32,000 nt of DNA from Megasphaera elsdenii DSM 20460 (GTDB lineage Bacteria > Bacillota > Negativicutes > Veillonellales > Megasphaeraceae). Every line of letters begins with the position of its first letter. Within the stretch, counting starts at the first letter, position 1. Below are positions 1 to 32,000 of this stretch, piece by piece. A program made the position numbers and the translations under genes. The DNA lies in contig NZ_CP027570.1 of assembly GCF_003010495.1 (NCBI RefSeq), forward strand, positions 1,800,001 to 1,832,000. The letters run 5' to 3'. The notes below the pieces were generated by a model that was given only the letters and a program-made list of their open reading frames with translations, did no database searches and was not told the origin of the DNA.

Positions 1-192
1 GCGAAAGACTATCGTTTTACCAACTGGCGCGATATCAAGATGCGCTATCGCATCTGGCCGGCCAGCCCGGCCCTGAAGGCCGAATTGAGCCGCTATGGAG
101 CCGTGCCCGCAGACGATGCCTATGTATTGGCAGAAAAGAAGAAAGACCGGGCCGATTGGTGCCTTATCCCGGTCAAAGGAGAATCATTGTGA
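1..192 (+). CDS. 3' end of an unidentified upstream CDS (partial)
   Basis: Frame +1 is open from base 1 to TGA at 190-192 (...DYRFTNWRDIKMRYRIWPASPALKAELSRYGAVPADDAYVLAEKKKDRADWCLIPVKGESL*). The stop overlaps the GTG start of the next gene (GTGA at 189-192). Only 63 codons are visible and none carries a diagnostic motif. Confidence 0.45.
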   Translation, partial: AKDYRFTNWRDIKMRYRIWPASPALKAELSRYGAVPADDAYVLAEKKKDRADWCLIPVKGESL

Positions 193-1139
193 ACGAACGC
201 TATCGCGTCTATTCGACGTATTTAAAAGAGACTTATGGCGAAAAAGTCTATAAACTGCCTATCAGCATCCCCGATACCTGTCCCAACCGCGACGGGACCC
301 TGGGCGTCCGGGGCTGTGCCTTCTGCGGCTCTATCGGCGCCGGGTATGAAAACCTGCCGGCGACGGTGACCATTGGCCAGCAGATTGAACAGAACATGGC
401 CCACATCAAGCCGAAATACAAGGCCAACAAGTTCATCGCTTATTTCCAGAATTTCACCAACACCTATTTGCCGCCGGACCGTTTCCGGGATTACCTCGTC
501 GCCGCCTGCCAGCCCGATATCGTCGCCTTGGCCGTAGCGACCCGGCCGGACTGCCTCAATAGGACCTATCTGGATATCATGGCCGATATCAAAGAAAAGT
601 ACGGCGTCGATATCCTCGTCGAGCTGGGCTTGCAGACCGTAAACTATAAGACCTTGGTCAAAATCAACCGCGGTCATACTGTCGCGGAATACATCGATGC
701 CATGATCATGCTCCGGGCCTATCCCTTCCGGACCTGTACGCACGTTATCCTCGACCTGCCATGGGACACGATGGAAGATACCATCGAAACGGCCAAAATC
801 ATCGCTGCCCTCGGTTCCGACGAAGTCAAACTCCACGCCCTGTACATCATCAAGCACACGGCCATGGCCGAATGGTACGCCCAAGGGGATATCAAGCTCT
901 GGACCTGCGAAGAATATGTCCGCCGCGTCGTGGCCTTCCTCGAATACAGCCGGCCCGATACGGTCTTCCAGCGCCTCATCGGCCGGGCGCCGAAAGAAGC
1001 GACGGATTTCGCCAACTGGGGCATGGGCTGGTGGCGCATCCGCGACATGATCGACGAAGAACTGGAAAGACGGGACACCCGGCAGGGAGCCCGCTGTGAC
1101 TACCTGCACGGCAAAGCCGTCCGTAAATTCATGACATAA
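189..1139 (+). CDS. TIGR01212-family radical SAM protein (YtqA/YhcC-like)
   Basis: The ORF-track protein contains CPNRDGTLGVRGCAFCGS (C-x11-C-x2-C), typical of this radical-SAM subfamily. I prefer GTG 189 over the track start at 156 because AAAGGAGA (175-182) lies 6 nt upstream and the start is coupled to the upstream stop. Confidence 0.8.
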   Translation: MNERYRVYSTYLKETYGEKVYKLPISIPDTCPNRDGTLGVRGCAFCGSIGAGYENLPATVTIGQQIEQNMAHIKPKYKANKFIAYFQNFTNTYLPPDRFRDYLVAACQPDIVALAVATRPDCLNRTYLDIMADIKEKYGVDILVELGLQTVNYKTLVKINRGHTVAEYIDAMIMLRAYPFRTCTHVILDLPWDTMEDTIETAKIIAALGSDEVKLHALYIIKHTAMAEWYAQGDIKLWTCEEYVRRVVAFLEYSRPDTVFQRLIGRAPKEATDFANWGMGWWRIRDMIDEELERRDTRQGARCDYLHGKAVRKFMT

Positions 1140-1153
1140 AGGAGCATCTCATT

Positions 1154-2116
1154 TTGGTAGAAAAGAAACTGCAATTTTCCGATTTGCGTGAAGCCCGGGC
1201 CGTCCTGGGCATGAAAGATGAATTTCTCAAGACGATGCAGCGCGAATTTCCGGACTGCCGTATTGCCGTCCGCGGTGATACGGCCATGATTGTCGGCAGC
1301 GAACAGGATGTGGCCTGCGTGACCGAAGTCTTCCGCGTCCTGCGCTACTTATTCCGGGAAAATACGTACTTGACGACGCAGCACGTCCGCTATTCGGCCA
1401 GACTCATCAAAGAAGGGCAGTCAGAGGCCCTGCACAACCTTTATGAAGACACTGTCGGCATTTCTGCCCGGGGCCGTCTCATCAAACCCAAGACGCTGGG
1501 CCAGAAGCGCTACGTCGATTCCATCCGCAAGAACCTGGTCACTTTCGGCATCGGGCCGGCCGGGACGGGCAAGACCTATCTGGCCGTGACCCTGGCGGCT
1601 TTTTACTTGAAGAACCGCGAAGTTGAACGGATCATCCTCACCCGGCCGGCTGTCGAGGCCGGGGAAAAGCTGGGCTTCCTGCCCGGGGACTTACAGGAAA
1701 AGATCGATCCCTACCTGCGCCCCTTGTACGATGCCCTGGCCGATATGTTCGGCTACGACCAGTTCCAGAAGATGATCGACCGCAACATCATCGAAGTCGC
1801 GCCGCTCGCTTACATGCGCGGCCGGACTCTGGAAGAGTCGTTCATCATCCTCGATGAAGCCCAGAACACGACGCGGGAACAGATGAAGATGTTCCTCACC
1901 CGTATGGGCAACCACTCGCGGGTTGTCGTCAACGGCGACGCCACGCAGATCGACCTCGTCGACCGGCGCATGTCGGGTCTGACCGAAGCCGAAAAGATAC
2001 TCAAAGACGTCCGCGGTGTCGGCATGGTCTATTTCAGCGATGAAGACGTCGTCCGTCACGATATGGTAGGCCGCATCATCCGGGCTTACGAAACTTATTA
2101 TAAACAAGACCACTGA
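1154..2116 (+). CDS. phoH: PhoH-family ATPase (YbeZ-like)
   Basis: Walker A motif GPAGTGKTYLAV and Walker B motif IILDEAQN. It has the conserved position upstream of ybeY. TTG start lies 9 nt after AAGGAG (1139-1144). Confidence 0.9.
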   Translation: MVEKKLQFSDLREARAVLGMKDEFLKTMQREFPDCRIAVRGDTAMIVGSEQDVACVTEVFRVLRYLFRENTYLTTQHVRYSARLIKEGQSEALHNLYEDTVGISARGRLIKPKTLGQKRYVDSIRKNLVTFGIGPAGTGKTYLAVTLAAFYLKNREVERIILTRPAVEAGEKLGFLPGDLQEKIDPYLRPLYDALADMFGYDQFQKMIDRNIIEVAPLAYMRGRTLEESFIILDEAQNTTREQMKMFLTRMGNHSRVVVNGDATQIDLVDRRMSGLTEAEKILKDVRGVGMVYFSDEDVVRHDMVGRIIRAYETYYKQDH

Positions 2117-2130
2117 TTGGGGGGATATCC

Positions 2131-2604
2131 ATGAATATCAACATCAATTACGAAGATCCGTCGTTCCAGCATGATGAATATGAAAAAGTCATCGACCGCG
2201 TCTGTGAAGAAGCAGCTTTGGTCTACGGCCTGGGGCCCAATGCGGAAATCAGCATCCTCTTGTGCCACAATGATTACATCCATCAGCTGAACAAGCAGTA
2301 CCGCAATATCGACCGGCCGACGGACGTCCTGTCCTTTGCCCTCAATGAAGGCGAAGACGACGGGTATGACGGCCCGGACACGGCCCTCTTGGGGGACATC
2401 ATCATTTCTCTGGAAAAAGTCCAGGAACAGGCCGATGAATACGGCCACTCCTTTGAACGGGAACTGGCCTACCTGACCATCCACGGCATGCTGCACATCC
2501 TCGGCTATGACCACATGGAACCGGACGATAAAGCCGAAATGCGTAAAGAAGAAGAATTTATTTTACAGCGCCTGGGCTACGTCCGCGAAGGCGAAGAATT
2601 ATAA
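2131..2604 (+). CDS. ybeY: rRNA maturation endoribonuclease YbeY
   Basis: Zinc motif HGMLHILGYDH (H-x3-H-x5-H), ~157 aa, in the phoH-ybeY-era synteny. Confidence 0.93.
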   Translation: MNININYEDPSFQHDEYEKVIDRVCEEAALVYGLGPNAEISILLCHNDYIHQLNKQYRNIDRPTDVLSFALNEGEDDGYDGPDTALLGDIIISLEKVQEQADEYGHSFERELAYLTIHGMLHILGYDHMEPDDKAEMRKEEEFILQRLGYVREGEEL

Positions 2605-2622
2605 GGAGGAGTCACTATATCT

Positions 2623-3516
2623 ATGGAATCATTTAAATCGGGGTTCGTCGCCGTCGTCGGCCGCCCGAATGTCGGCAAGTCGACGCTCATCAACCATATC
2701 ATCAAACACAAAGTCTCGATTGTCTCCGATAAGGCCCAGACGACGCGCAACCGCATCCTCTGCATCCATACGGACGACGAATGTCAGATCGTCTTCCTCG
2801 ATACGCCGGGCATCCACAAGCCGAAGCACAAGTTAGGGGAATTTATGGATGAAGCGGCTTACCAGTCCCTGCGCGACATCGATGCCGTCTTGTTCCTCAT
2901 TTCCGGCAATGAAAAGAAAGGCCCTGGCGACCTCTTCGTCCTGGAAAAATTGAAAGACGTCGGCGTTCCGGTCTTTTTGATCATCAATAAAATCGACGTC
3001 ATGAGCAAGGAAGAAATCTTGAAAAAGATTACGGAATATGCCGAACTCTATCCCTTTGCCCAGGTCATCCCCATTTCGGCGCTGAAAGGGGACAATGTCG
3101 ATGCCGTCGTCGACGAATTGCGCAAGATCCTGCCGGAAGGGCCGAAGTATTTCCCGGACGACATGATTACGGACCAGCCGGAACGGCTCTTAGTCGCTGA
3201 AATCGTCCGGGAAAAGCTCTTCCGCTGCACCCGCGATGAAGTACCCCACGCCATCGCCGCCTATGTCGAAGAAATGACCCAGCGCGGCAAGAACAAGGTC
3301 TATATCCGGGTCACGGTCTACGTCGAACGGGACTCGCAGAAACGCATTGTCATCGGCAAGAATGGCGCCGTCCTCAAAGAAGTGGGCAACCTGGCCCGCC
3401 AGGAAATCGAAAACCTCCTGGGGTCGTCGGTCTACCTCGACATCTGGGTCAAGGTCAAACGGGACTGGCGCAACAAGTCGGGCGCCCTCAGTGAATTGGG
3501 CTACAAGAACGAGTAG
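2623..3516 (+). CDS. era: GTPase Era
   Basis: G1 GRPNVGKST, G3 DTPG, G4 NKID and a C-terminal KH-like region (VYVERDSQKRIVIGKNG). AGGAGG lies upstream. Confidence 0.95.
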   Translation: MESFKSGFVAVVGRPNVGKSTLINHIIKHKVSIVSDKAQTTRNRILCIHTDDECQIVFLDTPGIHKPKHKLGEFMDEAAYQSLRDIDAVLFLISGNEKKGPGDLFVLEKLKDVGVPVFLIINKIDVMSKEEILKKITEYAELYPFAQVIPISALKGDNVDAVVDELRKILPEGPKYFPDDMITDQPERLLVAEIVREKLFRCTRDEVPHAIAAYVEEMTQRGKNKVYIRVTVYVERDSQKRIVIGKNGAVLKEVGNLARQEIENLLGSSVYLDIWVKVKRDWRNKSGALSELGYKNE

Positions 3517-3527
3517 GGGGCAGTACG

Positions 3528-4877
3528 ATGGAAGTACAATCAATCGTCCAATGTCTCCTCGTCTTCCTCATCTGCCTGGCCGTCAGCGCCATCTGCGTTA
3601 CGGGCAAGTTCGCCTTTGCCCAATTGCGCCGGGAATATCTGGAAGAACTCGTCCGCGATGGCGATACGTCGCTGAAGCCGCTCTTGTCCCTCTATGACAA
3701 GCCCATCGTCTTTCTCGGGACGGCCCAGCTCGGCATGGCCTTGTCCGGTCTCATCGCCGGGGCTGCCGGCTTTTGCGGCCTCTATGGTCTGTACGGCCTC
3801 CTGGCGCCTTACATCGGCCACACGTGGCTCATCTGGCTCATCGAAATCTGTGCCGGCATCGTCCTCTGTTTCATCCTCTGGGTATTTGGCGAACTCATCC
3901 CCAAGTCCATCGGCCTCCAGCGCCCGGAAAAGAGCCTCAAGGCCCTGCGCCGTTTCATCCAGCCCTGGAGCCGCCCGCTCATGCCGTTCATCCTCTTCGG
4001 CAACTGGCTGGGCCGGGCCATCCTGGCCGGCCGCGGCCTCGATGTGACCAATGAAATCGACATGGCCCATTCTGAAGACGAAATCCGCATGCTGGTCACG
4101 GCCAGCCATAAAGAAGGCAAGATTGATCAGGTCGAAAGCGAACTCATCGGCAACGTCTTCGATTTCGCCGACCGCCTGGCCAAGGAAATCATGGTGCCCC
4201 GTCAGGACATCGTCTGCCTCTATACGGAAGATACGATGAGTCAGCATATGCAGACCATCCGCCAGTCGCGCCATACGCGCTATCCTCTCTGCGAAGACGA
4301 CAAGGACCACGTCCTGGGCCTGGTCCATATCAAGGATATCATGGACCTCTACATCCATAAGCGCAGCAATTTGAATCTCATCAAGCGGCCCATCCTCATG
4401 GTGCCGGAAATCATGCCGGCGTCGAAACTCCTGCAGCTCATGCGGACGCGCCGGACCTACCTGGCCATGGTCGTCGATGAATACGGCAGCACCGTCGGCC
4501 TCATCGGCCTGGAAGATATCCTGGAAGAACTGGTCGGCACGATCCAGAACGAACACACCCAGGAAAAAGAAGAAATCCAGCCCCTGCCGGACGGTGCCTA
4601 TGAATTTGCCGGCACGGTCTTATTGGAAGACGTAGAAGAATTGCTGCACATCCCCGTCGAAGACGACGTCGATACGGATACCATCGGCGGCTATGTCTTC
4701 AATGCCTTGGGCCATACGCCGAAAGTTCACGATGAAGTCACTATCGGGATGTACCGCTTTACGGTCCTGGAAATGCAGCGGTTCCGCATTGTCCGTCTGA
4801 AAGCGGAACCCCTTCCGGAAAGGGAAGGGGCGGGAAACGGAGAGGAAGGAGACGCCGAGGCGGACCATGAGGCGTAG
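3528..4877 (+). CDS. CNNM/DUF21-CBS-CorC_HlyC family membrane protein (hemolysin-family / putative divalent-cation efflux)
   Basis: N-terminal multi-TM DUF21-like region, a central CBS pair (VPRQDIVCL..., GLVHIKDI, VVDEYGSTVGLIGLEDILEELVG) and a C-terminal CorC/HlyC-like domain. Confidence 0.85.
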   Translation: MEVQSIVQCLLVFLICLAVSAICVTGKFAFAQLRREYLEELVRDGDTSLKPLLSLYDKPIVFLGTAQLGMALSGLIAGAAGFCGLYGLYGLLAPYIGHTWLIWLIEICAGIVLCFILWVFGELIPKSIGLQRPEKSLKALRRFIQPWSRPLMPFILFGNWLGRAILAGRGLDVTNEIDMAHSEDEIRMLVTASHKEGKIDQVESELIGNVFDFADRLAKEIMVPRQDIVCLYTEDTMSQHMQTIRQSRHTRYPLCEDDKDHVLGLVHIKDIMDLYIHKRSNLNLIKRPILMVPEIMPASKLLQLMRTRRTYLAMVVDEYGSTVGLIGLEDILEELVGTIQNEHTQEKEEIQPLPDGAYEFAGTVLLEDVEELLHIPVEDDVDTDTIGGYVFNALGHTPKVHDEVTIGMYRFTVLEMQRFRIVRLKAEPLPEREGAGNGEEGDAEADHEA

Positions 4878-5610
4878 CGGGTATTACGGCCGCAAGCCGT
4901 CGCGGTCCTATGAAGGCATCATCCTGACCGTCCGCAAGACCAGTGCCAAGCAGCTCGTCGTCACCGTCCTGACCCGGCAGGCCGGCATCCTCCATGTCCT
5001 GGCCCGCCGCAGTACCCAGGGCAAGATGGGTTATGGGACGCTGGCTCCGCTGGCGGAGATGACCTTCGACGTCTTTGAAAAGGATGGCGTCTACACCTTG
5101 ACGGAATACGACTGCCGCAGCAACAAGCGCCTTCGCCAGCTGACCTGGGACGGCTATGTCTATTCGCAGATCTTCGTCGAAATAGTCCTCTTCATGGCCG
5201 GCGGCGAAGCCGACGAAGTCCTGTATAACCTGGTCCGCCTCTACGGCCGGGCCATTGAACTCAAGGACGTCCGCATCGTCACCCTCATCGCCGGCTGGCA
5301 GCTCATGGCCTTGACCGGCTTCCTGCCGGACATCGACACGGCCCGCGTCTTCTATCAGGGCCAGGGCTATTGCCAGCAGCCCGTCTATTACATCGACGAC
5401 GAAATGCCGGAAAACATGAAAGAACTGCCACTGACGCCGACTGTCCGCCAGACCTGGAAGACCCTGGTCCATTATCCCTGGGGAACCGAAAAAACAGTGA
5501 ACCTGCGCGGATCGGACTTGAAATTCCTGGAAGCCCTGCTCTACAACTACGTAAACCAATGCAGCGAACGCCAGATGAAGACACCGGAATTATTAGTGGC
5601 TCGTGGCTAG
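4867..5610 (+). CDS. recO: DNA repair protein RecO
   Basis: Size and position directly after era match the Firmicute era-recO arrangement. N-terminal OB-fold-like pattern (YEGIILTVRK...). The start overlaps the upstream gene by 11 nt. The last five codons lie inside a heptamer repeat array. Confidence 0.8.
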   Translation: MRRSGYYGRKPSRSYEGIILTVRKTSAKQLVVTVLTRQAGILHVLARRSTQGKMGYGTLAPLAEMTFDVFEKDGVYTLTEYDCRSNKRLRQLTWDGYVYSQIFVEIVLFMAGGEADEVLYNLVRLYGRAIELKDVRIVTLIAGWQLMALTGFLPDIDTARVFYQGQGYCQQPVYYIDDEMPENMKELPLTPTVRQTWKTLVHYPWGTEKTVNLRGSDLKFLEALLYNYVNQCSERQMKTPELLVARG

Positions 5611-5802
5611 CGGTTCGTGGTTCGTGGCTAGTGGTTCGTAGGATCGGCCCGCCTGGCTCTCCTGATAGGAGAGCTGTCAGCGAAGCTGACTGAGAGGTTG
5701 CTCTTTCAACATAGTTTGTAGCACGGAGTTTGTAGAAGAGGACCCTAAATTTAAAGCCATCCGCTAACCACTAGCAACTAACAACTAACAACTAACAACT
5801 AA
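5596..5802. repeat. Mosaic intergenic repeat cluster R1
   Basis: Contains a heptamer array GTGGCTN x~6.5 (5596-5642) and a double-hairpin module (CTCTCC-tgata-GGAGAG 5657-5673, GTCAGC-gaa-GCTGAC 5676-5690, then TGAGAGGTTG). Also TAGTTTGTAGCACGGAGTTTGTAGAAGAG (5711-5740, recurs at 17734-17763) and the inverse-type heptamer array (CAACTAA)n at 5761-5802. Confidence 0.9.
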
Positions 5803-5836
5803 AAAGAGGTTGTCGCACATGCGGCAGCCTCTTTTT
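5801..5836. terminator. Bidirectional rho-independent terminator (conserved TGTCGCA...TGCGGCA hairpin family)
   Basis: AAAAA-GAGGTTGTCGC-acat-GCGGCAGCCTC-TTTTT. A-tract and T-tract flank the stem. It sits between convergent recO (+) and the RAYT-like gene (-). Confidence 0.8.
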
Positions 5837-5843
5837 GCTCCCT

Positions 5844-6326
5844 TCACCGTTTATGCAGCGGGTCGTATTTCCAGTGATGGGCATATTCTTTTAAACTTTC
5901 AGCGACGGCGTATTGAGCCGCATCTGTATAGACCATCTGAGCCTCTACCGGCTCTTCCCAGATGGGAGACGGCCATTCGCGGGGCGGCTCGATGTAGTAG
6001 AGCAGAAATTCTTTGACCTTTTCGATGAACCATTCTGGCAGGCGGGGATGGAATTTCTTATAAAAGATGAATAAGTGGATGTGGTTGGGCATGACCGTAA
6101 ATTCTTTGATGATGGCAATCTGGTTGTTCCGCTGCATGGCTTTGAGGGCCCGCGTCGCAGCCATGCCCCAGTCCGTCGGCTGCCAGACATGCTGTCCCTG
6201 ATGGCGCCGGACTTTCCCTAAAGTCTCTTCCTTTTGGTACGTACAGAGCGTGATGAGCTGGTACCGGGGAACGGTGGAGAATGGTTCCAGCCATGAGGGG
6301 ATAGAAAAAAACGGTCTGTGATACAT
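5844..6326 (-). CDS. HUH (Y1) transposase-fold protein, resembles REP-associated tyrosine transposase (RAYT / IS200-like)
   Basis: HUH motif in FTVMPNHIHLFIF, preceded by YQLITLCTYQKEETLG, which resembles the RAYT N-terminal beta-strand motif (YF.T.CT..R...FG). The C-terminal region IWEEP...AAQYAVAE...HHWKYD carries candidate catalytic Tyr residues. I trim the track ORF (6395) to ATG 6326, which has GGAGGTG 7 nt upstream. There are no IS200-type flanking hairpin ends and no tnpB. Confidence 0.55.
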   Translation of the reverse strand: MYHRPFFSIPSWLEPFSTVPRYQLITLCTYQKEETLGKVRRHQGQHVWQPTDWGMAATRALKAMQRNNQIAIIKEFTVMPNHIHLFIFYKKFHPRLPEWFIEKVKEFLLYYIEPPREWPSPIWEEPVEAQMVYTDAAQYAVAESLKEYAHHWKYDPLHKR

Positions 6327-6448
6327 GGGACTGCACCTCCAAGATAACAAAACCTTTAAAACAAGCTGTGTCGTTGCTTCGATTGTACCGGACAATTATG
6401 AGAGGAATATTAAAAAAAGGGAGAACTTCATTAAAAAAAGATTAGAAC

Positions 6449-6476
6449 TTGTTTTTGCTGGACAGCGTGGTATAAT
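6449..6476 (+). promoter_or_regulatory. Candidate sigma70-type promoter with extended -10 for the MATE gene
   Basis: TTGTTT (6449-6454), a 16-nt spacer ending in TGg, then TATAAT (6471-6476). It lies ~45 nt upstream of ATG 6522. Confidence 0.45.
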
Positions 6477-6521
6477 AAAAATATTTTCACTTCGTGCACG
6501 TTGTGCAGAAAGGACGATTCT

Positions 6522-7877
6522 ATGGTTCGCAGTATGACTTCGGGCAATCCCATCCGCCTCATCCTGGCTTTTACCGTGCCCCTTTTGATAGGAAACGTTT
6601 TCCAGCAATTCTATAATATCGCCGACATCATCATCGTCGGCCGGACCATCGGTGTCAATGCCCTGGCTGCTGTCGGTGCCGTCGCGCCGGTCTTCATGGC
6701 CGTCTTTGGTCTGACCATCGGCTTGTCGTCCGGTTTTTCCGTCATCACAGGCCAGCGCTTCGGCGCTGAAGATATGGACGGCGTGCGCCGGTCTGTGACG
6801 ACGTCAGCCATGCTGGCCCTGGCTTTGACGCTTCTGCTGACCCTTGGCGTCAGCCTGGCCATGCCGCTCATCATGCGGCTTATGAACATATCTGATGTTT
6901 TATACGACGATGCCTATCATTATATGCTCATCGTCGTCCTCGGCCTGGTGGCCATGATGAGTTATAATCTCCTGTCCTGTATCTGCCGGGCCCTCGGCGA
7001 CAGCCGGACTCCACTCTATTTCCTCATCGTGTCGTCCCTCTTGAACATCGCCCTGGCCTTGCTGTTCATCGTCGTCTTTGGCTGGGGCGTTCCCGGTTCG
7101 GCCATCGCCCTGGTCATCGCTCAGGCCGTTTCGGCCATACTCTGTCTGTGTTTCATGCGCCGCCGTTTTCCCATGCTGCGCCTGACCCGGGCCGACTGGG
7201 CCTTCGACTGGCCCTTTGCCTGGCAGCACCTGCGCCTGGGTCTGCCCATGGCCGTCCAGTTCCTCATCATCTCCATGGGCATCCTGGTCCTCCAGTCGGT
7301 CTGCAATACTTTTGGACCCGAAACCATTGCCGGCTTCGTATCGGCGACGAAAATCGAACAGCTGGCCTTGCAGCCCATGATTTCCTTCGGCATCGCCATG
7401 GCCGTCTATTCGGCCCAGAACTACGGCGCCAGCCAGTACGGCCGCATCCGCCAGGGCGTCCGCCAGTGCTCCCTCGTGTCCCTGGCGTTCTGCCTGGTCG
7501 CAGCCGTTGCCATGTACAGCTATGGGCGGGAACTCATCAGCGTCTTCACGACGGACCATGACGAAATCCTCATGGAACAGGCCTTCCTCTATCTGAAGAT
7601 GTCCGTTCCTTTTTATATCTTCCTGGGCCAGATTTTCGTCTACCGCAACGCCTTGCAGGGCATGGGTATTTCCAGCGTACCCCTCATCAGCAGCATCCTG
7701 GAACTGGGCGGCCGCAGCGTTTCGGCCCTGGTCCTGGCCGCCATGTGGGGCTACTTCGGCATCTGCTGTGCCAGTCCCATCTGCTGGGTCATGGCCTGCC
7801 TGTTCACAGGCGGCTCCTACTTCTGGGTCATGCACACCATGAAAGCCAAAGGTGTTGAGAGAAGAGTGGAAGCATAA
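6522..7877 (+). CDS. MATE family efflux transporter
   Basis: 12-TM protein of ~450 aa with a MATE N-terminal signature (PIRLILAFTVPLLIGNVFQQFYNIADIIIVGR). I prefer ATG 6522 (AAAGGA upstream) to the track's TTG 6501. Confidence 0.88.
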   Translation: MVRSMTSGNPIRLILAFTVPLLIGNVFQQFYNIADIIIVGRTIGVNALAAVGAVAPVFMAVFGLTIGLSSGFSVITGQRFGAEDMDGVRRSVTTSAMLALALTLLLTLGVSLAMPLIMRLMNISDVLYDDAYHYMLIVVLGLVAMMSYNLLSCICRALGDSRTPLYFLIVSSLLNIALALLFIVVFGWGVPGSAIALVIAQAVSAILCLCFMRRRFPMLRLTRADWAFDWPFAWQHLRLGLPMAVQFLIISMGILVLQSVCNTFGPETIAGFVSATKIEQLALQPMISFGIAMAVYSAQNYGASQYGRIRQGVRQCSLVSLAFCLVAAVAMYSYGRELISVFTTDHDEILMEQAFLYLKMSVPFYIFLGQIFVYRNALQGMGISSVPLISSILELGGRSVSALVLAAMWGYFGICCASPICWVMACLFTGGSYFWVMHTMKAKGVERRVEA

Positions 7878-7951
7878 AGGTTCTACTAACCCCTAGCCAC
7901 TAACAATTTAAAAACCTTTACTAAAAACTACAAACTGCAAACTTAATACTC
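7878..7951. repeat. Mosaic intergenic repeat cluster R2 (heptamer arrays)
   Basis: CTACTAA-CCCCTAG-CCACTAA-CAA (7883-7906), then TTTAAA, then AACTACA-AACTGCA-AACTTAA-TACTCAAAAAGG. The layout matches 17786-17817. Confidence 0.8.
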
Positions 7952-7988
7952 AAAAAGGGCTTGTCGTCGTGCGACAAGCCCTTTTTTT
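7952..7988. terminator. Bidirectional rho-independent terminator (conserved hairpin family)
   Basis: AAAAA-GGGCTTGTCG-tcgtg-CGACAAGCCC-TTTTTTT. 10-bp perfect stem at 7957-7966 / 7972-7981. It sits between the convergent MATE (+) and reductase (-) genes. Confidence 0.9.
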
Positions 7989-9551
7989 CTATTCAAACTG
8001 ATTGACTAATTCTATGAGTTTTTCTTTATGCTGCGGATACCATTCGTCGTAGGACTGGTTGGCATCGAGGAGTGCCTGGTTGAGGGCCAGGAAGAAGTTC
8101 GGCAGGTGTTCGATGGTGATGACGCCGATCTGTTCGCCCATGACGCCTTTGCCGATGGCGTAGTTGCCGCCGGCGTATATGTTGAAGGCCGGTTCCATTT
8201 TGTCGCCGACTTTCTTGCTGGCACCGCGCAGGCCCAGGGGAGCCAGCTGCTGGACCGTGCAGTTCGACGGACAGCCCGAGAAATGGCATTTCGGCAGGAA
8301 GTGGCTGTCGATGCCGCGGTCTTTGAACATCTTGGCCAGTTTGACGAAGGTGCCGTGAGAATCGCGCAGGCCCTGCTGGCAGACCGTCGCGCCGATGCAG
8401 CTGACGGAATGTTCAAAAGTCGTCGTCGCCGTGTCGTCGGCCGTAAGGGCTGCGATTTTGCGGGCTTCGTCGGCTGTGAGGTTGATGATATAAGCCGTTT
8501 CGTCGGCGTTGAGACGGATTTCAGCGCCTTCCATGGTCTGGAGCGTCTTCAGCAGTTCATGGAAGACAGCTACTTCCGGCGTGCCGCCCAAAGGCTTGTA
8601 TTCGACGTAATAAAGACCTTCCTGTTTCTGTTTGCCAATGCGGCCATTTTCGAGGATGCTGTCGTCGGCACCGCTCTTGGCCAGGGGCGTTTCTTCTTCA
8701 ATGGTCAGGCGGTAATCGTCTTCAGCCTTGGCTTTCGTTACGGCATCGCGGACGGCCTGACGGAACGCATCGTCGCCGAGCTTATTGAGGATGAAGCGCG
8801 AACGGTTCTGGCCGCGGTGTTCATAGTCGCCGTATTTCATGTAGACGTCCCGGCCATAGCCCAGGATGTAGTAGGAAATATCCAACGGAGCGACGCCTTC
8901 GTCGATGAGGATGCCGAAGCGCGAGCCGTTGAGGCCGAAACCGCCGCCGGCATAGACATCAAAGGTGTGGTCCGGACGGGCCACGAAGCCCAGGTCCTTG
9001 AAGGTAGCGTGGCCTTCGTTGTCGAGACCGCTGGAGAAACTGATCTTATATTTTCGCGGCAAGTTGAACTTGGGAATACAGTTGATGACGAAATTAGCTG
9101 CTGCCTTGATGTACGGCGTCATGTCGAAGTATTCGCCCGGAGCGACGCCGTGGAGCGGACTGGCCGTGATGTTACGCGGGTTGTCGCTGCCTGCGCCGAC
9201 GCAGTAAATGCCGTGGTCGAAACATTCCTGATAGAGGTCGAGGACTTCTTTTTCGTTCAGGTGGTGGAGCTGCAGGGCTTCACCCGTCGTGAAGTGGATG
9301 AGGTCGATGTCATAGCGGTCGAGGACATCCTTCAAAAAGGCGATGTGTGCCGGTTCGATGGCACCACCAGAAAAACGCAGGCGCAGCATGTTGCTATGGG
9401 CCCCCCGTTCGCCATAGCTGCCGAACTTGCCCGACGTGCCCTTATATTTGGCCGGCGGCAATTCCTTGGCATAAAAAGCCCGCGTCGCTTCGGCGAACTG
9501 CGGGAAACGGCTGCGTATTTCTTCTTTTGTTTCCTTCGTGATCTGAGTCAT
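7989..9551 (-). CDS. Nitrite/sulfite reductase family hemoprotein (siroheme/[4Fe-4S]-type)
   Basis: Two NIR_SIR-like halves: LRLRFSGGAI...HFTTGEALQLH...GSDNPRNITASPL. Cys cluster motifs SCIGATVCQQG and FSGCPSNC. Confidence 0.75.
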   Translation of the reverse strand: MTQITKETKEEIRSRFPQFAEATRAFYAKELPPAKYKGTSGKFGSYGERGAHSNMLRLRFSGGAIEPAHIAFLKDVLDRYDIDLIHFTTGEALQLHHLNEKEVLDLYQECFDHGIYCVGAGSDNPRNITASPLHGVAPGEYFDMTPYIKAAANFVINCIPKFNLPRKYKISFSSGLDNEGHATFKDLGFVARPDHTFDVYAGGGFGLNGSRFGILIDEGVAPLDISYYILGYGRDVYMKYGDYEHRGQNRSRFILNKLGDDAFRQAVRDAVTKAKAEDDYRLTIEEETPLAKSGADDSILENGRIGKQKQEGLYYVEYKPLGGTPEVAVFHELLKTLQTMEGAEIRLNADETAYIINLTADEARKIAALTADDTATTTFEHSVSCIGATVCQQGLRDSHGTFVKLAKMFKDRGIDSHFLPKCHFSGCPSNCTVQQLAPLGLRGASKKVGDKMEPAFNIYAGGNYAIGKGVMGEQIGVITIEHLPNFFLALNQALLDANQSYDEWYPQHKEKLIELVNQFE

Positions 9552-9737
9552 TTCATAAACACCCCTTAATTAATTCTAGTTCTTAAAACTATACTAGATT
9601 TGTGTCTTATTATAACAGACTTTTTTAAAGAGGGCAAAAAGATTCGCCAGAAATTTGCCTTTTGTTGTATTTTTGTTTAATAATATAGTGTAAAATATAA
9701 CAAACTTAGAAAGATTAGGAAAGATTAGGTGAGTGTT

Positions 9738-11219
9738 ATGAAACTCCGGGACTGGCCGCTGCGCAAGCGCCTCCTTTTTTCCAACTTCATCATGATTTTC
9801 ATTCCTGTCCTGTTTACGGCTGTCGTCAGTATGGCCATCTTTTTGGCCCTGCAATTCGGCAATATCAATCGAGCCAATATCATTTCCTTCATCTGGCCAG
9901 AGAGCGGGCAGAACATGTCCATCCAATTCGAGCTGAGCCGCCTCCGCGTCCGGGCCGACCAGTATCATGGCGACATGGGCCGTCTCCTCCAGGCTGCGGA
10001 CCATTTGGAAGACCAAGGCCTCAATGTGTCTATTTGGCGCGATAAGGAAGACCTTTACGATACGGCTGGCATCGACAAGGTGTACCTGCGCCAACAAGTC
10101 ATGGCCGGCCATCGCCAGGGTCATGCGGACTTCAACTGGACTGGCGAAGGCCTGCGCTTTTACTATATTTCTCCTCATACGGACATCCATTTGGCCGTTG
10201 CCGGCGCCGTACCGAGTTATCCTGAAAACGAGTACATCGACTTGTCGTCGAAGGATATTTTGAAAATCGCCTTTTATGTCCTGACTATCCTGACTATCTT
10301 GCTGACCATCCTCGTCGGTCTGAAGCTGTCGCGATGGATGGCAGGTCAGATTGTCGATCCTGTCGAAAGGCTGCGCAATATGGCCGATGCCATCAGCCAG
10401 GGCGATTTGGATCATCCCGTCCCAATCTTATCGCACGACGAAATCGGCGATACGTGCCAGGCTTTTGAAAAGATGCGCCTCCAGCTGCGGGCAGCGCGGG
10501 ATACGCGGAAGAAATACGACCAGAACCGCAAAGAACTCCTGGCCGGTATTTCCCATGATTTATCGACGCCTTTGACAAAAATCGAAGGCTATGCCAGCGG
10601 CATCCTCGACGGTATCGCCAATACGCCAGAAAAAGAACGCCATTACCTGGACATGATTGTCGATACGTCGCACCACATGGCCAGCCTGGTCCGTACACTC
10701 TTCCTCTTTTCCAAACTTGACCTGGGGCAGGTCCCTTTCCATTGGGAAAATGTTGACATCGCTGCATATTTAACGGATTATATCAGTGAACAAGCTGACC
10801 ATTTCCATCAGCAAGGGCTGGATGTGACTTTCCAGTCCTCCCTGACAAAGGCCGTTATTTCCATAGACCGCCAACAATTCCAGCGGGTCATAGAAAACAT
10901 CCTGGGCAACAGCTTGAAGTACAAAGACCAGGCCGTCGGCCATATGGCGATTACCTTGACTGAGAGCGGGGAAGGGGAGTACCTGCTTTCTTTTGCCGAT
11001 GACGGCTGCGGCGTCGCAGAGAAGGAATTGCCGAAACTCTTTGAAAGTTTCTACCGCACTGACAAGGCTCGGACCAATGTTGCCAAGGGAAGCGGCTTGG
11101 GATTGGCTGTGGTCCAGCAGATTATTCAAGCCATGAAAGGGAAAATCTGGGCCCAGGCGACAGTGCCTAAAGGCCTGACTATTTGCATTTCTTTACCGAA
11201 AGGGGAATCACATAGATGA
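9738..11219 (+). CDS. Sensor histidine kinase (two TM segments, HAMP, HisKA, HATPase_c)
   Basis: H-box ISHDLSTPLTKIEGY, N-box NILGNSLKY, G-boxes DDGCGV and GSGLGLAVV, with an HAMP-like segment after TM2. ATG 9738 follows AGGTGA. Confidence 0.92.
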   Translation: MKLRDWPLRKRLLFSNFIMIFIPVLFTAVVSMAIFLALQFGNINRANIISFIWPESGQNMSIQFELSRLRVRADQYHGDMGRLLQAADHLEDQGLNVSIWRDKEDLYDTAGIDKVYLRQQVMAGHRQGHADFNWTGEGLRFYYISPHTDIHLAVAGAVPSYPENEYIDLSSKDILKIAFYVLTILTILLTILVGLKLSRWMAGQIVDPVERLRNMADAISQGDLDHPVPILSHDEIGDTCQAFEKMRLQLRAARDTRKKYDQNRKELLAGISHDLSTPLTKIEGYASGILDGIANTPEKERHYLDMIVDTSHHMASLVRTLFLFSKLDLGQVPFHWENVDIAAYLTDYISEQADHFHQQGLDVTFQSSLTKAVISIDRQQFQRVIENILGNSLKYKDQAVGHMAITLTESGEGEYLLSFADDGCGVAEKELPKLFESFYRTDKARTNVAKGSGLGLAVVQQIIQAMKGKIWAQATVPKGLTICISLPKGESHR

Positions 11220-11902
11220 AACGTATCTTGATTATTGAAGACGATCAGGGCATTGCCGAATTGGAACGGGACTACTTAGAAGCCAATGGCTTCAGTACCG
11301 ATATCGCCGCTGATGGCAAAACAGGCGAAGCGAAAGCCTTGGGAGAGGCTTACGACCTCATCTTGCTGGATATCATGCTGCCTGGCCGGGATGGCTTCCA
11401 GATTTGCCGTACCATCCGTGCGACGAAGGATATCCCTATCCTCATCGTATCGGCCCGGCAGGAAGATATCGATAAAATCCGCGGTCTCGGCCTCGGCGCC
11501 GATGACTACATCGTCAAGCCTTTCAGCCCGAATGAACTCGTAGCCCGGGTGAAAGGCCATCTGGCTCGGTATGAACAGCTCACATCCCGTGAAACCCATC
11601 GTGACGTCCTGCGCTATGGGGATTTGGAAATCGACGAAAGCGGTCACCGCGTCTTTGTCAAGGGGAAGGAAGTGGCCTTGCCTAATAAGGAATTCGAACT
11701 TCTCTTGTTCTTCGCCAAGAATCCGGACATCGTCTTCAGCAAGGAAACCCTCTTCGATCGCGTCTGGGGCAGCGAGGCCCTGGGGGAAACGGCCACCGTG
11801 TCGGTCCATGTCAACCGCATCCGTGAAAAAATCGAAGAAGATACGGCCAACCCCCGCTATATTGAAACGGTATGGGGCGCAGGCTACCGCTTCCGAAGCT
11901 GA
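11216..11902 (+). CDS. OmpR/PhoB-family response regulator
   Basis: Receiver domain (ILIIEDD..., DLILLDIMLPGRDG, KPF) plus a winged-helix C-terminus (ETVWGAGYRF). The ATG overlaps the kinase stop (ATGA). Confidence 0.93.
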   Translation: MKRILIIEDDQGIAELERDYLEANGFSTDIAADGKTGEAKALGEAYDLILLDIMLPGRDGFQICRTIRATKDIPILIVSARQEDIDKIRGLGLGADDYIVKPFSPNELVARVKGHLARYEQLTSRETHRDVLRYGDLEIDESGHRVFVKGKEVALPNKEFELLLFFAKNPDIVFSKETLFDRVWGSEALGETATVSVHVNRIREKIEEDTANPRYIETVWGAGYRFRS

Positions 11903-11928
11903 GTTGACGGATTTTTTTTAGTCCTTTC

Positions 11929-11979
11929 TCGCTTTATTGTCGCTCTGTTTATCTTTTATTTAACTTCCCTTCCTATACT
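11929..11979 (+). promoter_or_regulatory. Candidate response-regulator box (11-bp-phased direct repeat) plus -10 element upstream of the GT39 gene
   Basis: TCGCTTTATTG (11929-11939) and TCGCTCTGTTT (11940-11950) are tandem 11-mers. TATACT lies at 11974-11979 and there is no good -35. This geometry is typical of OmpR/PhoB-activated promoters. Confidence 0.3.
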
Positions 11980-12022
11980 GATACCAACAAAATGGTCATG
12001 AATAGAAAGGGGAGTTTTTGTT

Positions 12023-13561
12023 ATGTATGAATTTCATGCGAAAAAGGAAGACATGGCCCTGTCGGTATGGCAGCGTTTGTGGCAGAAAATCCTGGCTTCA
12101 CCAGCCGTCATCCTCCTGGTCCTGGCAGGGGTTCTCTGCTTTGCGGCAAATCACCTGCTGGTCGTCACGGACCCTGTGGAATCGAATTATGCCCTGACGG
12201 CCAAGGAAATGCTCCTTTCTGGCGACTACTTCTCGCCGCGCATCTTTGGTAATTACTGGTACGATAAACCAATTTTCTTCTATTGGGAAATCATTGCTGC
12301 TTTCAAACTCTTCGGCATCAGCGATTTCTCAGCCCGCTTTTTTCCGGCCCTGTTCGGTATGGCCGGTATCGTTTTGGCTTATGGCTTTACGGCTCGTCTG
12401 TATGATAAGAAGACGGGATTCCTGACGGGCCTCATCTTGCTGACGACAGTGGAATATTTTTACTTGTCCAAGGCCATCATTACCGATATGACGCTCTTCG
12501 TCTTTTATTCGGCCTGCCTCATGGCTTTTTACATTGCCTACAGCGAAGGGAAGCCACGCTGGTACTACCTGGCCTATTTCTTTGCCGGCCTGGCTGTCTT
12601 GACCAAAGGACCTATCGGCCTTTTCCAGCCGGGGCTCATCATCCTGCTCTTCCTCGTATGGCGCCGGGACCTCAAGGCGCTGCGGCATATCAAGCTCGTT
12701 TCCGGCCTGACCCTGTTCCTGGCGACGACCCTGGTCTGGTACGGACCGATGTACGCCCTCCACGGCAGTGATTTCATCAGTCAGTTCATCGGCGTCCATA
12801 ATATCCTGCGGGCTACCGTCTCGGAACATCCCCAATATAATGTCTGGTATTATTACAGTGCCGTCTTCCTGGCAGGCTTCGTGCCCTGGGTCTTCACGCT
12901 GCCCCTGGCTTGGCGTGACTATGGCCTGTCCCGGAAAGTCGCAGCGGCCTGGCGGGCAAAGCGGCTGCACCTGCCTGTTTTATCTATGAAGACGCAGTTC
13001 CTCATCGTCTGGGCAGCTACGATCTTTGTGACTTATCAGCTCATGGCGACGAAATACATGACCTATACCTTTCCCTATATGATTCCTTTGGCTATTGGTT
13101 TTGCGTCGTATCTGAAGAAATATGACCGACTGGTCCTCAACCTGGCCGGCATCGTCATCGCCATCTATGTGGCTGTGACCTTTACCGTCATCGTTCCCCA
13201 GTGCCGACAGGCCTCGGCGTATGGCGCCGCCCAGGTCGTCAGCAGCCTGGCCGATGACGAAACGACGGTCGTCACCTATGGTGGCCGCTATCCCGTATCC
13301 TTGACATACTATTCCGGCCATACGGCGTACCGCCTGGCGGAACGGGACAACATCGCCAGGATGCTGCCCGGCGGCATCAGCTGGAACGCCAAGAACGTCA
13401 TGCCCTTCATGGCCATCGAAGACCTGCCGGACCAGGGCAAAGTCCTAGCCGTCGTCCGCGACCGCGATGAAGCCCGTTTCCTGCAGGACGTCTCAGGGAC
13501 ATGGCAGTGGCGCGCTCAGAAGGGCGTCTGGGTCATTTACCAAAAAGCATCGGATTTGTAA
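12023..13561 (+). CDS. ArnT-like / PMT-family (GT39/GT83) integral-membrane glycosyltransferase
   Basis: Polytopic protein of ~510 aa with an N-terminal loop signature ESNYALTAKEMLLSGDYFSPRIFGNYWYDKPIFFYW, as in the undecaprenyl-phosphate-sugar dependent ArnT/PMT superfamily. Confidence 0.8.
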   Translation: MYEFHAKKEDMALSVWQRLWQKILASPAVILLVLAGVLCFAANHLLVVTDPVESNYALTAKEMLLSGDYFSPRIFGNYWYDKPIFFYWEIIAAFKLFGISDFSARFFPALFGMAGIVLAYGFTARLYDKKTGFLTGLILLTTVEYFYLSKAIITDMTLFVFYSACLMAFYIAYSEGKPRWYYLAYFFAGLAVLTKGPIGLFQPGLIILLFLVWRRDLKALRHIKLVSGLTLFLATTLVWYGPMYALHGSDFISQFIGVHNILRATVSEHPQYNVWYYYSAVFLAGFVPWVFTLPLAWRDYGLSRKVAAAWRAKRLHLPVLSMKTQFLIVWAATIFVTYQLMATKYMTYTFPYMIPLAIGFASYLKKYDRLVLNLAGIVIAIYVAVTFTVIVPQCRQASAYGAAQVVSSLADDETTVVTYGGRYPVSLTYYSGHTAYRLAERDNIARMLPGGISWNAKNVMPFMAIEDLPDQGKVLAVVRDRDEARFLQDVSGTWQWRAQKGVWVIYQKASDL

Positions 13562-13642
13562 GGCTCCTGGAAAGGCCTTGTGACTGAATTGTAACAGCCC
13601 GTGCGTATACTATAGTCAACCTTGAAAGGGAGAGTGATAACG

Positions 13643-13960
13643 ATGAAGAAATTCAACTATATAGTACGCATGATGCTGGTTCTGGTCGTCACCTTCATGA
13701 CCTTCAGCGGCGCCGCCCTGACGGCACAGGCTGCCGAACCGCATAGCCATTCCCACCGCTGGGAACAGCGCGATGACCGCGACTACCGCCATCACGACGG
13801 CGATTGGGAAAAGAACCGGAAACATTGGGAAAAAGACAGGAAACAATGGGAAAAGGACCACAAATCAGAATCTCAGAAAAAAGTCGATAAAGCCAACCGT
13901 AAGGCCAACATCGCCATCGGCGTAGCCGCCGTAGCCACCATCATCGCCCTGGCGAAGTGA
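13643..13960 (+). CDS. Small exported His/Trp/charge-rich protein with C-terminal hydrophobic anchor
   Basis: ATG 13643 follows GGGAGAG. Signal peptide MKKFNYIVRMMLVLVVTFMTFSGAALTAQA|AE. The mature part is EPHSHSHRWEQRDDRDYRHHDGDWEKNRKHWEKDRKQWEKDHK..., ending in IAIGVAAVATIIALAK. It is followed by a strong terminator. Confidence 0.6.
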   Translation: MKKFNYIVRMMLVLVVTFMTFSGAALTAQAAEPHSHSHRWEQRDDRDYRHHDGDWEKNRKHWEKDRKQWEKDHKSESQKKVDKANRKANIAIGVAAVATIIALAK

Positions 13961-14047
13961 GTGGGGATAGTGGCTAGTAGTTAGTGGCTCGTGGCTCGTG
14001 CTTCGTAGGGGCGTCCCAAAGGGCGGCCCGCTTAATTCCTTGCATAC
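13961..14047. repeat. Mosaic intergenic repeat cluster R3
   Basis: Seven heptamers GTGGGGA-TAGTGGC-TAGTAGT-TAGTGGC-TCGTGGC-TCGTGCT-TCGTAGG (13961-14009) run into a GTAG-headed palindrome, GTAGGGGCGTCCC-aaa-GGGCGGCCC (14005-14030). Confidence 0.88.
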
Positions 14048-14082
14048 AAAAAGGGGCTGTCGCACATGCGACAGCCCCTTTT
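14048..14082 (+). terminator. Rho-independent terminator (conserved hairpin family)
   Basis: AAAAA-GGGGCTGTCGCA-ca-TGCGACAGCCCC-TTTT (stem at 14053-14078). Confidence 0.9.
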
Positions 14083-14147
14083 AATTCTCGTCCCGTCTGT
14101 TATAATAGGGGGTGCAATTAGATTCTGTCATAAAGGAAGTGTATGTC

Positions 14148-14837
14148 ATGAAATTAACGGACCGCCTGGCTGCGGCTGTGTCTCTCATTCCGCAGGGAGC
14201 CGTCATTGCCGATATCGGGACCGACCACGCGTATATCCCCGTCTCCGTTTGTCAAAGCGGACACTGCCCATCGGCCATTGCTGCCGATATCGTTCCCGGC
14301 CCGCTGGCCGCGGCTGTAGCTCATGTCCGCGGTGCCGGTTTGACCGACCGTATCGACTGCCGCCTTGGCGATGGCCTGACCTGCATCCAGGCAGGGGAAG
14401 TCGATGGCGCCGTCATCTGTGGCATGGGCGGCCCGCTGATGGTCAAAATCCTGCAAAACTCGTATGAGGTCTGGCAATCTCTGCACTTTGCCGTCCTCCA
14501 GCCCCAAAGCGAGGCCGGCATTTTGCGCCGCTATCTTTACCAGCACGGCTGGCACATCGAAGACGAACGGCTGGTTATCGACGACGGCCGCTTCTATGAA
14601 ATGATGCGGGCTGTACCGGGTCAGGCCGACGCCTTGCCAGACTGGCTCTATGATATCGGCCCCGTGAACTGGCAGCGCCGCGACCCCTTGCTGGGCCGTA
14701 AGATTGATATTCTCATGGAGACAAAAGGGCATATCCTGGAAGGCCTGAGAAAGAGCCGCAAAGATGTGCACGAACGAATTGAAAAAATAGAAAGCGAATT
14801 ACGCTTCTGGAGGGAATTGAAATGTCAACTACCGTAG
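14148..14837 (+). CDS. trmK: tRNA (adenine22-N1)-methyltransferase TrmK (YqfN-like)
   Basis: N-terminal LTDRLAAAVSLIPQGAVIADIGTDHAYIP, and the conserved pairing with the downstream NIF3/yqfO gene. I prefer ATG 14148 (AAAGGAAG upstream). Confidence 0.85.
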   Translation: MKLTDRLAAAVSLIPQGAVIADIGTDHAYIPVSVCQSGHCPSAIAADIVPGPLAAAVAHVRGAGLTDRIDCRLGDGLTCIQAGEVDGAVICGMGGPLMVKILQNSYEVWQSLHFAVLQPQSEAGILRRYLYQHGWHIEDERLVIDDGRFYEMMRAVPGQADALPDWLYDIGPVNWQRRDPLLGRKIDILMETKGHILEGLRKSRKDVHERIEKIESELRFWRELKCQLP

Positions 14838-15940
14838 GTGAAATCGTTAACGTCTTGAAAGGATGGGCGCCCTTATCGCTCAAAGAATCGTGGGATAACC
14901 CGGGCCTGCTCATCGGCAGTCCCGATGAAAAGGTCGATAAGCTCATGGTCACGCTGGACGTCATGATGGGAGCCGTCGACTATGCCATCGAACACGGCAT
15001 CCAGATGATCGTCAGCCATCATCCCGTCATCTTTGACGGCTTGAAGTCCCTGCGTACCGATACGTACAGCGGCCGCCTGTATCAGAAGCTCCTGGCCCAT
15101 CATATTTCCGTCTATAGCGCCCATACCAACCTGGACAGTGCCGACGGCGGCGTCAACGACGTCCTGGCCCGTCTCCTGGGCTTGACTGATTTGCAAGGCC
15201 TCGTTCCCGTTGCCGAAGATAAGCTCTATAAGATTGCCGTCTACGTTCCCGAAAGCCACGGCGATGCTGTCCGCCAGGCCTTGGCTGACGCCGGTGCTGG
15301 TTATATCGGCAACTACAGTGACTGCTCTTTCACGGCCAAAGGCGAAGGTCGTTTCAAAGCCCATGAAGGGACGCATCCCTTTATCGGTGAAATCGGCAAA
15401 GTCGAAAGGGCGGCAGAAGAACGGATTGAAACCATCGTTCCCGAAAGCAAACTCCATCAGACCGTACAGGCCATGGTGGCCGCTCATCCCTATGAAGAAC
15501 CGGCATACGACATCTATCCATTGAAAAATGCCGGCCATCCCTTCATGATGGGCCGCGTCGGGACCTGGCCGACGCCGGAACCGGCAAGGGACGTCTTGAA
15601 GAAAATCAAGACCCTCCTCCATCGCGATGCCTTATCCTATGCCGGCGACCCTGACGTCACCGTTCACCGCGTCGCTCTCCTCGGAGGCGGTGGAGCCGGC
15701 TTCATTAAACTGGCCAAAGAGGCCGGCGCCCAGCTCTACCTTACAGGCGACGTCAAATACCATGACGCCCAGGAAGCCATCCGCCAAGGCATCGTCGTCG
15801 CCGACGGCGGCCACTTCGGCACCGAATTTCCCGTCGTAGCCGACCTCTGCCAGCGCCTGGAAGAAGCCGCAGCTAAAAACCAGTGGAACATCACCTGCGA
15901 AACCGACCCGACCAGTAAAGACATGCTGCAGTATATGTAA
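14822..15940 (+). CDS. Nif3-like dinuclear metal centre protein (YqfO / GTP cyclohydrolase 1 type 2 homologue)
   Basis: NIF3 signatures (WDNPGLLIG, VSHHPVIF, YSAHTNLD, GGHFGTE) with an inserted PII-like domain, 372 aa. It overlaps trmK by 16 nt. Confidence 0.9.
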   Translation: MSTTVGEIVNVLKGWAPLSLKESWDNPGLLIGSPDEKVDKLMVTLDVMMGAVDYAIEHGIQMIVSHHPVIFDGLKSLRTDTYSGRLYQKLLAHHISVYSAHTNLDSADGGVNDVLARLLGLTDLQGLVPVAEDKLYKIAVYVPESHGDAVRQALADAGAGYIGNYSDCSFTAKGEGRFKAHEGTHPFIGEIGKVERAAEERIETIVPESKLHQTVQAMVAAHPYEEPAYDIYPLKNAGHPFMMGRVGTWPTPEPARDVLKKIKTLLHRDALSYAGDPDVTVHRVALLGGGGAGFIKLAKEAGAQLYLTGDVKYHDAQEAIRQGIVVADGGHFGTEFPVVADLCQRLEEAAAKNQWNITCETDPTSKDMLQYM

Positions 15941-15943
15941 GGT

Positions 15944-16129
15944 GCCTTGCGGCGCGCCGTCCGCAATGGCTCCCCTGATAGGGGAGCTGTCAGCAAAGCT
16001 GACTGAGAGGTTGATTTCCTGGCAGATAGTGCCGCTGTGAAGTTTAAACACAGCCCATTCTTATCCAATGGCGGGATTTTACGAGCCACGAACCACGAGC
16101 CACAGCCTTTTTCACGGCCATCAGGCCCC
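15944..16129. repeat. Mosaic intergenic repeat cluster R4
   Basis: CCGTCCGCAATGG, then the double-hairpin module (CTCCCC-tgata-GGGGAG 15970-15986, GTCAGC-aaa-GCTGAC 15989-16003, TGAGAGGTTGATTTCCTG). Next CTGTGAAGTTTAAACACAGCCCATTC, a heptamer array ACGAGCC-ACGAACC-ACGAGCC (16081-16106), and the boundary hairpin GGCCATCAGGCCCC (16116-16129). Confidence 0.9.
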
Positions 16130-16157
16130 ACATCTCCCATAGAAAGGAAAATCTATC

Positions 16158-16805
16158 ATGACTAAAGAAGAACATGTAAAACATTTATTAGAAGATCCGG
16201 TATATGCCATCATGGGCAATGAAGAGCTTTGCCTGGGCCGGAGCAATATGGACGTCGCCAAAGAACTGATTGCTGCCGGCGTCACCATTATCCAGTACCG
16301 GGAAAAACATAAGAAATGGCGCGCCAAGTACGAAGAAACCAAGGCCATTGCCCAGCTCTGCCACGACCACAACGTGACTTTCATCATGAACGATTCGACG
16401 GACCTGGCCATTGCCTGCGGTGCCGATGGCATCCATGTCGGACAGGACGATGCCCCGGCTCAGATTGTCCGCCAACTCGCCGGCCCGGACGTCTTCATCG
16501 GCGTATCGACCAATACCATCGACGAAATGAAACAGGCCCTGGCTGACGGCGCCGATTACGTCGGTTTCGGCCCTATGTTCCCGACGCAGTCCAAAAAAGA
16601 CGCCGACGAAGTCGTCACGCCGGAAGCCAAAGCCTATGCACTGCACTATGAACTGCCCGTCGTCACCATCGGCGGCGTCAGCCTGGAAAACATCCGCAGC
16701 CTCTACGACGAAGGCTTCCGCTCCTTCGCCATGATTTCCGCTATCGTAGGCCAGAAGGATATCAAAGGCGCCGTAGAAAAAATCCGCCAGACATTGGGGT
16801 GTTAG
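16158..16805 (+). CDS. thiE: Thiamine-phosphate synthase
   Basis: ThiE pattern: IIQYREK, FIMNDSTDLAIACGADGIHVGQDD, GADYVGFGPMFPTQSKKD, PVVTIGGV. Confidence 0.88.
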   Translation: MTKEEHVKHLLEDPVYAIMGNEELCLGRSNMDVAKELIAAGVTIIQYREKHKKWRAKYEETKAIAQLCHDHNVTFIMNDSTDLAIACGADGIHVGQDDAPAQIVRQLAGPDVFIGVSTNTIDEMKQALADGADYVGFGPMFPTQSKKDADEVVTPEAKAYALHYELPVVTIGGVSLENIRSLYDEGFRSFAMISAIVGQKDIKGAVEKIRQTLGC

Positions 16806-17290
16806 CTATAAAGCGAATATAGCGAATATAGCGCAGATGGCAGGCCGCCGTCCGCAATGGCCCTGATAGGGGAGCTGTCAGCAAAGCTGACTGAGAGGTT
16901 GATTTCCTGTCAAATAGTATCGCCGTCCGCTCGGACTCAGATGCGGCGTTCCGCCGCGACAGACTCATGATTGTATTACGACCGTGTGTTACCTGTCATA
17001 AATTCCGGCTGTGCTCAAGATTCACGCGGCCTTTTTGGCCCGTCAGGTGCCGACCAGCGGAAGGCGCAGGACGGCTGCCAAAACGGACAGCTGTGGCTGG
17101 GCAGCCCGTTATGAGATTTGGCCATACCTATTCTTGTATGATGGTAGGTTTTTACGAGCCACGAACCACGAGCCACTATTTTTTACGAGCCGAGGGGTTC
17201 CCGCGGCGATGTCGTCAATTTGAGCTTGTCGCCGCGTAGCGGCAGCTGAGTTCGAGGCGAGCGGTCTGCGGCCGTCAGGCCCTTGACTCT
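16806..17290. repeat. Mosaic intergenic repeat cluster R5, containing a ~330-bp unit bounded by inverted repeats
   Basis: 9-mer tandem AGCGAATAT x2.5, then the double-hairpin module (16861-16915). The left arm TCGGACTCAGATGCGGCGTTCCGCCGCGACAGACTCA (16931-16968) is followed by the ~140-bp module also found at 20339-20470 and a heptamer array (17154-17176). The inverted right arm lies at 17187-17257 and the boundary hairpin GGCCGTCAGGCCC at 17270-17282. Confidence 0.9.
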
Positions 17291-17318
17291 CATCCATAAA
17301 TATGCTATCCTATACGAA

Positions 17319-17670
17319 TGATGAGTATGAAAAGCAATCGCTAGTGCTTTTGCATTAGAGGAAAGTCCGAGCTCCGTAGGGCAAGATGCCGGCTAACGGC
17401 CGGCGAAGGTGACTTTAGGGATAGTGCCACAGAAATGTGTACCGCCACGCAAGTGGTAAGGGTGGAACGGTGCGGTAAGAGCGCACCAGCGGTGCAGTAA
17501 TGCATCGGCTAGGTAAACCCCATCTGGAGCAAGACCGAATAGGGGAGGGATGAAGCGGCCCGCTGATCTTCCGGGTTGTGTCGCTTGAACATGCCGGCAA
17601 CGGTATGTCTAGATAGATGATTGCTGCTGCGCAAGCAGAACAAAACTCGGCTTACTGATTACTCATCACC
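17319..17670 (+). ncRNA. rnpB: RNase P RNA, bacterial type A
   Basis: Universal motifs GAGGAAAGTCCGAGC (P4 5' strand), GGTAAGGGTGGAACGGTGCGGTAAGAGCGCACC and AGAACAAAACTCGGCTTA (P4 3' strand). P1 pairs GATGAGTA (17320-17327) with TACTCATC (17660-17667). The ends are accurate to a few nt only. Confidence 0.93.
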
Positions 17671-17817
17671 TTGTGAATGTAAAGGGGTTGTCGTGCGAAG
17701 GTTCCTGCCATCATGCGAGACCCCTTTCTCTTTATAGTTTATAGTACGGAGTTTGTAGTAGAAGATGACTTTAAATTTAAAAAACTTCACTACAAACTAC
17801 AAACTTAGCACTCAAAA
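17671..17817. repeat. Mosaic intergenic repeat cluster R6
   Basis: Imperfect terminator-family hairpin GGGGTTGTCGTGCGA...GCGAGACCCC (about 17684-17724). Then a large inverted repeat, GAGTTTGTAGTAGAAG (17749-17764) against CTTCACTACAAACT (17786-17799), with ACTACAA heptamers and CTTAGCACTCAAAAGG. Confidence 0.8.
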
Positions 17818-17845
17818 GGCGCTGTCTTTATGCGACAGCGCCTTT
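17818..17845 (+). terminator. Terminator-like hairpin (conserved family)
   Basis: GGCGCTGTC-tttatgc-GACAGCGCC-TTT. The T-tract is short, so efficiency is uncertain. Confidence 0.6.
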
Positions 17846-17960
17846 ACATTTCCCCTTGTCCATGATATTATTTCAATAAGTGGTTTCAGATGGTAATAAA
17901 CCATAAGAATGAATTACCATGATAATGAATACTTAAACAAACAAAAGCGAGGGATTTAAG

Positions 17961-19184
17961 TTGGCATTAATCGTTAAGAAGTTCGGTGGCAGCTCCGTTG
18001 CGACGCCGGACAAAATGCGGGCTATTGTACAACGAGTCTTGAAAGGCAAACAGCCGGAAGACAAAATCGTCATCGTTGTTTCAGCAATGGGGGATACAAC
18101 AGACGAATTAGTAGCATTAGCCAAGCAGATCACTTCGAAGACTTACGGCCGTGAAATGGACATGCTCCTGACGACGGGCGAACAGGTCTCCATCGCCCTC
18201 ATGGCTATGGCTTTCCAGGAAGCTGGCCAGAAGGCTATTTCCTTTACGGGAGCACAGGCCGGTATCAAGACCAGCGACGCCTTTAACAAAGGCCGCATCC
18301 TGGCATTGAAACCGGGCCGCATCATGAAGGCTTTGGACCAGGGCAATATCGTCATCGTCGCAGGCTTCCAGGGTATCACCGGTCATGGTGATATTACGAC
18401 GCTCGGCCGCGGTGGCTCCGATACGACGGCAGTTGCCATTGCCGGTGCCATCCATGCTGATGTTTGTGAAATCTATACCGACGTTGACGGCGTATATACG
18501 TCCGATCCCCGTGTCGTTCCCAATGCGAAGAAAATCGACCAGATTACGTACGGCGAAATGCTGGAAATGGCGAAACTCGGCGCCGGTGTCATGCAGCCCC
18601 GTGCCGTAGAAATGGGCAGCCGCTTTGGCGTCCCCATTCACGTACGCTCGACTTTTTCTGAAGATGAAGGAACTATGATACAGGAGGATTGCTCTATGGA
18701 AGTCAAACAGTATCTCATCCGCGGCGTCGCTTCGGATAAAAATGTTGCAAAAATCACCGTTTTAGGGATTCCCAATAAACCGGGCTTTGCTTATCGCGTT
18801 TTCGCTGAATTGGCAGAAAAACACGTCGATGTCGACATGATCGTCCAAAGTGTCCGCATTGCCAACGAAGGCGTTACGGATATCACCTTTACCATCGCCC
18901 GCACGGACCTCGAACAGGCTAAGGCTGTCCTGGCTAACCTGCGTAAGGAAATGCCTGTCGAAGACGTCCTCATCGATGACAAAATGGCAAAAGTTTCCGT
19001 CGTCGGTGCTGGCATGGCCGGCCATCCGGGCATCGCTGCCGGCATGTTCGGCGTCCTCGGTGACAACGGCATCAATATCGAAATCATTTCCACTTCGGAA
19101 ATCAGCATTACCTGCCTCATTTCTGAAGACGTCATCGATAAAGCCGTCAAAGCTATCCACGCGCACTTCTTCGACGAAGACTAA
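17961..19184 (+). CDS. lysC: Aspartate kinase (monofunctional, two ACT domains)
   Basis: N-terminus ALIVKKFGGSSVATPDKM, GRGGSDTTAVAIA, and C-terminal ACT repeats. TTG start at 17961. Confidence 0.93.
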   Translation: MALIVKKFGGSSVATPDKMRAIVQRVLKGKQPEDKIVIVVSAMGDTTDELVALAKQITSKTYGREMDMLLTTGEQVSIALMAMAFQEAGQKAISFTGAQAGIKTSDAFNKGRILALKPGRIMKALDQGNIVIVAGFQGITGHGDITTLGRGGSDTTAVAIAGAIHADVCEIYTDVDGVYTSDPRVVPNAKKIDQITYGEMLEMAKLGAGVMQPRAVEMGSRFGVPIHVRSTFSEDEGTMIQEDCSMEVKQYLIRGVASDKNVAKITVLGIPNKPGFAYRVFAELAEKHVDVDMIVQSVRIANEGVTDITFTIARTDLEQAKAVLANLRKEMPVEDVLIDDKMAKVSVVGAGMAGHPGIAAGMFGVLGDNGINIEIISTSEISITCLISEDVIDKAVKAIHAHFFDED

Positions 19185-19193
19185 GGGGGATAC

Positions 19194-19493
19194 ATGTCTG
19201 TATTGGATAGCTTTACAGAAGAGATGCTGCAGTCTGAACTGCCCAAACGGGTCATCCTCGAACGCCTGACCCACGGCCTGGAAGTCGAAAAGCCGCCGCA
19301 GTTTGCCATCCCGGCTCCGAAGTACACCTTTGAAACGAACCTGCACGGCTTCCGTTACGATTACCAGAACCAGACCGTCACCATTTCCTATAAAGTAGCC
19401 CGCGGCCTTCATGACGATATGACCGTGTCCTTTATGACCTTCCGGGTCATCCTGGAAGGACTGGGCGTTTGTATCCGAATGCAGAAGTGGTAG
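19194..19493 (+). CDS. Hypothetical 99-aa protein, apparently co-transcribed with lysC
   Basis: ATG lies 9 nt after the lysC stop, preceded by AAGGGGGA. Codon usage looks like the neighbouring genes and a strong terminator follows. I recognise no motif. Confidence 0.5.
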   Translation: MSVLDSFTEEMLQSELPKRVILERLTHGLEVEKPPQFAIPAPKYTFETNLHGFRYDYQNQTVTISYKVARGLHDDMTVSFMTFRVILEGLGVCIRMQKW

Positions 19494-19502
19494 TGAAATA
19501 CA

Positions 19503-19538
19503 GAGGGGGTTGCCGCCAATGCGGCAGCCTCCTTTTTG
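19503..19538 (+). terminator. Rho-independent terminator (conserved hairpin family)
   Basis: GGGGGTTGCCGC-caat-GCGGCAGCCTCC-TTTTT (19505-19537). Confidence 0.85.
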
Positions 19539-19891
19539 CGGTAAAAGAGGGAAATCGTAGGCCGCAGATGGCCGTCCGCAATGGCTCCCCTGATAGGGGA
19601 GCTGTCAGCAAAGCTGACTGAGAGGTTGATTTCCTGTCAGATAATGCCGCTGTTCGTTCGGACTCAGATGCGGCGTTCTGCCGCGACAGACTCATGAAAT
19701 AAACGCAGGTCGCAGATGGCAGGTCGCCGCGGTCCTGTGGACCGCAAAAAAAATACACGGCCCTTGGCCTTGTGCGTAGGGGACGCCTAAAAGGCGTCCC
19801 GCTGTGAAATTTAACCACAGCCCATTCGGGTCTAATAGTGAGCTTTTACGAGCCACGAACGATGAACGAAAACGGGGGCCAATTAGGCCCC
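19539..19891. repeat. Mosaic intergenic repeat cluster R7
   Basis: CCGTCCGCAATGG, then the double-hairpin module (19585-19646) and the arm TCGGACTCAGATGCGGCGTTCTGCCGCGACAGACTCA (19658-19696). Next CGCAGATGGCAGG...GGACCGCAAAAAAAATACACGGCC, the REP-like GTAGGGGACGCC-taaa-AGGCGTCCC (19776-19800) and CTGTGAAATTTAACCACAGCCCATTC. It ends with heptamers (19848-19875) and the boundary hairpin GGCCAATTAGGCCCC (19877-19891). Confidence 0.9.
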
Positions 19892-19917
19892 ATCTCTCCC
19901 CGAAAGGAAGGAAACCG

Positions 19918-20286
19918 ATGCATTGTGGAACCGATATCGTACAAATCAGCCGTATTGCGGATATGGCATCGCGTCACGGCCATTCACTAGGACGCTTTTT
20001 CACGGCCCAGGAATTATCCTATTGCCAGCGGCCCGATGGCACGTGGCGGGCTGAATCACTGGCCGGCATCTTTGCCGCTAAAGAAGCCTTGTTCAAAGCC
20101 TTGGGCACGGGTTTCCGCCAGGGGAAATGGACGGACGTTGAAGTCTGTCATGATTCACTGGGCGCCCCATATTACCAGTTCCACGGCTACTACGCCCAGG
20201 CTGTCCCACTGAAGACCGAACAGCCTCCGTCCCTGTCCATCGCCCACGACGGCGATTACGCCATTGCTTTCACTGTGTTGGGGTAG
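19918..20286 (+). CDS. acpS: Holo-[acyl-carrier-protein] synthase
   Basis: MHCGTDIVQISRI..., FAAKEALFKALG and SLSIAHDGDYAIA are AcpS signatures, ~122 aa. The track ORF (19804) starts inside the repeat, so I use ATG 19918 after AAGGAAGGA. Confidence 0.9.
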   Translation: MHCGTDIVQISRIADMASRHGHSLGRFFTAQELSYCQRPDGTWRAESLAGIFAAKEALFKALGTGFRQGKWTDVEVCHDSLGAPYYQFHGYYAQAVPLKTEQPPSLSIAHDGDYAIAFTVLG

Positions 20287-20791
20287 AAGGGGCCGTTGTT
20301 CCCTCGTACTCAGATGCGGCGTTCTGCCGCGACAGACTCATGATTGTATGACGACCGTGTGCTATTCGTCATAAATTCCGGCTGTTCACAGGATTCGCTG
20401 CGGCCTTTTTGGCCCGTCAGGTGCCGACCAGCGGAAGGCGCAAGACGGCTGCCAAAACGGACAGCCGTGGCGGGACGCCTTTCAGGCGTCCCCTACGGTA
20501 TCGCATACAGGCGATGGAAAAGGACACGGCCACAGGTCACAAAAAATGCACGGCCTACAGCCGGGTGCGTAGGGGACGCCCAAAGGGCGTCCCGCTGTGA
20601 GGTACAACCATAGCCCATTCAGCCCTGATAGTATGTTTTTACGAATCACGAGTTACGAACCACGGTCTTTTCCACGAGCCGAGGGTATCCCGAGGCGATA
20701 TCGTCACTTTGAGTTTGACGCCGCGCAGCGGCATCTGATTCCAAGGCGGACTGCGACTGGCGGTATGCAATCTGCGGGGCCATCAGACCCC
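20287..20791. repeat. Mosaic intergenic repeat cluster R8, containing a ~446-bp unit bounded by inverted repeats
   Basis: Left arm at 20301-20343, the 140-bp module at 20339-20470, and an inverted REP-like GGGACGCC-tttc-AGGCGTCCCCTAC (20472-20496). Hairpin ATCGC-ataca-GGCGAT, forward REP-like GTAGGGGACGCCC-aaa-GGGCGTCCC (20569-20593) and heptamers (20641-20665). The inverted right arm lies at 20676-20746 and the boundary hairpin GGCCATCAGACCCC at 20778-20791. Confidence 0.9.
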
Positions 20792-20814
20792 TTTACAAAA
20801 AGGAGAAATATATT

Positions 20815-22467
20815 ATGCAAAAAATTACTACTGCTGCTCAGATGCGGAATATGGACCGGATCGCCATGCATGGCGTATATGCCATGGCTCCGGTTGTCCT
20901 CATGGAAAATGCCGGCCACGCCGTGGCCGAACGGGCCGGTGCCTGGCTTGACGGCTGGGACGGCAAGGACGTCGTCCTCTTTTGCGGAAAAGGCAACAAC
21001 GGCGGCGACGGTTTCGTCATTGCCCGCCATATTTTAGCTGCCGGTGCCAGGGTTTATGTCTATGTCCTCGGCAAGGAAGAAGATTATAGCGATGAAGCGC
21101 GTCAGCACTTGCACACCTTGCAGCAGCTGGCTGATGAGGAAACGTGCCTGCTCTTGTCGGCGCCGCAATCCGATGCCGACTGGCAGCTCCTGCAAAAACG
21201 GCTCCTGGCCTCGTCCGTCGTCATCGACGCCATGTTGGGGACGGGCTTCCACGGCAGCCTGCGTCAGCCCCTTGCTTCCATCGTTGCCGAAGTCAATGCT
21301 GCTGCCGCCGCCGGTGCCGTCACGGTCATTGCCGTCGACATGCCGACTGGCGTCAACTCTGATACAGGCGCTGTCAGCAATGGCGACGATGATGAAGACG
21401 GGCCGCTCTTTGCCGATATGACCGTCACTTTTGGCGCCCTCAAGCGGGGCCTGGTCCTTTATCCCGGCCGGGCCTGTGCCGGCCACGTCGAAGTCGATCC
21501 CATCGGTATGCCCGGCCCGCTGCTCATGCAGCTCGAAGAAAATCCGGCTTACTTGTTGCAGGAATCGGATATCGCCGAAATCGTCGTACCCCGCAGCCCG
21601 GACAGCCATAAAGGGACGCACGGTACCATTGCCATCGTCACCGGCAGCAGCCAGATGGCCGGCGCCGCCCTCATGGCCGCTCATGGAGCCGTCCGCAGCG
21701 GGGCAGGCAAGGTCTTTCTCCGCGTACCGGGCGCGACGGCGCCGTACTGCATCGGCGTCCAGCCGGAAATCATGGTCCGCGGCGTCGGTACGGGCGACCA
21801 TTTTACTGCCGCTGATGCCGATGAAATCATTGCCGAAAGCAAGAATTGGTCCGTCCTGGCCATGGGTCCCGGCCTGGGCCGTGATGCAGAGACGAAAGAA
21901 TTTCTCTTGAAAGTCCTGGCCGCCGTGACCTGCCCGGTCGTCCTCGATGCCGATGCCCTCAACCTGCTGGCCGGCGAAAAGGCCCTCATCGCTTCCCGCG
22001 GCAGCCGCATCATCATGACACCGCACTTGGCTGAATTTTCGCGTATCAGCGGTCTGTCTATGGCAGAAATCAAAGCGGACCCCATCGCGGCAGCCCGGCA
22101 GTTTGCTTCGGAATGGAAGGTCAACCTCGTCCTCAAAGGGGCGCCGACGCTCATCGTTTCAGCCAAGACGGGCAATGTCTACGTCAATTCCACAGGCAAT
22201 GCCGGCATGGCCTGCGGCGGCATGGGAGACGTCCTGACCGGCATGATTGCCGCTATGATAGCTCATCAGGGCATGAGCGACTTGTGCAGTGCTGCCTGCG
22301 CCGGTGTCTATCTCCACGGGGCTGCTGGCGATGCCTGCCGCAAGGACCACGGCCCTTATGGTTTTACCCCCATGGAAACAGCCGATGTCCTGCCGCAGGT
22401 CCTGGCATCCTTAGAAGAAGATTTGGCCCTGCCCATTTTGCAGCAGCCCTTGATTGGAGGAAAATAA
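20815..22467 (+). CDS. nnr: Bifunctional NAD(P)H-hydrate repair enzyme (epimerase + ADP-dependent dehydratase), YjeF/Nnr
   Basis: N-terminal YjeF_N (GKGNNGGDGFVIARHL-like) plus a C-terminal carbohydrate-kinase-like domain (HKGTHG, GPGLG, GGMGDVLTG). The acpS neighbourhood is common for this gene. Confidence 0.9.
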   Translation: MQKITTAAQMRNMDRIAMHGVYAMAPVVLMENAGHAVAERAGAWLDGWDGKDVVLFCGKGNNGGDGFVIARHILAAGARVYVYVLGKEEDYSDEARQHLHTLQQLADEETCLLLSAPQSDADWQLLQKRLLASSVVIDAMLGTGFHGSLRQPLASIVAEVNAAAAAGAVTVIAVDMPTGVNSDTGAVSNGDDDEDGPLFADMTVTFGALKRGLVLYPGRACAGHVEVDPIGMPGPLLMQLEENPAYLLQESDIAEIVVPRSPDSHKGTHGTIAIVTGSSQMAGAALMAAHGAVRSGAGKVFLRVPGATAPYCIGVQPEIMVRGVGTGDHFTAADADEIIAESKNWSVLAMGPGLGRDAETKEFLLKVLAAVTCPVVLDADALNLLAGEKALIASRGSRIIMTPHLAEFSRISGLSMAEIKADPIAAARQFASEWKVNLVLKGAPTLIVSAKTGNVYVNSTGNAGMACGGMGDVLTGMIAAMIAHQGMSDLCSAACAGVYLHGAAGDACRKDHGPYGFTPMETADVLPQVLASLEEDLALPILQQPLIGGK

Positions 22468-22468
22468 C

Positions 22469-23401
22469 GTGAAAAAAAGAAGCTTCTTTACAGCCGCTCT
22501 GGCCCTGGTCATGAGCCTCATGCTCATCCTGGCCGGCTGTGGCAACAGCGCTTCGTCCAGCTCGTCTGGCGGAGCCAAAGCCGTTCAGTCTTTGACGGCT
22601 TCTGACAAAGATTTGCGCGTGTCCGTCCTTAACGTCGGCCAGGCCGATGCGACGCTTATCCAGTATAAAGGCAAGAACATGCTCATCGACACGGGTGACG
22701 TCGACAGCCGGGCTGATTTGGTAAAACAGCTCAAAGAACGCAAGGTCAAAGACCTGGACATCGTCGTCATCACCCATCCCCACGGTGACCACATGGGCGG
22801 CATGGCAGAATTGTTCAAAGATTTCAAAATCAAACAGATTTACGACAATGGCCAGAGCGCCAATACGGCCATGTACCGCAATTATCTGAAGAACATCAAA
22901 GCCAAGAACATCGCCTATAAAGTCTTGAAGAAAGGCGATACCTTCACCCTTGGTGATGACGTCAAATTCACAGTCCTGTCGCCGGCCAAACCCTTTACCA
23001 AAGAAAATACCCAAGGTGTTTCCGAAAGCGGCCTGACTAACAATAATTCCATCGTCTGCAAGATGACCTATGGTCAGTTCTCCATGATGTTTACTGGCGA
23101 TGCCCAGAAAGAAGCGGAAGACCAGATCCTCAAGGCTTACAAACCGGCCGACCTCAAATCGGACGTCCTCAAAGTCGGCCATCACGGCAGCAAGACCTCG
23201 TCGTCCGACGCCTTCGTCAAAGCCATCGCGCCGAAAGCGGCAACCATCTCCTGTGCTGCCGGTAATCAGTACAAATTCCCGCATGAACCGACCTTGAAGA
23301 CCTTGCAGAAATACAACGTCGAAGTCTATCGCACCGACCGCAACGGTACCATCACCATCACCACCGACGGCTCGTCGTACAGCATCGCAAAGGAGCACTG
23401 A
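22469..23401 (+). CDS. MBL-fold metallo-hydrolase lipoprotein (ComEC C-terminal-domain-like)
   Basis: Lipobox LILAGCGN, the HxHxDH motif ITHPHGDHMGG, and later KVGHHGS. GTG 22469 follows GGAGGA and lies 1 nt after the nnr stop. Confidence 0.8.
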   Translation: MKKRSFFTAALALVMSLMLILAGCGNSASSSSSGGAKAVQSLTASDKDLRVSVLNVGQADATLIQYKGKNMLIDTGDVDSRADLVKQLKERKVKDLDIVVITHPHGDHMGGMAELFKDFKIKQIYDNGQSANTAMYRNYLKNIKAKNIAYKVLKKGDTFTLGDDVKFTVLSPAKPFTKENTQGVSESGLTNNNSIVCKMTYGQFSMMFTGDAQKEAEDQILKAYKPADLKSDVLKVGHHGSKTSSSDAFVKAIAPKAATISCAAGNQYKFPHEPTLKTLQKYNVEVYRTDRNGTITITTDGSSYSIAKEH

Positions 23402-23402
23402 T

Positions 23403-23621
23403 ATGAAAAAGGAACTCATCGGAAGTATCGACCGCATTACCGAACAGACAGCCTGCATCATCCTCAACGACGATGAACACCAGCTCCAGATTCCACTCGA
23501 ACTCCTGCCAGACGGCGCCGATGAAGGCATGGCCTTCACCATCACCATCGAACGCAACGAAGAAGAAGAAAAACGCCTGGCCGAAGAAATCGCAACCCTA
23601 AAAGAAAGCCTCTCCCAATAG
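23403..23621 (+). CDS. DUF3006-like small protein
   Basis: 72 aa (IDRITEQTACIILNDDEHQLQIPLELLPDGADEGMAFTITIE). From memory, this family usually accompanies the ComEC-like MBL lipoprotein. The start is coupled (TGATATG). Confidence 0.65.
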   Translation: MKKELIGSIDRITEQTACIILNDDEHQLQIPLELLPDGADEGMAFTITIERNEEEEKRLAEEIATLKESLSQ

Positions 23622-23634
23622 GAGAGGTTTTTTC
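23609..23634 (+). terminator. Rho-independent terminator
   Basis: CCTCTCC-caata-GGAGAGG-TTTTTT. The stem overlaps the TAG stop at 23619-23621. Confidence 0.8.
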
Positions 23635-24458
23635 TTTTGCTTTTTACGGATTACGAGCCACTGCCTTTCCTCGGACTCAGATGCGGCTGCGCCGCGACAG
23701 ACTCAAACTAACAACGACGCTTCGGGAAGCCCTCAGCACGTAGCGGGCCGCCCGCCGCTACCATCTGTCCAGGTAACCGTTCTGTACTTGACGTGTTAGA
23801 ATATTTTGGGCGGCCCCTACGAATGCGGCTGCGCCGCAACAAACTCATGAAATGAACGCAGTTCGCCGGTCGCAGATGGCAGGCCGCTATGGCCCTGTGG
23901 ACCGCAAAAAAATCACGGCCCATGGCCTTGTGCGTAGGGGCCGTCCCGGTCAGGGCGGCCCGCTGCGATATTCAACCACAGCCTGTCCGAGTATAATGGC
24001 AGGCCTTTACGAGCCACGAACAACGAGCCACTGCTTTTCCCTCGGACTCAGATGCGGCTGCGCCGCGACAGACTCAAACTAACAACGACGCTTCGGGAAG
24101 CCCTCAGCGCGTAGCGGGCCGCCCGCCGCTACCATCTGTCCAGGTAACCGTTCTGTACTTGACGTGTTAGAATATTTTGGGCGGCCCCTACGAATGCGGC
24201 TACACTGCAATAAACTCATGAAATGAACGCAGTTCGCAGGCGGTCGGTCGCAGTCTGCGCGGTCCTATGGATCGCAAAAAAAATCACGGCCAGCGGCCTT
24301 GTGCGTAGGGGACGCCCAGAGGGCGTCCCGCTTGTGAGATTCGACCATAGCCTATCTGAGTATAAGCAGGCTTTTCAAGCTACTAGCCACAAATCACGAG
24401 CCCACGGCTTTTCCTCGGACTCAGATGCGGCTGCGCCGCGACAGACTCAAACTAACAA
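23635..24458. repeat. Mosaic repeat cluster R9: ~372-bp macro-tandem repeat (2 full copies and the start of a third)
   Basis: The anchor TCGGACTCAGATGCGGCTGCGCCGCGACAGACTCAAACTAACAACGACGCTTCGGG starts at 23671, 24042 and 24415 (periods 371 and 373). The first ~160 bp of copies 1 and 2 differ at one position, and the second halves are more diverged. Each unit carries GTAGCGG...CCGCTAC, an inverted CCCCTAC, a forward GTAGGGG palindrome and a heptamer array. Confidence 0.92.
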
Positions 24459-24507
24459 TGGTCCTATGTCAAGATTTCGGACAAATTAAATTGAGGTTTT
24501 TCGTTTC

Positions 24508-25422
24508 TTAGATTCCCAGACGCATATTATGTTTCTGGAAATCAGCATACAGCTTTTCATAGTCATCCGGTGACATGTAGTTGCAATGGCTATGAATGCG
24601 TACGGTGTTGTAAAAGGTATTGATGTATTCAAACACCAACAAGTACGCTTGCTGATAATTTTGAATCTTGAAGCGATTGAGCCATTCCCGTTTAATCAGG
24701 GAGTGGAAGGATTCGATGCAGGCATTGTCCCATGGATAGCCTTTCTTCGAATAGCTGCGGCGCATTTGGGATGTCTCCCGAATATATGCCTGCGAAACAT
24801 ACTGGCAGCCACGGTCCGAATGGATAACCAACAGCTGTCCGGGTTTCCGGCATTGTTTGGCTTCCTGCAGCATCTTGACGATGCCGGCGACGTCCAGATT
24901 ACGGGCCAGATTCCAGGCGATGATTTTCCTGGAGAACAAATCCATAATGCTTTCCAAATAGACGAAACCTTCAGCTGTCCAGATATAGGTGATGTCGCTG
25001 CACCATACTTGATCCGGTTCTTCAGGATTGAAGCATTCCTGAAGGATATTCACCAGCGCCACGTCAAAGTCACTGTTACGGGTCGTTACGGTGTAATGCT
25101 TTACCCAGCAGGCCTGAATGCCCATTTGCCGCATGTATACGCCAACTGTGCGTTCAGAGATACTGTCCCCGTTCTGCTGCATAACTTGGGCAATCTTCGG
25201 GGCTCCGTAAATCTGCTTGGAATCGTCGTAGATAGTTTGAATCTTTTTCTTCATCTCCTTGCGGTGCTGGGCCTGTTTCGATGGTTTGCGCGCCGCCCAG
25301 TCATAATATCCTGAAGAAGAAACGTCGAGTTCAGAAAGCACTCCGGACACCGAAAAACGACGTTCTGCCTGATGGGCATTTTCGGCTTCTTCCTGGACAC
25401 TGCGATAGATGGCAATGGTCAT
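24508..25422 (-). CDS. IS3-family transposase OrfB (DDE integrase core), probably made as an OrfAB fusion by -1 frameshift
   Basis: DDE triad context: WCSDITYI, IHSDRGCQYVS, PWDNACIESFH. The orfB frame is open from the slippery run to its ATG. Confidence 0.9.
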   Translation of the reverse strand: MTIAIYRSVQEEAENAHQAERRFSVSGVLSELDVSSSGYYDWAARKPSKQAQHRKEMKKKIQTIYDDSKQIYGAPKIAQVMQQNGDSISERTVGVYMRQMGIQACWVKHYTVTTRNSDFDVALVNILQECFNPEEPDQVWCSDITYIWTAEGFVYLESIMDLFSRKIIAWNLARNLDVAGIVKMLQEAKQCRKPGQLLVIHSDRGCQYVSQAYIRETSQMRRSYSKKGYPWDNACIESFHSLIKREWLNRFKIQNYQQAYLLVFEYINTFYNTVRIHSHCNYMSPDDYEKLYADFQKHNMRLGI

Positions 25423-25700
25423 TTGTCCAGAATGCTGATAGCTTTTTTTAGGACATTCAACGCATCCTTCGCATCCCGCAGTTCACGCTGCAGACGGGCG
25501 ATTTCCTTAGCTTCATCCGAAGCATAGTTGCCGGAACCACGATAAGGCATTTCGCCATTGTCCTTCAGCTGCTTTTGCCAACGGGACAAGGTTTGTGGAG
25601 CAATACCTAGATTCGTAGCACAGCCAACCAAGCCGAGTTCCCGATGTTCATGATAATATTTAACTGCGTTGATTTTGAATTCTTTGTTGAATTTTGCCAT
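25419..25700 (-). CDS. IS3-family transposase OrfA (HTH)
   Basis: 93 aa with an HTH_Tnp_1-like region (NAVKYYHEH...GIAPQTLSRWQKQ) and a leucine-zipper-like C-terminus. Confidence 0.9.
   Translation of the reverse strand: MAKFNKEFKINAVKYYHEHRELGLVGCATNLGIAPQTLSRWQKQLKDNGEMPYRGSGNYASDEAKEIARLQRELRDAKDALNVLKKAISILDK
25442..25449 (-). promoter_or_regulatory. Programmed -1 ribosomal frameshift site (A AAA AAA G)
   Basis: On the minus strand, CTAAAAAAAGC reads in orfA phase as cuA-AAA-AAA-Gcu. orfB is in the -1 frame (checked by coordinate phase) and has no stop between this site and its ATG. Confidence 0.75.
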
Positions 25701-25780
25701 ACTGAGGCCTCCTTAGTTAATCCTATTGTACCACCATTAGGAACCTCAGTTTGACTTGTCCTATTTATATGCTAACACCA

Positions 25781-26170
25781 CAACGACGCTTCGGGAAACC
25801 CTCAGCGCGTAGCGGGCCGCCTTCACAGGACGGTCCCTGCGATGCAGCCGAGCTGCGTCAAACTCATGATTATATTATGACCGTGTGCCATTTGCCATAA
25901 ATTCCGGCTGTTCACATAAGTCACGGCGGGCCGCCTTGGACAGGTCGCCCCCTACATATCGCATACAGGCGATGATTGGGAAGGCCGTTTACCGAATATA
26001 ACCCAAATACACGGCTAACGGCCTTGTGCGTAGGGGCTGTACCAAGCCTTTTTGGCCCGTCAGGTGCCGACTAATAGGAGTCGCAGGACGGCTGCCAAAA
26101 CGGACAGCTGTGGCTGGGCAGACCGCTCTGTGATATTCAACCACAGCCTATTCGAGCATAATGGTGAGCT
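25781..26170. repeat. Mosaic repeat cluster R10 (continuation of the unit interrupted by the IS)
   Basis: It resumes exactly at ...CAACGACGCTTCGGGAAACCCTCAGCGCGTAGCGGGCCGCC. It then contains the 140-bp module in two pieces (about 25866-25925 and 26045-26125), an inverted CCCCCTAC (25952-25955), the ATCGC-ataca-GGCGAT hairpin, GTAGGGG (26030) and CTGTGATATTCAACCACAGCC. Confidence 0.88.
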
Positions 26171-26244
26171 TTTCTCGATGAGCGATTTCCCGGTTGTACA
26201 AAGAAATTGAAATCTGATACAATAAACTCAAGGAGGTGTGGCCG

Positions 26245-27029
26245 ATGGATGAAGAGATGATGCAGGATGTAAAGGAGCAGCTGGTGGGCGCGTTGGACTA
26301 TGATCAAGCAGCGAAAGGCGTTTTGTCACAGAAAATGGTGCTGGCTTATATCTTGAAACGGACGGTTCCCGAATTTGAATCGGCCAGCCTCGACGATATT
26401 GCCAATATCTACATCGAAGGGACGCCGGAAGTCAGTACGGTTCCGGTTTCTAATTGATTTCTTCACAAAAAGGAACCGAATTTACCAATAGCGACTACAA
26501 TAAAATAAAGAAGGTCTATACCATCTGGATTTGCATGGAAGCCCCGCAGGGAAAAAGCGCTATCAACCGCTATCAGCTGAAAGAACAGCATTTGCTGCAC
26601 CGCTATAAGGAACCTTGTCAGAATTATGACCTCATGGGCATCATCTTTGTCTATCTGGGAAACAGCAAAGTCAAAGACCGGCTGATAAACCTGCTTGATT
26701 TGATGTTCAAATCATCAAAGAACGCCAGTGAAAAGATTACGACCCTGCATAATGATTTTGGGATTGATTTGACACAAGAAGGAGAGGGGGATTTGGAAGT
26801 CATGTGCAACTTAGGAGAAGGAATCTACGAAGATGGCCTGATGAAAGGCAAACAAGAAGGATGGGAGAAAGGTAGAAAAGAAGGCAGAAAAGAAGGCAGA
26901 AGGGAAGGAAAATTGGAATTAGCTCTTGAAATGTTGAAGGATGGGATGGCCTTAGAAAAAGTAGCAAAGTATAGCAAATTATCACTTTCCATCATCAAGG
27001 AACTTGCTAAACAAAATAAATTGATTTAG
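26245..27029 (+). pseudogene. Rpn/PD-(D/E)XK nuclease-family putative transposase, disrupted (internal deletion plus stop)
   Basis: Two abutting ORFs (26236-26457 and 26454-27029). The N-terminal part ...VLAYILKRTVPEFESASLDDIANIYIEGTPEVSTVPV and the C-terminal part ISSQKGTEF..YNKIKKVYTIWIC...KGKQEGWEKGRKEGRKEGRREGKLELALEMLKDGM match the two ends of this family. The central nuclease core (roughly 80-100 aa, judged from my memory of family members) is missing and a TGA sits at the junction. Confidence 0.5.
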
Positions 27030-27041
27030 GAATAATTACAA

Positions 27042-27080
27042 AACACCGCTACGGGGCAAGAAACCATTGGCGGTGTTTTT
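27042..27080 (+). terminator. Terminator-like hairpin
   Basis: AACACCGC (27042-27049) pairs with GCGGTGTT (27070-27077), followed by TTT. The loop is long (~20 nt), so confidence is moderate only. Confidence 0.45.
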
Positions 27081-27359
27081 GTTGAAATTCCCTCGGATTC
27101 AGATGCGGCGTTCCGCCGCGACAAACTCAAATTGACAATGACGCTTCGGGAAACCCTCAGCGCATAGCGGGCCGCCCTTTGGCCGGCCCCTACGACGGCC
27201 CCGGATGGGGCCCTTTCCACAAGCCGAGGGTTTCCTGAGGTGATGTCGTCTACTTGAGTTTAACGTCGCATTGTGGCATTGGGGATGTACACAGGATTCA
27301 CGCGGGACGCCCTTTGGGCGTCCCCTACGAATGGCGGCCTTGCGGGGCGGTCAGGTCCC
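27081..27359. repeat. Mosaic repeat cluster R11, containing a compact ~195-bp palindromic unit
   Basis: The left arm at 27090-27162 (CCCTCGGATTCAGATGCGGCGTTCCGCCGCGACAAACTCAAATTGACAATGACGCTTCGGGAAACCCTCAGCG) is the inverted complement of the right arm at 27221-27284. The centre carries CCCCTAC (27190-27193) and GGCCCC-ggat-GGGGCC. Next come the inverted REP-like GGGACGCCC-ttt-GGGCGTCCCCTAC (27304-27328) and the boundary hairpin (27346-27359). Confidence 0.9.
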
Positions 27360-27439
27360 TTTTATATATATTCCCTCACACGTTTTACTAAACACGTATA
27401 ATGCATAAAAACAAATTATTACAATCGAAAGGAAAAATT

Positions 27440-28483
27440 ATGATTAGATGTAAAAAAATTGCAGTCATCCTGGCTGTTTTTTCGGCCATGGGTATGGTTA
27501 TTCAAGGTCAAGGAAATGGCGATAATATCACTTTTTCTCAAGGTGCACGCACGCCTTTGCCGGCTTTGGCGCCGGCCGCTTATGAAGGGCATTTCTGGCG
27601 TGTCGATGCGGAAAATAATGGGGGCTTGCCTCGGAATTTCCGCACGTGTCAGTCACCTTTTCATAAGGTGGAACATAAATATGCATCGGAAGTCGATTCG
27701 TCTTATGTTCCATCGCGGAAAGGACTGGATGATTTGCGTATTTCCGGGTCCGGCCAGTTTTCGGCCCGCCAGTTCGACGCCCTTGTCCATGAGTTGCGGA
27801 AGAAGACCAAGGGCCCTATTTATGATGTCGACTTACGGCAGGAATCGCATGGCTTCTTTAACGGCACGGCTGTCAGCTGGTATGGCCGCCACGATTGGGG
27901 CAATATCGGCAAATCTCCGACGGCCGTCTTGGCTGATGAACAGCAGCGCTTGCAGGCCGCTTTGGGAAAGGACGTCATCGTCTACGACCAGGGGAAAGGC
28001 GATTTGCCCATTCATCCCCAGACAATAGTCGTCCGCCATGTCCAGACGGAACAGGAAATGGCAGACAGCAAAGGCATCCACTACGTCCGCCTGGCTAACA
28101 CGGATCACCTTTGGCCGACGCCGGGCGAAATCGACGCCTTCTTAGCTTTCGTCCGCACCTTGCCGGATGACGCCTGGCTCCATTTCCATTGCGAAGCCGG
28201 TGCCGGGCGGACGACGGCTTACATGGTTATGTACGACATGATTAAAAATCCCGACCTGCCCTATAAGGACATCGTCTACCGTCAGTATGAAATCGGCGGC
28301 AACTACACGCCGCACGACGTGGCACATCCTAAACAGAGCGATTGGAAAGGACCGTATTATCATGAAAAACACGAAATGGTGTCTTTATTTTATCAGTATG
28401 TGCAAGACCAGACGAAACAGGGATGGAGCCAGTCGTGGTCGCAATGGCTGAAGAATAAAAGAATGAGAGTCAATAACAGTTGA
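27440..28483 (+). CDS. Protein-tyrosine-phosphatase-like phytase (PTP-like inositol polyphosphatase), secreted
   Basis: P-loop HCEAGAGRTT (CX5R(S/T)) within the context WLHFHCEAGAGRTTAYMVMYDM, as in the ruminal Selenomonas/Megasphaera/Mitsuokella PTP-like phytases. Signal peptide MIRCKKIAVILAVFSAMGMVIQG. I prefer ATG 27440 (GAAAGGAAA upstream). Confidence 0.85.
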   Translation: MIRCKKIAVILAVFSAMGMVIQGQGNGDNITFSQGARTPLPALAPAAYEGHFWRVDAENNGGLPRNFRTCQSPFHKVEHKYASEVDSSYVPSRKGLDDLRISGSGQFSARQFDALVHELRKKTKGPIYDVDLRQESHGFFNGTAVSWYGRHDWGNIGKSPTAVLADEQQRLQAALGKDVIVYDQGKGDLPIHPQTIVVRHVQTEQEMADSKGIHYVRLANTDHLWPTPGEIDAFLAFVRTLPDDAWLHFHCEAGAGRTTAYMVMYDMIKNPDLPYKDIVYRQYEIGGNYTPHDVAHPKQSDWKGPYYHEKHEMVSLFYQYVQDQTKQGWSQSWSQWLKNKRMRVNNS

Positions 28484-28651
28484 AATAAAACTGCCATAAA
28501 AGACAATGAACTGTGAATAAATAAACACAAATAAAATTTTTATGCAAAATCACCCTTTGAGTTTTTAAAAATGGTGATTAAAAAATGAAGGGGAAATGGC
28601 TTTGTTGAGCCAATTTTTGCGATGATAAAAGAGGGTAGCAAGCATTAAATT

Positions 28652-28680
28652 TTGACAAGTGCCGAAAAAAGTTGTATAAT
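28652..28680 (+). promoter_or_regulatory. Consensus sigma70-type promoter of the porin gene
   Basis: TTGACA (28652-28657), a 17-nt spacer, then TATAAT (28675-28680). This implies a ~190-nt 5' UTR containing the hairpin CAGGTGT...ACACCTG (about 28690-28718). Confidence 0.7.
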
Positions 28681-28879
28681 AATCGCAACAGGTGTGGTGC
28701 AGACGCAGGCAACACCTGCGAAAAGAGCAAAAAAACAGTACCTTTTTCAAGGCAGTAAAAGAGAGGAAACTAGGACAACTCGCCAATGAACCCTTGGAAA
28801 AAATACGTTTCGGCGCTCGCTAGTAACGGTGTAAGACTTTTTACGAAACTTATTTTTTATTGGAAAAGGGGTAATCCTC

Positions 28880-30217
28880 ATGAAAACAAAAGTATTAGCA
28901 GCTCTCGCAGCAACTATGGCTGTTGGCGCAACTTGCGCTTTCGCAGCTAACCCGTTCGTCGACGTACCGTCTGACAGCTGGGCTTACAAATCCGTCGTAG
29001 AACTCGCTGACGCTGGCATCATCCAGGGTGTCGACGGCCAGTATTTCCAGGGCAACCGTAACATCACTCGTTATGAAGCTGCTGAAATGGTCGCAAAAGC
29101 TATGGCTCACATGGACAAAGCTTCTGTCGAACAGCGTGCCCTCATCAACAAACTTGCTGACGAATATGCTGACGAACTCAACAACCTCGGCGTTCGCGTA
29201 AGCGCTCTGGAAAACCGCGTTGGCAACGTTAAATTGACCGGTGACGCTCGTGTCCGTTATCGTTATCAGGATGGTTCCAAAGAAAATGATAACTCTTGGG
29301 ATTACCGTGTTCGCGTTCGTGCTAATTCGCAAGTCAATGATCGCACAAAAGTTGAATTTGGTGTAAGCACTGACAATCATAATTTCGCTGATAACGGTAC
29401 TGCTAGTAATGCTGAAAACCAGGAAAATAACGGTATCTATGTTGACCGTGCTAATGTTGACTACAACTTCGGTGGCAATAACTGGGATTTGAAAGTTGGC
29501 CGTTATAATTATGTTCTCGGCGGCGATCGTGCTTATGGTTACAATTATGGCGATACCTTTGATGGTGCTCAGTTGAAATATGGCAACGACAAGTTTGCTG
29601 CTACTGCTGGTTACGGTAAGTTTAAAGAAGGCGATATTGCTGGTATTGCAAAAACTAACGATGACGAAGGTCTTGAAGGTACCAAGACTGGCTATGGCGA
29701 ATTGGAAGGCTTCTTCGGCGGCGGCCGTGCAGCTGGTTCGGCTCTCGGTGTTTATTACAATGACTTCAGCGCTAATGATGCAACTCGTGGTGGCCAGGCT
29801 GATGACCTCTGGGGTGCATATGCTAGCTTGAACCTTGGCAAATGGAATGCTTTAGCAAACTATGAAAACGTAAGTTATGCAAAGGATATCAAGACTGCTA
29901 ATGGCAACGATGATAGCGCTAACGTTTGGATTGGCAAATTGACTTATGGCAAAGCTGGTTTCGCTACACCGAAATCTTGGGATGCTTGGGTTGAATACAT
30001 CAATGCTGAAGATGGTGCTTTCGTCGGCGGCTCCACTAATGGTTGGAGATGGGGCAACCACATGGATAATATCGAATCCTGGGGTGTCGGCGCTGACTAC
30101 ACCTTCGCTAAGAATGCTATGTTCCAGGTTATGCAGTCCTTCGGCACGAATACCAAAGACGGCAACGCAAAAGATCCGGAAGAACAGACTCGTGCTCAGT
30201 TCGTATTCGTATTCTAA
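28880..30217 (+). CDS. SLH-domain outer-membrane porin (Mep45-like major OMP of Negativicutes)
   Basis: Signal peptide MKTKVLAALAATMAVGATCAFA|ANPF and an SLH domain (FVDVPSDSWAYKSVVELADAGIIQG...ITRYEAAEMVAKAM). A coiled-coil linker is followed by a Gly/Tyr/Asp-rich beta-barrel region ending in the aromatic OMP signal QFVFVF. Confidence 0.88.
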   Translation: MKTKVLAALAATMAVGATCAFAANPFVDVPSDSWAYKSVVELADAGIIQGVDGQYFQGNRNITRYEAAEMVAKAMAHMDKASVEQRALINKLADEYADELNNLGVRVSALENRVGNVKLTGDARVRYRYQDGSKENDNSWDYRVRVRANSQVNDRTKVEFGVSTDNHNFADNGTASNAENQENNGIYVDRANVDYNFGGNNWDLKVGRYNYVLGGDRAYGYNYGDTFDGAQLKYGNDKFAATAGYGKFKEGDIAGIAKTNDDEGLEGTKTGYGELEGFFGGGRAAGSALGVYYNDFSANDATRGGQADDLWGAYASLNLGKWNALANYENVSYAKDIKTANGNDDSANVWIGKLTYGKAGFATPKSWDAWVEYINAEDGAFVGGSTNGWRWGNHMDNIESWGVGADYTFAKNAMFQVMQSFGTNTKDGNAKDPEEQTRAQFVFVF

Positions 30218-30242
30218 TCCTTCCTTTTGCAGGAAGATTACA

Positions 30243-30278
30243 AAAAGACCACTCAGAAATGGGTGGTCTTTTTTTTTG
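30243..30278 (+). terminator. Rho-independent terminator
   Basis: AAAAAGACCAC-tcagaaatg-GGTGGTCTTTTTTTTT. Confidence 0.88.
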
Positions 30279-30307
30279 AGAAATATTTTGCCTGAAGGAG
30301 CTGAATT

Positions 30308-30955
30308 ATGATATCTCGTGAAGTTAATTTTGCTATATTTTCCTTAGCAATTATTTTTTGGACTGTTTATGTTTTTGTGACTATTAATCATTTTTTTAGC
30401 TTGATAAGAAACTTAAAAATAATATTTTTTGACATGAGAAAGTGTGTAAAAAATATTATTTATTATCAGATTAAAAATTATCCAAATGAAATTGTGGAAT
30501 ATTGTGAAAGGACAATAGTAAGCCATCCTTTTCTTTGTTTAGGAATCTGCTCTTGGATTACGTTGCTTTCCGTCTATTCTTCAGCCATTTTTTTGGAATA
30601 TCAATCTATTATTGCTATTGCACTAGAGATATTCTTTTTAATCTTTATTTTATGGATATGGAGAATAGCTCAAAACAAAAATGAAGGTATTTTTTTCTTT
30701 ATTGTATCAGGTGTCCTCTGTATATTTTTGGATATGTGTATAAAATCCATTCTGCCGGCTTATTCAATACATATGATTTTATGGGTAATAACACTGTTTT
30801 TCATTATAGCAATTGCATTGCCTAATATTAAAGATAATCATATAGATAGGTTGATGTATTTTTTTTATAAGGGAGTTGCCGCCTTTTTATTTTGGTTTGT
30901 GTTTTTAGTAGTTACACCTTCTGATTTAACTATAAAAAATTATGGCAATTTATAG
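30308..30955 (+). CDS. Hypothetical polytopic membrane protein on an AT-rich insert
   Basis: 215 aa with about 5-6 hydrophobic segments rich in Ile/Phe/Leu/Asn/Lys. The segment is visibly much more AT-rich than the rest of the window. GGAG lies 6 nt upstream of the ATG. I recognise no family. Confidence 0.5.
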   Translation: MISREVNFAIFSLAIIFWTVYVFVTINHFFSLIRNLKIIFFDMRKCVKNIIYYQIKNYPNEIVEYCERTIVSHPFLCLGICSWITLLSVYSSAIFLEYQSIIAIALEIFFLIFILWIWRIAQNKNEGIFFFIVSGVLCIFLDMCIKSILPAYSIHMILWVITLFFIIAIALPNIKDNHIDRLMYFFYKGVAAFLFWFVFLVVTPSDLTIKNYGNL

Positions 30956-31119
30956 TAACTTTTTTTTCACATATTGAGTAAGCAAACTATAGTAATTTTG
31001 AAGAATGTTTAGTGTTTCTATACTTTCTACACATATAATGGTAAATGAAATAATATAGCCATTTGTGTATATGTTAAATTGATATAACTGATAATATATG
31101 GCTTAGATATGCGATTTAT

Positions 31120-32000
31120 TTGGTGTCTTGGAAATATGCGAATATCAGCAAACTCGCTGACGAATATTCTGACGAACTCAATAACCTCGGCGTTCGCGTA
31201 AGCGCTTTGGAAAACCGCGTCGGCAACGTAAAACTCACCGGTGATGCTCGTATCCGTTACATTCACCAGAGCGAAGGCGATAAAGATAAAGAAGGCAATC
31301 CGGTCAATGCAGCTAAGAAGAACGATGACTCCTGGTCCTACCGTGTCCGCGTCCGCGCTAATGCTCAGGTCAACGACCGTACGAAAGTAACTTACGGTAT
31401 CAGCTCGGATGACAAGACCTTCTCCGATAATTCTCAGGCTTCTGATGAAGATAATGACATCTACACGGATCTCGCTAACGTCGATTACAACTTCGGCGGC
31501 AACAACTGGGACCTCCTTGTAGGCCGTTATGAATACGACATGGGCAATGGCCACGGCTATGGCTTCCTCTATGGCGATACCTTCGACGGCGCTCAGTTGC
31601 AGTATCACAACGACAAATTTGCTGCCACCGCTGGTTATGGTAAATTTAAAGAAGACTCGATGGCTACGGATACCGATGGTGTCAAGACCGGCTACGGTGA
31701 ATTAGATGGCTTCTTCGGCGGTGGCCGTGCAGCTGGTTCGGCCGTTGGTGTTTACTACAACGATTATACTATTGCTGGTGGCAAGGATCGTACAGGTAGC
31801 TTTGGTTTTGATGATTCTTGGGGCGCTTATGCTAGTGCTAATTTCGGTAAATGGAATGCCTTGGCTAACTATGAAAAATATAACAATACGGACAGCTCTA
31901 AGGACGATCCCGAAGTATGGGTTGGCCGCCTGACCTACGGTGCTGCCAACTTCGCTACGCCGAAATCTTGGGACGCTTGGGTTGAATACCTCAATGCTGA
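31120..32000 (+). pseudogene. Second SLH-porin paralogue, 5'-truncated (lacks signal peptide and SLH domain); runs off the window end
   Basis: The frame is open from after TAA 31075-31077 to base 32000. From ~31144 it is colinear with codon ~89 onward of the first porin (ISKLADEYSDELNNLGVRVSALENRVGNVKLTGDARIRY..., ...ATPKSWDAWVEYLNA). Sequence upstream of 31141 is unrelated and AT-rich. Only TTG/GTG at 31120/31123 are available as starts and neither has an RBS. It is absent from the ORF track because it has no ATG and no stop within the window. Confidence 0.6.

What the first reader, a model, noticed from the sequence alone, without database searches (positions are those of the whole stretch)
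5844..6326. Solo RAYT-like HUH gene abutting a repeat cluster: candidate mobiliser of the REP-like family
Seen: a 160-codon minus-strand ORF with a strong RBS carries an HUH motif (VMPNHIHLFIF). It also has an N-terminal YQLITLCTYQKEETLG segment and C-terminal Tyr candidates (AAQYAVAE, KEYAHHW). No partner tnpB or IS200-type ends are present. Its 3' flank (5596-5843) is one of the mosaic clusters, but its 5' flank (6327-6500) is plain AT-rich DNA, so it is not bracketed by REPs on both sides as classical RAYT genes are. Established: RAYTs are single-copy domesticated Y1 (IS200-like) transposases that co-occur with, and cleave or join, GTAG-headed REP hairpins. Inference: this is the enzyme partner of the repeats listed above. 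The usual YxxNP context around the catalytic Tyr is not obvious, so the protein could be divergent or inactive.
Basis: partly seen in the sequence, partly recalled or inferred. Interest (0 to 1): 0.65.

Follow-up and report, generated by a model that had tools for sequence, protein, structure and literature searches.

The report
Tyrosine-less RAYT-like gene beside recO
The ORF is a real, selected, single-copy Megasphaera gene descended from REP-associated HUH transposases, but it has lost the catalytic tyrosine and is not bracketed by REPs, so it is unlikely to mobilise the neighbouring repeats in the classical way.

Summary
ORF 5844-6326 (-) has a GGAGGTG ribosome-binding site and an MPNHIH (HUH) motif, with a repeat cluster 3' of it and plain AT-rich DNA 5' of it. 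The protein falls below the Pfam and NCBIfam cut-offs. A profile of its relatives nevertheless matches E. coli TnpA_REP (4er8, E=4.5e-7). An AlphaFold model (pLDDT 87) matches only Y1 HUH transposases in its top 28 PDB hits. 37 of 40 relatives hit the NCBIfam RAYT model at E<=0.01. It is therefore RAYT-derived.

In a gap-free, doubly anchored alignment, the catalytic Tyr column (E. coli Y115) is Ser144. The metal-ligand Asn column is Tyr148. Across the surrounding clade, 19 of 23 sequences lack the Tyr while HUH is invariant.

The gene is single-copy and under purifying selection (dN/dS 0.06-0.20). It sits at MatE|X|recO even in relatives only about 30% identical, and those loci have no REPs. 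The 3' repeat content varies between species, and 10 of 16 intergenic regions in the window carry such repeats, so adjacency means little.

Verdict: a domesticated RAYT derivative with a remodelled active site, and not a demonstrated REP mobiliser. Whether M. elsdenii has another, canonical RAYT could not be tested.

The parts
5844..6326 (-). CDS 'X', 160 aa: a RAYT-derived Y1-HUH protein that lacks the canonical catalytic Tyr
   Evidence: ORF and sequence. Orthologues in 5 Megasphaera genomes. dN/dS 0.06-0.20. AF2 pLDDT 86.9, with the top 28 Foldseek PDB hits all Y1 HUH transposases.
6075..6083 (-). HUH motif codons, H82-I-H84 of MPNHIH
   Evidence: N81, H82 and H84 are invariant in all 40 aligned sequences. 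They align with the HUH of 4er8, 2xm3 and 2f4f.
5895..5897 (-). Ser144 codon (AGT) at the column of the catalytic Tyr (E. coli TnpA_REP Y115, ISDra2 Y132)
   Evidence: A gap-free block between W123 and W152/D155 fixes the register. The profile-to-PDB alignment places the family's YIxxNP on DYIYINP of 4er8. Ser is present in all Megasphaera elsdenii-group orthologues.
5883..5885 (-). Tyr148 codon at the column of the metal-ligand Asn (YxxxN)
   Evidence: This column is N in 17 of 17 classical relatives. In the clade it is H in 14 of 23 and Y in only 4 M. elsdenii-group sequences. The role of N119 is taken from PMC6006769.
5865..5867 (-). Tyr154 codon in the WxYD motif, a clade-specific conserved Tyr and possible relocated nucleophile (speculative)
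   Evidence: Y in 19 of 23 clade members, and not conserved in classical relatives.
6334..6340 (-). Ribosome-binding site GGAGGTG, 7 nt upstream of the ATG
   Evidence: Read directly from the sequence. Conserved as GGAGGTG in all Megasphaera loci.
6327..6500 (.). Divergent promoter region shared with the MatE gene. It is AT-rich and repeat-free, with a conserved TACAAT (6382-6387, minus strand) as a putative -10 box.
   Evidence: No match to any other part of the window. Alignable and REP-free in six Megasphaera loci. The promoter assignment is an inference.
5800..5840 (.). Bidirectional intrinsic-terminator hairpin (A-run, stem, T-run) directly after the stop codon of X
   Evidence: Folds at -25.6 kcal/mol (z -6.9) on the + strand and -16.2 kcal/mol on the - strand. 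Conserved with compensatory changes (GAGGC..GCCTC vs GGGCTT..AAGCCC) across species.
5596..5799 (.). Mosaic repeat cluster between the recO stop and the terminator. It holds inverted heptamer arrays (5603-5636, 5766-5799), module D14 (5654-5700) and a degenerate REP head GTAGGATCGGCCCGCC (5638-5653) that has no stem partner.
   Evidence: the repeat finder families D12, D14, I4, I15, I16 and I24. It lies upstream of the + strand terminator, so it is more likely part of the recO 3' UTR than of the X transcript (inference).

Best explanation
X is an anciently domesticated descendant of a class-2 (RAYT/TnpA_REP-type) Y1-HUH transposase. It has been inherited vertically at a fixed chromosomal site (MatE | X | recO, convergent with recO) in Megasphaera and relatives. 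It keeps the HUH fold and the two metal-binding histidines. It has lost the canonical nucleophile Tyr (now Ser144) together with a set of active-site-associated residues: WQ to WE, H130 to Q, R133 variable, and the metal-ligand Asn to His or Tyr. It has gained new conserved residues (W48, P50, Y154). The most likely mode of action is inferred, not shown. The protein probably still binds single-stranded or hairpin DNA at its HUH face, possibly with a three-ligand metal site. It probably no longer performs the covalent 5'-phosphotyrosine cut-and-join reaction of RAYTs. Under this reading it serves a host function rather than mobilising the adjacent repeats. The neighbouring mosaic cluster would then be a secondary invader of the recO 3' UTR, one of many such clusters in this genome.
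For: Family and fold. The A3 profile hits 4er8 TnpA_REP at E=4.5e-7 and IS200/ISDra2 chains at E<=1e-4. 36 of 40 relatives hit Pfam Y1_Tnp and 37 of 40 hit NCBIfam REP_Tyr_transpos at E<=0.01. The AF2 model has pLDDT 86.9, and the top 28 Foldseek hits are all Y1 HUH transposases, with 4er8 at TMq 0.53.

Tyr loss. The catalytic column is Y in 17 of 17 aligned and 39 of 39 anchored classical relatives, but in only 4 of 23 clade members. It is Ser in every M. elsdenii-group orthologue. The register is confirmed against Y115 of 4er8 and Y132 of ISDra2.

Function retained. dN/dS is 0.06-0.20. The C-terminal helix is identical across five species. HUH is invariant.

Vertical inheritance. There is one locus per genome in 5 Megasphaera species. 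The same MatE/X/RecO/CNNM/Era synteny appears at 28-35% identity.

No REPtron. No repeats lie 5' in any locus. The 3' content is variable and is absent in L002, L005, L006, L010, L055, L057 and L058. Flank hits in the clade match background (4 of 13 loci against P=0.17 per locus), whereas 14 of 20 classical relatives have GTAG hairpins within 400 nt. 10 of 16 window intergenic regions carry repeats.
Against: The genome is very rich in GTAG-headed REPs. These look recently dynamic, because the orthologous intergenic region differs between species that are 91-94% identical in RecO, so some mobiliser should exist. No other Y1 gene was seen in about 140 kb of Megasphaera DNA held here, although that is only a small fraction of a genome. 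Classical relatives of the same family are REP-associated with GTAGGGG-type heads, for example L019. One relocated clade member (L007) has a GTAG palindrome upstream and a decayed copy downstream. Tyr139, Tyr148 and Tyr154 are conserved in the M. elsdenii group and could substitute as nucleophiles. DNA binding was not tested and the active-site geometry could not be measured.
Confidence: 0.55

Rival explanations
1. X is still the active REP mobiliser (a true RAYT) of M. elsdenii. It acts in trans on the GTAG hairpins and uses a relocated nucleophile (Tyr154 of the clade-specific WxYD motif, or Tyr139 or Tyr148) in place of the canonical Tyr.
For: It belongs to the RAYT-type family. It is single-copy. 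IMG already names it RayT. GTAG REPs are abundant in the same genome. A convergent REP pair lies directly 3' of the gene in L001, L004 and L012-L014. Tyr154 was gained in 19 of 23 clade members as Tyr144 was lost. No other Y1 gene is present in the DNA held here.
Against: Tyr-to-Phe mutants of three RAYTs are inactive (PMC8266576), and the equivalent column here is Ser. The metal-ligand Asn is also replaced. Tyr139 and Tyr148 are not conserved beyond the closest species. Two clade members lack both Tyr144 and Tyr154 (P0033, P0039). There is no REP 5' of the gene in any locus. Orthologues exist in loci and contigs without REPs. Flank hits are not enriched over background.
Confidence: 0.2
2. X is a metal-dependent hydrolytic ssDNA or hairpin nuclease. 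The HUH site plus His or Tyr at position 148 would activate water, so no covalent tyrosyl intermediate forms. It would process hairpin DNA or RNA for a host purpose, possibly recombination or repair near recO.
For: HUH is invariant and the Asn ligand is replaced by His in 14 of 23 clade members, which would keep or strengthen a three-ligand metal site. Purifying selection is strong. Linkage to recO is persistent.
Against: No tool result speaks to hydrolytic activity. In the window protein itself, position 148 is Tyr rather than His. The recO linkage is convergent, not co-transcribed, and could be plain inherited synteny.
Confidence: 0.15
3. X is a decaying relic, that is a pseudogenising former RAYT with no current function.
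For: It has lost catalytic residues. It is the fastest-evolving gene in its neighbourhood: X is 28-35% identical where CNNM is 66-68%. Several metagenome-derived homologues are frameshifted. PMC6006769 treats members without core motifs as probably non-functional.
Against: dN/dS is 0.06-0.20 in all 15 species pairs. Intact 160-aa forms dominate, with clusters of 187, 321 and 79 members against 1-6 for the frameshifted ones. New clade-specific residues are conserved. The RBS and terminator are conserved.
Confidence: 0.04
4. X is the transposase of a mobile IS200/IS605-type insertion sequence.
For: Weak sequence similarity to IS200 transposases.
Against: There is one syntenic copy per genome, no tnpB, no subterminal hairpins at both ends, a class-2-type NHIH/W motif context rather than DH[VI]H...Y---Q, and vertical inheritance.
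Confidence: 0.01

Closest known systems
RAYT / TnpA_REP (class 2 TnpA_Y1 of Quentin et al. 2018; E. coli YafM/RayT, PDB 4er8)
   Same: It has the Y1-HUH fold, with 4er8 as the best profile hit and the highest query TM-score. It shows an NH[IV]H-type HUH, a conserved Trp about 40 residues after HUH and a HUH-to-Tyr-column spacing of 60 aa, inside the 58-67 typical range. It is a single-copy, vertically inherited, housekeeping-like gene. The host genome is rich in GTAG-headed palindromes.
   Different: The defining Y---NP motif is S---YA. The gene is not embedded in a REPtron, since no REP lies 5' of it and the 3' content is variable. It scores 14.8 bits against NF047646, whose cut-off is 80. 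Q124, H130 and R133, which are conserved in the relatives, have been replaced.
Subclass 2.4 (Bertels Group 4)-like 'MPNHIH...WQ...YIxNNP' proteins, the classical relatives recovered here (P0044-P0105, L016-L054)
   Same: These are the nearest sequence relatives, at E 1e-6 to 1e-3 against the clade profile. They share the T26, L36, G54, MPNHxH, K105, W123 and W152xxD155 framework. Their motif pattern matches Table 1 of PMC6006769. The subclass assignment is made by motif only and was not tested by phylogeny.
   Different: All of them keep Y and N (39 of 39), and most are flanked by GTAG hairpins (14 of 20). The Megasphaera clade has neither feature.
IS200/IS605 TnpA (IS608, ISDra2; PF01797)
   Same: Same fold, with the top Foldseek hits 2xm3, 2xma and 2f4f. 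The same HUH chemistry is expected.
   Different: These are multi-copy mobile elements with subterminal hairpins, often a tnpB partner, and a Y---Q motif. None of these features applies here.

Membership tests
Y1 HUH transposase superfamily (TnpA_Y1; Pfam PF01797) | HUH metal-binding motif on a central beta-strand | tested here: met
   H82-I-H84 is invariant in 40 of 40 aligned sequences. It aligns to the HUH of 4er8, 2xm3 and 2f4f.
Y1 HUH transposase superfamily (TnpA_Y1; Pfam PF01797) | The beta-alpha-beta-beta-alpha-beta core fold followed by a C-terminal helix | tested here: met
   The AF2 model has pLDDT 86.9 and pTM 0.83, with elements E21-29, E37-42, E45-50, H52-65, E71-78, E82-89, H96-111, E128-132 and H135-146. 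The top 28 Foldseek PDB hits are all Y1 transposases at probability 1.00.
Y1 HUH transposase superfamily (TnpA_Y1; Pfam PF01797) | Score above the curated Pfam gathering threshold | tested here: not met
   16.8 bits against a cut-off of 23, E=0.0074, covering residues 57-90 only. Homology is established only at profile and fold level.
Y1 HUH transposase superfamily (TnpA_Y1; Pfam PF01797) | Catalytic Tyr on the C-terminal helix (Y---Q, Y---NP or Y----Q) | tested here: not met
   The column is Ser144. It is non-Tyr in 19 of 23 clade members and Tyr in all classical relatives.
RAYT / TnpA_REP (REPtron) | Y---NP motif, with Asn as the third metal ligand | tested here: not met
   The sequence reads S144-L-K-E-Y148-A. 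The Asn column is Tyr here and His in 14 of 23 clade members. The motif definition comes from PMC6006769.
RAYT / TnpA_REP (REPtron) | Single or low copy number, vertically inherited, housekeeping-like | tested here: met
   5 loci in 5 Megasphaera species genomes, all syntenic. There is one Y1 gene per locus. The criterion comes from PMC5581495.
RAYT / TnpA_REP (REPtron) | Gene flanked by cognate REPs or REPINs, typically on both sides | tested here: not met
   The 5' intergenic region is repeat-free in all 13 clade loci. The 3' side ranges from a REP pair (L001, L004) through a degenerate head (window) to nothing (L002, L005, L006, L010, L057, L058).
RAYT / TnpA_REP (REPtron) | Co-occurrence of the gene with an abundant GTAG-headed REP family in the genome | tested here: inconclusive
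   GTAGGGG hairpins are common in M. elsdenii-group loci and absent from about 40 kb of loci holding more distant orthologues. Only 2-20 kb per genome could be sampled, and whole genomes were not available.
RAYT / TnpA_REP (REPtron) | NCBIfam NF047646 equivalog cut-off | tested here: not met
   14.8 bits against a cut-off of 80. At E<=0.01, 37 of 40 relatives match the model, with a best E-value of 2.5e-22.
RAYT / TnpA_REP (REPtron) | Sequence-specific binding, cleavage and joining of ssDNA REPs | not testable with these tools
   This needs biochemistry. Tyr-to-Phe mutants of three RAYTs are inactive (PMC8266576).
IS200/IS605 insertion sequence | Multiple near-identical copies, subterminal hairpins at both ends, and frequently a tnpB partner | tested here: not met
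   There is one syntenic copy per genome. The neighbours are RecO and MatE. The only hairpin is a terminator 3' of the gene.

The most novel reading that the evidence does not exclude
The Megasphaera clade may be a neo-functionalised RAYT lineage with a rebuilt active site. HUH is kept, the Asn ligand has become His or Tyr, the canonical Tyr is lost, and a new conserved Tyr154 has appeared in a WxYD motif. If X turns out to be the only Y1-HUH gene in these REP-rich genomes, it would drive REP and mosaic-cluster dynamics through a relocated nucleophile or a tyrosine-independent mechanism. Alternatively it could act as a non-cleaving REP or ssDNA-hairpin binding factor tied to the recO locus. 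Either case would give the first defined host function for a domesticated RAYT.
Probability: 0.17. Interest if true: 0.75.

Novelty: new variant of a known kind. Interest (0 to 1): 0.5.

Why it matters
What domesticated RAYTs do for their hosts is an open question (PMC5581495, PMC6006769). Surveys have set aside members without the HuH and Y motifs as probably non-functional. Here a whole clade lacks the catalytic Tyr yet is under strong purifying selection. It has held one chromosomal position across deep divergence, and it lives in a genome packed with GTAG REPs and BIME-like mosaics. That makes it a natural separation-of-function case. It can show whether RAYT-type proteins have a role that depends on HUH and DNA binding but not on strand transfer. 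It can also show whether REP dynamics in a Gram-negative-type Firmicute need a canonical RAYT at all. On the practical side, the automatic label 'REP element-mobilizing transposase RayT' for this protein overstates what the sequence supports.

Tried and rejected
- Single-sequence searches (Pfam, NCBIfam, PDB phmmer) gave only sub-threshold hits. The link needed profiles and structure.
- A first AF2 model from 7 close sequences was mediocre (pLDDT 67). It was replaced by a 40-sequence model.
- PADLOC and PHROGs gave nothing meaningful, so there is no defence or phage link.
- Rfam found no RNA family near the gene.
- The built-in terminator scan missed the hairpin after the stop codon. Folding and cross-species comparison showed it.
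- Pseudogene reading: rejected by dN/dS.
- IS200 element reading: rejected by synteny and copy number.
Tyr139 is conserved only down to about 52% identity and lies 5 residues from the canonical column. Tyr148 occupies the Asn-ligand column and is Ala or His in P0017 and P0023.
It added few clade members but gave a useful control set of classical relatives.
- Literature searches for REPs in Megasphaera and for Tyr-less domesticated HUH proteins found nothing relevant.

Full report
**1. Observation**

The minus-strand ORF is real. It runs from ATG 6326 to the stop at 5844 and encodes 160 aa. A longer TTG-initiated version (6395, 183 aa) is unlikely, because GGAGGTG sits 7 nt upstream of the ATG at 6334-6340 and is conserved in every Megasphaera locus.

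The neighbours are Era, a CNNM/CorC protein and RecO on the + strand upstream, and a divergently transcribed MatE transporter on the other side. There is no tnpB.

The 3' intergenic region (5611-5843) shares 107 nt with repeats elsewhere in the window. The 5' region (6327-6500) shares none.

**2. Family and fold**

On its own the protein fails every curated threshold:
- Pfam Y1_Tnp: 16.8 bits against a cut-off of 23.
- NCBIfam REP_Tyr_transpos: 14.8 bits against 80, and IS200: 14.2 bits against 55.
- PDB by phmmer: nothing significant.

An exhaustive profile search of 1.84 billion representatives found 90 relatives at E<=1e-3. Aligning 40 of them (A3) bridges the protein to the well-known 'YFITICT...MPNHIH...WQRSFYDHIIR...YIxxNPxxWxxD' proteins.
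- 36 of 40 members hit Pfam Y1_Tnp and 37 of 40 hit NCBIfam REP_Tyr_transpos at E<=0.01, with a best E-value of 2.5e-22.
- The A3 profile's best solved-structure match is E. coli TnpA_REP (4er8, E=4.5e-7), followed by ISDra2 and IS200 transposases.
- An AlphaFold model built on A3 is confident (pLDDT 86.9, pTM 0.83) and has the expected beta-alpha-beta-beta-alpha-beta-helix order.
- Its top 28 Foldseek hits in the PDB are all Y1-HUH transposases. 4er8 has the highest query-normalised TM-score among the top 28 hits, 0.53, tied with 2a6m_B. An earlier, poorer model gave the same answer.

The protein is therefore a Y1-HUH protein of the RAYT (class 2) type. By motif pattern (NH[IFV]H / WQ / YIxNNP) its classical relatives resemble subclass 2.4 of Quentin et al. 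(PMC6006769). That assignment rests on motif only.

**3. The active site is remodelled**

Between the invariant W123 and the invariant W152/D155 the alignment has no gaps, so the register is fixed on both sides. The profile-to-PDB alignment puts the family's 'eYIeeNP' on 'DYIYINP' of TnpA_REP (Y115, N119) and on 'KYIESQ' of ISDra2 (Y132).

| Column | Classical relatives | Window | Surrounding clade (23) |
|---|---|---|---|
| Catalytic Tyr | Y in 17 of 17 aligned and 39 of 39 anchored by rule | Ser144 (AGT, two changes from a Tyr codon) | Y in only 4; otherwise S, H, T, N, C, A, E or F |
| Metal-ligand Asn (Y+4) | N in all | Tyr148 | His in 14 |

Every M. elsdenii-group orthologue has Ser at the catalytic column.

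Other residues conserved in classical relatives are also replaced: Q124, H130, R133, and Y23/F24. HUH, T26, G54, K105, W123, W152 and D155 stay fixed. New clade-specific residues appear: G37, W48, P50, F100, P121, Y154, L157.

- Tyr139 is five residues off the catalytic column and is conserved only down to about 52% identity.
- Tyr148 is Ala or His in P0017 and P0023.
- Tyr154, in a WxYD motif, is the only Tyr that is broadly conserved in the clade (19 of 23). Two members (P0033, P0039) lack both Tyr144 and Tyr154.

In three experimentally studied RAYTs the Tyr-to-Phe mutant is inactive (PMC8266576). Quentin et al. describe the HuH and Y motifs as universal, and treat sequences lacking core motifs as probably non-functional.

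**4. The gene is functional and vertically inherited**

Pairwise dN/dS among six Megasphaera orthologues is 0.06-0.20, with dS of 0.3-1.9. The C-terminal helix is identical across five species. Intact forms dominate the metagenomic clusters, with 187, 321 and 79 members against 1-6 for the frameshifted ones.

A scan of one genome per species (185,579 species) found the gene in only five genomes, all Megasphaera. Each has one copy, and the four contigs long enough to show it all have the CNNM-RecO-X-MatE order.

Relatives at 28-35% identity occupy the same place:
- L010 and L011: MatE | X | RecO | CNNM | Era | Cdd | YbeY | PhoH.
- L058 and L059: the same order, with one extra hydrolase gene.
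- L006, L055 and L057: X convergent with RecO.

Two such relatives carry NCBI names from Megasphaera MAGs. Three lineages have the gene elsewhere (L007, L009, L015).

X is the fastest-evolving gene of its neighbourhood. It is 28-35% identical where RecO is 35-48% and CNNM 66-68%.

**5. Relation to the repeats**

Directly after the stop codon lies a bidirectional terminator hairpin (5800-5840). It folds at -25.6 kcal/mol on the + strand and -16.2 kcal/mol on the - strand, and it is conserved with compensatory changes. The repeat cluster (5596-5799) lies beyond this hairpin. It is therefore between the recO stop and the terminator, which is the usual position of REP and BIME elements in 3' UTRs (inference).

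Its content differs between close species:
- L001, L004 and L012-L014: a convergent pair of perfect GTAGGGG hairpins plus other modules.
- Window and L003: a degenerate REP head and modules.
- L002: heptamer arrays only.
- L005: nothing.

In the distant syntenic loci the X-recO spacer is 6-98 nt and holds only a terminator. No locus has a repeat 5' of the gene.

In the window, 10 of 16 intergenic regions of at least 40 nt carry repeats found elsewhere in the window. Adjacency to one cluster is therefore expected by chance.

With a strict GTAG-plus-hairpin detector, 4 of 13 clade loci have a hit within 400 nt. Two of these four are the same event and one is a coding-region false positive. The background probability is 0.17 per locus. 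In contrast, 14 of 20 classical relatives with adequate flanks have such hairpins, four of them on both sides. One example is L019, with YIGNNP and GTAGGGG-headed hairpins on both sides.

GTAGGGG hairpins are frequent in M. elsdenii-group loci. They were not seen in about 40 kb of loci from the more distant X-bearing lineages.

**6. What keeps the mobiliser idea alive**

- The family's classical members are REP-associated and use the same GTAGGGG head.
- The M. elsdenii REPs look recently dynamic.
- No other Y1 gene occurs in the Megasphaera DNA I hold, though that is only about 5% of a genome.
- In L007 the relocated homologue has a perfect GTAGGGGTCGATG-ACG-CATCGACCCCTAC palindrome 150 nt upstream and a decayed copy about 70 nt downstream.

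I could not scan a whole Megasphaera genome for a second, canonical RAYT. That is the decisive missing test.

**7. Interpretation**

Shown:
- RAYT-type ancestry and fold.
- Loss of the canonical Tyr and Asn.
- Invariant HUH.
- Purifying selection.
- Fixed synteny.
- No REPtron architecture.

Inferred: the protein still binds ssDNA or hairpins at the HUH face but no longer performs tyrosyl-mediated cut-and-join. It would serve a host function, and the adjacent cluster would be incidental.

Rivals are an active mobiliser with a relocated Tyr (probability 0.2), a hydrolytic nuclease (0.15), a decaying relic (0.04) and an IS200 element (0.01).

**8. Comparison and novelty**

The protein works on the scaffold of a RAYT but fails the defining tests for membership: the Y---NP motif, REP flanks, and the curated model cut-off. 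IMG already labels it 'REP element-mobilizing transposase RayT', and NCBI labels it 'transposase' or 'hypothetical protein'. So the gene and its general family are known.

What is new is a conserved, selected, Tyr-less clade fixed beside recO in a REP-rich Firmicute. I rate this a new variant of a known kind, with moderate interest (0.5).

Noticed in passing
window 17322-17669 (+): Bacterial RNase P RNA class A (283 bits). It sits inside the 1.1-kb stretch 16806-17960 and is flanked by mosaic repeat clusters on its 5' side.
   Followed up: no
window 5596-5640 and 5766-5799: Arrays of degenerate heptamers (GTGGCTC / GTGGTTC / GTAGGAT and their complements AACCACT / AACTAAC) form an inverted pair (I16, 76% complementary) that brackets the 3' cluster. 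The first array overlaps the last five codons of recO (…VARG*). The same arrays recur in other clusters (D1, I15, I21, I24) and at the recO end in L001, L002 and L004. Some units contain CGTAGG, which resembles REP heads.
   Followed up: partly
window 5800-5840: A bidirectional terminator lies between X and the repeat cluster. It is stronger in the recO sense (-25.6 kcal/mol) than in the X sense (-16.2 kcal/mol), and it shows compensatory stem changes between species. The simple terminator scan missed it.
   Followed up: yes
L007 5814-5850 and about 6515-6545: A relocated clade member (P0025, Thr at the Tyr column, positioned metI | X | bioY) has a perfect GTAG-headed palindrome TGTAGGGGTCGATGACGCATCGACCCCTACA upstream and a decayed copy (GGTCGATGACACATCGATTCTTAC) downstream. 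This may be a relic of a REPtron.
   Followed up: partly
L019 5700-6622: A classical relative with an intact YIGNNP motif is flanked on both sides by GTAGGGG-headed, GC-rich hairpins. It served as a positive control for what a REPtron looks like in this family.
   Followed up: partly
window 23637-24460: Three tandem copies of a repeat unit of about 371 nt (D2 is 222 nt at 93% identity; D3, D7 and D13 share the 371-373 nt spacing). The units contain GTAGCGGGCCGCCC-type palindromes, which suggests recent local amplification of a mosaic block.
   Followed up: no
window 29144-32000: Two paralogous coding segments about 2000 nt apart (D5, D15, D19, D20; 72-91% identity). This looks like a tandem gene duplication with unusually low GC3 (0.24-0.44) compared with the rest of the window.
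   Followed up: no
homologues P0006, P0010, P0011, P0013, P0018, P0019, P0022: Several metagenome-derived homologues are frame-shifted chimeras of the X frame and the overlapping alternative frame (the MAGTLLYRSPVPAHH... N-termini). Cluster sizes are small (1-6), so these are either assembly errors or occasional strain-level pseudogenisation.
   Followed up: partly
window 5865-5867 (Tyr154) and alignment A3: A WxYD motif with a clade-specific Tyr is gained in 19 of 23 members of the clade that lost the canonical Tyr. Two members that keep the canonical Tyr (P0035, P0037) lack it.
   Followed up: partly

What the first reader, a model, noticed from the sequence alone, without database searches (positions are those of the whole stretch)
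14005..27328. REP-like family: GTAG-headed GC-rich palindromes in almost every intergenic gap
Seen: there are at least 15 intergenic copies of a GTAG tetranucleotide (CTAC when inverted) fused to a 7-11-bp GC-rich palindrome. The typical form is GTAGGGGACGCC-N3-5-GGCGTCCC. Forward heads lie at 14005, 19776, 20569, 23934, 24305 and 26030. Inverted copies (CCCCTAC) end at 20496, 23820, 24191, 25955, 27193 and 27328. A second subtype, GTAGCGG-gccgcccg-CCGCTAC, starts at 23740, 24111 and (truncated) 25809. None lies inside a credible CDS. Established: enterobacterial and pseudomonad REP elements are defined by a conserved GTAG head next to an imperfect GC-rich palindrome. They cluster into mosaic BIMEs/REPINs and are the substrates of RAYT transposases. 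Inference: this genome carries its own REP family. I do not know of such a family having been characterised in Negativicutes.
Basis: partly seen in the sequence, partly recalled or inferred. Interest (0 to 1): 0.7.

Follow-up and report, generated by a model that had tools for sequence, protein, structure and literature searches.

The report
Megasphaera REP repeats and their transposase
The GTAG-headed GC-rich hairpins are a real, genome-wide family of REP-type repeats in Megasphaera elsdenii, and their inverted pairs look like gene-less copies of a small unit that carries a RAYT-type transposase in other strains; this is a well-known kind of element that I found no description of in this bacterial group.

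Summary
Every coordinate is correct, and the motif occurs 10 times plus one unrelated 1-mismatch hit, against 0.9 expected. All copies are intergenic. The window is Megasphaera elsdenii DSM 20460 (100% identity over 21 kb).

In 174.5 kb sampled from eight regions of that genome, 52 of 56 GTAG-hairpins are non-coding. Extrapolation gives roughly 400 copies per genome. The stem covaries strongly: 93.9% of cells are paired and 0 of 500 shuffles match it. In a head-blind search, 47 of 52 hairpins carry GTAG on exactly one side.

Two corrections are needed. There are 13 units, not 15. The "second subtype" is the tail arm of long-loop REPs.

The cognate enzyme exists. A 149-aa Y1/HUH transposase scores best against NCBIfam's REP-associated tyrosine transposase model. 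It is common in M. elsdenii and lies between an inverted REP 126 nt upstream and a forward REP 51 nt downstream. The window's inverted doublets align to those two flanks with the gene missing, so they are REPIN-like.

The window's own strain lacks the gene at its usual site. The REPs sit in larger BIME-like mosaics that differ greatly between strains.

This is a new member of a known kind, of moderate interest.

The parts
14005..14031 (+). REP unit GTAGGGGCGTCCCAAAGGGCGGCCCGC. Imperfect, with a 1-nt deletion in the 5' arm. Preceded in phase by GTGGCTC heptamers.
   Evidence: family D20; fold -8.7 kcal/mol, z -2.0
19776..19802 (+). REP unit GTAGGGGACGCCTAAAAGGCGTCCCGC. 9-bp perfect stem.
   Evidence: z -4.5
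20470..20496 (-). REP unit, left member of an inverted doublet with the GTAG ends facing inward.
   Evidence: I15
20569..20595 (+). REP unit with the commonest sequence, GTAGGGGACGCCCAAAGGGCGTCCCGC. Right member of the doublet.
   Evidence: commonest variant, 93 occurrences
20462..20677 (.). REPIN-like doublet. Its left part aligns to the DNA just upstream of the M. elsdenii RAYT gene. Its right part aligns to the DNA starting right after the RAYT stop codon. As ssDNA the two REPs pair into one long hairpin.
   Evidence: alignments; dG -40.8 kcal/mol, z -6.2
23740..23820 (-). Long-loop REP. The arms GCGGGCCGCCC and GGGCGGCCCCTAC are separated by a ~55-nt loop.
   Evidence: arms pair in MFE and centroid
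23934..23963 (+). REP unit of the bulged-T type, GTAGGGGCCGTCCCGGTCAGGGCGGCCCGC. Same type as the REP downstream of RAYT.
24111..24191 (-). Long-loop REP, second copy within the 371-bp tandem duplication.
   Evidence: (D2)
24305..24331 (+). REP unit GTAGGGGACGCCCAGAGGGCGTCCCGC.
25809..25840 (-). Inverted REP with a mutated head (CCCTGC).
   Evidence: compare GTAGGGGCCGTCCTGTGAAGGCGGCCCGC
25921..25955 (-). Inverted REP, imperfect (GTAGGGGGCGACCTGTCCAAGGCGGCCCGCC).
   Evidence: I11
26030..26127 (+). Degenerate long-loop REP. Head GTAGGGGCTGTACC, then a ~75-nt loop module C, then tail GGGCAGACCGC.
   Evidence: D8; weak fold, z -1.1
27167..27193 (-). REP unit GTAGGGGCCGGCCAAAGGGCGGCCCGC. This is the short-loop counterpart of the 23740 and 24111 units.
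   Evidence: I9, I10
27302..27328 (-). REP unit with the commonest sequence.
   Evidence: I8, 100% complementary to 20568-20595
20292..20748 (.). Full composite mosaic: A(+)-B-C-REP(-)-G-F-REP(+)-E-A(-). The ~40-75-nt module A forms terminal inverted repeats.
   Evidence: (I2)
23607..24458 (.). Mosaic with a 371-bp unit repeated about 2.3 times. It continues at 25782-26178 after the IS.
   Evidence: (D2, D13)
27088..27329 (.). Mosaic: A/Ax(+)-REP(-)-Ax(-)-REP(-).
   Evidence: I6
19564..19914 (.). Mosaic: D-A-F-REP(+)-E.
16840..17259 (.). Mosaic without an intact REP: D-A-B-C-E-A(-). Other strains have REP(-)-G-F where this strain has C.
   Evidence: gap g3
15955..16150 (.). Mosaic D-E only. 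Other strains carry 224-504 nt more here, including REPs.
   Evidence: gap g2
5844..6326 (-). 160-aa Megasphaera-specific homolog of RAYT. It keeps PNHIHL (HUH) but has Ser where the catalytic Tyr aligns. It is not shown to act on the REPs.
   Evidence: hhalign 96%, E 3.6e-9
24459..25781 (-). IS3-family insertion sequence inserted in mosaic module Ax, with a 3-bp target duplication CAA. It is not part of the REP family but it interrupts it.

Best explanation
The hairpins are REP elements of the GTAG-tagged superfamily, belonging to Megasphaera elsdenii.

A unit has three parts: an unpaired GTAG; an 8-10-bp GC-rich stem starting GGG, with a 3-8-nt loop or in one sub-family a 55-75-nt loop; and a GC tail. 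Units commonly occur as inverted pairs with the GTAG ends facing inward, 70-113 nt apart.

Such a pair has the same sequence as the two flanks of a roughly 0.7-kb unit found in other strains, [REP(-) - 126 nt - RAYT gene - 51 nt - REP(+)], but without the gene. The pairs are therefore non-autonomous, REPIN-like derivatives of a REPtron.

Inferred by analogy with E. coli TnpA(REP): the 149-aa Y1/HUH enzyme binds the folded hairpin together with the GTAG tag on single-stranded DNA, then cuts and rejoins it, spreading REP doublets through intergenic DNA.

The REPs lie inside larger BIME-like mosaics made of modules A, Ax, B, C, D, E, F and G plus heptamer arrays. These mosaics differ between strains by duplication, deletion and exchange of modules. 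That pattern looks more like recombination between dispersed copies than clean transposition.

In the window's own strain (DSM 20460) the RAYT gene is missing from its usual site. The copies here may therefore be immobile at present.
For: Shown:
- The motif is enriched and intergenic. It is dispersed over eight regions of HE576794.1, to which the window is 100% identical. Density away from IS copies is about 0.17 per kb, which extrapolates to about 400 per genome.
- In a head-blind search, 47 of 52 GGG..CCC hairpins have GTAG on exactly one side, 24 on the + strand and 23 on the - strand.
- Stem covariation was measured on 59 distinct copies chosen only by their outer anchors. 93.9% of cells are paired. 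There are 80 double-sided changes against 26.3 in shuffles (0 of 500 reach this). The score collapses when the partner is slid.
- RAYT: Pfam Y1_Tnp E 2.6e-8. NCBIfam REP_Tyr_transpos scores 72.4 bits against 26 bits for the IS200 model.
- H76, H78 and Tyr135 are invariant in a 22-sequence alignment that includes E. coli TnpA(REP), and they align with its H59, H61 and Y115.
- Sources name the protein 'transposase [Megasphaera elsdenii]' and 'REP element-mobilizing transposase RayT'. It is seen on 450 contigs.
- The flanking REP geometry is identical in 14 of 15 loci.
- The gene sits at the same place, after the amino-acid permease gene, in all 10 places shown; in 9 of them QueC follows.
- The window doublet aligns to both REPtron flanks with the gene absent. 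It folds as one long hairpin, z -6.2.
- An Oscillospiraceae RAYT homolog (44% identity) is preceded by four inverted REPs with the same GTAGGGGACG...CGTCCC core.
- Orthologous gaps vary from 58 to 918 nt between strains.
Against: - The RAYT scores below NCBIfam's equivalog cut-off (72.4 against 80 bits).
- It is absent from the permease-QueC site in CP198969.1, which is the same strain as the window (99.97% identity with no mismatches). tblastn found no copy in about 200 kb of that genome held here. The rest of the genome could not be searched.
- The strain differences I could dissect look like recombination, duplication or deletion between modules. I found no clean empty-versus-filled site, target site or insertion signature.
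- Transposition, binding and cleavage are all inferred from E. coli work; nothing was tested for this protein.
- Bertels et al. 2017 report that RAYT groups outside Groups 2 and 3 have only weak association with abundant flanking repeats. A strong REP population here was therefore not a given.
Confidence: 0.8

Rival explanations
1. The hairpins are primarily host RNA or DNA structural elements, such as 3'-end mRNA protectors, attenuators or protein-binding sites. On this view selection keeps them, homologous recombination spreads them, and the nearby RAYT plays no part in their dispersal.
For: Compensatory stem changes show selection for pairing. Some copies lie between a stop codon and an intrinsic terminator, so they would be transcribed (14005). 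Strain differences look recombinational. The window's strain keeps many identical copies without the RAYT at its usual site.
Against: - Copies occur equally in both orientations (24 and 23) between co-directional genes. A strand-specific RNA role would not predict this.
- The invariant unpaired GTAG tag is the known recognition element of RAYTs.
- The RAYT gene is flanked at fixed distances by the same REPs in 14 of 15 loci.
- The doublets are gene-less copies of that unit.
- A host role and RAYT-driven spread are not mutually exclusive.
Confidence: 0.1
2. They are miniature derivatives (PATE/MITE type) of an ordinary, still-selfish IS200/IS605 insertion sequence. On this view a classical TnpA(IS200) moves them, not a domesticated RAYT.
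For: The genome carries IS200/IS605 traces: TnpB-like fragments in L132 and L139, and a 151-aa Y1_Tnp IS inserted in module A in L278. RAYTs and IS200 TnpA are homologous.
Against: - The REP-flanked protein matches the REP-associated model far better than the IS200 model (72.4 against 26 bits).
- It sits at one conserved chromosomal site in all 10 places shown, rather than in many copies.
- The IS200 element in L278 has different ends (gtcgcccccacccgtaaaacgggtgg...), unrelated to the REP.
Confidence: 0.05
3. They are intrinsic transcription terminators that look alike because terminators are GC-rich hairpins.
For: The stems are GC-rich and lie between genes.
Against: No REP hairpin is followed by a T-run, and none was called by the terminator scan. 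The same gaps hold separate, genuine terminators such as 23603-23633. Both orientations occur. The conserved GTAG head and GC tail are irrelevant to termination.
Confidence: 0.02
4. It is a local duplication or a chance motif confined to this locus.
For: A 371-bp tandem duplication in the window does inflate the local count (D2).
Against: The same motif is found in seven other regions of the same genome, in other strains, in other Megasphaera species and in gut metagenomes. Shuffles give 0-5 hits against 56 observed.
Confidence: 0.01

Closest known systems
E. coli REP/BIME elements with TnpA(REP) (the REPtron; PDB 4ER8)
   Same: - A 5' GTAG tag next to an imperfect GC-rich hairpin.
- Extragenic location, with inverted units clustered in mosaics alongside other motifs.
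- A roughly 150-165-aa Y1/HUH enzyme flanked by its own REPs, with the HUH histidines and catalytic Tyr aligned.
- Loss of the gene in some strains (for E. coli; here).
   Different: - Only 22% protein identity to the E. coli enzyme.
- No C-terminal extension; E. coli H123 aligns with Trp.
- Different stem sequence (GGGACGCCC rather than GCCGGATG...).
- The accompanying mosaic modules (A, B, C, D, E, F, G and heptamer arrays) have no counterpart that I could identify.
- The host is a Negativicute (Bacillota), not a proteobacterium.
Pseudomonas REPIN-RAYT systems (Bertels and Rainey 2011; Bertels et al. 2017)
   Same: - Two inverted REPs separated by a short spacer, able to fold into one long hairpin.
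- The doublet corresponds to the flanks of a single-copy RAYT gene held at a conserved chromosomal site.
   Different: - The spacer is 70-113 nt and carries its own small hairpins (modules G and F).
- Doublets are embedded in larger composite units of 370-450 nt.
- It was not shown that doublets outnumber singlets, or that they replicate as a unit.
GTAG-tagged REP superfamily (Di Nocera et al. 2013; 24 families in 8 phyla)
   Same: This family meets every descriptive criterion given there:
- an unpaired GTAG terminus;
- 6-13-bp stems;
- sub-families with complementary stem changes;
- short loops alongside complex long loops;
- dimers with the GTAG termini inside ('TT');
- a location between unidirectional genes.
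   Different: That paper's text does not mention Firmicutes, Clostridia or Negativicutes. I could not compare with its Figure 1 consensus sequences because figures are not held.
IS200/IS605 insertion sequences and their miniature derivatives
   Same: The transposase fold is homologous, and the enzyme recognises sub-terminal hairpins plus a short guide tetranucleotide on single-stranded DNA.
   Different: The gene is single-copy at a fixed site. The protein fits the RAYT model much better than the IS200 model. No TnpB accompanies it.

Membership tests
GTAG-tagged REP superfamily | Short (about 20-40 bp) GC-rich imperfect palindrome | tested here: met
   Units are 27-30 nt with an 8-10-bp stem and a 3-8-nt loop. 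ssDNA folds give z -4.2 to -4.5 for perfect copies.
GTAG-tagged REP superfamily | Conserved unpaired GTAG tetranucleotide at one end of the hairpin | tested here: met
   In a head-blind search, 47 of 52 GGG..CCC hairpins have GTAG on exactly one side, none on both sides and 5 on neither.
GTAG-tagged REP superfamily | Extragenic location | tested here: met
   52 of 56 hits lie in 37.5 kb of non-coding DNA and 4 in 137 kb of coding DNA. Two of those four fall in a doubtful 71-aa ORF.
GTAG-tagged REP superfamily | High copy number, dispersed round the chromosome | tested here: met
   Eight regions of HE576794.1 were sampled. Extrapolation gives about 400 per genome. A true whole-genome count was not possible with these tools.
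GTAG-tagged REP superfamily | Sub-families with compensatory stem changes | tested here: met
   Four stem pairs have double-sided changes. There are 80 such cells against 26.3 in shuffles (0 of 500 reach this).
GTAG-tagged REP superfamily | Association into inverted dimers or clusters | tested here: met
   Dimers with GTAG ends inside occur at 20496/20569, 23820/23934, 24191/24305 and 25955/26030. Tandem 93-nt A-Ax-REP units are repeated 2-3 times in L274-L277.
REP-RAYT system (REPtron) | A RAYT-clade Y1/HUH transposase encoded in the organism | tested here: met
   Met for the species. P0001 and P0121 are named 'transposase [Megasphaera elsdenii]' or 'RayT'. NF047646 scores 72.4 bits, below the equivalog cut-off of 80 but far above the IS200 model at 26 bits. 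HUH and Tyr are conserved.
REP-RAYT system (REPtron) | RAYT gene flanked by the genome's own REPs in inverted orientation | tested here: met
   REP(-) ends 126 nt before the ATG and REP(+) starts 51 nt after the stop in 14 of 15 loci.
REP-RAYT system (REPtron) | Single copy at a conserved chromosomal position (housekeeping-like rather than IS-like) | tested here: met
   The gene follows the amino-acid permease gene in all 10 places shown, with QueC downstream in 9 of them. One short contig (L258) shows the identical gene next to PDDEXK_2-HPF instead. Copy number per genome was not counted.
REP-RAYT system (REPtron) | RAYT present in the very genome of the window | tested here: not met
   The permease-QueC gap of CP198969.1 (same strain) has REP mosaic but no RAYT. 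No tblastn hit was found in about 200 kb held from that genome, apart from the divergent paralog at 5844-6326. The remaining roughly 2.2 Mb was not searchable.
REP-RAYT system (REPtron) | RAYT binds and cleaves its REP in a GTAG-dependent way | not testable with these tools
   Known for E. coli TnpA(REP). Requires biochemistry.
REPIN | Two inverted REPs with a short spacer that can form one long hairpin | tested here: met
   The ssDNA fold of 20462-20600 pairs the two REPs over 26 bp, with dG -40.8 and z -6.2.
REPIN | The doublet, not the single REP, is the replicating unit (doublets over-represented; whole doublets present or absent between strains) | tested here: inconclusive
   Strain polymorphisms involve larger or different blocks. 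The singlet-to-doublet ratio was not measured genome-wide.
Intrinsic terminator | GC-rich hairpin directly followed by a T-run | tested here: not met
   No REP appears among the terminator-like sites. The tails are GCTGTG or GCCGTG, not T-runs.
Rfam RNA families | Match to a curated covariance model | tested here: not met
   Only RNase P RNA (17322-17669) reached a gathering score in the window.

The most novel reading that the evidence does not exclude
The REP-RAYT pair may do more than spread a selfish hairpin. On this reading it is the engine of a modular, shuffling intergenic 'cassette' system in gut anaerobes.

The hairpins travel with promoter-like modules (B, E), structured spacers and GT[AG]G-containing heptamer arrays. 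Strains 98-99% identical in their genes carry quite different intergenic architectures, with gaps ranging from 58 to 918 nt. If so, REP-associated rearrangement would rewire operon boundaries and expression between strains.

The same GTAGGGG[AC]CG...CG[GT]CCCGC core, paired with a 44%-identical RAYT, also occurs in Oscillospiraceae. That would point to a shared, possibly horizontally exchanged system across Bacillota classes, contrary to the mostly vertical picture drawn from proteobacteria.
Probability: 0.15. Interest if true: 0.7.

Novelty: new member of a known kind. Interest (0 to 1): 0.5.

Why it matters
REP, REPIN and RAYT biology has been worked out almost entirely in enterobacteria, pseudomonads and a few other proteobacteria. 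The two surveys I read do not mention Firmicutes for REPs and report only weak repeat association for RAYT groups outside Groups 2 and 3.

Here a Negativicute of the gut and rumen has an estimated several hundred REPs. They have clear stem covariation, a cognate RAYT with fixed REP flanks, and doublets that are visibly gene-less copies of the RAYT unit.

The RAYT gene is present in some M. elsdenii strains and cleanly absent in others, including the type strain. The species is therefore a natural experiment on what happens to a REP population after its transposase is lost.

There are practical consequences too. These mosaics break short-read assemblies: many contigs end about 140 nt from the RAYT gene. 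They also generate spurious small ORFs, and they explain much of the strain-to-strain variation in intergenic length.

Tried and rejected
- **Rfam.** A gathering-threshold scan of the window found only RNase P RNA. There are no tRNAs.
- **E. coli RAYT as a probe.** The sequence was confirmed identical to PDB 4ER8 chain A. It gave no Pfam hit at E <= 0.001. It gave no phmmer hit among ORFs of the first 120, and later 140, loci. Success came only after a Megasphaera-specific REP pattern was scanned in metagenomes.
- **The generic REP pattern in genome contigs.** It shows that the core is widespread, but it cannot give per-genome counts, and the matches share the core by construction.
- **QueC look-up.** I worked around this through a protein search and a cluster listing.
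- **Module D in other taxa.** A regex for module D (CTCCCCTGATAGGGGAGCTGTCAGC...) found none in the 120 genome-scan loci. My impression from one locus (L039) that module D is shared with Clostridia is therefore not supported.
- **Module E as a portable promoter.** I considered that module E is a sigma-70 promoter. The TTGACC-TATAAT spacing is only 13 nt and the scan did not call it. Module B does give three consistent promoter-like hits on the minus strand. This was left as an observation.
- **Clean insertion sites.** I looked for an empty site against a filled site to define a target or duplication. The shortest gap (L129, 58 nt) has different flanking sequence, so no insertion junction could be defined.
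- **Strand asymmetry.** G-T mismatches against A-C mismatches in stems were 9 against 4 cells. That is too few to say whether an RNA form is selected.

Full report
**1. What the window is**

Window positions 7961-29184 are 100% identical to Megasphaera elsdenii DSM 20460, HE576794.1 positions 2303145-2324368 in reverse (locus L122). The G+C content is 52.5%. Apart from RNase P RNA at 17322-17669, no Rfam family reaches its gathering score.

**2. The observation**

The pattern GTAGGGGMCGNC, allowing up to 1 mismatch, matches 11 times against 0.90 expected. No shuffle of 100 exceeded 4.

All copies lie between called genes. The consensus is CGTAGGGGACGCCCAAAGGGCGTCCCGC. Copies at 20568-20595 and 27302-27329 are perfectly complementary to each other.

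**3. Corrections to the observation**

The 'second subtype', GTAGCGGgccgcccgCCGCTAC at 23740 and 24111, is not an independent palindrome. Read on the minus strand, 23820-23740 is GTAGGGGCCGCCC, then about 55 nt, then GGGCGGCCCGCTAC. That is a REP whose two arms are separated by a long loop. The arms pair in the predicted ssDNA fold.

The short-loop equivalent is at 27167-27193 (I9 and I10). The same long-loop form occurs at unrelated loci (L198, L246). The ~75-nt module C, which sits in the loop at 26030-26127 and in many other copies, appears from shared motifs, by eye, to be a longer variant of the same loop.

The copy at 25809-25840 is a complete inverted REP with a mutated head. The window therefore holds 13 units, not 15 or more.

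**4. The hairpin is one module of a bigger mosaic**

Self-BLAST shows that repeated DNA fills whole intergenic gaps: 5654-5850, 15955-16150, 16840-17259, 19564-19914, 20292-20748, 23607-24460, 25780-26178 and 27088-27329.

A complete composite at 20292-20748 reads A(+)-B-C-REP(-)-G-F-REP(+)-E-A(-). Module A forms inverted repeats at the two ends. A 371-bp unit is tandemly repeated about 2.3 times at 23666-24458. 'REP-like family in almost every gap' is therefore true of the mosaic but not of the hairpin alone.

**5. Is it a dispersed family?**

The IS3-family transposase in the window has identical copies elsewhere in the same genome. I used it to fetch seven further 21-kb regions of HE576794.1, at about 0.05, 0.68, 0.90, 0.92, 1.03, 1.35 and 1.77 Mb. 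Together with the window this gives 174.5 kb.

A strict search required GTAG, a stem of at least 7 bp with at most one mismatch, at least 70% GC and a loop of 3-8 nt. It finds 56 units. Of these, 52 lie in the 37.5 kb that is non-coding and 4 in the 137 kb that is coding. Shuffles give 0-5.

The sample is biased because the IS copies sit in REP-rich DNA: 1.9 units per kb within 1 kb of an IS, against 0.17 per kb elsewhere. The lower density extrapolates to about 400 copies per genome. This is an extrapolation, not a count.

A generic pattern scan of one genome per species returned M. elsdenii, M. intestinihominis and three further Megasphaera genomes. A Megasphaera-specific pattern returned 116 stretches, the named ones from human-gut metagenomes.

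**6. Is the structure selected, and is GTAG really attached to it?**

I took every 27-mer in Megasphaera-derived loci that matched only the outer anchors GTAGGGG..(15 nt)..CCCG[CT]. That gave 59 distinct sequences. The five inner stem pairs were left unconstrained by this selection, and four of them vary.

Overall, 93.9% of cells pair. Four pairs show changes on both sides, for example A-T, C-G and T-A at columns 8/22. There are 80 double-sided cells against 26.3 in shuffles (0 of 500 reach this). The score collapses when the 3' partner is slid by 1-3 columns.

A head-blind search looked for GGG..CCC hairpins in the 174.5 kb. It found 52. Of these, 47 carry GTAG immediately 5' on exactly one strand (24 on the + strand, 23 on the - strand) and 5 carry none. 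The GTAG tag is therefore a genuine, asymmetric feature, and there is no orientation bias.

**7. The transposase**

The E. coli TnpA(REP) sequence, verified as identical to PDB 4ER8 chain A, found nothing in the first loci. Among the metagenome loci it hit an ORF at L189 9603-10052 (E 1.3e-5).

- **Family assignment.** The 149-aa product matches Pfam Y1_Tnp (E 2.6e-8). It matches NCBIfam NF047646, 'REP-associated tyrosine transposase', at 72.4 bits. That is below the equivalog cut-off of 80, but the IS200 model scores only 26 bits.
- **Catalytic residues.** In a 22-sequence alignment that includes the E. coli enzyme, H76, H78 and Y135 are invariant. They align with the H59 and H61 (HUH) and catalytic Y115 described for TnpA(REP).
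- **Naming and abundance.** Its 90%-identity cluster is named 'transposase [Megasphaera elsdenii]', and by JGI 'REP element-mobilizing transposase RayT'. One variant is recorded on 450 contigs.
- **Genomic position.** The gene follows the amino-acid permease gene in all 10 places shown, and in 9 of them QueC lies just downstream. One short contig has the identical gene next to PDDEXK_2 and HPF instead (L258).

**8. REPtron geometry and the origin of the doublets**

In 14 of 15 RAYT loci an inverted REP (GCGGGACGCCCTTTGGGCGTCCCCTAC) ends 126 nt before the ATG. A forward REP of the bulged-T type (GTAGGGGCCGTCCCGGGCAGGGCGGCCCGC) begins 51 nt after the stop. The GTAG ends face the gene.

The window doublet at 20462-20677 aligns on its left to the DNA upstream of RAYT, as far as ...CAGGCGATG. 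Two or three bases later it aligns to the DNA that starts immediately after the RAYT stop codon (AAGGAC...), and the alignment continues through REP(+), module E and the heptamer run. The doublets are therefore RAYT-less versions of the RAYT unit, which is the REPIN concept. As ssDNA, the doublet folds with the two REPs paired to each other over 26 bp (dG -40.8 kcal/mol, z -6.2).

**9. The window's own strain**

CP198969.1 is the same strain: 99.97% identity over 21.3 kb with no mismatches and one gap. Its permease-QueC gap contains the mosaic, including three tandem 93-nt A-Ax-REP units, but no RAYT (L277). Among the contigs read for that QueC protein variant, most of the places at this site lack the gene. 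One strain has an unrelated IS200 inserted in module A instead.

tblastn with the Megasphaera RAYT found nothing else in the roughly 200 kb I hold from this genome, except a weak hit inside the window at 5844-6326 on the minus strand. I could not search the rest of the genome.

**10. The RAYT-like gene in the window**

The ORF at 5844-6326(-) encodes 160 aa. It has 22 homologs, the closest from M. elsdenii-like contigs, none carrying a source name or a Pfam domain. Profile-profile comparison with the RAYT alignment gives 96% probability and E 3.6e-9.

It keeps the PNHIHL motif (HUH). However, a Ser aligns with the catalytic Tyr, and the WQR.FYEH motif is gone. It may be a degenerate or re-purposed RAYT relative. 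Nothing links it functionally to the REPs.

**11. Variation between strains**

Ten M. elsdenii strains or MAGs have an identical aspartokinase and flanking genes 92-99% identical to the window. Their orthologous gaps nevertheless differ widely:

| Gap | Length in different strains (nt) |
|---|---|
| Nif3 to ThiE | 217, 441, 621 or 721 |
| AcpS to YjeF | 58 to 918 |

- Modules are duplicated (L128 has two composites in tandem) or deleted.
- Modules are swapped at the same position: C in some strains, REP(-)-G-F in others, in the ThiE to RNase P gap.
- In L126 a REP loop holds a ~165-nt insert with its own terminal inverted repeats.

I found no clean empty-versus-filled junction. These differences are best read as recombination, slippage and secondary insertions acting on a pre-existing repeat population, not as direct evidence of transposition.

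**12. Relatives outside Megasphaera**

An Oscillospiraceae RAYT homolog (P0065, 44% identity) is directly preceded by four tandem inverted REPs, GTAGGGGACGGCGCCCTCGACGTCCC. This is one nucleotide longer in the loop than the GTAGGGGACGGCGCCTCGACGTCCCGC sequence that dominates the Clostridia hits of the genome scan. A second Megasphaera RAYT clade (P0007, 49% identity) and L200 (42%) have REPs with other stems nearby (GGGTCGCC, GGGCGCCC).

**13. Mechanism: what is shown and what is inferred**

Shown:
- the family, its tag, stem selection, dispersal and extragenic bias;
- the doublet organisation;
- the RAYT gene with catalytic residues and fixed REP flanks;
- the doublets' identity to those flanks;
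- polymorphism of both the repeats and the RAYT gene.

Inferred from E. coli TnpA(REP) biochemistry and structure and the REPIN literature:
- the enzyme binds the folded REP plus GTAG on single-stranded DNA;
- it cleaves and rejoins that DNA;
- this spread the doublets.

Not addressed: any host function, such as mRNA 3'-end protection or supercoiling.

**14. Comparison with the literature**

Di Nocera et al. 2013 describe GTAG REPs in more than 80 species of 8 phyla, with exactly these features. Their text does not mention Firmicutes, Clostridia or Negativicutes. Nunvar et al. 2010 likewise do not.

Bertels et al. 2017 note Group 1 RAYTs 'also found in the Clostridia', with only weak association with abundant flanking 16-mers. 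No paper in the library combines RAYT with Megasphaera or Negativicutes terms.

**15. Verdict**

This is a new member of a known kind. It is of moderate interest because of the host lineage, the very clear REPtron-to-doublet relationship, and the natural presence/absence polymorphism of the RAYT gene.

Noticed in passing
window 5844-6326 (-): A 160-aa ORF whose family is known only from Megasphaera-like sequences. It is homologous to RAYT/Y1 transposases (hhalign 96%, E 3.6e-9). It keeps the HUH motif (PNHIHL) but has Ser where the catalytic Tyr aligns. It has 22 homologs, none with a Pfam domain. It may be a degenerate or re-purposed RAYT relative.
   Followed up: partly
window 24459-25781 (-); L134-L140 around 9655-10985: An IS3-family IS (OrfA 93 aa, OrfB 304 aa) is inserted in mosaic module Ax with a 3-bp duplication CAA. 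All 8 copies sampled in this genome lie in intergenic DNA in or next to the repeat mosaics. REP density within 1 kb of them is about 10 times that elsewhere (1.9 against 0.17 per kb). This recalls IS1397, ISKpn1 and ISPpu9, which target REPs. It could also be mere tolerance of intergenic insertions.
   Followed up: partly
window 5596-5639, 5764-5802, 7920-7943, 13984-14000, 16081-16107, 17154-17176, 17789-17805: Intergenic arrays of degenerate heptamers: GTGGCTC and its complement ACGAGCC, CTAACAA, and ACTACAA (the complement of TTGTAGT). All contain GT[AG]G-like cores. They often lie between a stop codon and a terminator, or next to REPs. At 13975-14011 the heptamers run in phase into the GTAGGGG head of a REP. 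No explanation.
   Followed up: no
window 5657-5694, 15970-16007, 16858-16895, 19585-19622: A second palindromic repeat (module D): CTCCCCTGATAGGGGAG followed by CTGTCAGCaaaGCTGACTGAG. It always lies in the same orientation as the flanking genes. A regex for it found none in the 120 non-specific genome-scan loci.
   Followed up: partly
window 16970-16999, 20343-20372, 25869-25898 (-): Module B gives the same sigma-70-like match (ATGACA/ATGGCA/ATGACG, 18 nt, TACAAT/TATAAT) on the minus strand in all three copies. That is antisense to the flanking genes. Module E contains TATAAT-like boxes (TGGTATAAT in some strains) but lacks a well-spaced -35.
   Followed up: no
window 26245-27029 (+): A PD-(D/E)XK (PDDEXK_2, Rpn-like) gene is split here into 70-aa and 191-aa ORFs. 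It is intact (345 aa) in L126 and L128, so it is probably a pseudogene in this strain.
   Followed up: no
L126 12325-12853 (AcpS-YjeF gap of another strain): A ~165-nt AT-rich insert with its own terminal inverted repeats (GCTGGGGAGGCYRCTGAAAAA...) sits in the loop of a REP. REP loops seem to be recurrent insertion points, given also the 55-75-nt loop modules.
   Followed up: no
L278 about 3000-3780 (CP199043.1, permease-QueC gap): An IS200-type element (151-aa Y1_Tnp, opposite strand) is inserted within mosaic module A (…GACAGACTCAAA | … | ACTGACAACGACG…). It lies in the same gap where other strains carry the RAYT.
   Followed up: no
L001-L120: The core GTAGGGG[AC]CG…CG[GT]CCCGC occurs as multi-copy repeats in very distant taxa. 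Examples are Oscillospirales (GTAGGGGACGGCGCCTCGACGTCCCGC), Verrucomicrobiota and Victivallales (GTAGGGGCCGACCACCGGGCGGCCCGC), an Acidobacteriota chromosome and Thermomicrobiales. The pattern itself selects for this core, so the sharing may be partly by construction.
   Followed up: partly
L258-L263: Many metagenome contigs that carry the RAYT gene begin 140-146 nt upstream of it and end soon after it. The flanking REP mosaics evidently break short-read assemblies.
   Followed up: no
window 29144-30009 and 31144-32000: Two adjacent paralogous SLH-domain genes are 72-91% identical over several stretches at a 2000-nt spacing. This is unrelated to the REPs.
   Followed up: no
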